From Desulfobacteraceae bacterium (GTDB taxonomy: Bacteria; Desulfobacterota; Desulfobacteria; Desulfobacterales; SKZT01), in the NCBI GenBank assembly GCA_011389745.1, contig JAABTQ010000006.1, positions 45,475 through 109,474 on the forward strand: a stretch of 64,000 nt of DNA, in the 5' to 3' direction. Position 1 is the first letter of the stretch, and each line of letters starts with the position of its first letter. Under the pieces are notes generated by a model that did not search any database, was not told the DNA's origin, and saw only the letters and a list, made by a program, of their open reading frames with translations. Shown here one piece after another: positions 1 through 64,000 of this stretch. A program made the translations under genes and the position numbers.

Positions 1-31
1 GCAATTTATCAAGTAGAGAAGGAATATCATA

Positions 32-1153
32 GTGGGCAATCTCATAGAAAAAAGAATAGAAATTTTTAGAAAAAATCTTGAAAAAAACAATCTGGACACA
101 TTCATGGTTCTGGTAGAGCAAAACCGATACTATTTGAGCGGCTATACCGGTGAGGACACTCAGTTTGATGAAACCGCCGGAGCCCTTTTTATTAAACCTG
201 ATCAACTTGTGTTAGCAACCGATTCCCGTTTCGATCTGCAGGCAAAACACGAATCACCCCTGTACGAAGTCATCACTTACAAAAAAGGCCTTGAAAAAGA
301 AATACCGACTATTGCCCAGAAATTAAACACTAAACGCATGGGATTTGAAAGTATACGGCTCTCATTCCTGCAATATCAGAAAATCCGAAAAGAACTTGAT
401 GAACAGAGCCAGCCTGACGTAAAACTTATGGCTACAGAAAACATGGTTGAAAACATGAGAATGATCAAGGAAGAATCTGAGATTGATGCATTGAAAAATG
501 CACTAAAAATTGCCGAGGATGTATTTTATGAATTCATTCCCCATTTAAAGGCCGGTATGACTGAAAAGGAGATTTCCTGGTGGATGGAAAAACAGCTGCG
601 GGAAGCGGGCGCGGATGCGTTATCTTTCCCCTCCATTGTGGCATCCGGACCCAACAGTGCTCTTCCCCATGCAATCGTTTCGGACAGAAAAATTAAGGAA
701 GGTGAGCCCGTACTATTTGATTGGGGGGTTAAACTGAAAGGATATTGTTCCGATATTTCTCGAACCATTTTTTTGGGTACCCCTGATCACACGTTCAGGA
801 AAATTTTTCAAACCGTTTACGATGCTCAGCAAAAAGCCATTGAAGCTATAAGGCCTGGAATGACCGGAAAACAGGTGGATCAAGTGGCTCGTGAACATAT
901 TGACGGCACGGAGTTTAAAGGAAAATTTGCACACGGCCTGGGCCACGGCACAGGGCTTGCCGTACATGAAAACCCACGATTAAGCCCGCTGAGAGAGGAT
1001 TTACTAGAACCGGGCATGGTGGTCACAGTTGAACCCGGCATTTATATTCCGGGATGGGGCGGAGTTCGCCTGGAAAATATGGTTGTGGTTCGGGACTACG
1101 GTGCTGAGGTGCTCAATAAAACCGATGCATCCAAATTTGAAGTGCTGGATTGA
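32..1153 (+). CDS. Xaa-Pro aminopeptidase/dipeptidase (M24B family)
   Basis: Creatinase-like N-domain (NRYYLSGYTG); M24 metal ligands in DWGV..GYCSDISRT, HGLGHGTGLAVHE, TVEPGIY and GVRLE. Confidence 0.93.
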   Translation: MGNLIEKRIEIFRKNLEKNNLDTFMVLVEQNRYYLSGYTGEDTQFDETAGALFIKPDQLVLATDSRFDLQAKHESPLYEVITYKKGLEKEIPTIAQKLNTKRMGFESIRLSFLQYQKIRKELDEQSQPDVKLMATENMVENMRMIKEESEIDALKNALKIAEDVFYEFIPHLKAGMTEKEISWWMEKQLREAGADALSFPSIVASGPNSALPHAIVSDRKIKEGEPVLFDWGVKLKGYCSDISRTIFLGTPDHTFRKIFQTVYDAQQKAIEAIRPGMTGKQVDQVAREHIDGTEFKGKFAHGLGHGTGLAVHENPRLSPLREDLLEPGMVVTVEPGIYIPGWGGVRLENMVVVRDYGAEVLNKTDASKFEVLD

Positions 1154-2049
1154 AAATGACTCCGGATACCCTTGTTGACCGGTTCATCAATTATCTCATG
1201 GTTGAAAAAGGTCTTTCAGCCAATACCATTGAATCCTACAGTCTGGACCTGGCAAGGTATCTGGATTTTTTAAAAAAAAGCGGCATCAATGAAATATCAG
1301 ATGAAGATACATCTCATATCTTAAAACATCTGATCGCATTAAGAAAAGAGGGCCTGAACGCCAGATCCAGGGCGCGGCATCTTGTGACTCTCAGGGGGTT
1401 TTACAAGTTTTTGGTTCAGGAAAAGATTATCACCCATGATCCTGCCCAAATGGTGGATTTGCCGAAACTGGGTCTTAAGTTGCCGGATTTATTGTCTGTC
1501 GAAGAAATTCAGGAACTTTTAAAAATTCCGGACCTGACAACCCTTAGAGGTCAAAGAGATGCCGCCATGCTGGAACTGCTCTATGCGGCCGGTTTACGAG
1601 TTTCGGAACTGCTTCAGCTCAAGATTCAGGATATCAATTTGGAGGCCGGGTTTGTAAGGGTTTTTGGAAAAGGCTCGAAAGAACGTATTGTTCCTATCGG
1701 AAATTTCGCCAGAGAAAAAGTACGGGATTATTTAACCTATGGAAGACCTTTTTTACTTAAAACCTACCAGAGTCGCTATCTGTTTGTAGCAAGAGCCGGA
1801 AAACCAATGACCCGTCAGGGGTTCTGGAAACTTGTCAAGCAATACGCTTCAAAGGCCGGACTTCATAAAAAAATCACTCCCCATAGTTTTCGGCATTCCT
1901 TTGCCAGTCATCTTCTGGAAGCCGGTGCAGACCTGAGATCGGTACAACTGATGCTGGGTCATGTGGATATTTCCACAACCCAGATTTATACTCATGTGGC
2001 GAAGGAGCAGCTTCAAAAACTCCATGAAAAATATCATCCCAGAGGATGA
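1150..2049 (+). CDS. xerD: Site-specific tyrosine recombinase XerD (start may be ATG 1156)
   Basis: LYAAGLRVSEL, GKGSKERIVP, MTRQGFWK, TPHSFRHSFASHLL, LGHVDISTTQIYTHV and C-terminal HPRG are XerD signatures. Confidence 0.92.
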   Translation: MKMTPDTLVDRFINYLMVEKGLSANTIESYSLDLARYLDFLKKSGINEISDEDTSHILKHLIALRKEGLNARSRARHLVTLRGFYKFLVQEKIITHDPAQMVDLPKLGLKLPDLLSVEEIQELLKIPDLTTLRGQRDAAMLELLYAAGLRVSELLQLKIQDINLEAGFVRVFGKGSKERIVPIGNFAREKVRDYLTYGRPFLLKTYQSRYLFVARAGKPMTRQGFWKLVKQYASKAGLHKKITPHSFRHSFASHLLEAGADLRSVQLMLGHVDISTTQIYTHVAKEQLQKLHEKYHPRG

Positions 2050-2072
2050 TAACCAAAAGCAACTTTTTTGCC

Positions 2073-2164
2073 TGTCATTTCGAGGGAGCAACTATAGTTG
2101 GCCCGATGGTTTAAAAGAAAATATTTTCAATATTTTGACTGAATCCCGGGCGACCAAAGAGTCT
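2073..2164 (+). repeat. Left half of dispersed MITE/REP-like repeat (family A, copy 1)
   Basis: TGTCATTTCGAGGGAGC...TTAAAAGAAAAT...GCGACCAAAGAGTCT aligns by eye with 44617-44710. Confidence 0.65.
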
Positions 2165-2189
2165 TTTGCCACTGCCTGAAATTTTTTTA

Positions 2190-2978
2190 TTATTCCCCGA
2201 CCATGGAAATCAATTCTGCGGTAAAGGAACCGACCGGCACTTTACTTTCAACCCTGACCGGAATTCGCCGGTCATCGGCGGTCAGCCAAACCCGAATTTT
2301 CGCATTCTTTACTTTTTCAAAAACCCCGCCGATCTCTTCGATGTCAGGCTCTAGAAGGTATGTGTCAAATACCCTGCTTTCAATGGTAATGTATTCCCTT
2401 TTAACAATATTGGCTTTGCCGATGATGCATTTTTTCCCATCAGTAACCGGGACGACGATTTCATCAATCTGATCAAGATCTTGTAATCGTGCAAAATACA
2501 CAAGTGATAGCGGGTCGAGAGTACCGGGTAAAATATCCACAGGCGGTTTTTGTATACCAAAGTTGGAATATCCGGCCTGGTTTGTATCCCAGTCAAACTC
2601 AACAATGATATCTCTTCGGGTACGGCCTTCCCTCTGGTTTTTCCGGTAATAATAAGATCGTGTGAAATCCATTGCCACATAAGAACTGATCGTGTCTCGA
2701 ACCTTGTAAAATAAATCCAAAAAGGGATAAGAGGTTACCTTTAATTCAAAATGATAGGCATCCTGTCCGTTAACTTCCCGAAAAGGAAGCACTGACAATA
2801 CACCCTCACCCACAGGAATGATTCCCCATTTGATTCCATAAATCAGCGTTTCTCCAGGGGAAAAGGGGAAAGTCTTTTTTGTAGCATGGGTTGTTGATGA
2901 AAATAATAATACCCCGCAAACCACAAATATTAAAACATACCGGAATTTTTGAAATATATTTTTATCCGTCAGATTCAT
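2190..2978 (-). CDS. DUF3108-domain exported protein
   Basis: Signal-peptide-like N-terminus; PFSPGETLIYGIKWG, LDPLS and VWLTADDRRIPVRVESKVPVGS resemble DUF3108. Confidence 0.75.
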   Translation of the reverse strand: MNLTDKNIFQKFRYVLIFVVCGVLLFSSTTHATKKTFPFSPGETLIYGIKWGIIPVGEGVLSVLPFREVNGQDAYHFELKVTSYPFLDLFYKVRDTISSYVAMDFTRSYYYRKNQREGRTRRDIIVEFDWDTNQAGYSNFGIQKPPVDILPGTLDPLSLVYFARLQDLDQIDEIVVPVTDGKKCIIGKANIVKREYITIESRVFDTYLLEPDIEEIGGVFEKVKNAKIRVWLTADDRRIPVRVESKVPVGSFTAELISMVGE

Positions 2979-2990
2979 GGGTTTGAACCT

Positions 2991-3728
2991 TTACCATTTT
3001 TCTCCGGTTTCTCGTTTACGTTTTCTTTCTTTTTTCCAGGCAATATCTTTTCTTCTCTTACGATATTCCTGCTTTTTGCGTTCTTTTTCCGGTGAAAGGT
3101 CCGGCATATAACTACCCGGGGTCGGATCTACCTTTATATCGGAGGCCACCTGTTTTTTATTTATTGGTTTTTCTTTGGGAAGCGCAGGACCTGTAAAACA
3201 CCCGACGGGTATTGTATCGGCCAGATAAATTTTCTGCCCCACCTGGTGGAAATCCTGACCCTGCTCAATTGATTTCGCTACCTGGACGGTCAACATTACC
3301 GGTTCTTTATCAAAACGCTTGCCTATCCGCGTGGCCATTTCTGAATCAGAAGCCAAAACCACCTGGGTATTGCCCACGGGGAAAATGCCCTTTTCCATGG
3401 TAAACTGGTGAGCTTTTTGGCGTACACAAGTATAGAGAAGTTTTGGAGGTTGAACAGCCGGGACTATTCCCGGAAGATGTTTCCGGTCTGTGGCACGAAT
3501 TAAATGATCGCAAATTTCAAAAGGCGGCTCCGGCGAAGTTAAAAGAATTTCATCAAGATCAGACCGGCGAATATGGCGAAAATCGGTTTCTTCGCAAAGG
3601 GCCTTGAGAAAGTCCTTGATTTTAATGTATCCGTTCTCATCCGGCACGAGTCCGAAATCATGCGGTTTTCGCCCAAGCAGATATGCCATAAACTTTGATA
3701 GATGTTTCAGGGATTTCTTAACGGCCAT
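2991..3728 (-). CDS. RNA 2'-phosphotransferase (KptA/Tpt1)-like protein, catalytic motifs degenerate
   Basis: LSKFMAYLLGRKPHDFGLVPDENGY, IRAT, PPKLLYT, A..IGKR..KEPVMLTV and YLADTIP follow the KptA layout; very basic C-terminal tail. Confidence 0.75.
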   Translation of the reverse strand: MAVKKSLKHLSKFMAYLLGRKPHDFGLVPDENGYIKIKDFLKALCEETDFRHIRRSDLDEILLTSPEPPFEICDHLIRATDRKHLPGIVPAVQPPKLLYTCVRQKAHQFTMEKGIFPVGNTQVVLASDSEMATRIGKRFDKEPVMLTVQVAKSIEQGQDFHQVGQKIYLADTIPVGCFTGPALPKEKPINKKQVASDIKVDPTPGSYMPDLSPEKERKKQEYRKRRKDIAWKKERKRKRETGEKW

Positions 3729-3777
3729 GAGTCAAATTTAGTCCGGTTCATTTCCGAAGCATTTGTTTTATTTTTAG

Positions 3778-3965
3778 CCCCCACCCTGCCCCCCCCCCGC
3801 TGGGCTGGTCATAAAACACACATGACACAGGGGAGTTTTAAACAGCTTGAAGATCCTAAATTCTCCGTCATGCCGGACTTGATCCGGCATCCGGAAAAAC
3901 CAGCTTCCTTAATCCGCCTGGATAGCGCTGAAACGCTTAACTTCGTGCCCGGCCTTCGCCCATTA
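3778..3965. repeat. Fragments of other palindromic repeat families
   Basis: CCCCCACCCTGCCCCCCCCCCGCTGGG at ~3778-3804; GTCATGCCGGACTTGATCCGGCATCC at ~3867-3892, a hairpin ATGCCGGA/TCCGGCAT. Confidence 0.55.
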
Positions 3966-4170
3966 GCAAAGGCTTTGAAGAAAATACTTTACTGCATGCC
4001 GGTAAAGCCACGGAGACCGAAGAATCTCCGGTATAAATCGGGGGGATATTCAAAGTTGACCTGGAAGATGGCAAATGGAAAAACCGATTCAACAAAAACG
4101 AAAGATTCTTCGTCGGCCAATGATTGCCTGCCAAACAACAGAGTTTGGTGTCGGCCTCCTCAGAATGACA
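3966..4170 (+). repeat. MITE/REP-like repeat family A, copy 2 (left end lost)
   Basis: 3966-4064 matches the reverse complement of 45892-45988; ~4103-4170 (AGATTCTTCGTCGGCCAA...GGCCTCCTCAGAATGACA) matches ~44785-44851. Confidence 0.85.
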
Positions 4171-4391
4171 AGCTTTGTGCCTTTCCCCAACTTGAAATAT
4201 TCTATTCATTATCTGCAATTACTGCAAGAACATTGGATAAAAATTCATGCTTATTCAAAATTTTCGGACAACAGATTTGGTTTTTTCAAAAAGCATGATG
4301 TTTCAGACCTTGACCATGACTTAAGGGTTTGATATTGATTCCCTTAATATTTCAGGAAAAGCCAACCTTTTTCATCCCATGGAAAGGAAAT

Positions 4392-5684
4392 ATGCCGATT
4401 ATGATAACTAAGAAATCCCAAGCACTTTTTGAACAAGCTGTAAAAAGAATTCCCGGAGGTGTCAATAGTCCGGTACGAGCATGCCGATCGGTCGGAACGG
4501 ATCCAATTTTTATCGATCGGGCACAAGGATGTTACCTTTTTGATGCGGATGGAAACCAGTATATAGATTATGTAGGCTCATGGGGACCCATGATACTTGG
4601 GCATCGTCCTCTTGGGGTTATCAGGGCGCTTTCCCATGTGTTGAACCGGGGAATCAGTTACGGTGCGCCCACTGATCTGGAAGTTCATTTGGCCGGTATG
4701 ATCATTGATGCGGTCCCATCTATTGAGATGGTCCGTATGGTCAATTCCGGGACGGAAGCCACCATGAGCGCAATTCGTTTGGCTCGGGGTTTTACCGGTC
4801 GTGATACGATTATCAAGTTTGACGGATGCTACCATGGGCATGCGGATACATTGCTGGTGACAGCAGGTTCCGGCATTGCCACACTCGGTATTCCCGGAAG
4901 CCCTGGTGTTCCTGAAGGGTGCGTCAAACATACGATTTCTCTTCCATATAACAACATAGAAAAGATCAGGGAATTCATGGAGCAGCGCGGCGATGAGGTT
5001 GCCTGTATCATCGTTGAGCCCGTTGCCGGAAACATGGGCCTTGTGGCACCTGTCCAGGGATTTTTGGAAACGCTTCGGGAGTTGACCCACCAACATAACA
5101 GCATCCTTATTTTTGATGAAGTCATGACCGGTTTTCGAGTTGCGTTTGGAGGTGCCCAATCGCTATATAACATTACCCCGGATCTGACTTGTCTTGGAAA
5201 AATCATCGGGGGTGGGCTACCGGTAGGAGCATATGGCGGAAAAAAAGAAATCATGTCCAAAATTGCTCCCCAGGGTGATATCTATCAGGCGGGCACCCTA
5301 TCCGGAAATCCAGTAGCCATGGCTGCCGGAATCGCAACTCTGGAACAAATCAAAGCCCCGGGGATTTATGAACGATTGGAAGAAAAATCCGGTCGTCTGG
5401 CCAACGGGTTAAGAAAAATAGCTGAAAAAGCCGGCATACCTGTTTTTGTCAATCGTGTCGGTTCCATGCTGGGGATGTTTTTTACAGACAGCAATGTCCT
5501 GAATTTTGAAGACGCCAAAACCAGCGACTTACAAAAATTTACCGCTTACTATCAGGGTATGCTCGAAAGAGGCATTTATCTTGCCCCGTCTCAATTCGAA
5601 GCCTTTTTCCTATCCACTGCTCACGAGACCAAAGATATTGAAAAAACCCTGGAGGCCGCGCAAGAGGTCTTTGAGCTGTTATAA
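4392..5684 (+). CDS. hemL: Glutamate-1-semialdehyde 2,1-aminomutase
   Basis: [54 protein letters not shown]; start chosen after RBS AAGGAAA. Confidence 0.97.
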
Positions 5685-6512
5685 CAACGCCCGGAACTTT
5701 TCGAGTAGTATTTCCAGACCCACGGTGCTCTTCTGCTCCAAAAAAAGACCGCCACTTTTTACGGCCGGAACGAAAAATGGGCTTTGCTCGATATTGATAT
5801 CGATGATGGGTTTTAAGTTTCGAAATACCTCGTTGACAATCTGGTTAGGAAGGTTGGTCGCACCCGAAGTGCCTGCAACGACCAGAAGTCCTGTCTCACG
5901 GGCAGCTTTTAGAGAACTGTAAAGACGGTAATAATTTTCATTATAGGATTCATCGAACCAAAGCACATGTGGTCTGACCGGGCCCGAACAATCCGGGCAT
6001 TTGAGCAACCCGCGATCCTTTTCTGTAAAATGATCGCCTTTGTTTTTACCATCTATTTCGAAAGGCAAAGGGTAAACACGCTCCTTGCACTCCGACACGC
6101 ATCTCATAAAAAAAATATTTCCGTGAATCTGCCAGGTTCTTTCAGGGCTGTTTCCTGCAAGAAGATGCAGGTTGTCCACATTTTGGGTAATCAGCGTAAA
6201 TTGATCCCCAAGCATTTGCTCAAAGGCGACCAAAGCCAGATGACCGGAATTTGGAAGTGCCTTTTTACAAATTCCCATCCGATAAAGATACCATGTCCAA
6301 ACCTCCTCAGGTCGCTGTTGGAACATTCGATAAGTGGCCATCTCCTGAGGATGATAGTTATTTGATCCTACTTTCCAATATCCCTCAGGTCCTCTGAACG
6401 TAGGGATGTTGCTTTCAGCAGAAATTCCGGCGCCGGTCAGAAAGGTTAACCGGCTTTTTGTTGAAAGAAATCCTTCAACAATTTCTTTTAATCTGTCTAC
6501 CATGGTTGTCAT
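5679..6512 (-). CDS. Sir2/CobB family NAD-dependent deacylase
   Basis: [28 protein letters not shown], zinc Cxxx[18 protein letters not shown]; start ATG 6512 or 6503. Confidence 0.92.
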
Positions 6513-6543
6513 TTTCCAAACTGGAAAATCAGGAGCGAATCCC

Positions 6544-6747
6544 TCAGCCCGCAGGTTTGCACTTCGGGGGAGCAAAGCCTCCCGATCCTTTGGGAATGCC
6601 TGATGGGCGAACTGATGCGGCAGAAATTAATTTTTGCACATCACCGCAATCACACCTGGGGCATTTCGGCTCAGCATGGTGTGCTGAAAAAACAATTTCC
6701 TCAAAGCAATGGCAACAAGCTTTGCACTGGTATTCATAGATTGGCAT
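6544..6747 (-). CDS. FmdB-family zinc-ribbon protein (possible UGA readthrough, see findings)
   Basis: MPIYEYQCKAC...FE...CPRC...KLIS signature; RBS AAGGAGG. Confidence 0.88.
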   Translation of the reverse strand: MPIYEYQCKACCHCFEEIVFSAHHAEPKCPRCDCGDVQKLISAASVRPSGIPKGSGGFAPPKCKPAG

Positions 6748-6889
6748 AACATCCTCCTTGATCTTTTTTCAGCCTATAATAGTTTTTTTGTCAATTAAGT
6801 CAATAGGGCCAATTTTTAAGTTACTTGACAGCCTGATGTCTTTTGGTTAGCTTAAAAAATCTGAATTCTTCATTCTTGTTATCTATAGC

Positions 6890-7138
6890 ATGAACTTTTT
6901 TAAAAAGGAGGTGGGAAATGAAGATATTACTCATCTTTCCTCCATAGATCGCAAAGGAATTAGCGATGGAAAAGCATATAAAGGGATGACCAAAGATGGT
7001 GTGAGAATCGCTCTTGGATATCCTGCTGTCCATCAAACACCTTCTTTGGACAACAATACGTGGACCTATTGGAAAAACCGATTCACGACAACGGTTGTCG
7101 AATTCGGAAATGACGGCAAAGTCATCTCGATACGCTAA
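6890..7138 (+). pseudogene. Probable 5'-truncated outer-membrane lipoprotein (SmpA/OmlA-like C-terminal domain)
   Basis: GMTKDGVRIALGYP...TW.YW motif without signal peptide or lipobox; in-frame TAG at 6848-6850 upstream. Confidence 0.5.
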
Positions 7139-7157
7139 CAAAAAACACCTTAATACC

Positions 7158-8204
7158 ATGATTTTAACAAATGGCGATGAACAGCCAAACGGTTTGGATA
7201 TATGGATTTACAAAGCATCCCGGGGTATCAATAGAGGTAATTCCATTTTAGCAGCAACACAAACCGCCCGGCAAAAAGGAAAATCTCATTTATTAATTCT
7301 GGAAAATGATGAATCCTACACCGCAGATGATTTACAAAAAATCTTCTCTCATGTTCAGAAGTTTCCTGATGCGATTATATCAGGCAAACGCAACTTCATA
7401 AACACAAATGAATCATGGTCACACCATTCATGGCGGCAATTATCCAATTTCTGGTTTCGCCTTCAAACAAAACAGGCTCTCAAAGACTCCACCTGCAGCC
7501 TTAGAGTTTATCCGATTTATATATTCAATCACCTGAAATTGTATCAGAAAGGATTAAGTTTTGAAGTTGAAGTTTTAGTGAAATCTTCCTGGGCAAATAT
7601 TGCGTTAAAGGAGGTGGAACTTGGCCAATACTATCGTTCGCCACACCACAGGGGAAACTTTATTAAAAGACTTTTGCAAGTTTTTTATATCACGATACTG
7701 AATTTGCATTACACCATGAGATCCATTACTCCCATTCCCCACCGCACAATCGTTAGGCCAAAAGAATATGGTGAAAATATATCTCTTCGTCCGCTTCAAT
7801 CCCTGAAAGCTCTCCTGACCGAAAATAAATCTCCAAAACAGTTGGCGGCTGCAGGCGGTCTGGGAGTCTTTTTGGGAACATTACCTCTTATCGGTTTGCA
7901 TACCATGCTTATTTTGTTCACATCCAACTTTTTTCGACTCAACAAGGTAGCCGCAATCAGTGCCAGTCAATTGTGTATGCCGCCCATAGTACCGGCACTG
8001 TGCATTGAGGCCGGTTATTATATCCGCCACGGCACTTTTCTAACCGAAATATCTCTGGAAACTATCGGATATCAGGCATTCGAGCGTCTTTTTGAATGGT
8101 TCATCGGCTCTCTTGTCCTGGCTCCTTTGTTTTCAATTATTATCGGCTTTGCAATTTATCTGACAGCCAAATTGATTAAAAGTAAGAAAAGACAGATTGC
8201 TTGA
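7158..8204 (+). CDS. GT2-like/DUF2062 fusion membrane protein, GT domain shortened and degenerate
   Basis: GT2-like NRGNSILAA..LILEND, LKDSTCSLRVYP and FEVEVLVK, then DUF2062 (SPKQLAAAGGLGVFLGTLP...RLNKVAAI). Confidence 0.7.
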   Translation: MILTNGDEQPNGLDIWIYKASRGINRGNSILAATQTARQKGKSHLLILENDESYTADDLQKIFSHVQKFPDAIISGKRNFINTNESWSHHSWRQLSNFWFRLQTKQALKDSTCSLRVYPIYIFNHLKLYQKGLSFEVEVLVKSSWANIALKEVELGQYYRSPHHRGNFIKRLLQVFYITILNLHYTMRSITPIPHRTIVRPKEYGENISLRPLQSLKALLTENKSPKQLAAAGGLGVFLGTLPLIGLHTMLILFTSNFFRLNKVAAISASQLCMPPIVPALCIEAGYYIRHGTFLTEISLETIGYQAFERLFEWFIGSLVLAPLFSIIIGFAIYLTAKLIKSKKRQIA

Positions 8205-9682
8205 TTAAAACTCCGCCACATAACCATTATCTTGCAACCCCTCCCCGGAAAAGATTGCGCATCGTGCTGGTTCACCCGGCCGGATCCAACTGGATCCCAG
8301 GCAAAAAAGATATCACCGTCATTGCCAACCGAATGGCCCCTTTAGGTCTTCTTTCCATTGCAGCCTATCTTAAACAAGAAGGGCACGCGGTATTTGTCCA
8401 TGATTGCTTAGGCCCCGGAGCAGTTACTGATCATATTGCAAACATAAAAAAAATACTTGAATACAGACCGGATATTGTTGGATTTTCGGCCACAACTTCC
8501 GGCTTTTTGGATGGATACCTCATGGCCGAATCTATTAAAAAGGCCAATAACCAGGTCCGAATCATTTTCGGAGGTGTTCATATTTCAGCTTTGGGCAAAG
8601 TATTGCTTGAACAATTCAAGAATATCGATTTTCTATGCATGGGCGAAGGTGAGATAACCCTTTCGCAACTGGCTTCCGGAAAAGATGTATCAGCCATCGA
8701 CGGCCTGATATGGAAAGAAGGCAATCAAGTGCGAACCAATCCGGTTCGCAGTCAAATTGCTGATCTGGATACACTCCCCTTTCCGGCGTATGAAAACCTG
8801 GAAGGATTCCCACGGGGGTATCATCTTCCTCTTTTCAGCTATATCCGATCTCCCGGATCCACCATGGTGACCAGCCGGGGCTGTCCGTATCAGTGTTCCT
8901 ACTGCGACCGATCGGTTTTCGGTCGCGGGTATCGTTATCATTCGGCCCAATATATTTATGAACACATGCGTTATCTTCGTAACCGATTCGGGATTCGCCA
9001 TATCAATATTTACGATGACCTTTTTACCATGCACCAAAAGCGGGTTGAAAGTCTTTGTAAGCTTCTGACTTCAAAACCGTTGGGAATTCAATTTAACTGC
9101 GCCGTGCGTATCGGGCACGCCGATGATCAATTGCTGAAAAAGTTAAAGGATGCCGGGGCACTCCAGATTTCGGTCGGCATTGAATCAGGCGATCAGAAAC
9201 TTTTAGAATGTCACAAGCCGGGTGTTTATCTTGATGAAGTCAGAGACACCATCAATCGCATTCAAAAAATTGGACTGCGTGCAAAAGGGCTTTTCATGAT
9301 GGGACTTCCGGGTGAAACTGTGGAATCGATTAAAAAAACAAGCGACTTTTTAATGTCACTTGGTTTGGATGATATGAATATGTCCAAATTTACTCCTTTT
9401 CCCGGTGCACCTATATGGAAAACCATACTTGAACATGGAACTCTCGACAATGACTGGTGCAAAATGAACTGTTTAAATTTTGTTTTTGTTCCGAAAGGTA
9501 TTGACTCCAAAGAAACACTTGATCAGTCGTACAACCAACATGTCAAAAGGTTTTATTCTGATGGCCAATGGCGAAAAAAATTTCGGGGACGTTTGTGGGA
9601 ACATCGTGGCAGTATCCGGCATTTTATTCAACATATTCCCACATTCCTTGAGGCACGGCGTACTTTTGAACCTAAAAATTAA
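8201..9682 (+). CDS. Cobalamin-binding radical SAM protein
   Basis: PLGLLSIAAYL, IFGGVH, GEGE, SRGCPYQCSYC (CX3CX2C), GIESG, GLPGET, TPFPG. Confidence 0.92.
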   Translation: MIKTPPHNHYLATPPRKRLRIVLVHPAGSNWIPGKKDITVIANRMAPLGLLSIAAYLKQEGHAVFVHDCLGPGAVTDHIANIKKILEYRPDIVGFSATTSGFLDGYLMAESIKKANNQVRIIFGGVHISALGKVLLEQFKNIDFLCMGEGEITLSQLASGKDVSAIDGLIWKEGNQVRTNPVRSQIADLDTLPFPAYENLEGFPRGYHLPLFSYIRSPGSTMVTSRGCPYQCSYCDRSVFGRGYRYHSAQYIYEHMRYLRNRFGIRHINIYDDLFTMHQKRVESLCKLLTSKPLGIQFNCAVRIGHADDQLLKKLKDAGALQISVGIESGDQKLLECHKPGVYLDEVRDTINRIQKIGLRAKGLFMMGLPGETVESIKKTSDFLMSLGLDDMNMSKFTPFPGAPIWKTILEHGTLDNDWCKMNCLNFVFVPKGIDSKETLDQSYNQHVKRFYSDGQWRKKFRGRLWEHRGSIRHFIQHIPTFLEARRTFEPKN

Positions 9683-9743
9683 TGGTAACTTAAAAAATCA
9701 TAATTCATCAAAAAATGACTATATGAAATAAAGAGAAACAGAA

Positions 9744-11084
9744 ATGCTGACCCAAAAGCTTGAAAAAATCCTGTCAGGTCCTGAACATCCAAACGCTGAA
9801 TTTATAAAATCCTCCTACACTTACCATAATATTTACACCATGGCGGCAGATATACAAACGACACTGTCCGGCAATGATGATATTGTCTGCCTGTATACGA
9901 AAAACAAAGCCATCATTGCCGCATCAGTTTTGGCATCATTGGCATCCGACTTTATGGTTATTCTGCCTTATGCACTTTCAATTCAGGCTTTACAGGAAAT
10001 TCAAAATCTTTTTCATGTGGACACGATCATTACCGATCAAGCAAATTCAAATCTGTCCGGAATCAACCCGGTTATTCCCAAAATAAACAAAATTGTTTCA
10101 CTATCGCTGCCGCTGGTCAAATCTCCGGATAGGCCATTTCTTAAATTTTTTACCGGCGGCTCCACAGGCCGGCCTAAGGTATGGACTAAAACCGCACGAA
10201 ACTTGTTCGGAGAAGCTTTTTTTCTCTCACAAAAATTCAGACTCGACAAAACCGATTGTATTCTGGCGACCGTTCCCCCTTATCATATTTACGGGTTTCT
10301 CTTTTCTGTACTCGTTCCGTTCGTATCGTCTTCCAAAGTCACTGCCGATATTTGCTCTTTCCCACAGGAAATAAGAAACAGTCTTAAAAAATATTTTCCG
10401 ACTATTCTGGCAAGCATTCCCATGCACTACAGAATTTTAAAAGGTGGGAAAATCCCTGGAGATTCTCTTCGAATGGCATTTTCTTCGGCTGGAAAATTAG
10501 ATGAAACCGATGCGGATTATTTCTACCAAAAGACCGGCGTAGAGTTGATAGAAATTTACGGTTCAACCGAGACAGGAGGCATTGCGAGCCGGTGCCGTGC
10601 TAGGGGAGAAACAAATTTAGAGGCTTTTGAAATCATAGAATGGAAAGTTGTCGATGAGCGCCTTTATGTTCGTTCACCTTTTATTTCTCCGGATATTGCC
10701 GTAGATTCGGACGGTTTTTACCAAACCGGCGACCGTGTCCTTATGCAAGATGAAAAATATTTTTCACTTTTAGGGCGGGCTGACGGAATTGTAAAAGTCG
10801 GCGGCAAACGAGTGGATCTTGAAAATGTTCGCGACACAATCCTTCAGTATCCTGGTGTTACTGATGCCATTGCCTTTGCCATACCCGACACACGGGGAAG
10901 AGAAAGCAGCATTTGCGCAGTGGTTCAGGGAAATATCGACAAAGAACAGCTGATAGCAAGTATTTCACAACAGGTCGAACAATATGCCATTCCACGTCAT
11001 ATCAAGATTGTGGAAAAAATACCGGTTTCATCCTCGGGAAAGTATGATAGAAAATCCCTGGAAAAAATATGTATCCGGATATGA
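9744..11084 (+). CDS. Acyl-adenylating ligase (ApeH-like acyl-CoA/acyl-ACP synthetase)
   Basis: FTGGSTGRPK, YGSTETGG, TGD, GRADGIVKVGGKRV, SSGKYDR. Confidence 0.88.
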   Translation: MLTQKLEKILSGPEHPNAEFIKSSYTYHNIYTMAADIQTTLSGNDDIVCLYTKNKAIIAASVLASLASDFMVILPYALSIQALQEIQNLFHVDTIITDQANSNLSGINPVIPKINKIVSLSLPLVKSPDRPFLKFFTGGSTGRPKVWTKTARNLFGEAFFLSQKFRLDKTDCILATVPPYHIYGFLFSVLVPFVSSSKVTADICSFPQEIRNSLKKYFPTILASIPMHYRILKGGKIPGDSLRMAFSSAGKLDETDADYFYQKTGVELIEIYGSTETGGIASRCRARGETNLEAFEIIEWKVVDERLYVRSPFISPDIAVDSDGFYQTGDRVLMQDEKYFSLLGRADGIVKVGGKRVDLENVRDTILQYPGVTDAIAFAIPDTRGRESSICAVVQGNIDKEQLIASISQQVEQYAIPRHIKIVEKIPVSSSGKYDRKSLEKICIRI

Positions 11085-11108
11085 AGAAATTGTTTATACA
11101 GCAACCTG

Positions 11109-11972
11109 CTATTTGTCAAAAATCCATTCCGGTGGTTTCAACCGTCCCCCACTGATATCCCGCATCCTTAAACCTGAAATGGTTTCATGAATATTGCCTT
11201 CCCTATCCTCAATCCTGATATCGAAAACAAGTAGTTTTTTATCGGAATGTACCGGCTTTATCAAAGCAACATAAGTATTACTAAAACGAGTCGGCGTGTG
11301 AATGTGTCTTTCACTGAAACCCACCGGAAAGGCCACCATATGATGGTAGCGCTGACCCCATGCACAGGCCGCATGGAAGGCGGCATCCAGGGTGAATGGC
11401 GACCCTAACCGGGAATTGTCCCCTTCAATGGGATCACCTCCATAAACAGATGCCACAGCACCGTTTCGGCTCATAAACAAAGGTTCCCGGATGTTCCGAT
11501 AAGCCGGGCCAAACGGAACAAGTTCCCTGTAAATGACATCAGGCGCAATTTCAAAAAAATTCTTATCCAAAAGTGATCCTGGATCAAATGCCCTTTCTTC
11601 CGATGGTTTCAGGGTAAAAGAAAGATTGATCGTTACATGCTCAATAAAACGGGTAATGGTTGATTTCCCGGATTGAAACCTGGTCACCAGCTTTGCCTGA
11701 ATAAGACCGTTTTCAAGGACTTCAATATCGTTGAACCCTTCAATAGAGTCTTCATGTTTTCTTATAAAAAGAAATTTATCAAAAGTCGCGTCAACAATGT
11801 CTGCGTTTTTTATATTTTCGACATACGGCCGCGCGGAATCCACCAGAATTCTCATGGCCTCAACCGCTGGAAGCACCGCTTTGCCCATGAATTGATGGTC
11901 AAATAAATGAGGAAAGACCGGTATTGTGATGGGAATTCGTTTTTTGCGGGTTATTTGGGAAAATTTTTCCAT
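11109..11972 (-). CDS. Stand-alone polyketide-synthase-type (double hot-dog) dehydratase
   Basis: HLFDHQFMGKAVLP (HxxxGxxxxP), PFGPAY, and the catalytic Asp in LDAAFH. Confidence 0.8.
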   Translation of the reverse strand: MEKFSQITRKKRIPITIPVFPHLFDHQFMGKAVLPAVEAMRILVDSARPYVENIKNADIVDATFDKFLFIRKHEDSIEGFNDIEVLENGLIQAKLVTRFQSGKSTITRFIEHVTINLSFTLKPSEERAFDPGSLLDKNFFEIAPDVIYRELVPFGPAYRNIREPLFMSRNGAVASVYGGDPIEGDNSRLGSPFTLDAAFHAACAWGQRYHHMVAFPVGFSERHIHTPTRFSNTYVALIKPVHSDKKLLVFDIRIEDREGNIHETISGLRMRDISGGRLKPPEWIFDK

Positions 11973-12430
11973 AAATCAAGTGTCTTTTCATCGATTCCCA
12001 CCGGCGATCCTGATAAATTGACGGCACAATGTTTTGTGAATCCTTTGCAGACAATCTCCTGGGTTTGCCTATGGGTAATGATATATTCGAAGCTGAGCTT
12101 GACCCGTTCCAGTCTTGACGGACGGGTATGAATATACATAGGATCATCGTAATACAGAGGCTTGAAATAGTCCACTGCAACGGAAATGATGGGATATATA
12201 TAACCACTTTCCTCGATTTCACGGTATGGATAAGCAGAATCTCTCATAAGAGAAGCTCTTCCCATTTCAAAATAAATCAGATAGTTGGAATGGTAGACCA
12301 CCTGGGAGCGGTCCGTGTCGGCATAAAGGGTGCGGTGTTCGCATCGGTGCCAAACCAGATTGCTTACCCTGTCCCGCACATACCGGTGATCACCATTTAA
12401 GATTTCAGGAATAAAAGATTTGGGTTTCAT
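11951..12430 (-). CDS. YbgC/4HBT-family acyl thioesterase
   Basis: YADTDRSQVVYHSNYLIYFEMGR; YFKPLYYDD. Confidence 0.88.
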   Translation of the reverse strand: MKPKSFIPEILNGDHRYVRDRVSNLVWHRCEHRTLYADTDRSQVVYHSNYLIYFEMGRASLMRDSAYPYREIEESGYIYPIISVAVDYFKPLYYDDPMYIHTRPSRLERVKLSFEYIITHRQTQEIVCKGFTKHCAVNLSGSPVGIDEKTLDLWKNFPK

Positions 12431-12448
12431 ATCGCCTGGAATTATCGT

Positions 12449-13717
12449 TTAAACACCTCTGAAAACCACACAACAATTGGTCCCGCCGAATCCGAAAGCA
12501 TTGGAAAGAAAAATTTCATACCCTTGTTTTCGGGCTTCATTGGGAACCACATCAATATCAGCAAACTCCGGATCAGGAATATGATTTACCGTGGGAAGTA
12601 TAATGTCCTGTTGCATGCCCTCGATACTCAATGCAGCTTCTATGGCCGCGGACCCTCCCAGGGTATGCCCGATCTGGGATTTGTTCGAAGAAATCTGAAT
12701 TTTCTCCAATTGGCGTTTCCCGAATACGGTTCTCAGGCACTCGATTTCGGTTTTATCTCCTTTGGGCGTGGATGTGCCATGAGCATTGACATACTGGATA
12801 TCCACGGGTGCAATTTGAGCGTCATCAATCGCTTCGCGGATTGCACGAACAACGGTTGCAGGATTGGGCAGTGTAAAATGATATGCGTCGGAGGTCCATC
12901 CGACACCCAATACCTCGGCCTTAGGCGTCAGACCGTATACGGACAAAAATTCTTCGGCGGCAAGAACCAATACGCCGCCACCTTCTGAAATCACCATGCC
13001 TTTTCTGTCAATACTAAAAGGACGGGATGCCTGGGTGGGATCATGGTAAGCACGATCTTTTTCAACAATTTTGATGGTAGCGTTCATGTTGGCGAATCCA
13101 TGAATAATTTCCGGCATAATGCACATGTCCACACCGCCGGCAAGGGCAAAATCGCAGTCGCCGTCGCGTATCATCCTTGCCCCGATACCGATAGCATAAT
13201 TACCCGATGCACAGGCCCCCTGGGGAGAAAAAATAGGGCCGGTAAAGCCTGAATGAATCCCGGCTTTTCCCGATGGAACATTGGCGCATAAATTAGGCAA
13301 CAGATATGGACTGACCTTTAATGGCCCGCGATTAACCAGATTGTCCATGGCAATGCGAAAGGAGTCGGTACCGTTTAAAGCAGAACCTATAAGGCATGCC
13401 ATCCTCGGCCCTGTCTCTTGAGTAATCTGTAGTCCTGACCGTTCAAGAGCTTCATGGCAAACAGCCATGGTCAGAATCACATAATCGGCGTTCCAGTTGT
13501 AAACTTCCTTTCGACTGACAAAATCAAGGGACATGGGGGTCCAGTCAGGGATTTCACCCACCACGTTACTGAGCGAATCCACCTGACATCTTGTCACTTT
13601 TCGAAAACCGGCCTTTGCCCTGACAGCCTCTTTCCAGGTTTTTTCAAAAGTAGACCCCAAAGGTGTTGCAACACCATATCCGATTACAAAAACTCGTCTG
13701 TTTTTGGGTGCTTTCAT
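12449..13717 (-). CDS. Beta-ketoacyl-ACP synthase (FabF-like)
   Basis: GACASG (Cys), NAHGTST (His), KSQIGH (His), SNAFGFGG. Confidence 0.93.
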   Translation of the reverse strand: MKAPKNRRVFVIGYGVATPLGSTFEKTWKEAVRAKAGFRKVTRCQVDSLSNVVGEIPDWTPMSLDFVSRKEVYNWNADYVILTMAVCHEALERSGLQITQETGPRMACLIGSALNGTDSFRIAMDNLVNRGPLKVSPYLLPNLCANVPSGKAGIHSGFTGPIFSPQGACASGNYAIGIGARMIRDGDCDFALAGGVDMCIMPEIIHGFANMNATIKIVEKDRAYHDPTQASRPFSIDRKGMVISEGGGVLVLAAEEFLSVYGLTPKAEVLGVGWTSDAYHFTLPNPATVVRAIREAIDDAQIAPVDIQYVNAHGTSTPKGDKTEIECLRTVFGKRQLEKIQISSNKSQIGHTLGGSAAIEAALSIEGMQQDIILPTVNHIPDPEFADIDVVPNEARKQGYEIFLSNAFGFGGTNCCVVFRGV

Positions 13718-13725
13718 TTGACTTT

Positions 13726-14970
13726 CTAAGTTGACTTTTTAAAAACGACACATGAATTGCATCCGCCAAAGCCGAATGAATTTTTCAATACATATTCCTG
13801 ATTTAAATTTCGAGCCCCTTCAGGAACACAGTCCATGTCAATTTCAGGGTCGGGATTATAATTGATGGTTGGAAGCAAGATGTTGTTTTGAATACCCTCC
13901 ATGGCAAAAATGGATTCAATGGCGCTGGATGCTCCCATGGCATGACCGATCAGGGATTTATTGGCCGAAACCGGAGGAACACGGCCTTTGAACAATTTTT
14001 TTAATGCATCATATTCCACTTTATCTCCGACTTTTGTGGATGCCGCATGAGCATTGACACTATCAATCTCTTGCGGAGATATTCCGGAATCCTCAATACT
14101 CTCTGTCATACAGCGCTCGATGGTCCCGACTTTGGGGGCCACAAAATGGAAAGCATCCGAGGTCATCGACCAACCGGCAATATGGGCTTTTACTTTCAAA
14201 CCATGAGCATTTGCAAAATCTTTGGAAGCAATAATGATCGCACCTGCTCCTTCTGAAATGACAAACCCCCGGCGATCAACAGAAAAAGGACGACTGGCTT
14301 TAGACGGGGCTTCACAATCATTTTCAGGCCTGTGTCGATATGCTCCGTTCATAGTGGCAAAACCTGCAACAACAGGCTTGACCAACGCAAAATCCACAGC
14401 TCCGCAAATGACAAGGTCGGCACGTCCATGTTCTAAGAGCATAACCCCGACAATCACGCTTGTAAGCCCGGTGGCACATGCCGTTATGGTTGAAGTAATC
14501 GGACCTGTTGCACCGGTTAAAATGGAAATTTTTCCAGCCACCATATTAATACAAGAATTGGGATTGGCAAAGGGCGGTGGAAGTTTACCCTCTGAAATCA
14601 TCCGACGATCCGCATCCAACAGGGTGTCCATTCCCCCTACCGCCGAGCTGAAAGTGACAGCCACACGCGGAGCCAACTTCGGGGTGATCTCTATTTTACT
14701 GTTTTCAAGGGCACGATAAACCACCAGCATGGCATATTTGAAAATCGGGGAAGGCCACAAAGCCAATGCACGAGGTTTCAGGAAAGGATACGAAAGTGCA
14801 TCGATCTCATCCACCTGTCCGGCAACATGCACCGGAAAATCAGTATTAACCGGAAATCTTGTCAGCAGGCCGACTCCGCTTTCACCCCTCACGGCCCTAT
14901 TCCACTGGTCATTTAAATTCGTGCCTAAACAAGACACCGCATCATATCCGACAACTACCGATTTTGCCAT
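13726..14970 (-). CDS. Beta-ketoacyl-ACP synthase (FabF-like)
   Basis: TACATG (Cys), NAHAAST, KSLIGH, NSFGFGG. Confidence 0.93.
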   Translation of the reverse strand: MAKSVVVGYDAVSCLGTNLNDQWNRAVRGESGVGLLTRFPVNTDFPVHVAGQVDEIDALSYPFLKPRALALWPSPIFKYAMLVVYRALENSKIEITPKLAPRVAVTFSSAVGGMDTLLDADRRMISEGKLPPPFANPNSCINMVAGKISILTGATGPITSTITACATGLTSVIVGVMLLEHGRADLVICGAVDFALVKPVVAGFATMNGAYRHRPENDCEAPSKASRPFSVDRRGFVISEGAGAIIIASKDFANAHGLKVKAHIAGWSMTSDAFHFVAPKVGTIERCMTESIEDSGISPQEIDSVNAHAASTKVGDKVEYDALKKLFKGRVPPVSANKSLIGHAMGASSAIESIFAMEGIQNNILLPTINYNPDPEIDMDCVPEGARNLNQEYVLKNSFGFGGCNSCVVFKKST

Positions 14971-14990
14971 TTAATCACAATCATTTTTCA

Positions 14991-15995
14991 TCACCATGGA
15001 ATAAACTGATACAGCTTGGCAAACATCTCGTAAATTTCAATCCAGTTTTGAAGATCTTTTGCCGACCGCATGTGGGCACGCTTATTGACCATCACCCAGC
15101 TCATGTGTGCGGCGCCATCCTTGCAAGTTGAGCAATCCCTTGTTTCGGATGTACAACACCGGTGCATGGCTTTCAGATCGGAAGCCCATCGGATAAAATG
15201 GATCAGTCGTTTGGGTTTAGGATCTCTGGTATCAAGAGGTTCGGTTACCGACGGACACTCTTTCCATCCAAAAGACCAGCCCAGCATCATCCCCGTCGTA
15301 ATAATCTCATGATAATATTTCGATGAAATGACCGTGTTGGGGTATTTATCCAGCATGGTATCCATTTCTTGCCGAATCTTTGATAATTCTTTCGGCTTCC
15401 AGAAAAAACCATCCACACCTTCATCATTCGAAAGAAGCTGCATATGGACTTTCAGCCCGACATCCTGAATTTTTCCGATAATCCGGTCTGTTTTTCCGAT
15501 TTGTCTGGGAGTTATGGTATACAGGTAATAAGTGTGAGGGTCACCCTCATAATTTTTGCTGGATATGGAAAAGGTATCTTTTCCTCTCAATATTTTCTCA
15601 TCTTCTTCATCACCCCAAAGAGATATACCCAGCATCATATCCGGAAATTTGTCCCTGGGCACTTTGATCAACCCGTTGGTGGCGCAAAATGTCGGGAGTC
15701 TTTTATAAAAAACTTCTACCCGATCAAGGTGAAGAGTCGGTTCACCCCCGATCAAAATGGCAAGATTGACACCTCTTTGCTTTTCGGAATCAACAAAAGT
15801 TTCCCATTTTTTAATATCTTTTTCCTCGGATGCTGCCTTATGCTCACCCGATGAGAAAAAAAAACATCCCTTACATCGAAGGTTGCACTGGTTGGTGATA
15901 TCATAAATAGAGCTTCGGATATTGAGCTTTGAAATTTTTTGATATCGCTCGCGCCAATGTTCATCAAGAAGGGAACTGACTGTCTTCATCAACAA
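14991..15995 (-). CDS. Radical SAM protein (no B12 domain) with C-terminal Cys cluster
   Basis: TNQCNLRCKGC, GGEP, TNG; C-terminal ECPS...RCC...DCSTC. Confidence 0.85.
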   Translation of the reverse strand: MLMKTVSSLLDEHWRERYQKISKLNIRSSIYDITNQCNLRCKGCFFFSSGEHKAASEEKDIKKWETFVDSEKQRGVNLAILIGGEPTLHLDRVEVFYKRLPTFCATNGLIKVPRDKFPDMMLGISLWGDEEDEKILRGKDTFSISSKNYEGDPHTYYLYTITPRQIGKTDRIIGKIQDVGLKVHMQLLSNDEGVDGFFWKPKELSKIRQEMDTMLDKYPNTVISSKYYHEIITTGMMLGWSFGWKECPSVTEPLDTRDPKPKRLIHFIRWASDLKAMHRCCTSETRDCSTCKDGAAHMSWVMVNKRAHMRSAKDLQNWIEIYEMFAKLYQFIPW

Positions 15996-17132
15996 TTACT
16001 CCTGACTTTCTTTAATCAAAACCTTCAAATCTGGAGGTGCAACCGGTTCGTGACATAAATTTTCCCCCTTTTCATAGCCCATGACCCACACGGTTAGATA
16101 GGTATCCACATAGTCAAGCCATGCTTTGAAAGTATCGGGATTGGCCGCATGTCGAAACATTCTGGCGGTCACCACGGCACTTCCGGCGGCATAATGCCTG
16201 CAATCGCTGCAATCCGTATCCGGAACACAGCAGGATACATCACGATTCCAGGTTAAATCCGATCGATACTGCCTGAAAGAACGACCAAGACCGATGCTTT
16301 TGGAAACATTCATCCGGGGATAAGAGCATGAATAAAGGTCGTGAAGTGATAAGGGATGCGTGTGGGCAACAACGTTATAATGAGAATACCAAATACTAAC
16401 GGGATATTTTTTCATCAGGGCTGTCATGGTATGTCGAACGTGTAAAAGAGATTTTTCGTTGTGGCGAAGGGTTCCGTCATAACCCGTCGGCGCAGAAAAC
16501 ATGTTAAAGGTTGTCCTGCATCCATTTTGATCAAGCAGTCGCACCACTTCTTCTGCCTCGTCAATATTTTCCCGTGTGAACGTATAAACAAATACAGCCC
16601 TTGGATCATCTTTGTACTTGTCGATCTGACTGATCAGCATGTTTTCAGCGCCACGTATACGACGGCTCGTATTATCGTTTCCCCAAACGGAAATATGAAT
16701 CCGGTATCCAATCTGTTCGGAAAGTTTCTTTAAACCGTTGGTGGCAATGGCTCCCAGAGGAATCTTCTGATAACAGATTTCGCAAAGTTCCGGCACTAGT
16801 GACGGTTCGGCTCCGGCAAGCACCACATAAGTAATCCCTCGTTCTTTTTCCGTTTGCATAAGTTTTTGCCATGCCTCGGGACTGCGGTTGTCGTTGGTAA
16901 ATTGTTTTTCCCCCTCGTAATAGTAACATCCTTCACACCGGATGTTGCACCGGGTTGTCATATCATAAGTGGACTCACGAAGAAAAAAATATTTCCGAAC
17001 CTTTTCCCATCGATCTTTGACCATGGGATCTTCCAGAATCTCCGAAAACTTCCACGCATTTTCATTTTGAATCTTCAATTTGTTTTCACCGTCGTTTTCC
17101 GTGGCATACACGTCGAACATACTCCCTGTCAT
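15996..17132 (-). CDS. Radical SAM protein, paralogue of the adjacent gene
   Basis: TTRCNIRCEGC, GAEP, TNG; C-terminal SCSY...SCC...DCSDC. Confidence 0.85.
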   Translation of the reverse strand: MTGSMFDVYATENDGENKLKIQNENAWKFSEILEDPMVKDRWEKVRKYFFLRESTYDMTTRCNIRCEGCYYYEGEKQFTNDNRSPEAWQKLMQTEKERGITYVVLAGAEPSLVPELCEICYQKIPLGAIATNGLKKLSEQIGYRIHISVWGNDNTSRRIRGAENMLISQIDKYKDDPRAVFVYTFTRENIDEAEEVVRLLDQNGCRTTFNMFSAPTGYDGTLRHNEKSLLHVRHTMTALMKKYPVSIWYSHYNVVAHTHPLSLHDLYSCSYPRMNVSKSIGLGRSFRQYRSDLTWNRDVSCCVPDTDCSDCRHYAAGSAVVTARMFRHAANPDTFKAWLDYVDTYLTVWVMGYEKGENLCHEPVAPPDLKVLIKESQE

Positions 17133-17389
17133 TTGTCCATTTTTTTTTGGATATATTCGGAAATGAACCGAACAGTTGTCAGCTTTGGATAATCATCCTC
17201 ATCGATTCTGATCCCGTATTCATCCTGAAGAACCAATGCAACCGTGGCAAGATCCATACTGTCAATACCTACTTCATCCACAAGATCCACATCCGGTTCA
17301 AAAGTTTCAGGGGTGACATCTTCCAGCTTCAATTCATGAATCATCACCTGGGCGACACGAAGAATAATTCTGTCGATTTCCTCGGGCAT
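17129..17389 (-). CDS. Acyl carrier protein
   Basis: Acidic 86-aa protein with GIDSMD phosphopantetheine motif; stop overlaps the radical SAM start (ATGA). Confidence 0.9.
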   Translation of the reverse strand: MPEEIDRIILRVAQVMIHELKLEDVTPETFEPDVDLVDEVGIDSMDLATVALVLQDEYGIRIDEDDYPKLTTVRFISEYIQKKMDK

Positions 17390-17401
17390 TCTTTACTCTC
17401 C

Positions 17402-17767
17402 TTATAGGTTTTGTTCGGATCTTTCCACAATCATCGTACCGCTGCATGCAAGATCCCCTTTTACCATAATCTTAAACAAATAATGATCGGAACTCTCTAC
17501 AGATGAAGTAATAGTCAATTCCATTGTATCGCCGGGTCTGATCACCTGTTTAAACCGGACCCTTCGAATTTCGGATATCTCCCGGCTGCCTGTATTTACT
17601 TTTTGAATAGCATCAAATACCATAGCCAACTGAGCAATACCCGGCAAAATCGGATCACCGGGAAAATGACCGGAAAACCATAATGAATCCGCTTTAACAC
17701 TTGCTTTGCAGGTAATTTCATTTTCCCCGAAATGATCAGGATCGGTTATTAAATGCCAAGGGTACAT
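17402..17767 (-). CDS. FabA/FabZ-like (ApeI-like) 3-hydroxyacyl-ACP dehydratase
   Basis: WFSGHFPGDPILPGIAQL, VRFKQVIRPGD. Confidence 0.85.
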   Translation of the reverse strand: MYPWHLITDPDHFGENEITCKASVKADSLWFSGHFPGDPILPGIAQLAMVFDAIQKVNTGSREISEIRRVRFKQVIRPGDTMELTITSSVESSDHYLFKIMVKGDLACSGTMIVERSEQNL

Positions 17768-17785
17768 GTGTTACTTTTTGTTTTA

Positions 17786-19138
17786 TTAACGAATTAAAAA
17801 CTCCCAAAGTGGTCCTGAAAACCCGCGATCGTAAATTTTTGAAAGTGTCAGAGCTGCTTTGTCACCCCCTGCTCCGATGATCCAATTGGGTCGGGACCCG
17901 GCTTTTTTCATAATGAGATCAACAGCTTTGTCCATATCAATTGCTAAAGGACGGTAAAAAACAGGTTCGAGCAAGTTTTGCGTTTTTTTAATCTGACCCT
18001 CTTTGGCAGCAATCTCTTGCAGGGCCGTGTAAGGGTAAATTCGCATGCCGCAAAAAAGAAATAGGACAGTTTTGTTTAATTTGTCAATATTTGAAAGTGT
18101 TTCCGTGACAGAATCATCAGTTTCGCCGGGACCTCCAAAAATAAAATAATGGGCAACATAAAGGCCGGCATCAACAGCTTTATGATGAGCCTGAAAAACG
18201 TCGGCTGTTTTAAACGGTTTCCGATAGTTGGCAAGCACGGGATCGCAAAGCGATTCGGTTCCGAATTCCACGTGGGTCAGGCCGGAATCCGCCAGAATTT
18301 TGAAATAGTCTTCCGGAGGTTTCGTCGGTGCAAAAAAAGCTCCCCATGGTATCGATACACCTGCCTTTTGAAAAGCCATGGCCACCTGGATACTATGGAG
18401 ATAATCCACATTGAAGGCCGAGTCCGTCACAAAAAAATATTTTGCACCGGCCTTCTGAAACCGTACCGCCGTTTCCGCCACCTCATGGGGTGGTGCCAGG
18501 CGAAGATTTTTCCCTTCGATATGCGGATACGTGCAATATACACACCTGAAAAGGCATCCTCTCTTGGTTTGGATGTTTAACATCCCGCCCTTTTTTAAAT
18601 AAAAATCTACATGACTGCTATCAGCATGGAAAACTCTCGGGAATGCCTTGCACCATGGATCGGGAATAGCATTTTTTGAACCCTTGATTATCAGTCCTGG
18701 AATTCCGGATAAATCCTTTTGTTTTTCAAGCCGATCCAGTAAAAGCGATAAACGCTCGCCCTCCCCGATAATTCCATAATCCGCCTTCAGAATATTCATC
18801 AACTCATGGGCAAATATGGTAAAACCGCTTCCTCCTAAAACCAGAGGTGCTTTTGAGCATGCCCGAATAACCTTTGCCAGTTGAACATAATAACCGGTAA
18901 AGCTCTTAGGATCCGTAATGTCGATATTGTCGATGTTTCGAATGGAAAGCCCGATGATATCCGGCTGAAAATCATCGATGCCCCCTTTTAACGCCCGGTC
19001 ATCTTCAAAAAGATTCATATCCAGGATTTCAACCTGATGATTCGCCGATATGGCTTGGCAGACATAATCAAGACCCAATGGATAGACAGGATGTGGGCTG
19101 GTTAGCCTATTTGCGGAAACAAGTAATACTTTCATCAA
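17786..19138 (-). CDS. Lipid-biosynthesis B12-binding/radical SAM protein (TIGR04072-like)
   Basis: VYPLGLDY, IGLSIRNIDN, LGGSGF, QTKRGCLFRCVYCTYP, FVTDSAFN, EFGTES, FGGPGET. Confidence 0.85.
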   Translation of the reverse strand: MMKVLLVSANRLTSPHPVYPLGLDYVCQAISANHQVEILDMNLFEDDRALKGGIDDFQPDIIGLSIRNIDNIDITDPKSFTGYYVQLAKVIRACSKAPLVLGGSGFTIFAHELMNILKADYGIIGEGERLSLLLDRLEKQKDLSGIPGLIIKGSKNAIPDPWCKAFPRVFHADSSHVDFYLKKGGMLNIQTKRGCLFRCVYCTYPHIEGKNLRLAPPHEVAETAVRFQKAGAKYFFVTDSAFNVDYLHSIQVAMAFQKAGVSIPWGAFFAPTKPPEDYFKILADSGLTHVEFGTESLCDPVLANYRKPFKTADVFQAHHKAVDAGLYVAHYFIFGGPGETDDSVTETLSNIDKLNKTVLFLFCGMRIYPYTALQEIAAKEGQIKKTQNLLEPVFYRPLAIDMDKAVDLIMKKAGSRPNWIIGAGGDKAALTLSKIYDRGFSGPLWEFLIR

Positions 19139-19142
19139 TTCA

Positions 19143-21305
19143 TCAGGTTATGGCGATCGCTGTAAGAAATTTTCCAAATCCGAGAACCAAAATTCCTTTT
19201 TTATCAAGTGAACCATCAGTTTTTCCGCTGAGGCTCCCGGGGATTTTACCTGTTCTTTTAAAAACCGATGCCAGGGCCACAGCCACGGCGGAAGCCGATG
19301 CAAATTCACCAATCAGCAGGCGGTAATCAATGATGGGGCACCTGCAACCAGTAAATTTTAAAAAATTTTTAAGTTGCTCTTCTCCCCGATTTCTGAAGGC
19401 CATGGGTATTCCGGCAAAAATTGCTCCAAAACAATTGTCAATTTCATTGCCGCCCAGTTTTTCCGCCAGAAATGAAACAATGTCCGGATCATGGTCCGCA
19501 TTTCCAAAAAAAACCGGAAGAATTATGGGCTTGTTCTGTTCCTGCGATTTGACCAGACAAATGGCTCCGCCGCCATCGGAGCGTGTTCTTTCCATCGCTA
19601 CTGAACGATCAAACAAAGGAGAAAAATGAACATGATATTCATCAGCCCCCAACACCAGAAGCGGGTCGGATATGTCATCAGCCATAAGACTTGCGGTAAA
19701 AAGAGCTTGTTCAAAGGAATAATCTCCCCCGGTGGTCGTCACATTGGGTCCAACGGCATTAAAATACATGGCTGTTTGACCTGCAGGCGCATTGTGAACC
19801 GATCCGATAAAATCCGTTGGACTGGGAAACTTTTCATCAGAATCATACAGTTTTTTTAAAAAATCGTATGTTTCTGAAAGCGGGCCCCATCCGGTACCCC
19901 AAAAAACAGATGACGGTTTTTCAAAACACCCTGAATTTTCAAAGGCTGAGGATGCAAGAGCCATGGCCATACGGGGAAGTCTTTTCAAACGACGAACCAG
20001 AGATGGCTGGATTAATCCCGAAATATCGACATGGCCAGGCAATCCTTTACAATTTTTGCCGGAAACAAGCCTATCCAAAGTCTTTTTCATGTCCCCTGCC
20101 CCGGTAATACAGGCACTACCGATAACAGCCAAAGGGGCAAGGCTTTTCGGGGCAACATTCCTATCCTTTCGGCAATCCCCAACGATTATCGATGCATTAT
20201 TGCCCCCAAAACCAAATGAATTGGATAATGCTGCATTTACTTTTACCCGGACAGGATTTTTCAACGGTTCGATATCCATTGCAGGATCAGCATTGCAAAA
20301 GCCGGTATTTGCAGGAATAACCCCATTTGCGACAATCAGGGCACAAATCACGGCTTCAACAGCTCCGGATGCGGCAAGAGAGTGCCCCAAAGCCCCCTTA
20401 ACAGATGATAGTAACGGCATGTCACTTTTAAACACCTCCTTGACCGCCTTTGCTTCGCAAAGATCATTGTCAATGGTGCCGGTGCCGTGTAAATTAATAT
20501 AATCGATGTCTGAAATTGTGATGCCCGCATCATGAATGGCTGCTTTCATGGCTTTGACGGCTCCCCTGCCCTCCGGGTCGGGTGTTGTCGGATGGTATGC
20601 ATCACAGGACAATCCACCTCCCAATAATTCAGCAACGGCGTTTTCAGGTACGTTTTTATCGGCCACAAGATATAGCATGGCCGCGGCTTCTCCCACGGAC
20701 ATTCCTCTGCGGTTTTTGTCAAACGGATGGGCACCTTCAGGATCAATGAGCTGTAAAGATTTAAACCCGTAATAGGTCAGGCGACAGAGCGAATCGGCCC
20801 CACCGGCAAGTACACGCCTGGCCGGTCCGCATCTTAGCATCTCCATGGCAAGTTTGATCGCAGCAGTTCCTGATGAACATGCATTAGAAACAGTAATGAC
20901 CGGTCCTTTGCAACAATATTTTGCTGCAATATACTCCGCTACAGTCCCGGCGCCATGATAAAGAAATTTTTCAGGATCATGAATCCCGTTTTTCAAGTGG
21001 GTTTCGGTGGTCAAAATCCCTCCGGTGGTCACACCGATGATCACGGCATCGATTGTCCCGGGTAACCGTGCCATGGCCTCATCGGCCGCTGCAAGAGCCA
21101 ACTGGTGGGTTCTGGGGATTTGAATGTTTCCGAACAAATCAGGTATTTGACCTGCGGGAAGAAGCTGATCTTCGGAAATGCTGAACAGATTCGGCATCCC
21201 AAGAGCTGTGTCCGAATTTTCAATCAGGGTTTGAAGACGGTCCACTCCCCGACCGGCAGGTGTAATCACCCCCATTCCGGCGATAAAAACCCGGATACCT
21301 GTCAA
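19143..21305 (-). CDS. Ketosynthase fused to a chain-length-factor-like domain
   Basis: N-half NACSSG/NLHGTGT/GHSLAA/NSFGFGG; C-half RRLKRLPRMA, SPTDFIGSVHNAPAG with no catalytic Cys. Confidence 0.85.
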   Translation of the reverse strand: MTGIRVFIAGMGVITPAGRGVDRLQTLIENSDTALGMPNLFSISEDQLLPAGQIPDLFGNIQIPRTHQLALAAADEAMARLPGTIDAVIIGVTTGGILTTETHLKNGIHDPEKFLYHGAGTVAEYIAAKYCCKGPVITVSNACSSGTAAIKLAMEMLRCGPARRVLAGGADSLCRLTYYGFKSLQLIDPEGAHPFDKNRRGMSVGEAAAMLYLVADKNVPENAVAELLGGGLSCDAYHPTTPDPEGRGAVKAMKAAIHDAGITISDIDYINLHGTGTIDNDLCEAKAVKEVFKSDMPLLSSVKGALGHSLAASGAVEAVICALIVANGVIPANTGFCNADPAMDIEPLKNPVRVKVNAALSNSFGFGGNNASIIVGDCRKDRNVAPKSLAPLAVIGSACITGAGDMKKTLDRLVSGKNCKGLPGHVDISGLIQPSLVRRLKRLPRMAMALASSAFENSGCFEKPSSVFWGTGWGPLSETYDFLKKLYDSDEKFPSPTDFIGSVHNAPAGQTAMYFNAVGPNVTTTGGDYSFEQALFTASLMADDISDPLLVLGADEYHVHFSPLFDRSVAMERTRSDGGGAICLVKSQEQNKPIILPVFFGNADHDPDIVSFLAEKLGGNEIDNCFGAIFAGIPMAFRNRGEEQLKNFLKFTGCRCPIIDYRLLIGEFASASAVAVALASVFKRTGKIPGSLSGKTDGSLDKKGILVLGFGKFLTAIAIT

Positions 21306-21568
21306 TTGATCGTCTCAGGAGAATTTTGACGAATATGCTCGGCCAGTGCGTTCAGGCTGGCAAAAACCTTAGCGCCCAATTCTTTGCTGTCGATTTTTAC
21401 CGCATAATCCCTCTCAATCATCATGACCAGTTCCAGGATATCAATTGAATCAATGCCCAGTTTTCCTCCGATCAGCTGTTCATTTACATCGATGTCTTCC
21501 GCATCAATATCGACAAGATTTAACGTTTCAACCACTTTTTGTTTTAATTGGTCGACAAGTGTAGTCAT
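21302..21568 (-). CDS. Acyl carrier protein
   Basis: LGIDSIDILELV motif; likely ATG at 21568. Confidence 0.9.
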   Translation of the reverse strand: MTTLVDQLKQKVVETLNLVDIDAEDIDVNEQLIGGKLGIDSIDILELVMMIERDYAVKIDSKELGAKVFASLNALAEHIRQNSPETIN

Positions 21569-21679
21569 TTTTTCTCTACTATTTGCAATTAGGGTCATTC
21601 TAAAAAGATAAGCGCATTGAGTTGCCACTTTACATAAAAGACGTTTTATTATAGTAAAGTTGACACTTTACATTTATTA

Positions 21680-22147
21680 ATGTTGATTTTCAATCACTTT
21701 TTCAAAACAAAGGTTTCTAACGCAGTGAATATCGATATCGAAAGGCTTCTTCCCCACCGTGACGCAATGAAACTGGTGAATAAAATTGTCAAGGTTGATG
21801 AGCACATGGCGATAACCGAATCCGTTGTAACCAAAAACTGGCCCCTGATTGAAAAAAATAATGTCAATTGCCTTGTACTGATTGAACTGGTAGCTCAGAC
21901 CTCGGCAGTCTGTATTGGCTGGAAAGAACTCGTGGATAACCAGGAGGATGTGGGTGGAAAGGGATGGCTGGTGGGAATCAAATCGGCATCTTTTTTTACC
22001 GGCGGTATCCCGTTGAATACCCATATTATGACAGAAACTTACATTAATTTCACCATGGACAATTATACGGAAATTCGGGGGGAGTCCAAAGCAGGCAATG
22101 TTGTTCTGGGCAAAATCATTCTTCAGGTGTTGAAAAATATCATTTAA
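21680..22147 (+). CDS. Hot-dog fold dehydratase partner (ApeP-like); start may be GTG 21725
   Basis: IERLLPHRDAMKLV, LIELVAQ, GWLVGI. Confidence 0.78.
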   Translation: MLIFNHFFKTKVSNAVNIDIERLLPHRDAMKLVNKIVKVDEHMAITESVVTKNWPLIEKNNVNCLVLIELVAQTSAVCIGWKELVDNQEDVGGKGWLVGIKSASFFTGGIPLNTHIMTETYINFTMDNYTEIRGESKAGNVVLGKIILQVLKNII

Positions 22148-22172
22148 GTAAATTGGAAATTAAACAAAAAAG

Positions 22173-22898
22173 ATGAATCAAAAAGTTGCGATTGTCACAG
22201 GCGCTAGCCGTGGAATCGGTCGCGCTATCTCATTGGAGCTTGCCCGATCCGGTTATTTTATTGTAATCAATTATCAAAATAATATACACGCCGCCGAAAA
22301 AACCCTTGAAATGGTCAGGGAATATAACAGCGATGGTGAATGCGTTCAATTCGATGTATCCAGCGCGGAACAAACCCGGATTGCCATTGAAAACATCACC
22401 TCCCGATTTGACAACATCGATATACTGGTCAACAATGCAGGAATCACCTCAGATGACCTTTTTCTTATGATGTCTGAAAACAGTTGGGATTCGGTGGTCA
22501 ATACCACCCTGAAAGGATTTTATAATGTGACCCGCCCCGTATTACAGCATATGGTTGTTCAAAAACATGGTGCAATTGTATCCATGGCATCCGTTGCGGG
22601 AATCATGGGCAACAGAGGACAGGCAAATTATGCGGCAGCCAAAGCCGGTTTAATCGGTGCAAGCCGGTCGGTGGCCTATGAGGTTGCCCGATTGGGTGTT
22701 CGTGTTAATGTGGTGGCACCTGGACTGATTGATACCGACATGATGCGGGATTTACCGGTCAAAAATATCAAAACCCTGATTCCCATGGCAAGAATCGGAA
22801 AGCCGGAAGAAGTGGCAAAAGTGGTCAGATTTTTATGTTCCGACGATGCCTCCTATGTCACCGGCCAGGTAATCTCCGTCAATGGAGGCATGTTTTGA
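22173..22898 (+). CDS. fabG: 3-oxoacyl-ACP reductase (cluster copy)
   Basis: TGASRGIG, NNAG, YAAAK, VNVVAPG, VNGGM. Confidence 0.93.
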   Translation: MNQKVAIVTGASRGIGRAISLELARSGYFIVINYQNNIHAAEKTLEMVREYNSDGECVQFDVSSAEQTRIAIENITSRFDNIDILVNNAGITSDDLFLMMSENSWDSVVNTTLKGFYNVTRPVLQHMVVQKHGAIVSMASVAGIMGNRGQANYAAAKAGLIGASRSVAYEVARLGVRVNVVAPGLIDTDMMRDLPVKNIKTLIPMARIGKPEEVAKVVRFLCSDDASYVTGQVISVNGGMF

Positions 22899-22899
22899 T

Positions 22900-23601
22900 A
22901 TGATGGGTTTGTTATTAAAATCATTCAACCTGATTATCAATCCTGCAAAATCTGCCCAAAAGAGCACAGGGCTTAAAAGGTCGATTTCCTGTTTGTTAGC
23001 AGGTGTCCTCTGTGCCATGATCTTTTTTGTTTTTATCGGATGGGCCGACACGTGGGAAACTATCCGCCATAAATCCGGTAACATTGAAACTGTACGGGCT
23101 GATTTTCTGCAGGAAAAGCATCTAAAAATTCTCTCAAAGCCCTTAATTTCTAAAGGCTCACTATATTTCAAAGCTCCCCGTTCACTCAGATGGGAATACA
23201 AATCACCTGTGCCAAGTGTTCTCCTGATGCACGACGGGAAAATCCTTCGTTTTGTCAAATCCGGCGAGGGTTTTTTCCGTGATTCCGGTATGAAACTTCA
23301 GGCCATGCAAGTGGTCATGGATGAAATCACCCTTTGGCTAAGCGGCCGGTTTCAGGACAATCCCAATTTCAACGCCGGCCTGGAGCCCGGCCCCAAAATT
23401 ATTCTGACCCCTAAAGAAAACACATTAACACCTATCATATCCCGCATCGAATTAATGCTTTCGGACAGGCCCGGGGTCATCAACACCGTCACCATATTCG
23501 AAGACGAGGATTCATTGACCAGATTGATATTTAAAAATGCCATACTAAATGAACCACTCAATGATTCCATATTTGAAGAAATTTCCTCAAATGTTCATTA
23601 A
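22900..23601 (+). CDS. LolA-like outer-membrane lipoprotein carrier
   Basis: Hydrophobic N-terminal segment; ADFLQEKHLKILSKPLISKG...LRWEY motif. Start uncertain. Confidence 0.8.
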   Translation: MMGLLLKSFNLIINPAKSAQKSTGLKRSISCLLAGVLCAMIFFVFIGWADTWETIRHKSGNIETVRADFLQEKHLKILSKPLISKGSLYFKAPRSLRWEYKSPVPSVLLMHDGKILRFVKSGEGFFRDSGMKLQAMQVVMDEITLWLSGRFQDNPNFNAGLEPGPKIILTPKENTLTPIISRIELMLSDRPGVINTVTIFEDEDSLTRLIFKNAILNEPLNDSIFEEISSNVH

Positions 23602-23611
23602 TCCTGGAACG

Positions 23612-24301
23612 ATGACTCCCAAATCCTGTAACAGGTTATTGCATCTAATTTATTTTTTTTTGATACCAGTCTTTTCAACTGTTTCATGCAGCCATATACC
23701 CAAAATTTATAAGGCCGAATTCACCGATCCTGCTCAAATCCTTGAAAGATGCCATGCCGTATTTCCTGATGGAGACCGGCGCTTTGTCCATTCCATTGAG
23801 GCGGAATTAGGCGGAGGAAACAATGCGTTCATGCTGGGCATCACCCGGATTTCCCCGCAGAATCGAACCATATGGGCTGTCGTTATGACTTTTGAAGGTA
23901 TGGTGCTCTTTGACGCTGTTCATAATGATTCAATGGTCATCAACCGCGCGATCCCTCCTTTTGATTCGGATTTTTTCGCTCAGGGTCTTATGAAAGATAT
24001 TCGTCTGATATTTTTTGAACCTGAGCAACATCCGGTTGAAATCGGCACACTGCTTTCCGGAGAAAGCATATGCCGTTTTCATACCCATGAAGAAATGATT
24101 ACGGATGTGACCATCGGACAACACAGCCATGTAACGATCAACAGATATCATCGCCAACGATTGCATCGTAGTGTCCGGCTTCATAGGGGAGAAACACAAA
24201 GTGACCCATCCATTTTTCAAAAACTTGAACTGATTGCCCACGGTCCTGTAAAATACAAAATGGAACTTAACCTTTTGGAAGCTGAATTTTTAAACGAATA
24301 G
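23612..24301 (+). CDS. Putative lipoprotein (DUF3261-like)
   Basis: Hydrophobic signal ending in TVSC; FVHSIEA, MTFEGMVLF, DIRLIF. Start uncertain. Confidence 0.6.
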   Translation: MTPKSCNRLLHLIYFFLIPVFSTVSCSHIPKIYKAEFTDPAQILERCHAVFPDGDRRFVHSIEAELGGGNNAFMLGITRISPQNRTIWAVVMTFEGMVLFDAVHNDSMVINRAIPPFDSDFFAQGLMKDIRLIFFEPEQHPVEIGTLLSGESICRFHTHEEMITDVTIGQHSHVTINRYHRQRLHRSVRLHRGETQSDPSIFQKLELIAHGPVKYKMELNLLEAEFLNE

Positions 24302-24314
24302 GTATATTGGATAT

Positions 24315-25583
24315 ATGTCCATAAAATTTAAGTTAATTTATCCCAAATGGCCGAAACTTCAGGGGCAGACCGAATTTCATCTTCCCCCGCATGGTCCAGT
24401 GGTGTTTGCTGCAGCACTTCCGAAAAACGTCCAGGTCGAATTCACAGATGAAAATCTCCAATCCATCAACTTTGATGATCCCGTAGATTTTGTCGGCATT
24501 TCCATGATGCTGACCATTCAGATTAAACGGGGCTGGGAGATTGCAAATATCTATCGAAAAAAAGGAATCCCGGTCATTTTCGGTGGAATTGCCACGATGC
24601 TTCATGCCGAGGAAACCTTGACTCATGCGGATTCTGTCTTTTTAGGGGAGGCCGAGGGGCGCATGGAAGAACTTTTTTCAGACTTTCGAAATGGACGTTT
24701 AAAAAAACTTTACAATTTTATAGATGATCATCCTCCCATTGAGGTGGTGGGTACTGCAAGGCGGGATATATTGAACAAGGATTTGTACAACTACAAAGGA
24801 GTCAGGATGTTTGACCTGGTCCATGCCTCCCGGGGTTGTCGTTTTCACTGCTATCCTTGCGCCGTGGCATATCTCGGAGGCCGTAAGTTCAGGCCACGAC
24901 CTGTTCATAAAACCATCGAGGAAATGGATAGTATCGATAACAACCGTCTTTTTCTGGTGGATAATTCATTGGCCCAGGATACCCAATGGGAAGAAAACCT
25001 CTTCCGGGAAATGATCCCCCTAAAAAAAAAATGGTGCAGTCACCCTATCGAAGATAATCCTAAAATCCTGGATCTGGCAGCACAAGCCGGGGCCTGGTAT
25101 GTTTACCAGGCGATTTTCGATACCTCGGACCTTATCAGGGAACGGATCAAGCGCTACCATGATTACGACATTGCCGTGGAAGGAACCATTTTGCTGGGAC
25201 TGGATGATCATACCGAAGACTTTATCAAACGGTTGATCGACTTTTTAATGGACATCAAACTGGACCTGGCCGAATTTACCGTTCTGACGCCTTTTCCCCA
25301 TACCATAGCCTATGAAGAACTTCATCGTCAGAAACGGATTTTTTCCTATGACTGGAACGACTATTCCGCTGATAAGGTGGTATATTATCCCAAAAACATG
25401 ACACCGGAAAAACTTCAGGAACTTTTGAATTATGCCTGGAAAACATTTTACAGTGAGGAATCACAGGCAATCAAGATGTTCAAATTGTATCAACAAGTCA
25501 TCAGGAAAGAACAAGCAGACGGCACTTTCCGTCCAAGGGAACGTAATTTATCGCGTCAGGCATTTGGAAAAAATCTCAAATAG
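24315..25583 (+). CDS. Cobalamin-binding radical SAM protein, atypical subfamily
   Basis: IFGGI, GEAE, SRGCRFHCYPC, TPFPHT; the usual GxES segment is absent. Confidence 0.85.
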   Translation: MSIKFKLIYPKWPKLQGQTEFHLPPHGPVVFAAALPKNVQVEFTDENLQSINFDDPVDFVGISMMLTIQIKRGWEIANIYRKKGIPVIFGGIATMLHAEETLTHADSVFLGEAEGRMEELFSDFRNGRLKKLYNFIDDHPPIEVVGTARRDILNKDLYNYKGVRMFDLVHASRGCRFHCYPCAVAYLGGRKFRPRPVHKTIEEMDSIDNNRLFLVDNSLAQDTQWEENLFREMIPLKKKWCSHPIEDNPKILDLAAQAGAWYVYQAIFDTSDLIRERIKRYHDYDIAVEGTILLGLDDHTEDFIKRLIDFLMDIKLDLAEFTVLTPFPHTIAYEELHRQKRIFSYDWNDYSADKVVYYPKNMTPEKLQELLNYAWKTFYSEESQAIKMFKLYQQVIRKEQADGTFRPRERNLSRQAFGKNLK

Positions 25584-25620
25584 GTTCCATCTCACCAAAA
25601 CCAATAATTTATTATTGACG

Positions 25621-27507
25621 ATGTTTTTAAAAAGATTAAAAAATAAATTTATTTTCAACCTGCAGACCAAACTGATGCTCATTTTTCTACTGGTGGCTCT
25701 TGTTCCCATTGCGGCCATCGGTGTCTTTTCCATTAAAACCACAGAACAACTTATCGTCAACATGGTCATGCGCCAGCTCGAAAATGTCGCTGTTGACAAA
25801 GTCGCAATTCTGGAGCGATGGCTTAGCGAACGCAAGGCCGATATGCTGGTAATGGCCGGCACCTCTATTCTTAAATCCATGGATCCTGAAATCATTGCAC
25901 CCTACCTCGACTTGATTCAAAAAAAATATGGGGTATATAAAAAACATACAGTGCTTTCAATTGATGGAGAAACTTCATTTAGCTGTTACGATGGCAAAAT
26001 CGACACTGAAACTCAAGTTACATATTCCGGGGGTATAAAAGAGAATTTATACCTGTCAAATATTTCCTATCCGCCGGAAGAAGAAGAATCCACATTTTAT
26101 ATTGCAGCACCGATCCTGGATGATGAAAGAATATTAAAAGGCACCATTTACGGTACGGTTGGAACCAGTAAAATCATATACTTCATACTCAACGTTTCTC
26201 TGGGTGAAACCGGTGAATGTTATCTTGTTGATAAAGACGGTACCTTTCTGGCCCATAAAGAACCCAGGCGAATATTAAATGAAAACATTTCCCAATCCGA
26301 TAGCTTTAAAAACATATTCGACAAAAAAGACCGTCATCAAACCTACCTGGATTATCGTGGCATCGAGGTTCTGGGAACATCTCATAAAGTGGAGGGTACG
26401 GATTGGTACATTGTGGTGGAGCAGGACCGTGACGAAGCATTCCACAGTTTTGATGCATTGAAACGATATATTTACCTCACGGTATTATTGTGCATCGGAT
26501 CTGCTTTCATGCTCACCTGGGTAATTTCCTACCATATTGTCAACCCCATCAGAGCCCTGAGTCGATCTGCCGACATTCTTGCAAACTCTGAATTTGAAAA
26601 AGTGGTGGTGAATGTCGATCGTGAAGATGAAATCGGGATGCTCTATCGGGCATTTGAAAATATGGCTGTGAAACTCCGGGAACGTCAGAATCATCTCGAA
26701 CAAAAAGTCGATTTAAAAGAGGCGAGACTCAAAGAAACCGATATCATCCTGAAGCAAATTAAGCAGGTTGCCGAGCATTCGGAAAAATTCGCTGCCATCG
26801 GCAGATTAGGGGCTGCCGTAGCACACGAAATCAGAACACCGCTGACCTCGCTAAAATTATTTTTGGAATCGGTTCAGGCTGAAATCGAAATCTCCACAGA
26901 ATATTCGGAAGATTACCGGATCGCCATGCAACAGATTAAACGAATTGAAGCGACCATCAATCGTTTTCTGGATTTTTCAAAACCACAGGAGCTTGTCTTT
27001 TCGGAACTCGATATTTCGCAGCTTATCGAAAATGTGCTTGTCATGATCAAACCGATGGTCAATAAGCAGGAATGTTGTTTAGACATTGATATGGAAAAAG
27101 ATTTACCCAAAATTACCGGGGATAAAAAATCACTGGAAGAAGCCCTGATTAACCTCTTTGTAAATTCTCTCGAAGCCATGGGCGATCATGGCAAACTTTT
27201 CGTGGTGGTACAAGAGGATTATTTCGCTTCAAACAAACATACAACACCTTGTATCAGGATTGATATCGGTGATACCGGTTGCGGCATTTCCGAAGATCAG
27301 ATCGTCAATATCTTTGATCCTTTTTTTACCACAAAATCATCGGGAACCGGTCTGGGTTTGCCCCTGGTATTAAACATTATCAGACACCACGGAGGGGATA
27401 TCCGGGTAAAAAGCCATATAAACAAGGGAACGCTTTTTTCAATTTATCTTCCTTTAAAACTTAATCTGTCCTTATTTGAGGAAAATGGAAAAAATACTGC
27501 TCATTGA
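25621..27507 (+). CDS. Membrane sensor histidine kinase (Cache-HAMP-HisKA-HATPase)
   Basis: Two TM helices, DEIG HAMP motif, AHEIRTPL, DTGCG, FDPFFTTK, GTGLGL. Confidence 0.92.
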   Translation: MFLKRLKNKFIFNLQTKLMLIFLLVALVPIAAIGVFSIKTTEQLIVNMVMRQLENVAVDKVAILERWLSERKADMLVMAGTSILKSMDPEIIAPYLDLIQKKYGVYKKHTVLSIDGETSFSCYDGKIDTETQVTYSGGIKENLYLSNISYPPEEEESTFYIAAPILDDERILKGTIYGTVGTSKIIYFILNVSLGETGECYLVDKDGTFLAHKEPRRILNENISQSDSFKNIFDKKDRHQTYLDYRGIEVLGTSHKVEGTDWYIVVEQDRDEAFHSFDALKRYIYLTVLLCIGSAFMLTWVISYHIVNPIRALSRSADILANSEFEKVVVNVDREDEIGMLYRAFENMAVKLRERQNHLEQKVDLKEARLKETDIILKQIKQVAEHSEKFAAIGRLGAAVAHEIRTPLTSLKLFLESVQAEIEISTEYSEDYRIAMQQIKRIEATINRFLDFSKPQELVFSELDISQLIENVLVMIKPMVNKQECCLDIDMEKDLPKITGDKKSLEEALINLFVNSLEAMGDHGKLFVVVQEDYFASNKHTTPCIRIDIGDTGCGISEDQIVNIFDPFFTTKSSGTGLGLPLVLNIIRHHGGDIRVKSHINKGTLFSIYLPLKLNLSLFEENGKNTAH

Positions 27508-28921
27508 CGATGATGAAGGGTTGATTCACTTTTTAGGCAGGTTCTTTCAAAGAAAAGGCTATGAGGTATCGGCCTGTTTGAGTGGCAGGGACGCCCTTGA
27601 ACAAATAGAGAGGGAAAGCTTTGATTTAATTTTACTTGATTACAAAATGCCTGATTTAAATGGTATTGATATTTTAATTAAGCTTAAGAAGTCTCAGATC
27701 AAAACCCCGGTAATTATCATGACCGCTTACGGTACAACTGAGTTGGCTATCGAGGCCATGAAACGAGGCGCTTATGATTACCTGATCAAACCGTTTGAAA
27801 GAAAAGAGCTGAGTCGTGTTGTAAGCGAGGCATTGATAGTCAACCGACAGATGAAAGAAATGGTCAGCTTTCCTGACTCATCATCGCGTGTTTTACCGGA
27901 TTCTGCCAAAGGCTCTCTGCAAATTATCGGAAACAGCAAAAAAATGCAGGAGGTCTACAAACTTATCGGTCAGATCGCCGAAAAGGATGTACCTGTCCTG
28001 ATCACCGGTGAGAGCGGCACCGGAAAGGAGCTGGTGGCAAGGGCCATATATCATCACAGCGGACGAAGCCAAAAACCCTTCATCGCCATCAACTGCGCAG
28101 CGATTCCTGACAACCTGTTTGAAAGCGAGTTGTTCGGGTATGAGCGTGGCGCGTTCACAGGAGCTGAACGAACCTACATCGGCAAATTGGAGCGTTGTGA
28201 CGGCGGAACCTGCTTTTTGGATGAAATCGGCGATTTGTCCTTTCCATTGCAGGCAAAACTGCTACGAATGCTTCAGGAAGGAGAATTTGAAAGGCTTGGC
28301 GGAAGTGGAACCATTAAAGTCAATGTCAGGATGCTTGCTGCATCCAATAAGGATCTCAAAAAAGAAGTCGAGGAAGGCACATTCCGGGAAGACCTGTATT
28401 GGCGGCTGAAAGTCATTGCCATTGATCTTCCTCCGCTAAGAGAGCGAACCGAAGATATCAATGCCCTGGTCGATTATTTTCTGTCACGTTTCAGTGCCGA
28501 ATATCAAAAATCCGTTCATTATATCGCTGAGAATATGCGTAAAAAATTTAGCTCATATTCCTGGCCCGGAAATGTTCGCGAACTTGAAAACTGCATTCGC
28601 CGGGCAATCTTGCTTTGTACAGGAGATATCATTTCCGAAGAACAATTCGGCTTCCTGGAACCTAAGGATGAACACCATCTCCAAAGTCTGAACCGTGACC
28701 AACTGCTTGTTCGTCTCAGAGATAAATTGGAAGACATTGTTCCGGAAATCCTGAGGCTTTCAAAAGAAGGTATCCATGCCAATATTATCGATATGGTGGA
28801 GGAAACACTCATTATAAAAGCACTTGAGGAATGCGGCAACAACCAGGTAAAAGCAGCGAAAATTCTGGGTATCAGCCGCAACACCCTTCGGCACAGGTTA
28901 AAAAAAATCGCAGATAAATAA
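27485..28921 (+). CDS. Sigma-54-dependent NtrC-family response regulator
   Basis: REC domain, GESGTGKE, GAFTGA, WPGNVRELEN, Fis-type HTH. Confidence 0.95.
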   Translation: MEKILLIDDDEGLIHFLGRFFQRKGYEVSACLSGRDALEQIERESFDLILLDYKMPDLNGIDILIKLKKSQIKTPVIIMTAYGTTELAIEAMKRGAYDYLIKPFERKELSRVVSEALIVNRQMKEMVSFPDSSSRVLPDSAKGSLQIIGNSKKMQEVYKLIGQIAEKDVPVLITGESGTGKELVARAIYHHSGRSQKPFIAINCAAIPDNLFESELFGYERGAFTGAERTYIGKLERCDGGTCFLDEIGDLSFPLQAKLLRMLQEGEFERLGGSGTIKVNVRMLAASNKDLKKEVEEGTFREDLYWRLKVIAIDLPPLRERTEDINALVDYFLSRFSAEYQKSVHYIAENMRKKFSSYSWPGNVRELENCIRRAILLCTGDIISEEQFGFLEPKDEHHLQSLNRDQLLVRLRDKLEDIVPEILRLSKEGIHANIIDMVEETLIIKALEECGNNQVKAAKILGISRNTLRHRLKKIADK

Positions 28922-28930
28922 CCAACCTGT

Positions 28931-29605
28931 TTACCCTTGCCCGGGTATATGAGCATAAGCTTCGGCCGGTACAATTTCCATTGTTTTATCACCGGGTTTT
29001 ATCCAAAATAGCTGGATAGTTGCCGTGCCTTTGCGCTGGAAATATAAAATCCGAATCGGGTACCATCCTGGCTCAGCCACCCTGACCATGCCTTTTTCCG
29101 ACATCCGGTCCGAATGAACAGTGGGGTCATTAATAATTCTCAACTCACTGATAATCAAACGAAAACCGTCGTTGGTATTGGCCTGAAACACATAGTCACC
29201 CGTTTTTTCAAACAGGATAAAACCGTCCATGTGCATCCCGACACCTTTTGCTCTACTGGATTTAAAAACCTCCCGGTCCTCATCGAAATGGTGGTCTAAA
29301 ATCAATATCGGTTTTCCCGGTATACCCCTTGCTTTTATCATTCTTCCCCTGGGCATCTCATCAATATGACGATAAAACTGATGAAAATAGAGCACTGACA
29401 AGCCGGGTTGCAATTGATTTTCCTTCCCTTGAACCTTTTGGGATGTCGGCAGATCAATATCCGTGTCTTTTTGTGTTCCCAGCATCGCGCACCCGGTGAG
29501 TGTAAAAATTACCGGTAACAAAATAAAAATGAGCTTAAAGATCTTCCTTATTATATTGCCTTTACTTGAATATTTCGCAACTGCGATTCCGTTATGAAGT
29601 TTCAT
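28931..29605 (-). CDS. PA14-domain lipoprotein
   Basis: Lipobox LTGC; GDYVFQANTNDGFRL, GWYPIRILYFQ, LFW..PG. Start uncertain. Confidence 0.72.
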   Translation of the reverse strand: MKLHNGIAVAKYSSKGNIIRKIFKLIFILLPVIFTLTGCAMLGTQKDTDIDLPTSQKVQGKENQLQPGLSVLYFHQFYRHIDEMPRGRMIKARGIPGKPILILDHHFDEDREVFKSSRAKGVGMHMDGFILFEKTGDYVFQANTNDGFRLIISELRIINDPTVHSDRMSEKGMVRVAEPGWYPIRILYFQRKGTATIQLFWIKPGDKTMEIVPAEAYAHIPGQG

Positions 29606-29683
29606 TTCCGTACCCTTTCTCTTTGCTCGTAAAAACTGTCTATGGGACAAAAAGTGACCGGAATATTCTTTTTTTTTAATTGA

Positions 29684-29887
29684 TTACACTCTCTTTTCGT
29701 TTACCAGGCGGGCAAAATGCTCGAATGATCTGTCATAGGTCCTTTCCGCCTGATTGGGAAAGCAGCAGGCCGGAAGTTGACGGCTTTTTACATGATAGGT
29801 TATGCATTCACAGCAAATACCCTTTTTGGCACAGGGTTCATAGGAGCAATTACAATTTTTAAGGTTTTGATCCTTTTTGCATTCCAT
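29684..29887 (-). CDS. Small Cys-rich protein (DUF6485-like)
   Basis: [20 protein letters not shown]...LPACCF...ERTYDRS; RBS GGAG. Confidence 0.75.
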
Positions 29888-29928
29888 GAATTATTCTCCC
29901 TTTTAATGTATTGACGCTAAAGAATAAT

Positions 29929-29956
29929 AAAAAGGCGGGATTAAACCCGCCTTTTT
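29929..29956. terminator. Rho-independent terminator downstream of tatA
   Basis: AAAAAGGCGGG-ATTAAA-CCCGCCTTTTT hairpin flanked by A/T tracts. Confidence 0.85.
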
Positions 29957-29987
29957 CTAAATCCGATCGAATCTTCTCAGCCATGCT

Positions 29988-30185
29988 TTAAGACTTTTTG
30001 ATGTCTTCCAGCTTTTCCATCTCATTGTCCTTTTTATCTACTTTCTCAGCTTCGTTTGTGGCACTCTTGAAATTCTTGATGGCTTTTCCCATCCCTGCTC
30101 CGATTTCCGGAAGTTTACCCGCGCCGAAGATAATAAGGATAATAACGAGAATGATAATAAGTTCCGGCATCCCAATTCCAAACAT
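29988..30185 (-). CDS. tatA: Twin-arginine translocase TatA/TatE subunit
   Basis: [38 protein letters not shown]. Confidence 0.95.
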
Positions 30186-30245
30186 ACCGATTCTCCTTTT
30201 TACAAATTGCCCATGTTATTTTGATATTCACTATGCAAAGAAGCT

Positions 30246-30671
30246 TCAAGAATCAGGTAGTACCGGCCCGGTTTGTCTCAGCTCTTGTAAAAGTTCCTTA
30301 AATTCTTTTGATTTCAGATAACGATCAATTGAGCTTTGATATTCGATCCAGTCTTTCCAGATTTTCAGCCACTCTTCATTGTGCCAGTAATAATTTTTGT
30401 CCCCTTTTCCCTTTAAGCGATTAATATAGTCCAGATATTCTTCTTCACAGCTTTCACAAAAATGATAGGGAACCTTTACAAACTGATGTTCACATTTTCT
30501 ATCTTTTGAGGGATCCGGACGAATTTGCTGACCGCACCGCTCGCACTTGAATGCACATTGGGTACATTGAAAGACTTTTTGTACCGCCTGGATCTTTTGC
30601 TTTCGGGCAATTGCGTCCTTTTTATCCTTGGACAGTTTAAGTTTGTCATTCAGAGAAATAATCTCGGCCAC
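30246..30671 (-). CDS. Hypothetical Cys-rich (putative zinc-binding) protein
   Basis: CTQCAFKCERC and FCESC motifs; GTG start with RBS-like AAGGTAGG. Confidence 0.65.
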   Translation of the reverse strand: MAEIISLNDKLKLSKDKKDAIARKQKIQAVQKVFQCTQCAFKCERCGQQIRPDPSKDRKCEHQFVKVPYHFCESCEEEYLDYINRLKGKGDKNYYWHNEEWLKIWKDWIEYQSSIDRYLKSKEFKELLQELRQTGPVLPDS

Positions 30672-30838
30672 GAAACACCTACCTTAAATTGGAATATTTA
30701 TTTTATGTGAAACAATAGCACAGGCCCGTGACCATGTCAATTAAGGCTCCGATGGTACTATTCCGAATACCCTGTCTTTAGTGCTTTTTACATTTTATAC
30801 TATTTTCATTCCCAACATGCAAGACGCTTTAAATTGTA

Positions 30839-31018
30839 TCATTCTGCGTTCAGATTCTTCAGAATCCTCTTTGTCAAAGGCTCTTTGATCTCTGCATGAC
30901 GTGGAACAGCTTCCGTGACTCCTGTTTTCGGATTGATCCAAAGCGCATGAGAACTGCCTTCACGTTTTAAATAACAACCGGCAATTCGTAATTTACGTTC
31001 TAAATCTCGCCGTTTCAT
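30839..31018 (-). CDS. hicA: HicA-family toxin, 59 aa (not in the ORF track)
   Basis: Own translation: MKRRDLERKLRIAGCYLKREGSSHALWINPKTGVTEAVPRHAEIKEPLTKRILKNLNAE; ATG overlaps the hicB TGA. Confidence 0.9.
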   Translation of the reverse strand: MKRRDLERKLRIAGCYLKREGSSHALWINPKTGVTEAVPRHAEIKEPLTKRILKNLNAE

Positions 31019-31233
31019 CCGACCAATACCTTTTCCTGAATAACGTCTTCAGGCAGTCCTCGAAGAATGTCTGCCCTGCGATCTTCAAAAATCAATTCAA
31101 TGGCCTGTCGCAAACTGTTTTTAGTTTCTTCAATTGTCTCACCTTGCCCGTTAGCTCCGGGAACCTCGGGGCATATGGCCCAATAGCCGCCTTCTGGAGC
31201 GGCTTCAATAATTGCTGTAAATTCTGCTTTCAT
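31015..31233 (-). CDS. hicB: HicB-family antitoxin (short, no DNA-binding domain)
   Basis: EGGYWAICPEVPGANGQGETIEE...AI. Confidence 0.9.
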   Translation of the reverse strand: MKAEFTAIIEAAPEGGYWAICPEVPGANGQGETIEETKNSLRQAIELIFEDRRADILRGLPEDVIQEKVLVG

Positions 31234-31745
31234 TGTATTTCCTTTTTTTATATTGGCCGAACAAAAGCCTCAACCGCGAACTGAACCTCCACAGGCCGTG
31301 AGCCGATTCAGGCTTGTTCCCAGCAAGATCAAGGTTCACACTCTGCCTGCATCAAAGATACTTGGTTTTCTTAATGATAAGAAGAACCTGCTTCAATTCA
31401 AGCCAATTAAATCCACCGCTGTTTTGAAAAAAAAAAGCGGGATGCCGGATAAAACGAGGTTGAACTGAGCCTTTGCTCATAATTTTATAAAACGATTATC
31501 AAATTTAAACAGGATTTGCAAAGATGAATTTCTTCCAATATCACGGATAAAGGAAACAAATAAAAAAACCAATGGTTGCTCCACAATGAAAAAAGCGGTG
31601 ATAATGACAATAATGTTGAAATTTTTTTTGACTATCTTTTCAAAATCAGAATTGCTGCTATGAAATTGTATGGCTTGTCAACAATACGCTAAGATGTTAA
31701 GATTTGTAATTCATTTAAAATTGTTTGAAAGGAGCCCCGAACGTA

Positions 31746-32831
31746 ATGAATAGTTTTAAACCCGAGTGCCTTCCGGTTCTTATCGGGAGCCTTCCGATAC
31801 GGGACCATCAGGAAGCAGGAAGACTCGTCCTTGAGTATACACCCGAAATTCCGCTTTGGGTTCAGCTTCCATTTTTTAAACAAGAAGGCATGATTACCCA
31901 ATTTCTTCCCGGAATGCCCGGTATGGCCACCAAAGAAGACAGAACCTTTATCGACACTTCATCGTTGACCTTTGAATCCGATCTCCTGGAATTTTATGAA
32001 GCTTACATGACGACAATTGAAAATCTGACTCCTCTCGAAGAGTCCATATTCGCCATGTCATCAGTTACGGCCCCTGGATTTTTCACCCTTATGGAAAACC
32101 TGTCTCAAGCTGATACTGCTCCGGAAGCTGTCAAAGGCCAAATTACGGGTCCATTCACATTCTGTACAGGATTAACCGATCAAAACGGCAAAGCAGTATT
32201 TTACGATGAACAGCTAAGAGATGCTGCCGTCAAACTTCTGGCCATGAAAGCCCGATGGCAGACACGTCAGCTTTCCAAATCCGGTAAGCCTGTCATCATC
32301 TTTTTTGATGAACCGGCCTTAACCGGTTTTGGATCTTCCTCATTTATCAGTATCTCCCGTGAGGAGGTTTTCAGGTGTTTCGAAGAGGTTTTTGAAGCGG
32401 TGCATTCAGAAGGAGGTCTTGCAGGGGTGCATGTTTGTGCCAATGCGGATTGGTCATTGATTTTGGAGTCTTCGGCCGATGTTGTCAGTTTCGATGCATA
32501 CGAATATTTCGACACGTTTATTCTATATTCCAAACAAATCAACTCTTTTTTAGACTCGGGAAAAATTCTGGCGTGGGGTATAGTGCCGACCCTCAACGTA
32601 TCAGCCATCGAAAAAGAGAATGTTTCTTCGCTCATGGACATCTGGGAATCTAAAACAGCAAAGCTTCTGAACCTGGGTATCGACCGAAAAACACTCTATT
32701 CTCAATCACTGATCACACCAAGCTGCGGAACAGGTTCTCTGGGAATGGAAAACGCCGTTAAAGTATTGAAACTCACAGCACAATTGTCCGGACAAATCAG
32801 AAGCAATGCGTCAAAAGGAGTTAATTCATGA
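31746..32831 (+). CDS. Core (MetE C-terminal-like, MesB-type) methionine synthase homologue
   Basis: IGSLP, KGQITGPFT, FDEPAL, zinc ligands HVC, SFD and TPSCG; about half the length of MetE. Confidence 0.65.
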   Translation: MNSFKPECLPVLIGSLPIRDHQEAGRLVLEYTPEIPLWVQLPFFKQEGMITQFLPGMPGMATKEDRTFIDTSSLTFESDLLEFYEAYMTTIENLTPLEESIFAMSSVTAPGFFTLMENLSQADTAPEAVKGQITGPFTFCTGLTDQNGKAVFYDEQLRDAAVKLLAMKARWQTRQLSKSGKPVIIFFDEPALTGFGSSSFISISREEVFRCFEEVFEAVHSEGGLAGVHVCANADWSLILESSADVVSFDAYEYFDTFILYSKQINSFLDSGKILAWGIVPTLNVSAIEKENVSSLMDIWESKTAKLLNLGIDRKTLYSQSLITPSCGTGSLGMENAVKVLKLTAQLSGQIRSNASKGVNS

Positions 32832-33676
32832 CCGGTCACCACAATTCGAGCCGATTTACCGGAGCAAGCCGGTATGTTCTGGATAACGAACTGGCAAAAA
32901 TCGTCAATATCAGCATGGCCCTGGAGATGCCCCTGCTTTTGAAGGGTGAGCCGGGAACCGGAAAAACCATGCTGGCACATGCCATCGCCGAAAGCCTCGG
33001 CATGCCTTTAGTTGTGCTTAATGTTAAATCAAGCATGAAACTTGTGGAGGCTCTCTACCAGTATGACACCCTGACCCGTTTGAATGACAGCCGTTTTGGC
33101 GATTCCGGCCGTGATGTCAGCAATATCGAAAACTATATTCGCATGGGAAAAATCGGCCGGGCTTTTACTTCGGATACAAAAACCGTGCTTTTAATCGATG
33201 AAATCGATAAAGCCGACACGGATTTTCAGGATGATATGCTCGATGTATTAGATCAAATGGAATTCGATATTATCGAGATCGATAAAACCGTGCGCGCTAA
33301 AAATCGTCCGGTCATCATCATCACTTCAAACGCCAAAAAAGATCTGTCGGATCCTTTTTTAGGCCGGTGCAATTTTCATCATATCGCCTTTCCGGACCCG
33401 CGTATGATGCAGGATATTATCCAGGTGCACTTTCCGGACATTGACAATACTCTGGCCCAAAATGCGATCATGGCTTTTTATAAATTGAGGGAAATGAGTT
33501 CTATTGAAAAACGGCCGGCCACCCGTGAACTGATCAACTGGATCAGGGCCATGTCCTCTGATCCGGATTTTAATCCGAAAAACCTGGATAAGGGTGATAT
33601 CCCTTTTTTGGGGGTGTTGTTCAAAAAAAGCCAGGACTTTGCCCGGGCCGTCACCACTCTGGCCCGGACACGATAG
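32828..33676 (+). CDS. MoxR-family AAA+ ATPase
   Basis: LLKGEPGTGKT, LLIDEIDKAD, IITSN..K.L.DPFL.RC. Confidence 0.9.
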   Translation: MTGHHNSSRFTGASRYVLDNELAKIVNISMALEMPLLLKGEPGTGKTMLAHAIAESLGMPLVVLNVKSSMKLVEALYQYDTLTRLNDSRFGDSGRDVSNIENYIRMGKIGRAFTSDTKTVLLIDEIDKADTDFQDDMLDVLDQMEFDIIEIDKTVRAKNRPVIIITSNAKKDLSDPFLGRCNFHHIAFPDPRMMQDIIQVHFPDIDNTLAQNAIMAFYKLREMSSIEKRPATRELINWIRAMSSDPDFNPKNLDKGDIPFLGVLFKKSQDFARAVTTLARTR

Positions 33677-33699
33677 TTTTAGGCCAAACCAATTTAATC

Positions 33700-34896
33700 A
33701 TGTTCATCGACTTTTTCTATAAACTCAAAAATCTGGGGATTCCGGTTTCTCCGACATCCTTTTTGACCCTTCACAAGGCCATTGAAACAGGTCTTGTAAT
33801 GAGTCTGGATGATTTTTACACGGCCTCGAGATCGATTCTGATTAAAAGCGAACGCTATTTTGATGTTTTCGACCAGGTTTTTGCCCACCATTTCAAAGGG
33901 GCTGATCTGCCTGATCCCTCGGAGAAAGAACTTGCCGAAACCATCCGGTTTCTTCTGGAATTTTGGTTGAAAGACCCAAAAACTCTGGCCGACACCATGG
34001 GAATCGACGAAAACCAACTGGCAAAACTCACTCCCGAAGAACTTGTGGAATATTTCAAAGAACGGCTGAAAGATCAGGAAGGACGTCATGATGGCGGCAA
34101 TCGCTGGATCGGCACCGGAGGAACTTCCCCGGTAGGCCATTCGGGGTATCATCCTGGTGGGATGCGCGTTGGCGGAATTTCACGAAATAAATCCGCCGTC
34201 AAGGTTGCGCTTGAACGACGTTACAAAGACTATTCAAAGCGGGGCCCCCTGAGCCAGGCAATGATGGGTGAAGCTTTAAAACGGCTTAGAAATCTGGTTC
34301 CTGAAGGTCCAAAAGACAAAGTCAATGTGGAAGCCTCTATTTACCAGACCATGAAAAATGCCGGTGAAATCGAAATTGTTTTCGACCGGAGCCTCCGGGA
34401 CCGTTTGAAGGTCATCCTGGCTATCGATAATGGTGGGTGGTCCATGGAACCGTATGTGCAAACTGTCCAAACCCTTTTCGACCATGCCAGGGCACAGTTT
34501 AAGGAACTAAAAATTTTTTATTTCCACAACACCATATACGATAACCTGTGGCAAGATCCGGGAAGGCGCCGGGATCACATGAATGTGGAGGAATTTGTCC
34601 GGTTCGACCCTCAAACCCGGTTCATTCTCGTGGGTGATGCCAGCATGGCTCCCTACGAACTGCTTGCCCGTGACGGCACCATCTATGTGCAAGACCGGAG
34701 CACCATGCCGAGCATCGAACGGCTGAAATTTCTGGCTGATACCTTTGCCCGTACGGCATGGTTAAATCCCGTACCGGCCAAAATGTGGCCCTATACCCCC
34801 ACTATCGACATGGTCGCCAAAATATTTCCCATGTTCGAATTAACCCTGGACGGCCTTGAAGAAGCCGTGAATCATTTGGCCACCAGCCATAATTGA
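33700..34896 (+). CDS. VWA/CoxE-like partner of the MoxR ATPase
   Basis: WIGTGGTSPVGHSG, MIDAS-like DNGGWSM, YFHN, VGDASMAPYEL, WLNP. Confidence 0.85.
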   Translation: MFIDFFYKLKNLGIPVSPTSFLTLHKAIETGLVMSLDDFYTASRSILIKSERYFDVFDQVFAHHFKGADLPDPSEKELAETIRFLLEFWLKDPKTLADTMGIDENQLAKLTPEELVEYFKERLKDQEGRHDGGNRWIGTGGTSPVGHSGYHPGGMRVGGISRNKSAVKVALERRYKDYSKRGPLSQAMMGEALKRLRNLVPEGPKDKVNVEASIYQTMKNAGEIEIVFDRSLRDRLKVILAIDNGGWSMEPYVQTVQTLFDHARAQFKELKIFYFHNTIYDNLWQDPGRRRDHMNVEEFVRFDPQTRFILVGDASMAPYELLARDGTIYVQDRSTMPSIERLKFLADTFARTAWLNPVPAKMWPYTPTIDMVAKIFPMFELTLDGLEEAVNHLATSHN

Positions 34897-34916
34897 ATTG
34901 GGAGTGAAATTTTTTT

Positions 34917-35705
34917 TTACAGGTCGGATATCCTATACAGCCGATGGGTATTTTCCCAAATTTTTAACGAAAGCGCTTCGGGATCTTCTTTCCGAACCTC
35001 GGCGATTTTCATCAACACTGATTTTACAAAGGCGGGTTCATTTCTCCGGGTTTTATTTTTTTGCGGAGCGGGAGTAAGGTAAGGGGCATCGGTTTCGATT
35101 AATAGTCTGTCTGAGGGAATCCCGGCCACCAGGTTCCGAAGTTCCGCCCCCCGGCTTTCAATGGTGACAATTCCCGTAATGCCGATATAAAGACCCATGG
35201 AAAGATAGTCAAACAGCTCTTTTTTATTTCCGCTGAAACAATGAACAACACCTTTAGCCTCTGATTTTAGATGTGTTTTCAACATTTCGCTAAAACGCCC
35301 CCGGCTGTCTCTTTCATGAAATATCAATGGAAGCCCGAGTTCATGGGCCAGCTCGATCTGGCGAACAAACCATTTTTCCTGAAGAGCACGCGGAGAAAAC
35401 ATACGGTTGAAATCCAACCCTATTTCACCCCAGGCTTTGACTTTTCCATTTTCCGCAAACATTTTAAGATTATCCAGGACTTCTTCAGTGCAATCTTTCA
35501 CATCATGGGGATGGATTCCCACTGATGCATAAATCCCGGGATTGTTATCGGCAAGCTTTACTGCCATCCTGCAACTTTTTTGAGTAATGCCCACCACCAT
35601 AATTTTTTCCACTCCGGCCTGCCTGGCCTGTAAGATCACCCCGTCAAAATCTTTAACAAATGATCGGTCATCCAAATGGCAGTGGCTGTCAAATAGTTTC
35701 ATCAT
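34917..35705 (-). CDS. tatD: TatD-family hydrolase
   Basis: DSHCH, GIHPH, GEIGLD, HCFSG, ETDAPYL, RNEP. Confidence 0.92.
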   Translation of the reverse strand: MMKLFDSHCHLDDRSFVKDFDGVILQARQAGVEKIMVVGITQKSCRMAVKLADNNPGIYASVGIHPHDVKDCTEEVLDNLKMFAENGKVKAWGEIGLDFNRMFSPRALQEKWFVRQIELAHELGLPLIFHERDSRGRFSEMLKTHLKSEAKGVVHCFSGNKKELFDYLSMGLYIGITGIVTIESRGAELRNLVAGIPSDRLLIETDAPYLTPAPQKNKTRRNEPAFVKSVLMKIAEVRKEDPEALSLKIWENTHRLYRISDL

Positions 35706-36565
35706 TTACCTCTTGAAGACATCAACCTGGCACACACATTCATAAATGCCGGTTCCCAAACATGAGGATCGGGGCCTCGAAGTGTCCTGGCGCTATCCTC
35801 ACTTACAATTCGTTGCCCGATAACACGCACCAGGGCCAGGTTTTGTCCGGCATCCTCAAGCAACGTTTCTTCATCGGACGGAAAAATTCCATAACCCGAT
35901 GCCTCCATGGCATATTCATGCCTGGCCCAGTGCCGCCATCCATCAACCATGGTGTCGGCTAATTCCATTTTCACCGACCCGGATTTTTCCCAGTGCCTGC
36001 GCCACCATTGCGCACTGTGGAAAGTGTAACAATCGGGTTCCCAGAAAACCTTCCCGTTGCTTTGTGCTTTAAGCAGATGCTCGGGCGGGGAGCCTGTCAA
36101 TTCGGACTGCAAACCTGGCACGACGATGCCGATTTTACCACCTGGCTTTAGAAAACGAATGATATAACTGAGATAAAGATCATCGGTTCCGTAATAGCTG
36201 TAAGAATCGAAAGATACGATGGCATCGAAAAAACCCTCTGCAAACGGCAATGCATGCGCTTCGGCATGGATAGGAAAAACCCGGTTCTCAAGATTCGCCT
36301 CTTGAACCCTCACCCAGTTATCTCCCGCTGCAATCCATAAATCCGCTGCAAAAACCTTGACATCATACTCTTTAGCCAGAAATATGGAACTGATAGCGCG
36401 CCCGCATCCCATATCGAGAACACGCATACCCGGAGAAAGTTCAAATTTTTCCATAAGCCATTCCGCCAGCCACAGCGCATTTGGTCCCATCTGATTTTTG
36501 GCAATCCACTGCGCATCATATCGATTGGAGCGGGGAAAACACTCATTGTAAAAAAAGGCTTCCAT
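35702..36565 (-). CDS. Class I SAM-dependent methyltransferase
   Basis: RVLDMGCGRA, LPFAEGFFDAIVS, LKPGG; stop overlaps the tatD start. Confidence 0.88.
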   Translation of the reverse strand: MEAFFYNECFPRSNRYDAQWIAKNQMGPNALWLAEWLMEKFELSPGMRVLDMGCGRAISSIFLAKEYDVKVFAADLWIAAGDNWVRVQEANLENRVFPIHAEAHALPFAEGFFDAIVSFDSYSYYGTDDLYLSYIIRFLKPGGKIGIVVPGLQSELTGSPPEHLLKAQSNGKVFWEPDCYTFHSAQWWRRHWEKSGSVKMELADTMVDGWRHWARHEYAMEASGYGIFPSDEETLLEDAGQNLALVRVIGQRIVSEDSARTLRGPDPHVWEPAFMNVCARLMSSRGK

Positions 36566-37039
36566 TTTCTTTATCCCTGTGTGTCATATAATTATCTTTC
36601 ATCCCAAAGCGGTTTATCGTCTAGCATGAAATATTTCAAATATCAATCCGGACATTCGTTAGGCAGAAAAAATGTATGAAAAAGCAGAGCATTGCCTTTG
36701 CGGCTCCTGCTGATAATTACTAATCAGAGGAAAGATTTTATGAGCTTTTTTTCACCAGCCAGGATAAGGTTTTTCCAACATTAAAATACGGCATTCCTCT
36801 TGTTTTTTTCATAGCATTCGGAAGATAAAATACATGGTATACCTCATTTTTTTTCATAGTATACCGGAGATAAAATAAAATAATATCATAGTCGAAAAAT
36901 TCAAAGAACAGTTGAACAAAAAAGAAAAGGTGAGAAGCTGCCAAATTCGAAGATTGTCTTTTTTCAATTTAAATAAGATGTAAACATCCTTAAGTCAATA
37001 ACATTTACACTTTACTCAAAAGGAAAGGGAGGTTTAATC

Positions 37040-38473
37040 GTGAAAAGAAGTCAAAAAAAATATGGAGCACGCCTCACTCCTCCGTTGGTAGCTGTTTGTA
37101 CTGCGTTGACAATCATAGCGATGGTTTATGGGGTCAATGCTCAGTTGCCCGACGATGTAGATCCTATTGTGGAAACCTACATGCCAGTGGTCATTGAAGA
37201 GGATTTCCAGACAACAATGACACGGGAGGCGGAGGAAAAACAAAAATTTATGGACCGTCAAAAGGAGCTTCTTGAGAGGCGCTATGATTTAAGTGATCGC
37301 CCGGCCAATGTAATGATGTCAGGAGAGAGAAAAAACATTCAGGAGGGCGTACGGGTCAAACTTCCTGACGAGGTTAATTGGGATCAACTGGCCGGCATGT
37401 CGCCTGCAGAAATTAAAGAGAAAAATTTGTTTCCTGAAGGATTTTTACCGCTTCCCCACGCTAAGCATGAGACTGGCGGGCAGGTCTTTCCCGAAAATCA
37501 AATTGAGGAAATCGAAAAAATGGAACAGCGTTCTCTGGAAAGATTCGACATCGAATTTGATATTCCTGAGCACTTTCTTCCGGAATTCCCTCCTCCTATC
37601 TTCCTGACGACCCGTCCTGACCTGGGAGATGTCTCACAAGGAAAACTACTCAGCATCAAAAACTACTATGAGATCATGCATGGAATTGTCACTCCCGTCC
37701 AGATGGAGGGTTTGAGGCTTCTTCTTACGCCATTTCCCCAACAGCAGTTCAATCAGACAGAAGACAGAAAAGTGGAGGAACCCAGCTTAGGTGTGTCATG
37801 CCTGGACTGCCACTCGAACGGTCATTCCAACGGTGCTTTTCACCTGAATCCGGATACCCGTCCACAGGTGGCTCGGATGCGCCTCGATACCGTAAGTCTC
37901 CGAGGTATGTACAACCAGCAGATTCACGGTTCCAAGCGGTCCCTTCGATCCATTGAAGATTTCACCGAGTTCGAACAACGAAGTGCCTATTTTGACGGTG
38001 ATCATGTAATCGCAGCCAAAAAAGGTGTTCATCTTCCCGATCGCGCCAGCCAGGTTTTTATGATGGCTCAGATGCAGAATCTTTTTGATTTCCCGCCTGC
38101 ACCGAAACTCAATGTTTTTGGCAAGCTGGATCCGGATAAGGCCACCGATGAGGAAATGATGGGACAGGAGGTATTTTTCGGAAAAGCCAATTGCGCGGTC
38201 TGTCACCCCGCTCCATTTTACACCGATGACAAGATGCACAACTTACAGGTACAGCGGTTTTATGAGCCGCGGATGAGCAACGGAAAATGGATTACCGCCG
38301 TAGGTCCCATCAAAAGCTTTACTCTACGGGGAATCAAAGACTCGCCTCCATACATGCATGATCAGCGGCTTCTCACCCTTGAAGACACCGTAGAATTTTT
38401 CAATATAGTGACACGAATTAATTTGACTGAAGAAGAAAAGAAGGCTCTGGTTGCGTTTATGCGATGCCTTTAG
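37040..38473 (+). CDS. Exported diheme c-type cytochrome (bCcP/MauG-superfamily-like)
   Basis: Signal peptide; CLDCH and CAVCH; TLRGI..SPPYMHD..L.TLEDTV motif. Confidence 0.8.
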   Translation: MKRSQKKYGARLTPPLVAVCTALTIIAMVYGVNAQLPDDVDPIVETYMPVVIEEDFQTTMTREAEEKQKFMDRQKELLERRYDLSDRPANVMMSGERKNIQEGVRVKLPDEVNWDQLAGMSPAEIKEKNLFPEGFLPLPHAKHETGGQVFPENQIEEIEKMEQRSLERFDIEFDIPEHFLPEFPPPIFLTTRPDLGDVSQGKLLSIKNYYEIMHGIVTPVQMEGLRLLLTPFPQQQFNQTEDRKVEEPSLGVSCLDCHSNGHSNGAFHLNPDTRPQVARMRLDTVSLRGMYNQQIHGSKRSLRSIEDFTEFEQRSAYFDGDHVIAAKKGVHLPDRASQVFMMAQMQNLFDFPPAPKLNVFGKLDPDKATDEEMMGQEVFFGKANCAVCHPAPFYTDDKMHNLQVQRFYEPRMSNGKWITAVGPIKSFTLRGIKDSPPYMHDQRLLTLEDTVEFFNIVTRINLTEEEKKALVAFMRCL

Positions 38474-38547
38474 CGATATTCTGAAGACGAAAAAACAGCT
38501 GGTAGCAGATCCGCAGTCTGTTTTCAAAGACTTTAGCAGAACTCAAA

Positions 38548-38609
38548 GCCGGTCAATTGTAATTTTTTATTCATAAGCCAACTGATTAAAAAGTCACAAA
38601 TTGACCGGC
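38548..38609. other. Imperfect inverted repeat downstream of the cytochrome gene
   Basis: GCCGGTCAATTGTAATTTTT ... AAAAAGTCACAAATTGACCGGC. Confidence 0.55.
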
Positions 38610-38867
38610 AAATAACCGGAACGAGAGATATGTTAAAATATTGGACAATTCTTGTTTCAACTTCCTGATAGAACTTGTCCGAGTGTATCCCAAATTTATT
38701 TCTTTGATGTCATTACGTTTTAACTCTTCAACGACACAATTCCCCCAAATTGACCTCAAACCATGGCCCTTGGCAACAATATAACATCGGTAAATCTGTA
38801 TTGACAACTTTACATCTTGTTGATAGGAGAAAGATTCAAATAACATTTTTTCAATAACGGAAAGAAA

Positions 38868-39602
38868 ATGCTGAATCCCGAATCCCCTATTCCCTTGTAT
38901 CATCAGTTGGCCGACATCCTGACGGAAAAAATCCGCACCGGAGCTTATTGTCCCGGAGACCAGGTTCCGTCCGAAAACCAGTTGGCCGCCATGTATGGAA
39001 TCGGACGACCAACCGTTCGTCAGGCCATTGAATTATTGATACGAAAACGGCTTCTGATACGCAAGCGCGGATCGGGAACTTACGTACAATCCCCTAAAAA
39101 AGAGGTAGACCTTTTGTCACTGGCAGGAACCATGTCATCTTTTCATAAAAAGGGACTGGCAACCACCACAAAAATATTAAAAAAAACCAGTCTTAAAAAA
39201 ATCGGAAAAAATGATCCGGATAATCCATTTGCGGGGCAGAAGGCATTCTTTTTTCAAAGGCTTACCTCTGTTGGTGGAACTCCCGTTTTAATTGAAGATT
39301 TGTATCTTCACCCTGCGCTTTTTAAAGGATTTGATGAGATCGACCTTTCTGAAAAATCACTTTCGGAAATTGTTTTTGAACGTTATTATATGCGACCTGC
39401 AAATGGGAAACAAAATTTCAGGATCGAATTTCTTTCGGACAATCGGGGTAAAATTTTAGATGTCACATCTTCTACTCCGATTTTGGAGGTTAAACGATTC
39501 CTGCATTTTCCCCAGGCCGACAATGCGATCTTTTCCGAACTTTACTGTCGAACAGATCAATTTGTCTTTTCCCAGATTATAGGAGGAACAACAGATGCTT
39601 AA
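38868..39602 (+). CDS. GntR/HutC-family regulator (UTRA-like domain)
   Basis: PLYHQL, PSENQLAAMYGIGRPTVRQAI, RGSGTYV. Confidence 0.92.
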   Translation: MLNPESPIPLYHQLADILTEKIRTGAYCPGDQVPSENQLAAMYGIGRPTVRQAIELLIRKRLLIRKRGSGTYVQSPKKEVDLLSLAGTMSSFHKKGLATTTKILKKTSLKKIGKNDPDNPFAGQKAFFFQRLTSVGGTPVLIEDLYLHPALFKGFDEIDLSEKSLSEIVFERYYMRPANGKQNFRIEFLSDNRGKILDVTSSTPILEVKRFLHFPQADNAIFSELYCRTDQFVFSQIIGGTTDA

Positions 39603-40824
39603 CCGGGGATATTACGATGGATTCGGAGGAGCCTACCTTCCTGAAATTCTCGTTGCCACATTTGACGAGCTTGAAAAGGTTTTTCTGGAAGCTAAAAACG
39701 ACCCTGACTTTTGGCAGAATTATGAAAACCTAATGTCCACTTATTCGTGCCGTCCCACACCGATCACCTTTGCTGAAAACCTGAGCCGATACTTTGGAGG
39801 ACCACGCATTTACATCAAAAGGGAAGACCTGAATCATACGGGTGCTCACAAGGCTAATAATGTGATGGGTCAGGGCCTTCTGGTCAAGCGGATGAACAAA
39901 ACCCGGGTCATTGCAGAGACAGGGGCGGGTCAGCATGGGGTAGCCACCGCCACCATGGCTGCAAAATTCGGCTTTGACTGCACGATATATATGGGTGAGG
40001 TGGATGTGGAACGTCAGCGCCCGAATGTTTTCTGGATGGAACGTCTTGGAGCCGAAGTGATTCCGGTAAAGGAAGGAACCCGGATTTTAAAAGATGCCAT
40101 CAATGAAGCTTTCAGAGACTGGGTCACCCATATGGACACCACCCACTACGTGCTGGGAACAGCATGCGGCCCTCATCCTTTTCCCGAAATGGTTACTTAT
40201 TTTCAATCCATTATTGGAAAAGAAGCCAGAAAACAGATGATGGAATCCCAGGGGAGGCTTCCTACCAGAATTTATGCATGCGTCGGCGGCGGCTCAAATG
40301 CTCTGGGAATCTTTTCAGGATTTTTACATGATCCTGCAGTGGAACTTGTAGGTGTTGAGGCGGGTGGAAAAGGACTCGATACCGGCGAGCATGCATCCCG
40401 GCTTTGCTCCGAGGATGCCGCAGTAGGAGTTGCTCAGGGATATAAAACGTATTTTCTTCAAAACCATGAAGGCCAAATGAAAGAAACTCACAGCATTGCA
40501 GCGGGACTGGATTATGTGGGAGTTTCACCGATTCTTTCCCATCTGAAAGAAACCGGTCGTGTCCGCTTTGAAGCAGCCACAGATGATGAGGTGGTGGCGG
40601 CCACAGCCTTAACCATTCGAAAAGAAGGCGTTATTCCTGCACTCGAGTCGGCCCATGCCTTTGCCCAGGCCTTCAGGGAAGCATCAAAACTTTCTCACGA
40701 TGACATCATCCTGATCAACCAGTCCGGACGCGGAGACAAAGATATTTTTACCGTGGCCGATGCATTCAACGATCCAAAATGGCAGCAATTTATCATTGAA
40801 AAGGCAAAAAAATATCATGCTTGA
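39595..40824 (+). CDS. trpB: Tryptophan synthase beta subunit
   Basis: KREDLNHTGAHK, AETGAGQHG, CVGGGSNA, AGLDY, PALES, SGRGDKD. Confidence 0.96.
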   Translation: MLNRGYYDGFGGAYLPEILVATFDELEKVFLEAKNDPDFWQNYENLMSTYSCRPTPITFAENLSRYFGGPRIYIKREDLNHTGAHKANNVMGQGLLVKRMNKTRVIAETGAGQHGVATATMAAKFGFDCTIYMGEVDVERQRPNVFWMERLGAEVIPVKEGTRILKDAINEAFRDWVTHMDTTHYVLGTACGPHPFPEMVTYFQSIIGKEARKQMMESQGRLPTRIYACVGGGSNALGIFSGFLHDPAVELVGVEAGGKGLDTGEHASRLCSEDAAVGVAQGYKTYFLQNHEGQMKETHSIAAGLDYVGVSPILSHLKETGRVRFEAATDDEVVAATALTIRKEGVIPALESAHAFAQAFREASKLSHDDIILINQSGRGDKDIFTVADAFNDPKWQQFIIEKAKKYHA

Positions 40825-41578
40825 AAAATATCTGAAAAACAGGCTGAAAGAGAAAAAAATTCTTCTGATGACCCATATTGTTTTAGGGTATCCTAGTTTT
40901 GAAGAAGGATTTCAAATCGTTGAGTCCATGGTAGAAGCCGGAGTGGATCTGATGGAACTGCAAATTCCTTTTTCCGAGCCTATTGCCGACGGGCCGGTGA
41001 TTCTTCGTGCAAACCAGAGTGCACTGGCCAACGGCGTGACAGTGAAAAAATGTCTTGAGTTTGCCGGTGATGTGGCCAAAAAATTCCCGATTCCATTTCT
41101 TGTTATGACTTATTATAATATTTTATTCCAATACGGCCTTGACCGTTTTGCAGGGGTTATGGCCAAAAACGATATCAAGGGAGCCATTGTCCCGGATCTT
41201 CCTCCCGAGGAAGGCAAGGAATATTTAGATGCCATGGCAGGCCATGATCGTTGCCCGATCTTTATCTTTTCACCCACCACACCCCTGGAAAGAATGAAAT
41301 ACATCGCCTCCCATGGCAACGGATTTATCTATTGTGTGGCAAGAAAAGGAGTCACCGGGGCTGACACCGACTTTTCATCGGATCTTCATTCATATCTTGC
41401 ACGATGTCGTCAGGCTACGAACCTTCCACTTGCCCTGGGTTTCGGGGTCAAAGATAAAAACGATATTGATTTTTTGACAGGTCAGGTGGATATCGCGGTG
41501 ATTGGTACCCAGACCATTCGTCTGGTGGAAAAAGAAGGGGTGGGATCGGTAGGACCATTTATCAGCGGACTGCGGTAG
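40817..41578 (+). CDS. trpA: Tryptophan synthase alpha subunit
   Basis: ELQIPFSEPIADGPVI, MTYYN, PDLPPEE, GVTG, LGFG. Confidence 0.95.
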   Translation: MLEKYLKNRLKEKKILLMTHIVLGYPSFEEGFQIVESMVEAGVDLMELQIPFSEPIADGPVILRANQSALANGVTVKKCLEFAGDVAKKFPIPFLVMTYYNILFQYGLDRFAGVMAKNDIKGAIVPDLPPEEGKEYLDAMAGHDRCPIFIFSPTTPLERMKYIASHGNGFIYCVARKGVTGADTDFSSDLHSYLARCRQATNLPLALGFGVKDKNDIDFLTGQVDIAVIGTQTIRLVEKEGVGSVGPFISGLR

Positions 41579-41588
41579 GAGGTTTTTA

Positions 41589-42458
41589 ATGCATTATGAA
41601 GGAAACATCATTCGGCCTCCCAGCGAAGCCAACAGCATTTTGTTCCAGGTGACCGTCGGATGTTCACGAAACAAATGTACGTTTTGCGGCTCATATCAGG
41701 GTGAGCGATTTAAAATCAAGCCTGATAATATCATCATGGAAGATATCGCATTTGCCGCCGATTATTGCAAAAATCAGCGCAGGGTCTTTCTTTGCGATGG
41801 CGACGCGCTCATTATTCCTCAAAAGCGGCTGATGAACATTTTAACCCGCATCGAAGAGGAGTTACCATGGGTCACCCGTGTGGGAGTTTATGCCAATGCC
41901 AAGAGCATTGCCATGAAAAGTACGGAAGAACTCAAACAGCTCAGAGAGCATAAATTGGGCATTGCTTACATGGGGCTTGAAACCGGAGACGATATTACAT
42001 TAAAAGAAATCAATAAAGGAGCTGATTCTGAGGAAATGATCCGGATGGGAAAAAAAATCCGGGATGTGGGTATCAAGCTATCCGTTACGGTTATTCTGGG
42101 AATTGCCGGGAAAGAGAGATCCGACATCCATGCCAGGCAGACCGGTCGGGTGCTATCGGCCATCGATCCTGAATATGTGGGTGCCTTAAGTCTGATGCTT
42201 ATCCCTGGAACCCCATTATACAACGACTACAAGACGGGAAAATTTCCGCTACTCACTCCCGAAGAAATGCTTGGAGAACTCAGGACAATGGTTGCTGCAA
42301 CCAATCTTTCCCAGGGACTTTTTCACGCCAACCACGCCTCCAACTATTTGCCCATTAAAGCAAGAATGCCCAAAGATAAGGAAAAAACTCTGGCATTGAT
42401 CGATGAGGCCCTGGCTGGTCGAATCCGGCTTAAACCGGAGTGGCTCAGGGGGCTATAG
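41589..42458 (+). CDS. Radical SAM protein with CX4CX2C motif
   Basis: IRPPSEA, VGCSRNKCTFC, FLCDGDAL, GLETG, NHASNY. Confidence 0.85.
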   Translation: MHYEGNIIRPPSEANSILFQVTVGCSRNKCTFCGSYQGERFKIKPDNIIMEDIAFAADYCKNQRRVFLCDGDALIIPQKRLMNILTRIEEELPWVTRVGVYANAKSIAMKSTEELKQLREHKLGIAYMGLETGDDITLKEINKGADSEEMIRMGKKIRDVGIKLSVTVILGIAGKERSDIHARQTGRVLSAIDPEYVGALSLMLIPGTPLYNDYKTGKFPLLTPEEMLGELRTMVAATNLSQGLFHANHASNYLPIKARMPKDKEKTLALIDEALAGRIRLKPEWLRGL

Positions 42459-42583
42459 GTAAAAAGCCTTGCATACTTACTAAATAAATTATAAAGAATC
42501 TTCCGAAAATTTTAATAAATGATTAAGGTAGAATTTATGGTCGGAAAACCGGTCATATCATTTGAAATAAGGAGAAAGTATAC

Positions 42584-44611
42584 ATGAGCGAAGGAAAAAG
42601 TTCCGGCAGTTGCAACCTTGACGATATTTGTATCAACACTATTCGCACCCTGGCCATGGATGCGGTTCAAAAGGCCGATTCAGGACACCCCGGAGCACCC
42701 ATGGGTCTTGCCCCGGCAGGATATGTCCTGTGGACAAGATTTTTAAAACACAATCCCAAAAATCCCCTCTGGCATGACCGTGATCGGTTTGTACTTTCCG
42801 GCGGACATGCCTCAATGCTGCTTTACAGCCTTTTGCATCTGACCGGATATGATCTTAGCCTTGATGACCTGAAGAACTTTCGTCAATGGGCAGGTAAAAC
42901 TCCCGGACATCCCGAATACAACCACACGCCCGGTGTGGAAACTACCACAGGCCCGCTGGGGCAGGGCTTTGCCAATGCAGTCGGTATGGCCATGGCTGAG
43001 CGTTTTTTGTCTAAGCGGTTTAATCGTCCGGAATTTGACGTTATTGATCACCATACATATGTCATGTGCGGGGATGGGGATCTTATGGAAGGGGTTTGCT
43101 CGGAAGCCGCTTCCTTGGCAGGACATCTGGGTCTTGGCAAACTGATTGTGATTTATGATGATAATAAAATTTCCATTGAGGGAAGCACGGACCTTGCCTT
43201 TACCGAAGATGTGGCCATGCGTTTTAAAGCCTACAACTGGCAGGTGCTTGAAGTGAAAGACGGCAATGATATTGAAGCCATTTTTAATGCTTTAAAAACC
43301 GCCAAATCCGAAACCGGGCGTCCGTCAATGATCAAGCTTCGAACCCAGATTGCTTTTGGAAGTCCTGGAAAACAGGGATCCGCTGATGCTCATGGTGCTC
43401 CTTTAGGTGTTGAGGAAATTTGTTTAACCAAGAAAAATCTTGGGTGTGCAGAGGATAAACATTTCTGCGTAGTCAATGAAGCTTTGGATGTTTTTCGTAG
43501 TAGTGTTCAAAAAGGCAACGAGGCAGAAACTTCTTGGCAAAATCTTTATGATTCCTACTCGGAAAAATATCCTGAACTTGCCACCGAATGGAACAATTTT
43601 GTCGAAGGAAATCTTCCTGATGGATGGGATTCAGACATTCCGGATTTTGCTCAGTCCGGCCCTGTGGCCACCAGATCCGCTTCAGGACAGGTGCTCAATG
43701 CCATTGCCGGAAAAGTTTTCAACCTCATAGGAGGATCTGCGGACCTGGCACCTTCCAACAAAACCATTATCAATGCATCCCATGATTTTCAAAAAGACAG
43801 CCCTGACGGGAGAAACATCCGATTTGGTGTTCGCGAGCATGCCATGGGAGCGATTTTATCAGGCATGGCTTTACACAAGGGGATCAGACCCTTTGGGGGA
43901 ACTTTTCTGGTTTTTGCCGATTACATGCGCCCATCCATCCGATTGGCTGCGCTGATGAAAATTCCGGTTATTTATGTTTTTACCCATGACAGTATTGCCG
44001 TGGGCGAGGACGGCCCTACCCATCAACCTGTCGAGCATCTGGCATCCCTCAGAATTATTCCGAATCTTCTGGTTATCAGACCTGCCGATGCCACCGAAAC
44101 CGCCGAGGCCTGGCGGCAGGCCATTTTGAGTACGGACAAACCCGTGGCGCTGATTTTGAGCAGGCAAAAACTCGAAGTCATTCCCCGGGGTGACAATGCT
44201 TATCCATCGGCATCAAATCTTGCCAAAGGCGCATACGTGCTTTCCGATTCAGACGGAAATCCCGATGTCATCATGATGGCTTCGGGCTCGGAAGTTCAGT
44301 TGGTGCTTAAAACCGGGGAGCTTTTAAAAGAAAAAGGCATTAAAGTCCGTGTGGTCAGCATGCCCTGCCGGGAACTTTTTGAAAATATGCCCGAAACATA
44401 TCGGGATACGGTGTTTCCGAAAGATATTACCGCCCGCATTGCTGTAGAAGCCGGAGTTCCCATGGGTTGGGAACGGTATGCAGGGACCGGCGGTGCTGTC
44501 ATTGGTATCGATCATTTCGGGGCCTCCGCACCCGGAGGAATACTTATGGAAAAATTCGGTTTTACGGTCGAAAACGTCGTTTCCAAAGCGATGGCTATCC
44601 TGAAAAGGTAG
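42584..44611 (+). CDS. tkt: Transketolase
   Basis: [48 protein letters not shown]. Confidence 0.97.
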
Positions 44612-44616
44612 TGACT

Positions 44617-44851
44617 TGTCATTCTGAGGGAGCGATTCGCAGTGTATTATGGCTTTAAAAGAAAATGATTTCCAACATACAGATTGAAACCACAGCGATC
44701 GAAGAATGTTTGGTTTCAAGTTAGACTGAAAATCAGTTTTGACCCCGAGTGGCAAAAAATACAGATTATGCCTCTCGAAACGATAGATTCTTCGTCGGCC
44801 AACCATTGTATACAAACAACATAGCACGGTGTAGGCCTCCTCAGAATGACA
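44617..44851 (+). mobile_element. Complete non-autonomous MITE/REP-like element (family A, copy 3)
   Basis: Perfect 13-bp terminal inverted repeats TGTCATTCTGAGG / CCTCAGAATGACA, internal CGAAGAAT...ATTCTTCG inverted pair, no transposase. Confidence 0.72.
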
Positions 44852-44877
44852 GTTTTGATTACCTGGTGCTCATTTTA

Positions 44878-44912
44878 ACTTGACACCAATGGGCTTTCGC
44901 TGGAATGATGGG
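44878..44912. repeat. Short repeat family B (second copy ~46067-46101)
   Basis: ACTTGACACCAATGGGCTTTCGCTGGAATGATGG versus GCTTAACGCCAATGGGCTTTCGCCGGAATGACGG. Confidence 0.7.
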
Positions 44913-44995
44913 TTATTGCCGGCATAATGGCTCATAGCAGGTTTCCGTAACCATTCAATGGGTACTCCAACCGACATGATTCAGGAGAATATATT

Positions 44996-45289
44996 ATGGA
45001 CATAAAACTGATGCTGACAACCTTCGGACTGGTTTTTCTGGCGGAGTTGGGCGATAAAACGCAGCTGGCCACTTTTTGCCTGTCCGCCGACTGCGGATCA
45101 TCCAAAATGACGGTGTTTATGGGTTCGGCAAGCGCACTTGTTTTAAGCTCGTTTATTGCCGTGGTTCTGGGAGATACCGTGGCCCGGCTTGTACCTCCTA
45201 GTTATATAAAAATCGGAGCCGGCCTTTTTTTTATCGTCGTGGGAATCTATACCCTTTATACGGCTTATAAGGGGGTTTGTTCGCTTTGA
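44996..45289 (+). CDS. TMEM165/GDT1 (UPF0016) family single-domain membrane protein
   Basis: FLAELGDKTQLAT motif and three hydrophobic helices. Confidence 0.9.
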   Translation: MDIKLMLTTFGLVFLAELGDKTQLATFCLSADCGSSKMTVFMGSASALVLSSFIAVVLGDTVARLVPPSYIKIGAGLFFIVVGIYTLYTAYKGVCSL

Positions 45290-45309
45290 TGATGACGAGT
45301 TTCTTTCTG

Positions 45310-45460
45310 TATCCGTAACTTTTTTTCGCAGTTCGTGGACCAGGGGCGGAAGCAGCTTTTCATAGCTGGTTTCCCGTAGGGCCTCATCAGCCGGGAACCA
45401 GCAGATATCCGGATTCAGGATAGAATGGGGAGAGGTGGGGAAATCAGGGTGGATTGCCAT
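45310..45460 (-). pseudogene. N-terminal stub resembling a type III restriction (Res/DEAD-like) subunit
   Basis: MAIHPDFPTSPHSILNPDICWFPADEALRETSYEKLLPPLV..LRKKV resembles, from recollection, the N-terminus of such subunits; it runs into the convergent GDT1 gene after ~50 aa. Confidence 0.55.
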
Positions 45461-45582
45461 TATTCCAGGTCCTTTTTAATTTTCCGGATCGTATCCATGA
45501 GTTGGGGAATTTTTCTCTCACAGGTAAAGAAAACCGTTTCAGCATTTATGTCGGCATAGTGGTGAGTGAGAATGTCACGCAT
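45460..45582 (-). pseudogene. Internally deleted HEPN (DUF86/HepT) toxin, 40 aa (not in the ORF track)
   Basis: Own translation: MRDILTHHYADINAETVFFTCERKIPQLMDTIRKIKKDLE; contains the RX4H HEPN motif; overlaps the MNT stop. Confidence 0.78.
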
Positions 45583-45865
45583 ATTCCGCCTCTTTATCGA
45601 TCCTTGTTTTTAAAAATTGATTCATGTTTTCCCTGTAGGTTAGGATATCAACCGGCTGGCGAAGCCTTTCCTCCAGATCATTCTTTATGCCGACAAGCAT
45701 GAAAAGGTCCGGCTTTGAAATTTGAATAACCACATCCACATCGCTCTTTTCCCCAGCTTCATCCCGTGCCGTTGAGCCGAAAACTCCAATTTTAAGAATG
45801 CCGTATTGCTCAGCGAATTCTTTTTTATATTTATCCAGAATTTCAATAATTTCTTTTTTCCCCAT
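45575..45865 (-). CDS. Minimal nucleotidyltransferase (MNT) antitoxin
   Basis: IGVFGSTARDE....SDVDV, VDIL; likely ATG at 45865. Confidence 0.88.
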   Translation of the reverse strand: MGKKEIIEILDKYKKEFAEQYGILKIGVFGSTARDEAGEKSDVDVVIQISKPDLFMLVGIKNDLEERLRQPVDILTYRENMNQFLKTRIDKEAEYA

Positions 45866-45891
45866 TACATTAGATTTCCTTTTCATTATCA

Positions 45892-46018
45892 CCATGTCAA
45901 TTGAATATCCCCCAGGGTTATACCCGGAGATTCTTCGGTCGCCGTGACTTTTCCGGCATCCAGTAAAGTATTTCTTCAAAGCCTTTGCCTTTGTGCGAGT
46001 CGCTCCCTCAGAAGGACA
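45892..46018 (-). repeat. MITE/REP-like repeat family A, copy 4 (left half, inverted)
   Basis: Minus strand reads TGTCCTTCTGAGGGAGCGACTCGC...GGCGACCGAAGAATCTCCGG; matches 3966-4064 and the start of 44617. Confidence 0.85.
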
Positions 46019-46792
46019 GGCAAGAGGTTGCCTCATATCCCTGATGTCCGGAAAAGAACGCCCCTAAGCTTAACGCCAATGGGCTTTCGCCGGAATGACG
46101 GATACTTCACTGTAAAATCGATTAGTTTGGGTCATTGTTTTGCAAAATCGGGATCGAAATTAAAATCAACCGCCCGGTAGTCAATCCGGTCGGTCCTTAA
46201 AATCATATTCTGCACTGGGAAATCAGATCAGCTGAAAGCCATTTCGTGATCTCCTCTTTGACTCTATCATGGGAAATACCCTTACCTTCACCAAGATATA
46301 GTGTTTTGGCTTGATTTTGGGAAACCGCACGTTGAGCAGTTTTTTTCCGAAGCAAACCTGCAGATGCGGTAACATTGCATGACCTGGAACAATATAGCGG
46401 TAATCATCGCCACAGTCGCCTTTCCATGGGTAAGGACTTGCGCCCTGGGTATGGGTTAGCAGATTTAAAATTCATCGTTGACAAGTCAACAGGAGTTTTA
46501 TCTGTGCAGTTTGCAAAAAACATAATGGAAAAATAAACAATTTATAGAAATTCAACTTTTTATGCGACAATAAGTGAAAATGGCAGACAAGAGTCCTAAG
46601 ATGATTTCGGACAATGAGTCCCGGTTGGCGTTCGAAGGGCAGGCGACGGAATGGCTAAAGGAACACGGTTGTCTCCCAATCCTGCTGATACCGGCCAACA
46701 AGAGATATTTGCTAAAATAGAACCCATATATTGTGTGGACGAGAATGGAGCATCAACATATGGGCAATAAAAGCGTAAGTTGCGGGGTAGAG

Positions 46793-48445
<1,653 letters not shown>

Positions 48446-48505
48446 TTACCCTCGACTTAATTGATCTGTCATTTGGATTTTTCAAATTACCAGCATGGTA
48501 TCCGC

Positions 48506-49813
<1,308 letters not shown>

Positions 49814-49960
49814 CTAACATCAAATCACTTCGGGTACCTTGACAAAATAAAAAAATGGATGTTACTCTTCTTCACGATTTCTGTCAAGGTGATCGGTCAA
49901 GACACAGCAATTCTAATTTTGAAAAGGTCACTTACTCAAAAATGTGACATATATTTAGCT

Positions 49961-50380
49961 ATGGATTTATACAAAAAGGCCCATCTCATTGTTGCAGCCA
50001 TAAGACTCCTTGAATATCAGGAGGGCAACTTGCCATCAATTGAAAAAATCTGCCGGATGCTATCCTTTTCAATTGAGCAGGGAAACCTCATTGTCCGAAG
50101 ACTCAAGGATTTGGGTATTATCGATATCACCCAGGGGGCATTCGGCACCCGTCTTTTTATCCAAAATCATCTGGCCATTGAAACTATTCCGCGGGGTGAG
50201 CAGGAGGACAAGCTGGCCCACGAGCTTGAAAAATTTCAAAATGCACAGAAGGAACGTTCAAAAAAATTCGAATCCATCAAAGCTGAGCAAGCTGCCAAGA
50301 AAAAAAACCTGTTTGCCGAAATCGAACAAAAACTCAAAAAAGATCTGGCAAAAAAGTTGGGTGAGCCTGATTCTTTTTAG
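49961..50380 (+). CDS. Hypothetical protein (winged-helix-like N-terminus, coiled-coil C-terminus)
   Basis: Intact ORF divergent from eno; likely ATG at 49961. Confidence 0.6.
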   Translation: MDLYKKAHLIVAAIRLLEYQEGNLPSIEKICRMLSFSIEQGNLIVRRLKDLGIIDITQGAFGTRLFIQNHLAIETIPRGEQEDKLAHELEKFQNAQKERSKKFESIKAEQAAKKKNLFAEIEQKLKKDLAKKLGEPDSF

Positions 50381-50388
50381 AATAATTT

Positions 50389-51441
50389 TCAGTTATCAGT
50401 CGAGAGGATCTTTTCAATTTTTTCCATGACCATGTCTACGGTTATATCTTTCATGCATGCCGTAGCAGGACAAAATCGTTTAAAGCAAGGACTGCAATCC
50501 ATTTTTACCCTAACAACCTGATGGCCGGCACCAAAGGGTCCCGTACGCCATGGAGCGGTAGGACCGAAAAGGGCTACTACCGGTGTGTTAATTGCGGCTG
50601 CAATATGCATTGGGCCGGTATCGGTGGTCAAAACAAGCTCCGCTTTTTCATATAAAGCCGCAAGGGTTTTAAGGGAAGTTTTGCCTGCAAGATTGACTGC
50701 AGCATGGGTCATGAAGGAAAGTATTTTTTCAATCTCATCAATGTCATCTTTTGCACCGGTGAAACATACTTTGAATCCTTTCCCACAAATTCGGTCGGCC
50801 ACCTGAGCAAATTTCCGGCTTTGCCACAACTTTGTATCCCATCTGGCCATCGGATTGATGGCAACAACCCGATCGGCTTCTGAAATCATGTAAGATTGCA
50901 ACAGATTTTTAATTTTTTCCCGATCAAACGTATTAATTGGAAATCCGAATTCAATTTTGCTGCAAGGGATACCAATTGCGCAAAGAAGCATCAACTCCCG
51001 ATTGACCGCATGGTGCTCCATACTGACTGCGGGTACCCTTTCATTTAAAAAAATATAACTATGTTCCGCATGATCCATTCCGGGACCAAAGCCCACTTTA
51101 CGTTTGCCCCTGGAAAAAAATACCCAGATACCGCTCTTTAAAAGGCCCTGAAAATCGATAACAAGGTCATATTCAGTATCTCTGAGGGTTTTGATAAAGT
51201 TATGGATTTCTTTCAGGATTTTAAAAAATGAACGTGGTTGCGAAAACTCTTTGATCCACTGTTTTCTTCTGCATTTGAGGACTCTGTCCAGGGCATGATG
51301 ACCTTTTAAAATTTCCGATGAAGCCTCTTCCACCAACCAGACAATATGTGCTTTTGGAAACTGACGTCTGAGTGCGTTTAAAGCAGGTAAAGTGTGAGTA
51401 ACATCTCCGATGGCACTTGTTTTAACAATTAAAATGTTCAT
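50389..51441 (-). CDS. LPS heptosyltransferase (GT9)
   Basis: ILIVKTSAIGDV, DFQGLLKS, DTGPMHIAAA, LFGPT. Confidence 0.92.
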   Translation of the reverse strand: MNILIVKTSAIGDVTHTLPALNALRRQFPKAHIVWLVEEASSEILKGHHALDRVLKCRRKQWIKEFSQPRSFFKILKEIHNFIKTLRDTEYDLVIDFQGLLKSGIWVFFSRGKRKVGFGPGMDHAEHSYIFLNERVPAVSMEHHAVNRELMLLCAIGIPCSKIEFGFPINTFDREKIKNLLQSYMISEADRVVAINPMARWDTKLWQSRKFAQVADRICGKGFKVCFTGAKDDIDEIEKILSFMTHAAVNLAGKTSLKTLAALYEKAELVLTTDTGPMHIAAAINTPVVALFGPTAPWRTGPFGAGHQVVRVKMDCSPCFKRFCPATACMKDITVDMVMEKIEKILSTDN

Positions 51442-51446
51442 TGAGT

Positions 51447-51839
51447 CTATCTTTCGGACAAACTGCCTTCGGATTTTATCAATTCATTTACTGCATTGAT
51501 AATGTCCTTTCGACTAAAGGGTTTTTCCAAAGTGATTTGAGCTCCCAACTTTTTGGCCAGCAAGAGATAATCATTAGGATCGATACGTCCTCCGCCTGAG
51601 ATAGCGATAATCGGAACATTGGGAAAATCACGTCTGAGTTCAATAATCGTCTCAATACCTTCCTTCTCGGGCATGATCAAATCCGTTATAACAAGATCCA
51701 CTGTAAGGTTCTGATGAAAAAGTTTCATGGCAATTTTTCCATCCTGAGCCTCTACCACATCAAATCCTGCTGCATTCAGGGTGAGCCGCAACATTTTACG
51801 AATCTGGTCATCATCATCAATTATTAATATTCGCGCCAT
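51447..51839 (-). CDS. Single-domain response regulator
   Basis: ILIIDDD, DLIMP, KPF. Confidence 0.9.
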   Translation of the reverse strand: MARILIIDDDDQIRKMLRLTLNAAGFDVVEAQDGKIAMKLFHQNLTVDLVITDLIMPEKEGIETIIELRRDFPNVPIIAISGGGRIDPNDYLLLAKKLGAQITLEKPFSRKDIINAVNELIKSEGSLSER

Positions 51840-51866
51840 ATCTTTCCTCTTGGTTATCAGAACAGA

Positions 51867-53861
51867 TCAAGCCAGGCCAATATCCCAATTCCATTGGCCG
51901 GGACGTTTTTTTAGCATAATCCCTTTAGGTATCGGTTCTGAAATGCTTATAAAAAGGGAGAATCCTGCCTTAATCAATTCTTCTTTCCGGTTTCGAATAT
52001 CCAGTTTCCAGTTGGGATATACCCAGAAATTCTTACCATATTTCTGTACCCAAGCCTCTTCACCTTTAGGACTTGAAAATATTTTTCCAAGTTCCATATC
52101 CTCGGAAATAGTCCTTGAAATACAAAGCGGCCAGCTTCCAAAACACACAATACCCAATTCGATCGGGCTTTTGGAAGGTAACTGAAGTAAATCGTCACCT
52201 CCTAACTCAGGACCGGCAATGGCTCCTTTAAAACCCATTTTTTTTAATGTCATCAAAGCAATCGGATTGGCAGCATTGCAAAAGGGTCCGGCCCATAAAT
52301 TCAATTTTTTAGGAATAGGAAAAAGAGCGGTTTGCCACGGGGCATTTAAAACGAAATATTTTCCACCCTGATCTAAAATCTTTTTTAAAGTCGACCTGAA
52401 TTGGTCTTCCTCTTCAGGCCATATGACAGGGGGAAGCCACCACCAATAATGCATGAAATTCTTTCTGGAAACAGGTTCCGGCATATTCCCATTGATCCAG
52501 ATTCCTACACGCCCGGATGGCATTGTTTTCATCACATTTCTGAAAACCTTCATTTCTTTATAGCGACCCTTTACAAGCCTGGGTTTGGTTTCCGTAAATT
52601 TAAATTTTCCGGTTTTTGGCTTCGGCAAAATGAGGAGGTCTGCCTCTTTTTGAAGATTTGTAATTTGTTTGTTCAACTCAGGTTCTCTTCGATCAATTAA
52701 AAAAACAGGAACTCCCCCGATTATCTTATGATCAGTCTGTATTTTAATGACAAGCCTTCCATTTTTGGGAATCCATTTGTTAACTTTAATTAGGGTATGC
52801 CATTTTTCATCCTCATACCCGACACGCAGCAAATCTCCATCGAATAACTGTTCCCTGGGAACCAGGTAGGGCTGATTTTTTCCACCTTTGATATTGCCGA
52901 TCAACAAGCCTGAACCGGTCTGGCCTTCTGATTTAATGGGATTCTGAGGCCTCTGGGGAAGAAAAAAATAATGGGTCGCCGGGCGCCCCAATACATATCC
53001 AAGGAGCTCAAGGGCTTCTTTTTTAACCTGAGGATCATTTCCTTTATCACGCATCAGGCGGTAAGCGCGAGTAGTATAATAGACATAGTGCGGCCCTTTT
53101 TTGCGCCCTTCAATTTTCCAGGCTTTAATTTCCGGAATAGCTGACAATACTTTTACCAATACATCCATACTCAGATCCATACATGAGAAAAAACGTTCGC
53201 TTTTGCCATGATGAGTGTATCGCCTTCTGCAAGGTTGAACACATCTTCCCCTGAGCCCACTTTTACCTCCCAGATAACTACTCCAGTAACAACGTCCGGA
53301 AACTCCGTAACACAAGGCCCCATGAACAAAAATCTCCAGTCCGAGGCCATGGGGGCAGGCTTTGGCCATGGATTTGATTTCATCGATATGAAGTTCCCTG
53401 GGAAGCACCACGCGATTAATTCCCAGCACTGGGTTGGCAAGTTGTAATGCCGATGTCAAGCTCAAATTGGCAAGTGTTGAAACGTGCAATTCACCCCGAT
53501 AATTTACTTGCCTAGCCAGTTGCAGCACAGCCATATCTTGAAAAATTAGGCCATCGGGTTTGACCTTTTGTCCTAATTGATATAACAGTTCGGCCATGCT
53601 TGCAAGTTCCGTGGTTTTAACCAGGGTGTTTAGCGCCACATACACTTTTGCGGCTTTTTCATGGGCCAGGTGTGTTAATTTTTCCAATTCCTCCATTTGA
53701 AAATTATCAGACGCCATCCTTGCGGAAAACGCTTTGAGGCCACAATAAACAGCATCTGCACCGGCAGCCAGGGCAGCTAAAAAAGAAGCATTGTTTCCGG
53801 CGGGCGCAAGAATTTCAGGACCAGGGTTTTGGTCAATTTTTTTAGTTATTGTTTCAGGCAT
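51867..53861 (-). CDS. U32-family protein (RNA/quinone hydroxylation-type Fe-S protein)
   Basis: PEILAPAG, FVHGALCYGVSGRC..S....G.SG.RG.C.QPCR, KIEGR. Confidence 0.85.
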   Translation of the reverse strand: MPETITKKIDQNPGPEILAPAGNNASFLAALAAGADAVYCGLKAFSARMASDNFQMEELEKLTHLAHEKAAKVYVALNTLVKTTELASMAELLYQLGQKVKPDGLIFQDMAVLQLARQVNYRGELHVSTLANLSLTSALQLANPVLGINRVVLPRELHIDEIKSMAKACPHGLGLEIFVHGALCYGVSGRCYWSSYLGGKSGLRGRCVQPCRRRYTHHGKSERFFSCMDLSMDVLVKVLSAIPEIKAWKIEGRKKGPHYVYYTTRAYRLMRDKGNDPQVKKEALELLGYVLGRPATHYFFLPQRPQNPIKSEGQTGSGLLIGNIKGGKNQPYLVPREQLFDGDLLRVGYEDEKWHTLIKVNKWIPKNGRLVIKIQTDHKIIGGVPVFLIDRREPELNKQITNLQKEADLLILPKPKTGKFKFTETKPRLVKGRYKEMKVFRNVMKTMPSGRVGIWINGNMPEPVSRKNFMHYWWWLPPVIWPEEEDQFRSTLKKILDQGGKYFVLNAPWQTALFPIPKKLNLWAGPFCNAANPIALMTLKKMGFKGAIAGPELGGDDLLQLPSKSPIELGIVCFGSWPLCISRTISEDMELGKIFSSPKGEEAWVQKYGKNFWVYPNWKLDIRNRKEELIKAGFSLFISISEPIPKGIMLKKRPGQWNWDIGLA

Positions 53862-54023
53862 CTATTTTTTCAGATAGTTCTCATAAATATTTTTTAAAAA
53901 ATTTCGACAAATGATTGATGATGAACACGTAAGAATAATTTTATCTAAAACGATATTCGTTTTGCATTATGGGCTTTAAATTTGTTAGAATCAAGAGAAA
54001 AACATATTGGGGAGAATGGAAAA

Positions 54024-54929
54024 ATGAGTGATCGGAACCACATACCAACTTCTCATGTAAATAAACCATCAGGTCTGAATGACCCTTTAGCCAAAACAAT
54101 ATTTGACTCTCTTTCAGCCAATATCGCCATCCTGGATCATAAGGGGGTAATACTGGCCACCAACCGGGCTTGGCAACTATTTGCCGGTAACAACAAAATG
54201 AAAAAAGATTTCGATTCGGTGGGGTATAATTATCTTGAAATTTGTGATGCCTCGAGCGGTGAAGATGCAGAAATCAGCAGAAAAGCGGCTGAGGGTATCA
54301 GGAGCGTTATTAACGGGAATGTAAAAGAATTTTTGCTGGATTACCCATGCCATTCTCAAACCCAAAAGCATTGGTTTTACATGCGTGTTATTCGGCTGGC
54401 CGACCTAACCTCTTTGAAAATCATTGTAAGTCACGAAGAAATTACAGCGTTAAAATTGGCCGAACAATCGCTGAGAAAAAGCAAAGAACAGTTAATACGG
54501 CAAAAAAAGGACCTGGAGGAAACAAATATCGCTTTAAAGGTCCTCTTGAAACAGCGGGAGTTAGACAGGGTTGACCTTGAGCAGAAAGTTTTAGGCAATA
54601 TCAAGAAACTTGTTTTTCCTTATATGGAAAAGCTAAAAAACTCGCAGCTAAACAAAAATCAGAAGGCCATGTTGGACATTATTGAAAGTCACCTTACAGA
54701 CATTGTTTCACCTTTTTTAAAACGTTTATCCGCATTAAACAAAATTTTGACCCCGCAGGAGCTTCAAATAGCCACCCTGATTAAAGATGGCAAATCCAGC
54801 AAAGAAATTGCCGCTATGTTAAACATTTCTCTTTCCACCATCAATTTTCATCGTAAAAACTTAAGGGCCAAATTCGGCCTGAGTAACAAGCGAGCCAACC
54901 TTCAATCATATTTGTCATCACTTACCTAA
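54024..54929 (+). CDS. PAS-domain LuxR-family transcriptional regulator
   Basis: PAS-like N-terminus; LTPQELQIA...GKSSKEIA..L.IS.STINFHRKNLR.K. Confidence 0.88.
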   Translation: MSDRNHIPTSHVNKPSGLNDPLAKTIFDSLSANIAILDHKGVILATNRAWQLFAGNNKMKKDFDSVGYNYLEICDASSGEDAEISRKAAEGIRSVINGNVKEFLLDYPCHSQTQKHWFYMRVIRLADLTSLKIIVSHEEITALKLAEQSLRKSKEQLIRQKKDLEETNIALKVLLKQRELDRVDLEQKVLGNIKKLVFPYMEKLKNSQLNKNQKAMLDIIESHLTDIVSPFLKRLSALNKILTPQELQIATLIKDGKSSKEIAAMLNISLSTINFHRKNLRAKFGLSNKRANLQSYLSSLT

Positions 54930-54965
54930 ATTCCCATATAAATATAAAAGGGAAAAAATAAACCT

Positions 54966-56588
54966 ATGAAAATTAAAACCTGTGTTTTGCCTTCCGGCCA
55001 ATTTATTTACGGAATTCATAAACCCCGCTTTAATGTGGATAATTTCAGAGAAAATGATTTTATTGAGCCTTTAGGCCAATTTCCAGATGGCCGGTTAAAT
55101 GAAAATGACGCCAACTTTCCTCCGGGAATTGTTGAAGAGCCGGATGCGGATACAATATTTGAAATCCCAAATCCTTTTGCCTTTCGTGGTACCACATATA
55201 TTTCCAAAAGCTGGGCCGATGAAAAGGCCAAAAACCCCGAGCGTATTTATCTTCCAAGACCCCAAAACATCTCATTTTCCGGTTTTATCGATAAATGGTT
55301 CGGGCATAATCCGAAGCTTTTAAAAAACAGAGAAATACTATTTGAGTCATTACCTGAGCCTGTGCTTTTAGCCATTGCATCCACAGGCACTGATCCGGAG
55401 GATCTGGTTGCTCTGGCAAAACTTTCCTGTGAATTTTTATTTGAGCCCTGCGACAAAATCCCCAAGGGACTGAGATACAAACAAAGTAAGGACGGACAGG
55501 TAAAACCGAAAATCAAAAACAATGCATTGTTTGAAACTCTTGCCAATAATTATTATTTGCCGGATACATATAAAGAGGCGATGGTATTACGGCCCGGAGT
55601 GCAAGGTAACAGCGAAATAATCGGGGAATCAAAAGATGACGACAGCCACGTCTTTGAATACCTTAGACGAAACAGTTATATTCCCTGGGGCCATTATGCA
55701 GCCAACATGGCAAATGATTCCATTCGCTATCGTTTATGCGATTTGACCCATTCCGATATAGCCGGAATGAGGCACCTGTATTACCAGCGAACATATACGC
55801 GACTTGCGCGCGAGTTGGGTATCCCGATATCCCCTGCAAGGAAAAGACTCAGCATTGACAAATTGGAGTCTATCAGAATAAATATTTTAGAAAAACTCTC
55901 ATCAAATACCAACTCCGATTCCCTATTTTTTAATTGCTCACTCTGGGGCTGGAATTATGGATTTGACTTTTCTGCGAGCAAATACCGTCTTCATGCATCC
56001 CACCAGCAAATTCACCAGCAATTTGCAATGGTTCCGGCGACTGTTCAAACCCAAATCAATGAATGCCGAATTTCATCATATGCCTGTGGTGATATGATTG
56101 CTGAATTTATTCATGACTTTCGTAAAGAAACCGGCAAAAAATTCTTTGATTGTTACCTTCAAGCCATACGAAACAATCGACGAATAGATAACACACAAGC
56201 AGAAAAGAGTCTGATCATTTATGAGGATAAACATGTGATGGTGTTTGTCCCAAAGGCGCAAACTTCTCAATGGGAAATTCAACTGATTTGTCTTAAGCCG
56301 GTGGGAAATATTCTGGAGGCCGATATCCAATTGCGAAATTCACTTGACCGGGCTATGGCAATCACCATGAAATTTTTGGCAAATATGGGGATCAGAATGG
56401 TAACTATCTTCGAATATTCCAAAAGGTTCGATTCAGCAAATTCCGAGCAACATCTTATTTACGATTTTTTGCCTAAACTGCCTCAGTCTCCCGGTGCTTT
56501 CAGTGAAGCTCAGCTACGCTGGATCAACGGTCATTACCCCGAAGATTTTGCATTGGCTTGCCGAAATAAAATGGAAGAGCCGGAATAA
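54966..56588 (+). CDS. Hypothetical protein with GalT/HIT-like C-terminal region
   Basis: GWNYG...HASHQQIHQQ and IIYED.HVMVFVP.A....WEIQL resemble GalT motifs. Confidence 0.55.
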   Translation: MKIKTCVLPSGQFIYGIHKPRFNVDNFRENDFIEPLGQFPDGRLNENDANFPPGIVEEPDADTIFEIPNPFAFRGTTYISKSWADEKAKNPERIYLPRPQNISFSGFIDKWFGHNPKLLKNREILFESLPEPVLLAIASTGTDPEDLVALAKLSCEFLFEPCDKIPKGLRYKQSKDGQVKPKIKNNALFETLANNYYLPDTYKEAMVLRPGVQGNSEIIGESKDDDSHVFEYLRRNSYIPWGHYAANMANDSIRYRLCDLTHSDIAGMRHLYYQRTYTRLARELGIPISPARKRLSIDKLESIRINILEKLSSNTNSDSLFFNCSLWGWNYGFDFSASKYRLHASHQQIHQQFAMVPATVQTQINECRISSYACGDMIAEFIHDFRKETGKKFFDCYLQAIRNNRRIDNTQAEKSLIIYEDKHVMVFVPKAQTSQWEIQLICLKPVGNILEADIQLRNSLDRAMAITMKFLANMGIRMVTIFEYSKRFDSANSEQHLIYDFLPKLPQSPGAFSEAQLRWINGHYPEDFALACRNKMEEPE

Positions 56589-56590
56589 AA

Positions 56591-56629
56591 AAGGGTGAAA
56601 ACTTTTCCATAGTTACAGTTTTCACCCTT
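56591..56629. terminator. Probable terminator between convergent genes
   Basis: AAGGGTGAAAACT ... AGTTTTCACCCTT stem. Confidence 0.7.
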
Positions 56630-56663
56630 CTCTCTTGAGAGTGGCTCATCAAGCTGTCATGCT

Positions 56664-57287
56664 CTATTTAAATTTTGCTTTAACCAGATCCAATACCATA
56701 TTTTTGGCCGTCTCCAAATCCAATTCAGCCATATGTAATACTAGATCATATAAATCCGGCCGGTCATAATCGGTTTTACCAATCTTCTTATACAGGCTTG
56801 CACGGCGCTTATCCTCACTGCGCACCATCTGAGCCGCCTTGTTATAAGGCATATCATGGTGTTCTATCACATATTTGACCCGGTATTCAAACTCATTGAC
56901 CAACAAGATATGAATGGCATCCGGATGATCCCTTAGAATATACTGGCTTCCGCGCCCCATAATCACAACATTGCCTTCTTCCGCAATCTGGGCAATCATA
57001 ACCACCAGATAATCCAGATAAATTTCTTCATCGATATAACCGTAGTCATCCTTGAGCACTTTATCCACAAGGCCCTTGGATACCATTCGGGAAATAACCC
57101 TGGAAAGTTTGCCGCCTGCCTCTTTTTCCACATTCTCTACCCAGGTTTCGGAAACATTTGCCGCCTGGGCAATTTTAGAGACAATATCGCTATCGGCAAA
57201 AACATATTCCAACTCATCGGCGAGCATTTTACCCAAGGCTTTACCCCCGCTGCCGAACTGCCGCGAAATTGTGATCACTGCCATCAA
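56664..57287 (-). CDS. Cytidylate-kinase-like family protein
   Basis: ITISRQFGSGG, VIMGRG, DKRRASLY, YDLVL. Confidence 0.85.
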   Translation of the reverse strand: MMAVITISRQFGSGGKALGKMLADELEYVFADSDIVSKIAQAANVSETWVENVEKEAGGKLSRVISRMVSKGLVDKVLKDDYGYIDEEIYLDYLVVMIAQIAEEGNVVIMGRGSQYILRDHPDAIHILLVNEFEYRVKYVIEHHDMPYNKAAQMVRSEDKRRASLYKKIGKTDYDRPDLYDLVLHMAELDLETAKNMVLDLVKAKFK

Positions 57288-57351
57288 ATCCTCCTATATT
57301 TATTACCGAGAAGGCTTCGTCAAATAATGGGCGAAAGCCATGTTAAGGGAA

Positions 57352-58233
57352 CTAATTTTCTCCCCCATGGGGTATAATCAAAGCCGGAAACGGTGACTTT
57401 TCAGCAATATATCTGGGAGTGCTTCCGATCCATCGTTCTGCCCACACGGATTTTCCGGAAGACCCCATGACAATCAGTGTTGATTTTCGCTCACCAGCGG
57501 CTCGCTCAATTTCTTCAATAGTATCACCCACATAAACATGGGATCTTGCTTCAATACCATTTGCTGCAAAAACCTCACAAATTTTATCCAACTTTTCTCG
57601 TTTTTCTTTTCGAAGCTGCTGAATATCAAGGTTGGAGGTGCCTTTGAGTTCCTTGCGGCTTGCAACATGCACCACATTGATTTTACGAATCACATCTTTG
57701 AAGTTTTTAAGATATTCGACCGCCCTCATGCTGGCCGGCGACCAGTCGACAGCCAGAAGTGGCTTATCAAATGGTTTTTCTGATACCGATCCGCTATCCA
57801 CCCTGTTTTTATAAACTAAAACCGGCCTCTCAATTCTGCTTAAAAGTTCGGTAATATCAGCTCCTGAATAGAAAACTTCCATCATTTTTCTACTTCGCCG
57901 ACCAATGACAACAAGATCGGCATTTTCCTTTTCAGCGGCATCAATGACCTGAGGAACCAGGTTTCCTACAACAATGTAGACTCCTACCTCCATACCCTGT
58001 TCGAACAGGTTTTCCGCCCAGTCAATAAATCGAATGTTTGCCTGTTCTCTGAGTTTTCGCTCTTCACTTTTTTTGTATCCCACCCCCCGTTGCATGGCCA
58101 CACGATCCCTTTCAATGACATTCATGAAAATAACGTGTTCCAGTGCAGACTTCCTCAGGGGCAAAAGCGACTGCAAGGCACCAAACCCCAGCTCCTCAAA
58201 CTTAGTGACAAACAGCATCTTTCGAATAACCAT
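57352..58233 (-). CDS. Tandem universal stress protein
   Basis: Two USP domains (ADLVVIG; LLAVDWS...LIVMGSSG...GST); likely ATG at 58233. Confidence 0.85.
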   Translation of the reverse strand: MVIRKMLFVTKFEELGFGALQSLLPLRKSALEHVIFMNVIERDRVAMQRGVGYKKSEERKLREQANIRFIDWAENLFEQGMEVGVYIVVGNLVPQVIDAAEKENADLVVIGRRSRKMMEVFYSGADITELLSRIERPVLVYKNRVDSGSVSEKPFDKPLLAVDWSPASMRAVEYLKNFKDVIRKINVVHVASRKELKGTSNLDIQQLRKEKREKLDKICEVFAANGIEARSHVYVGDTIEEIERAAGERKSTLIVMGSSGKSVWAERWIGSTPRYIAEKSPFPALIIPHGGEN

Positions 58234-58279
58234 AGTTTTTTCATTATGTTGATTCACCGCCACACCTTTTTTAATTTTA

Positions 58280-58672
58280 TCAGCCAAGTACTTTTTTAAT
58301 CGTATCAGCCAAAACATCGCCGTCTACAGGCTTTTCAAGATACGCCTCGGGTTCGGGTACAGGGTCGCCTCCGAACTCGGTCAGGACTTTTTGGGATCTT
58401 AAAAATGATTTTTCAGCAATCCCGCTTAGCATAATAATAGGTATATCCTTGAACTTTTTATTGGTTTTCAACCTTCGGTATAAACGGATACCACTTTCTC
58501 TCGGCATTAATACATCAAGAATAATCAGATCCGGCTTCTCTTTTTTTACCGCTTCTTCACCTTCCTCCCCGTTGGTTGCCAAAACAGGTAAATATCCGTT
58601 TTCTTCCAGAACTGTCTGCGAGAATAAACGGACATCGGGATCGTCATCCACAACAAGTACTCTTTTTCCCAT
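58280..58672 (-). CDS. Single-domain response regulator
   Basis: VLVVDDD, LDVLMP, EKP. Confidence 0.9.
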   Translation of the reverse strand: MGKRVLVVDDDPDVRLFSQTVLEENGYLPVLATNGEEGEEAVKKEKPDLIILDVLMPRESGIRLYRRLKTNKKFKDIPIIMLSGIAEKSFLRSQKVLTEFGGDPVPEPEAYLEKPVDGDVLADTIKKVLG

Positions 58673-58746
58673 AACGCATTCTCCTTGATAAGTAAATTAA
58701 TTTTAATGGCTTCACGTTCGGCTCAGCCAGATTTAATCCATGAATA

Positions 58747-60267
58747 CTAATTTTCTTCTAATTCCATAAAAGGGACTCTGACAATAAAGGTGGTGCCTTT
58801 GCCGATTTCAGAAAAAACATCGATTGCACCATCGTGGTCTTCTATCAACTTTCTGGCCACCAGAAGCCCAAGCCCTGTTCCTTTGTGTCCTTTGGTACTG
58901 AAAAACGACGTAAATATTTTTTTCTTCACTTCCTTGTCCATACCCATACCATTATCAATAACCTCAAACCTGACCATATTTCCATCTTCATGAGCGGTTT
59001 TCAATTTCACTACCAGCGATTTTCCCGGGGTGTCATCGAAAACACAGGCATCAACAGCATTGGACACAAGGTTCATCAATGTGGTATGAATGCTTCTTGA
59101 ATCCATGGCCACCTGTCCGATATCAGGATCGAATTCTTTGAGTATCTCGACATTATGTTCCCGGGCCGTCTCTTCCATAACCTGGCAAACATCCTCAGCA
59201 ATTTCATTTGGGTTACATGGCTCATATTCGGGCTCTCGTACCTTTGAGTAAGACAGCAAATCCATGACAAGTTCTGAGGTATGCTTGATATTTTTCTGAA
59301 TCATATCCCAACCTGCTTTTAGTTTGTCGGTATCACTCTTTTTAAACCCGACCTCCATTAGATAACTGCCACCCTTGAAACCATGGAGAATATTTTTAAC
59401 CCCATGGGCCATACCTGCCACAGTCTGTCCAACTGTTGCCAGCCGCTCAGACATCAATAACTCTTTTTCCAAGTGTTTAATCTCCCTTAAATCCTGAAGA
59501 AATGCAACACTTCCCATAACTTTTTTTCGTTCATACAAAAACGTTCCGATAAAACGCACCGGAATTGGCATCCCGTCTTTATTTAATATTTTGGTTTCAA
59601 GGTGTTGAAGTTTAAACTTTTTTTGTTTTTCATGGCGTTTTGCCTGATAATAACGCATAAGTTCTTTGGAAAACAGATCTTTTACCTTTTTGGTATAGAG
59701 CACTTCAGATGGACTATATCCAAGAATATTTTCCGCAGCCGGATTATAAATTACCACATTAAATTTTTTATCCGTCGCTACAATGCCTTCCTCGGAAGTT
59801 TTGATCAGCTTCTGTAAAAAATTGGACTGCAGGCGCAACTCATGGGTAGCCCTCTCAATCTCTCTTTCCAGATTTTCCGTATATTCTTTAAGTTTTCCTC
59901 TAATGTAAAGCTTATCCTGGGCCCTTTTCAAGGCCAAAGAAATTGCCTCATCCCTGACGGGTTTGTTAATGAAGTCTGAAGCACCATGTTTCAGGGCTTC
60001 TATGGCGTTATCAATATCTCCGTGACCGGTAATTATAACAACCTCAACCTCCGGATTCCGCTTCTTAATATTCTTTAAAACTTCAATGCCATCCATGCCG
60101 GGCATTTTGATATCGGTGACAACAATGTCGGGAGATTCCCGTTCAAAGACCTCCAGGCCTTCCTCCCCACTGAAAGCAGTCACCACTTCATGACCATCAC
60201 TTCTCAGGGAAATGGCCAAAACCCGAACATTGGTTTCTTCATCGTCAATTAATAATATTTTAGGCAT
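58747..60267 (-). CDS. Hybrid histidine kinase (REC-PAS-HisKA-HATPase)
   Basis: N-terminal REC, PAS, AHGVKNIL, DNGMG, GTGLGL. Confidence 0.9.
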   Translation of the reverse strand: MPKILLIDDEETNVRVLAISLRSDGHEVVTAFSGEEGLEVFERESPDIVVTDIKMPGMDGIEVLKNIKKRNPEVEVVIITGHGDIDNAIEALKHGASDFINKPVRDEAISLALKRAQDKLYIRGKLKEYTENLEREIERATHELRLQSNFLQKLIKTSEEGIVATDKKFNVVIYNPAAENILGYSPSEVLYTKKVKDLFSKELMRYYQAKRHEKQKKFKLQHLETKILNKDGMPIPVRFIGTFLYERKKVMGSVAFLQDLREIKHLEKELLMSERLATVGQTVAGMAHGVKNILHGFKGGSYLMEVGFKKSDTDKLKAGWDMIQKNIKHTSELVMDLLSYSKVREPEYEPCNPNEIAEDVCQVMEETAREHNVEILKEFDPDIGQVAMDSRSIHTTLMNLVSNAVDACVFDDTPGKSLVVKLKTAHEDGNMVRFEVIDNGMGMDKEVKKKIFTSFFSTKGHKGTGLGLLVARKLIEDHDGAIDVFSEIGKGTTFIVRVPFMELEEN

Positions 60268-62806
60268 TATGTTCCTTTGCCGCACCATTGGCTGCAGGAA
60301 ATTTTACTTTAAAAGTCGTGCCGACACCGATTTTACTTTGGACCTCGATTTTGCCTTCATAATCTTTGATAATGCCATAGCTGATACTCACCCCAAGGCC
60401 TGTACCCTTGCCGGTTTTTTTGGTTGTAAAAAAGGGCTCGAATAATTTTTCCTTCACTTCATCGGACATCCCAATGCCCGTATCCGTAACTGTTACAGCC
60501 ACATAACCATTTTCAAGCCAGGATTTGATCGTCAAAACCTTTTGGATGCTTTTATCCTTTTGCTTTGCGGCTTTTTCATCCATGGCATCGATTGCATTGG
60601 TCACTAAATTAATAAAAACCTGCTCAATTCGGTTGTGGTCAGCCATTATTGGGGGAATATTTTCATCCAGGTCGAGTTTCAAATCAATCTGATGAACTTT
60701 CAGTTGATGTCCAAGCACTTTGAAAATATCCTTGATGGGCTTATTGATAAACAATTTGTTGCGAACCACCTCGGTCTGTCTTGCAAAATCACGCACATGT
60801 TTAATCACTTTCGATGCCCGGGCGACATTTTCCACAATATCATTGGCCATGCTTTTCAGGTCATCATCAGGAATAGGTGCCCCTTTTTTCAGCATTTTCA
60901 GAAAAAAATCCGCGCAAATCTGTATCACATTCAAAGGTTGATTGATTTCATGAGCCATTCCTGCAGCCATTACCCCTAATGTGGTCATCTTGCTCGCCTG
61001 AATCAACTGAGTTTCCTTTTCCACGATTTCCGTGATGTCAGTCGTATTTGCAATAATGACATTTTTTCCACCATATTCGGCATAACTGACAATGATATTA
61101 ACGAAAAACGGATGCCCTCCTTTTTTGTGATGCCTTCGTTTGGAAAACAACATGGAATGTTCCCTGGAAAGATACCGCAGTCCGCTGATCACTTCATCAT
61201 CATCAGGATCACCCAATTCCAGAAAGGAGGTTCCATACAATTCCTGCACTCTGTAACCATAGATATCTTTTGCCCGCTGATTCATATCGATGATTTCGTA
61301 AGTATCCATATCGATAATGAAAATGGGGGTCGGATCGTTATCGAAAAGGGAACGATATTTTTCTTCTGATTTGATATACTGTTCCTGAAGCATGGCATTT
61401 TCAATCGCCACGCCTATACGATTGCCGATAAGTTCCAGGATATCTTTTTCCCTGTGAGCAAATTGTGTCGGTTTTTTGCTGGCAATACGAATGACACCAA
61501 AAGGATTTTGTTCCTTATTGCTTATGGGCACATAAGCCAATGATTTGACATCATCTTTATCTGAAAAAAGGCAAACTTCACCATTTTGCTCCTGGGAACT
61601 TTCTTCAAAAATAGTCAGCTTGTCTGTTACGGCAACCCGGGTGATGATACTGTTCACGTCATCAATTTTTTCATTGGGATAAGGATTATCACACCCCCCC
61701 AGTTTGTAACGCAGGCAAAAGGAACCATCGTCTTCCAACAAAAAAATACAAACGGCTTTTGCCTCCATAAAATCCAGGACCACTTTAAGCGCATCTTCAA
61801 TTCTTTTTTCAAACTCGGCATGTTCATTCAGAGCGGTATAGATGGCCACCAAAGTTTTCAGCTCGCGGGTGTGCCGTTCTTTTTCCTCTTCTGCTATTTT
61901 ATCTTCGGTTCTGTCCCAGAAGGTCTCGATAGCCCCAATGATTTTACCGCTTTTGGCCTTGATGGGAGCAGCGGTAAAAAAAAGCCATTTTCCATCTTTC
62001 CCAAGGTTCTGGAAAAAAGATTCCGCCTGATATGCTCCTTCAATAAGAGCAGACTTATTCCATGCGGCCCCATATAACTTTCCGATTTCATTGGTATCAA
62101 TCTGATCCAAAATAACATCCGCCATGGTGGGGCGTCGCCTCTTATAAAACGGTATCCATTGCCTGTCCGTACCAACCACCTCTCCGGCAGTTATATTGAC
62201 CAACTTCTCCAATGCTTTGTTCCAATGGGTGACTTTGTGGTCTCTGTCGATGACGAAAGTAGGAATAGTGCTGCCCTGAATGATCTGAGACACAGCTTCC
62301 TCATGTTCCCAGAGTTCACTTTCGATTTTTCTGGATCGATTACTCCTTTCTTCAATAATCGAGGCAAACCGCCCCATCAGCGTATCCAGAAGCTTTCGAA
62401 TTTCATCAGGATCATAGTGCCTGGCTTTAGGCTTCTCAAGGCCCTGCTCTTTTAGATCCTGAACCATCAAAAGATCCCACATGGATCTTGCTTTATAATG
62501 GTCGATTATCCGGACACTTTCAGGCATGCATTGACCAATGCTATCGGCAAGGGTCGGATCATCACTCATTTCAAGAATGACCTCAAGACCGTCTAAATCA
62601 CGAAGATCAAGATAATTGGTTGTCGTATAAAAACCAAGTTTTTTGGCTAATGAAAGCCCTTTGGCATGTTCATCCTTATCGGCAACACCAATGATCACAG
62701 GTTTTTTCTCACGGAACTTTTTGCCAAAAAAATACTGAAGGAAACAGCCACAAAAATTTCCGGCTCCCACAATAGCTATTTTATGATCAAAAAAGCTCTT
62801 TATCAT
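60260..62806 (-). CDS. Cytoplasmic histidine kinase (Rossmann-like-PAS-GAF-PAS-HisKA-HATPase)
   Basis: N-terminal KIAIVGAG..., PAS and GAF regions, [13 protein letters not shown]. Confidence 0.88.
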
Positions 62807-62885
62807 GAGTAAACGCTCATCTGGTTAACATATTGCCTGAGCAAACTAACAGGCGCCCCCCTTGTAATCAGAATTACCTAATTCT

Positions 62886-64000
62886 TTAAAAGAAAATCAA
62901 ATGCACAAGGATAAAAGTCGGAAGTAGAAAAATAAGGCTGAATTTTATAATATACCCGAAAAAGCTCGGCATCGGGGTTCCGGCTTCCTCTGCAATGGAG
63001 CGTACCATAAAGTTGGGAGCATTTCCAATGTAGCTGAAAGCGCCAAAAAATACCGCACCCGTTGAAATAGCCTTGAGATAAATTGCATTTTCAGTCATCA
63101 ACAAATCCACAGCCGGCTTTTCAGCCATTCCAGGATAAAAACTTCCCAGAGCTGTATTAAAAAAAGTCAAATATGTCGGTGCATTATCCAGAAAAGCACT
63201 GAGAAATCCGGTCACCCAAAAATAATGAGCAGGCTGCTGGACGGAATTGATTAAAAAGGCCAGTTCCCCTTTAGGTCCTGCTTTCAAAATGAGAAGGCAG
63301 GGTACCATGGTAATAAAAATCCCGATAAACAGATAGGCCACCTCAATAATGGGAAACCATGTGAAATCATTGTCTTCACGGATTTTAAACGATGTGGTCA
63401 TCAGCGACGCAACTCCCATCAATATCAGAAAACCATCGCGTCCCCAATCCTGTACCGCACGGTGAATACCAAGTGTGCTGACTTCGCCCCAATCAACAAT
63501 ACCACTTGTGAGAACTGCAGCCACAATGCCTCCCAGGAACAGGAAGTTATGAATTCCTTCCAGCTTTAACGGCTGTTTGACACCATCATCAGGGGGAACA
63601 TCAGTGACCTCTTTTCGATAAACCATGGTGTCGATAATAAAATAGATCGTCAACAAAATGGCCACCACGAGAAGCATGTGGGGAAGAAGATTAAACGTCC
63701 AGAAAAAGGATACTCCGTGCAAAAAACCCAGAAACAGCGGTGGATCACCAAGAGGGGTGAGCGAACCGCCAACATTGGCCACCAGAAATATGAAAAAAAC
63801 CACCATGAACGTTCTGCTTTTACGGTAGCTGTTGGCCCTTAAAAACGGACGGATCATCAGCATGGCGGCTCCAGTGGTTCCCATCCACGAAGCCAGTATG
63901 GTACCGATTAAAAGCATGGTCGTATTAACAAAGGGGGTGCCCCGCAGTGTTCCGCGAAGCAGAATCCCACCCGATACCGTGTATAGTGCCCAAAGAAGAA
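62886..64000 (-). CDS. Putative Na+/H+ antiporter or ion-transporter-superfamily permease (5' end outside the window)
   Basis: Multi-TM; ANVGGSLTPLGDPPLFLGF, LDNAPTY, YIGNAPNFMV; frame stays open to the window edge. Confidence 0.82.
   Translation of the reverse strand, partial: LLWALYTVSGGILLRGTLRGTPFVNTTMLLIGTILASWMGTTGAAMLMIRPFLRANSYRKSRTFMVVFFIFLVANVGGSLTPLGDPPLFLGFLHGVSFFWTFNLLPHMLLVVAILLTIYFIIDTMVYRKEVTDVPPDDGVKQPLKLEGIHNFLFLGGIVAAVLTSGIVDWGEVSTLGIHRAVQDWGRDGFLILMGVASLMTTSFKIREDNDFTWFPIIEVAYLFIGIFITMVPCLLILKAGPKGELAFLINSVQQPAHYFWVTGFLSAFLDNAPTYLTFFNTALGSFYPGMAEKPAVDLLMTENAIYLKAISTGAVFFGAFSYIGNAPNFMVRSIAEEAGTPMPSFFGYIIKFSLIFLLPTFILVHLIFF

What the first reader, a model, noticed from the sequence alone, without database searches (positions are those of the whole stretch)
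6890..25583. Radical-SAM-rich type II PKS/FAS island making an unknown envelope lipid
Seen: 20 contiguous genes in three apparent transcription units (+6890-11084, -21568-11109, +21680-25583). They encode 3 ketosynthases, 2 ACPs, FabG, 3 dehydratase-type proteins, a thioesterase, an acyl-adenylating ligase, a GT2/DUF2062 protein, LolA, lipoproteins and 5 radical SAM enzymes. Established: the KS/CLF, ApeI/ApeP-like dehydratases, ligase, LolA and GT resemble aryl-polyene clusters. TIGR04072-type B12 radical SAMs mark lipid islands shared by anammox (ladderane-candidate) bacteria and Desulfobacterota, whose products are, to my knowledge, unresolved. Inference: an ACP-bound polyene is built, then cyclised, methylated or cross-linked by oxygen-independent radical chemistry, and sent to the outer membrane.
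Basis: partly seen in the sequence, partly recalled or inferred. Interest (0 to 1): 0.85.

Follow-up and report, generated by a model that had tools for sequence, protein, structure and literature searches.

The report
Radical-SAM-rich lipid gene island, sulfate reducer
This is a real, well-conserved gene island for building and modifying an unusual fatty-acid-like envelope lipid in an uncultured sulfate-reducing bacterium; clusters of this type have been known since 2009 but their product is still unknown.

Summary
All 20 ORFs at 6890-25583 exist with the stated families.

The host carries dsrA and no hydrazine-synthase domain. It is probably a member of the Desulfobacterales, not an anammox bacterium.

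The island belongs to the "ladderane-type" / aryl-polyene-like clusters. These have been described in deltaproteobacteria since Rattray 2009, and their product is unresolved.

New points found here:
- **Conserved core.** It is not TIGR04072. It is a kernel of FabZ/ApeI-like DH, ACP, rSAM378, rSAM334, FabF, FabF, thioesterase and PKS-type DH. Every kernel gene except the small dehydratase (14 of 18) was seen in 17-18 of 18 loci chosen by rSAM334.
- **Twin radical SAMs.** rSAM334 is 71-84% identical across the phylum, against 55-67% for housekeeping FabF beyond the family. In one genome the pair is fused.
- **Tandem FabFs.** Both keep Cys-His-His, unlike anammox FabFmut.
- **Split pathway.** The MMPL exporter, two acyltransferases, a further ACP, KS and B12-rSAM lie on contig C2. 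In relatives these genes adjoin the kernel.
- **KS-CLF fusion.** It folds like the PfaC KS-CLF didomain.

The chemistry and the product remain inference. Verdict: a new member of a known, uncharacterised kind.

The parts
6890..7138 (+). Small BamE-like protein (82 aa). No signal peptide or lipobox seen.
   Evidence: Pfam BamE 22.3 bits, below the cut-off of 23.2. 36-52% homologues lie near type-B clusters. Found in 0 of 18 kernel loci.
7159..8204 (+). Weak GT2 part plus DUF2062 membrane protein (ApeJ-like by recall). The listed ORF starts at TTG 7014. The ATG at 7159, just after the upstream stop, is the likelier start.
   Evidence: DUF2062 54.9 bits vs 27.4. AglJ GT2 E 7e-5. Sequence read.
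8201..9682 (+). B12-binding radical SAM 'A' (493 aa), HpnJ/BchE-like. Not a member of any named equivalog.
   Evidence: Pfam B12-binding 64.3 and Radical_SAM 92.8. HpnJ 194 vs 577.6 and TIGR04072 101 vs 360. CPYQCSYC at residue 228.
9744..11084 (+). Acyl/aryl-adenylating ligase (446 aa), the candidate starter-unit loader.
   Evidence: AMP-binding plus AMP-binding_C. No NCBIfam cut-off reached. 39-41% homologues lie next to the kernel in 3 of 18 loci and in G016.
11109..11972 (-). PKS-type double-hotdog dehydratase (287 aa) with HxxxGxxxxP and DxxxH. In some relatives it is fused to a 4'-phosphopantetheinyl transferase.
   Evidence: PS-DH 37.2 bits. Motifs read by eye. PS-DH::ACPS fusions of 508-532 aa in G016 and G030. 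No fusion in G003 or G015. Detected in 18 of 18 kernel loci, 12 of them at >=35% identity.
11951..12430 (-). YbgC/4HBT-type thioesterase (159 aa).
   Evidence: TIGR00051 85 vs 68.7. 18 of 18 kernel loci at 55-68% identity.
12449..13717 (-). FabF-like ketosynthase (422 aa) with intact Cys-His-His.
   Evidence: Pfam KS N and C domains. fabF TIGR03150 366.9, below 493.75. Triad shown. 18 of 18 kernel loci at 62-77%.
13726..14970 (-). Second FabF-like ketosynthase (414 aa) with intact Cys-His-His. 39% identical to the 422-aa one.
   Evidence: 18 of 18 kernel loci at 58-68%.
14991..15995 (-). Radical SAM 'rSAM334', SPASM/twitch-like with a C-terminal CCx7Cx2C. Extremely conserved.
   Evidence: CNLRCKGC at residue 37. 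AF2 pLDDT 91.1. Foldseek top hits anSME, SkfB, ChlB, CteB, SuiB. 71-84% identity across the phylum. Only one full-length 50%-identity cluster among 1.84e9 representatives.
15996..17132 (-). Radical SAM 'rSAM378', a paralogue of rSAM334 (26% identical). It lies in the same frame, separated by a single stop codon.
   Evidence: CNIRCEGC at residue 62. Paralogy. 18 of 18 loci chosen by rSAM334. Fused with the rSAM334 orthologue in one 708-aa frame in G483.
17129..17389 (-). Kernel acyl carrier protein (86 aa, DSM serine).
   Evidence: PP-binding 36 bits. 17 of 18 kernel loci at 67-77%.
17402..17767 (-). ApeI/FabZ-like single-hotdog dehydratase (121 aa). The HFPG histidine is present. The FabZ glutamate is not aligned.
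   Evidence: FabA 43 bits and ApeI-like 38.1 vs 28.5. PDB: 3esi 1.1e-10 and 6qsr 1.5e-8, against amxFabZ 7qv0/8ayc at about 1e-3 (the amxFabZ codes are confirmed in PMC10139942).
17786..19138 (-). TIGR04072 B12-binding radical SAM (450 aa), 'lipid biosynthesis B12-binding/radical SAM protein'.
   Evidence: 390.9 bits vs 360. It is the only over-cut-off copy in the genome. Best PDB hit is TsrM 6wte at 1.1e-30. The equivalent of TsrM Arg69 is kept in 14 of 14 homologues. Glu273 is replaced by Ala here.
19143..21305 (-). Fused KS-CLF (720 aa). The N-terminal KS has Cys-His-His. The C-terminal CLF-like domain lacks it.
   Evidence: Pfam KS N/C plus Ketoacyl-synt_2 at residues 432-557. Motifs. PDB hits 9s5h_B 215.9 bits and 6qsp_A 179.3. 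AF2 pLDDT 75.6, pTM 0.86. Foldseek top hit PfaC KS-CLF 6riw, E 2.2e-33, TMq 0.75. Present in 6 of 18 kernel loci.
21302..21568 (-). Second ACP (88 aa from the ATG at 21568; 108 aa from the GTG at 21628).
   Evidence: PP-binding 39.2 bits; NF006617 65.5 vs 70. Start read. Present in 11 of 18 kernel loci.
21680..22147 (+). ApeP-like hotdog protein (155 aa). It has a FabZ-type 'IELVAQ' glutamate but no HFP histidine. Likely partner of the 121-aa DH.
   Evidence: ApeP-like 21.7 bits, below the cut-off of 27. Motif read by eye. Present in 6 of 18 kernel loci.
22173..22898 (+). 3-oxoacyl-ACP reductase (FabG, close to FlxB).
   Evidence: NF004200 301.1 vs 273. FlxB 309.3, below 340.
22882..23601 (+). 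LolA-like lipid or lipoprotein carrier.
   Evidence: Pfam LolA 54.8. LolA2_flexi 95.8, below 125.
23549..24301 (+). Putative lipoprotein (250 aa), a remote DUF3261 relative.
   Evidence: No direct Pfam hit. 8 of 23 aligned homologues match DUF3261, best E 2.6e-6. Cys47 is invariant in the alignment.
24315..25583 (+). Divergent B12-rSAM-like protein 'C' (422 aa). It accompanied TIGR04072-type genes in both cluster types.
   Evidence: Sub-threshold Pfam B12-binding 29 and Radical_SAM 21.5. CRFHCYPC at residue 175. 73-81% orthologues in type-A loci and 58-60% beside type-B TIGR04072 genes.
25621..28921 (+). dCache/HAMP histidine kinase and sigma-54-type response regulator just downstream. A link to the island is not shown.
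   Evidence: Pfam. Not seen next to the cluster in relatives with these queries. No sigma-54 promoter motif above chance.

Best explanation
The island is one half of a split, 'highly reducing type II PKS/FAS-like' lipid pathway. The host is an uncultured sulfate-reducing bacterium, probably of the Desulfobacterales. The island has four layers.

**(1) Conserved kernel, 17767 to 11109 on the minus strand.** It holds an ApeI-like DH, a dedicated ACP, two paralogous SPASM/twitch-type radical SAM enzymes, two catalytically intact FabF-type ketosynthases, a thioesterase and a PKS-type dehydratase.

**(2) Aryl-polyene-like chain-building set.** It holds a second ACP, a fused KS-CLF, an ApeP-like DH partner, FabG and an adenylating ligase.

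**(3) Three B12-type radical SAM tailoring enzymes.** One of them is a true TIGR04072 member.

**(4) Envelope-targeting parts.** These are a LolA-like carrier, a DUF3261-like lipoprotein and a GT2/DUF2062 membrane protein.

The missing exporter and anchoring enzymes lie on contig C2. They are an MMPL protein, a PlsC-type and a lipid-A-type acyltransferase, a GT2, plus a further ACP, KS and B12-rSAM.

**Shown:** gene content, catalytic motifs, conserved linkage of the kernel, linkage of the C2-type genes to the kernel in other genomes, and the exceptional conservation of the twin rSAMs.

**Inferred mechanism:**
- The ligase loads a starter onto an ACP.
- KS-CLF, FabG and the His-only/Glu-only DH pair extend it to an unsaturated (polyene-type) acyl-ACP, since no enoyl reductase is encoded in the island.
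- The two FabFs with the kernel ACP and the PKS-type DH build or extend a second chain segment.
- The twin rSAMs carry out an oxygen-independent C-H functionalisation (desaturation or C-C closure) on the ACP-bound chain.
- The TsrM/BzaD-like TIGR04072 enzyme and its B12 companions C-methylate or rearrange it.
- The thioesterase or the acyltransferases release the chain onto a (glyco)lipid anchor.
- LolA, DUF3261 and MMPL carry it to the outer membrane.

The product is not a ladderane.
For: **Families and motifs.**

**TIGR04072.** 390.9 vs 360.

**Host.** dsrA 613 bits, over its cut-off. No HZS_alpha domain. Homologues at 83-85% identity are named Desulfosarcina widdelii, Desulfococcaceae and Desulfobacterales.

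**Kernel linkage.** In 18 loci chosen by an rSAM334 hit, from 18 genomes of the phylum sample: rSAM378 18/18, FabF414 18/18, FabF422 18/18, TE 18/18, PS-DH 18/18, ACP86 17/18, small DH 14/18. The same order appears in 5 of 12 genomes fetched by TIGR04072.

**Twin rSAMs.**
- They share one 708-aa open frame in G483.
- rSAM334 identity to G003, G016, G437, G195 and G193 is 84, 82, 80, 79 and 71%. Housekeeping FabF in the same genomes is 85, 67, 59, 60 and 55%.
- There is only one full-length 50%-identity cluster of orthologues among 1.84e9 representatives. The next full-length relative is 36% identical.
- A distant relative, P0135, is fused to what look by eye like a docking region and a GWSMGG-type hydrolase (thioesterase-like) region.

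**Split pathway.**
- The MMPL and PlsC-acyltransferase genes that adjoin the kernel in G016 and G030 have their best own-genome matches on C2, at 46-48% and 55%.
- C2:45.7-53.7 kb encodes GT2, MMPL, Lip_A_acyltrans, ACP, KS, PlsC-AT and a B12-rSAM.
- C2-type genes adjoin the kernel elsewhere: KS in 4/18 loci (71-78%), PlsC-AT in 5/18, MMPL in 7/18.

**APE likeness.**

**KS-CLF fold.** Top Foldseek hit is PfaC KS-CLF 6riw, E 2.2e-33, TMq 0.75.

**TIGR04072 relatives.** The next-best named families are BzaD (158 bits) and the Trp 2-C-methyltransferase (120 bits). The best solved relative is TsrM at 1.1e-30.

**Assembly check.** The island is seen in contigs of 4 other studies.
Against: - No product, intermediate or expression data exist. 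No RNA run was listed.
- The kernel is not universal where its neighbours occur. In G005, of the same family, TIGR04072, the small DH, FabF and FabF lie together without the ACP and the twin rSAMs.
- KS-CLF is absent between ACP and TIGR04072 in G003, G030 and the Smithella MAG. It is present in only 6 of 18 kernel loci. The 'two chain-building lines' may therefore be separable systems.
- The rSAM334 fold search gives only generic SPASM/twitch enzymes acting on peptides or nucleotides. No lipid enzyme is on top.
- ApeP-like, FlxB and LolA2_flexi all score below their curated cut-offs.
- The flat identity profile of rSAM334 could reflect horizontal transfer rather than constraint.
- The 18 loci were picked by rSAM334, so its own 18/18 is by construction.
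- The C2 locus is linked only by comparative context, not by any test in this genome.
Confidence: 0.65

Rival explanations
1. Anaerobic polyunsaturated fatty acid or hydrocarbon pathway, which is Rattray's hypothesis. The twin SPASM/twitch rSAMs would act as oxygen-independent desaturases on acyl-ACP. The product would be a bulk membrane PUFA, or a precursor of polyunsaturated hydrocarbons, rather than an outer-membrane pigment or lipid.
For: - Rattray 2009 found polyunsaturated hydrocarbons, but no ladderanes, in Desulfotalea psychrophila. That organism carries a syntenic cluster, and the authors proposed a novel anaerobic PUFA route (PMC2649909, abstract passage).
- The fused KS-CLF model is most like the PfaC KS-CLF of a PUFA synthase.
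- The structural neighbours of rSAM334 include anSME on top and SpeY, titled a twitch radical SAM dehydrogenase, lower down.
- PDH-like amine oxidases adjoin the kernel in 3 of 18 loci.
Against: - The LolA-like, DUF3261-like, MMPL and acyltransferase genes point to export and anchoring, not to bulk phospholipid.
- No PDH-like gene was found in this genome with the G030 query.
- KS-CLF is absent from most kernel loci; it is present in 6 of 18.
- From recall, not tested here: the hydrocarbons of such bacteria are usually ascribed to Ole and Pfa genes.
Confidence: 0.15
2. An ordinary aryl-polyene or flexirubin-type pigment cluster that merely sits beside unrelated radical SAM and FAS genes. On this view the 'island' is two or three independent systems.
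For: - APE-type parts are present.
- The modules are separable. KS-CLF, TIGR04072 and the left arm are each missing from many kernel loci: present in 6/18, 8/18 and at most 3/18.
- Type-B loci carry TIGR04072, B12-rSAM C, B12-rSAM A and GT/DUF2062 without the kernel.
Against: - The minus-strand genes from the ACP at 21568 to the DH at 11109 are packed with gaps of about 20 bp or overlaps, in one orientation.
- The same mixed order recurs across families.
- 24 of 30 rSAM334-positive genomes also hold a TIGR04072-like gene, against 66 of 371 others.
- No SAM methyltransferase of the ApeB type and no ApeR-type KS lie in the island.
Confidence: 0.1
3. Mid-chain methyl-branched fatty acids (for example of the 10-methyl-C16 type) made by B12-radical-SAM methylation of acyl-ACP. 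The rest of the island would serve chain supply.
For: - There are three B12-type rSAMs here and a fourth on C2.
- TIGR04072 is nearest to the C-methylases BzaD and TsrM.
- From recall only: both sulfate reducers and anammox bacteria contain mid-chain methyl fatty acids.
Against: - This does not explain the twin non-B12 rSAMs, the KS-CLF, the DH pair, or the LolA, DUF3261 and MMPL genes.
- TsrM and BzaD methylate sp2 carbons of aromatic rings, not alkyl chains. For TsrM this is from passages of PMC8992657. For BzaD it is recalled.
- No lipid data exist.
Confidence: 0.06
4. A genuine ladderane (cyclobutane) lipid pathway outside the anammox bacteria.
For: - The island shares the TIGR04072 family, a KS/CLF pair, an ACP and a FabZ-like DH with anammox 'Cluster I' KustE3603-3608 (preprint 10.64898/2026.05.19.726425, section 3).
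- The best PDB hit of the KS domain is 9s5h_B, a two-KS entry that may be the amxFabF heterodimer. This is unverified.
Against: - Ladderanes are reported only from anammox bacteria, and none were found in D. psychrophila.
- The host has dsrA and no hydrazine synthase domain.
- The 121-aa DH is ApeI-type, not amxFabZ-type.
- The tandem FabFs are closer to canonical FabFs (251-271 bits) than to 9s5h_B (170 and 209 bits).
Confidence: 0.02

Closest known systems
FASII/radical-SAM clusters of Kuenenia stuttgartiensis and their syntenic counterparts in Desulfotalea psychrophila, Geobacter and Pelobacter (Rattray et al. 2009). antiSMASH labels this type 'ladderane'.
   Same: - The combination is the same: extra FabF paralogues, ACPs, radical SAM and B12-radical SAM genes, a CoA-ligase, a glycosyltransferase and a membrane protein.
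- Polysaccharide deacetylase and phytoene-dehydrogenase-like genes are seen in relatives.
- The product is unknown in all of them.
   Different: - I could not align the window to the named Kuenenia or Desulfotalea genes, because no tool gave me those sequences.
- This genome lacks a PDH-like gene and shows only a weak partial match to the deacetylase, with the queries used.
- Here the pathway is split over two contigs.
Anammox 'Cluster I' (KustE3603-3608): amxACP, amxFabZ, amxFabF2, amxFabFmut, PDH, B12-radical SAM.
   Same: - TIGR04072-family B12-rSAM.
- A KS plus an inactive CLF-like partner.
- A dedicated ACP and a small hotdog DH, lying side by side (21568-17402).
   Different: - KS and CLF are fused in one 720-aa protein.
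- The DH is ApeI-type: amxFabZ hits at E about 1e-3, against 1e-10 for 3esi.
- The island has no PDH.
- A second pair of FabFs has both members active.
- The twin SPASM/twitch rSAMs are not listed among the Cluster I genes in the text I read.
Aryl polyene (APE) and flexirubin clusters (ApeA-R; gene names recalled).
   Same: KS/CLF, ApeI/ApeP-type DH pair, FabG-type KR, adenylating ligase, two ACPs, 4HBT thioesterase, LolA-like protein, DUF3261-type lipoprotein, GT/DUF2062. MMPL and acyltransferases are present on C2.
   Different: - Five radical SAM genes and an extra FabF-FabF-ACP-DH kernel.
- No ApeB-type methyltransferase in this genome's island.
- ApeP-like, FlxB and LolA2_flexi all score below their curated cut-offs.
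- The exporter and acyltransferases are unlinked.
PfaC KS-CLF didomain of polyunsaturated fatty acid synthases (PDB 6riw).
   Same: It is the only solved fused KS-CLF, and it is the top structural match of the 720-aa protein (E 2.2e-33, TMq 0.75).
   Different: - 18% sequence identity.
- The window protein is free-standing and has no other Pfa domains.
- The model is of moderate confidence (pLDDT 75.6).
TsrM and BzaD, cobalamin-dependent radical-SAM-fold C-methylases.
   Same: - They are the best solved relative (TsrM, 1.1e-30) and the next-best named families (BzaD 158 bits, Trp 2-C-methyltransferase 120 bits) of the TIGR04072 protein.
- The Arg under the cobalamin (TsrM Arg69) is kept in 14 of 14 homologues.
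   Different: - TsrM Glu273 blocks SAM binding to the cluster (PMC8992657). Here it is Ala, and it is Ala, Val, Ser or Thr in 13 of 14 homologues. Ordinary radical chemistry is therefore not excluded.
- The substrate is unknown.

Membership tests
TIGR04072 (lipid biosynthesis B12-binding/radical SAM protein) | Whole-protein HMM score at or above the curated cut-off of 360 bits | tested here: met
   390.9 bits over model positions 1-443 and 390.5 bits in the six-frame genome search. The margin is narrow. Type-B relatives score 539-680 bits in the own-order sample and 543-672 bits in the phylum sample.
TIGR04072 (lipid biosynthesis B12-binding/radical SAM protein) | B12-binding domain plus a CxxxCxxC radical SAM core | tested here: met
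   Pfam B12-binding 45.8 and Radical_SAM 65.6. CLFRCVYC at residue 195.
Anammox ladderane 'Cluster I' | KS paired with a catalytically dead FabF (FabFmut/CLF) | tested here: met
   The KS-CLF fusion has an N-domain with C-H-H and a C-domain without it. The pair is fused here, not two genes.
Anammox ladderane 'Cluster I' | amxFabZ-type dehydratase | tested here: not met
   amxFabZ entries 7qv0, 8ayc, 8ayb and 8ayd hit at E 0.001-0.009. ApeI-type 3esi and 6qsr hit at 1e-10 and 1.5e-8. The PDB codes are identified in PMC10139942.
Anammox ladderane 'Cluster I' | Phytoene-dehydrogenase-like gene in the cluster | tested here: not met
   No such family occurs among the 20 ORFs. tblastn of the G030 PDH-like protein found nothing in the whole genome at E 1e-5.
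Anammox ladderane 'Cluster I' | amxACP with its long 3-10 helix | not tested
   The amxFabZ-amxACP complex 7qv0 is not among the 60 best of 101 PDB matches of ACP86. ACP108 was not searched. No structure was compared.
Anammox ladderane 'Cluster I' | Host makes ladderane lipids (anammox physiology) | tested here: not met
   dsrA is present. No HZS_alpha domain was found in a genome that is 99.9% complete. The lipids themselves cannot be tested here.
Aryl polyene (APE) cluster | KS:CLF pair of the ApeO/ApeC type | tested here: inconclusive
   6qsp_A (I recall it as the ApeO-type KS) is the second-best PDB hit at 179.3 bits, behind 9s5h_B at 215.9. Pfam Ketoacyl-synt_2 matches the CLF half.
Aryl polyene (APE) cluster | ApeI and ApeP dehydratases | tested here: inconclusive
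   ApeI-like 38.1 vs 28.5 is met. ApeP-like 21.7 vs 27 is not reached.
Aryl polyene (APE) cluster | LolA-like, DUF3261 lipoprotein, MMPL exporter and acyltransferase in the cluster | tested here: inconclusive
   LolA is met. DUF3261 is reached only through homologues, 8 of 23. MMPL and the acyltransferases are present but lie on another contig.
Aryl polyene (APE) cluster | Aryl starter and an aryl-polyene product | not testable with these tools
   The ligase reaches no NCBIfam cut-off. 4-coumarate-CoA ligase scores 93 vs 334.7.
Flexirubin pathway equivalogs (FlxB, LolA2_flexi) | Score over the curated NCBIfam cut-off | tested here: not met
   FlxB 309.3 vs 340. LolA2_flexi 95.8 vs 125.
Housekeeping FabF (TIGR03150) | Score over the cut-off of 493.75 | tested here: not met
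   366.9 for the 422-aa protein and 344.8 for the 414-aa protein. The genome's own FabF lies on C1 and is 35-37% identical to them.

The most novel reading that the evidence does not exclude
The ACP-rSAM378-rSAM334 trio is a self-standing catalytic unit. It would perform a so far undescribed oxygen-independent reaction on an ACP-bound fatty or polyene chain, such as radical desaturation or ring-forming C-C closure.

It would give sulfate reducers and syntrophs an unrecognised class of envelope lipid. TIGR04072 and its B12 companions would be add-on tailoring steps shared with anammox bacteria.

If so, cultured Desulfobacterota that carry the kernel would be the first workable system for the radical SAM chemistry that has blocked ladderane research.
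Probability: 0.3. Interest if true: 0.8.

Novelty: new member of a known kind. Interest (0 to 1): 0.5.

Why it matters
**The open question.**
- Clusters that antiSMASH labels 'ladderane' turn up in many non-anammox anaerobes, and nobody knows what they make (PMC9902471; PMC11968836).
- The anammox originals cannot be studied genetically, and heterologous expression of their radical SAM enzyme has failed (PMC10139942; PMC4790861 abstract).

**What this adds.**
- This window adds one more carrier, which is not news in itself.
- The comparison made here narrows the problem to a sharply conserved eight-gene kernel. Its twin radical SAM enzymes occur in 30 of 401 sampled genomes of the phylum.
- TIGR04072 is a separable accessory.
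- A named carrier exists: Desulfosarcina widdelii, which I recall to be a cultured species.

These points make knock-out and lipidomics experiments possible to design.

Tried and rejected
- **Sigma-54 control by the downstream kinase and regulator.** TGGCAC-N5-TTGC with up to 2 mismatches gave 55 matches against 56.4 expected, and none in the intergenic regions. The lead was dropped.
- **RNA elements.** Rfam gave 0 hits at gathering score in the whole window, so no cobalamin riboswitch was found.
- **Promoter and terminator scan.** Nothing usable for operon borders.
- **Expression.** No RNA holder was listed among 21 runs, so expression could not be examined.
- **Do rSAM378 and rSAM334 bind?** The complex-prediction job gave no verdict, score 0.00, and the controls were not run.
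- **Identity of PDB 9s5h/9s5i.** I suspect it is the amxFabF2/amxFabFmut heterodimer. The preprint's main text gives no PDB codes. Its Supplementary Table 2 may, but supplements are closed. The Foldseek library did not list the entry among the rows shown. My residue count gave Cys170, His303 and His340. This fits the preprint's Cys165 and His298 with an offset of 5, but not its His333. The identity stays unverified.
- **Direct comparison with named Kuenenia or Desulfotalea genes.** Not possible.
- **Left arm in run X13.** Three of 30 bins had no depth. I draw no conclusion from this.
- **Extra C behind 16030.** It was seen in all four runs. It would only change the last residues of rSAM378, giving 373 instead of 378 aa.
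- **Literature.** 'TIGR04072' gave 0 papers. The search 'ladderane, antiSMASH, Syntrophales...' gave nothing useful. 'aryl polyene' with 'radical SAM' and 'anaerob' listed 6 papers, none with a characterised product for such a cluster judging by title and abstract.

Full report

Yes. Pfam and NCBIfam give these genes.

On the + strand, left arm:
- a small BamE-like protein (6890-7138; 22.3 bits, just under the cut-off);
- a DUF2062 protein with a weak GT2 part;
- a B12-binding radical SAM (8201-9682);
- an AMP-ligase (9744-11084).

On the - strand, read from 21628 down:
- an ACP;
- a 720-aa KS;
- a B12-radical SAM (17786-19138);
- a 121-aa FabA/ApeI-like hotdog protein;
- a second ACP;
- two radical SAM proteins of 378 and 334 aa;
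- two FabF-like KS of 414 and 422 aa;
- a YbgC-type thioesterase;
- a 287-aa PS-DH protein.

On the + strand, right arm:
- a weak ApeP-like protein;
- FabG;
- LolA;
- a 250-aa protein without any family;
- a divergent B12-rSAM-like protein (24315-25583).

All five radical SAM proteins carry CxxxCxxC. It is the only over-cut-off copy in the genome.

Small corrections:
- The 720-aa KS is a KS-CLF fusion. Its C-terminal half has lost Cys-His-His.
- The first ORF shows no signal peptide or lipobox.
- Likely true starts are 7159 for the DUF2062 gene and 21568 for the first ACP.

**2. Borders and host.**

- Upstream lie Sir2-, aminotransferase- and Tpt1-type genes.
- Downstream lie a dCache histidine kinase, a sigma-54-type response regulator and a PA14 protein.
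- I found no sigma-54 promoter signal and no Rfam element.
- The window is part of a genome of 3.6 Mb in 80 contigs, 99.9% complete.
- The genome has dsrA over its cut-off, with a dsrB-like neighbour. It has no hydrazine-synthase alpha domain.
- Homologues of rSAM334 at 83-85% identity are named Desulfosarcina widdelii, Desulfococcaceae and Desulfobacterales. Relatives of the same order show 79-84%.
- The host is therefore probably a sulfate-reducing member of the Desulfobacterales. This is an inference from names on one protein.
- The DNA occurs in sediment and soil metagenomes of 8 studies. One of them may be the source.
- Contigs of four of these studies cover the island (30, 30, 30 and 27 of 30 bins). 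Single contigs bridge 13164-16992, 14539-17175, 15994-18875 and 17642-26000. The arrangement is therefore not an assembly artefact.

**3. What is conserved.**

I fetched neighbourhoods in two ways.

*First way, by TIGR04072.*
- In a sample of the host's own order, TIGR04072 was over its cut-off in 15 of 41 genomes.
- I took loci from 11 of these genomes plus a Smithella MAG.
- tblastn with the window's proteins showed two cluster types.
- Type A has the window's order: ACP, [KS-CLF], TIGR04072, small DH, ACP, rSAM378, rSAM334, FabF, FabF, TE, PS-DH. A divergent ApeP, FabG, LolA, 250-aa, B12-rSAM-C arm sits beside it.
- Type A is present in 5 of 12 genomes: Smithella, G003, G015, G016 and G030.
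- KS-CLF is missing from that position in three of those five.
- Type B (G039, G026, G009, G007) has a TIGR04072 protein scoring 539-680 bits that is only 35-37% identical to the window's.
- In type B this gene is flanked by homologues of B12-rSAM-C (58-60%), mostly with B12-rSAM-A and GT/DUF2062. There are no twin rSAMs.
- G005, of the host's family, has TIGR04072, the small DH, FabF and FabF, but no ACP and no twin rSAMs between them.

*Second way, by rSAM334.*
- In 401 genomes sampled from the phylum, 30 have it at E<=1e-80, at 71-80% identity. That is 24 of 340 high-quality genomes.
- In 61 genomes of the Smithella MAG's order, 22 have it.
- In 18 loci from 18 of the 30 genomes, the counts for the other genes were as follows (rSAM334 itself is 18/18 by construction):

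| Gene | Loci with it (of 18) |
|---|---|
| rSAM378 | 18 |
| FabF414 | 18 |
| FabF422 | 18 |
| thioesterase | 18 |
| PS-DH | 18 (12 at >=35% identity) |
| ACP86 | 17 |
| small DH | 14 |
| ACP108 | 11 |
| TIGR04072 | 8 |
| FabG | 8 |
| KS-CLF | 6 |
| B12-rSAM-C | 5 |
| LolA | 4 |
| ligase | 3 |
| B12-rSAM-A | 3 |
| GT/DUF2062 | 1 |

- The stable unit is therefore the kernel from the small DH to the PS-DH.
- TIGR04072 is an accessory that often travels with it. 90 of 401 genomes hold a TIGR04072-like gene at E<=1e-100, and 79 are over the cut-off.
- 24 of the 30 rSAM334 carriers are among those 90. G171, G328, G357, G388, G393 and G483 are not.

**4. The twin radical SAM enzymes.**

- rSAM334 and rSAM378 are paralogues, 26% identical.
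- Both end in a CCx(6-7)CxxC motif. In the alignments these cysteines are invariant or nearly so.
- In the window they share a reading frame and are separated by one stop codon.
- In G483 the two orthologues form a single 708-aa open frame. This natural fusion argues that they work together.
- rSAM334 is unusually conserved. Identities to five genomes, beside housekeeping FabF in the same genomes:

| Genome | rSAM334 | housekeeping FabF |
|---|---|---|
| G003 | 84% | 85% |
| G016 | 82% | 67% |
| G437 | 80% | 59% |
| G195 | 79% | 60% |
| G193 | 71% | 55% |

- Among 1.84 billion cluster representatives, 610 proteins match at E<=1e-3 and 36 at E<=1e-30.
- All orthologues collapse into one full-length 50%-identity cluster (P0093). 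The next full-length relative is 36% identical.
- Either the enzyme is under very strong constraint, or the module has moved horizontally. I cannot separate the two.
- A distant relative (P0135, 30% identical) is fused to what look by eye like a docking region and a GWSMGG-type hydrolase (thioesterase-like) region. That would fit a carrier-protein-linked substrate, but I ran no family search on it.
- The AlphaFold model is confident (pLDDT 91.1). Its nearest solved folds are anSME, SkfB, ChlB, CteB, SuiB, BlsE and viperins at TM about 0.5.
- That places it in the SPASM/twitch class and says nothing about the substrate.
- A complex prediction gave no verdict (see Tried and rejected).

**5. The ketosynthases and dehydratases.**

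- FabF414, FabF422, the N-domain of the KS-CLF and the KS on contig C2 all keep Cys-His-His. The C-domain of the KS-CLF keeps none of the three.
- Neither tandem FabF reaches the fabF equivalog cut-off.
- In the PDB they are closer to canonical FabFs (251-271 bits) than to 9s5h_B (170 and 209 bits).
- The KS-CLF behaves differently. Its best PDB hit is 9s5h_B (215.9 bits). That entry holds two different KS chains, and I suspect but could not verify that it is the anammox FabF2/FabFmut heterodimer.
- Its next hit is 6qsp_A (179.3 bits), which I recall as the aryl-polyene KS.
- The model of the whole fusion (pLDDT 75.6, pTM 0.86) is most like the fused KS-CLF of the PUFA synthase subunit PfaC (6riw, E 2.2e-33, TMq 0.75).
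- The 121-aa DH has the HFPG histidine but not the FabZ glutamate (alignment).
- The 155-aa ApeP-like protein has an 'IELVAQ' glutamate but no HFP histidine. The FabZ motifs are recalled. This fits a two-subunit dehydratase.
- The 287-aa PS-DH has HxxxGxxxxP and DxxxH. In G016 and G030 it is fused to a phosphopantetheinyl transferase, but not in G003 or G015.
- No enoyl reductase is encoded in the island.

**6. The island is half of a split pathway.**

- In G016 and G030 the kernel is flanked by an MMPL::methyltransferase fusion, a PlsC-type acyltransferase, a polysaccharide deacetylase, a PDH-like amine oxidase and a GT25-like gene.
- In the host genome the best matches to the MMPL (46-48%) and the acyltransferase (55%) lie on contig C2.
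- C2:45.7-53.7 kb encodes GT2, MMPL, a lipid-A-type acyltransferase, an ACP, a KS, the PlsC-type acyltransferase and a further B12-radical SAM.
- These C2-type genes sit next to the kernel in other genomes: KS in 4 of 18 loci at 71-78%, PlsC-AT in 5 of 18, MMPL in 7 of 18.
- With these queries the host showed no PDH-like gene and only a weak partial match to the deacetylase.
- The 250-aa protein of the window is a remote DUF3261 relative. 8 of 23 aligned homologues match that family, but the window's own copy does not.

**7. TIGR04072 itself.**

- Its next-best named families are BzaD (158 bits) and the tryptophan 2-C-methyltransferase (120 bits).
- Its best solved relative is TsrM (1.1e-30).
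- TsrM Arg69 sits under the cobalamin, and Glu273 blocks SAM from the cluster (PMC8992657, passages).
- In the alignment the Arg is kept in the window's protein and in 14 of 14 homologues. Glu273 is Ala here, and is Ala, Val, Ser or Thr in 13 of 14; only L034 has Glu.
- This makes a cobalamin-dependent C-methylation plausible and leaves radical chemistry open. It is a lead, not a result.

**8. Comparison with what is known.**

- Rattray et al. 2009 described the Kuenenia FASII/radical-SAM clusters and their 'striking' synteny with Desulfotalea psychrophila, Geobacter and Pelobacter.
- That synteny includes SAM enzymes, a ligase, a glycosyltransferase, a membrane protein and phytoene-dehydrogenase-like genes.
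- They found no ladderanes in D. psychrophila (PMC2649909; passages, section 9).
- Later surveys report 'ladderane' BGCs in Desulfobacterota and other phyla, with function unknown (PMC9902471; PMC11968836).
- A 2026 review and a 2026 preprint say the ring-forming enzymes are unknown.
[quoted passage not shown] That matches my finding that the window's ACP, DH and FabFs are not of the anammox-specific types.
- The window is therefore a further member of a kind in print since 2009.
- I could not see supplements. They may hold the PDB codes and the gene tables needed for a gene-by-gene comparison.

**9. Verdict.**

- Novelty: a new member of a known kind.
- Interest 0.5. This is not a surprise for a specialist. 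It bears on a long-standing open question, and the kernel and the named carrier, which I recall to be cultured, make that question testable.

Noticed in passing
G000 contig C2:45700-53700 (locus L040:5693-13664): A second lipid locus: GT2, MMPL, lipid-A-type acyltransferase, ACP, KS with Cys-His-His, PlsC-type acyltransferase and a 505-aa B12-radical SAM. Homologues of these genes adjoin the kernel in other genomes.
   Followed up: partly
L042 (G483:C29) 7837-9960: The orthologues of rSAM378 and rSAM334 lie in one 708-aa open frame with no stop between them. This genome has a second, unfused copy on contig C10 (L043).
   Followed up: partly
L036:11091-12689 (G016) and L039:8345-9871 (G030): The PKS-type dehydratase of the kernel is fused to a 4'-phosphopantetheinyl transferase domain in these relatives. 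It is not fused in the window, G003 or G015.
   Followed up: partly
L036:6200-9274 and L039:15877-18960: An MMPL exporter fused to a C-terminal SAM-methyltransferase domain (1024-1027 aa). The host's own MMPL on C2 is 813 aa and lacks the methyltransferase part.
   Followed up: no
window 16030: All four other metagenome runs laid on the island carry one extra C behind 16030. In the window the rSAM378 tail is 11 residues after that point. With the extra base it would be 6 (373 instead of 378 aa). This is either a strain difference or an assembly slip.
   Followed up: yes
L023/L024 (G005:C1:3352469-3372000): A genome of the host's family (12.5 Mb, 15% contamination) has TIGR04072, the small DH, FabF and FabF adjacent, but no ACP and no twin rSAMs. 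ApeP-FabG-LolA lie about 16 kb away.
   Followed up: no
window 25432-28921: A dCache/HAMP histidine kinase and a sigma-54-dependent response regulator directly follow the island. No sigma-54 promoter motif above chance was found anywhere in the window.
   Followed up: partly
window 1150-2049 and 2190-2978: A XerC/D-type tyrosine recombinase and a DUF3108 protein lie about 5 kb upstream of the island. No repeats or other signs of a mobile element were looked for.
   Followed up: no
L030/L031 (G007:C35): Two type-B TIGR04072 genes lie about 15 kb apart on one contig. Both are 35% identical to the window's protein.
   Followed up: no
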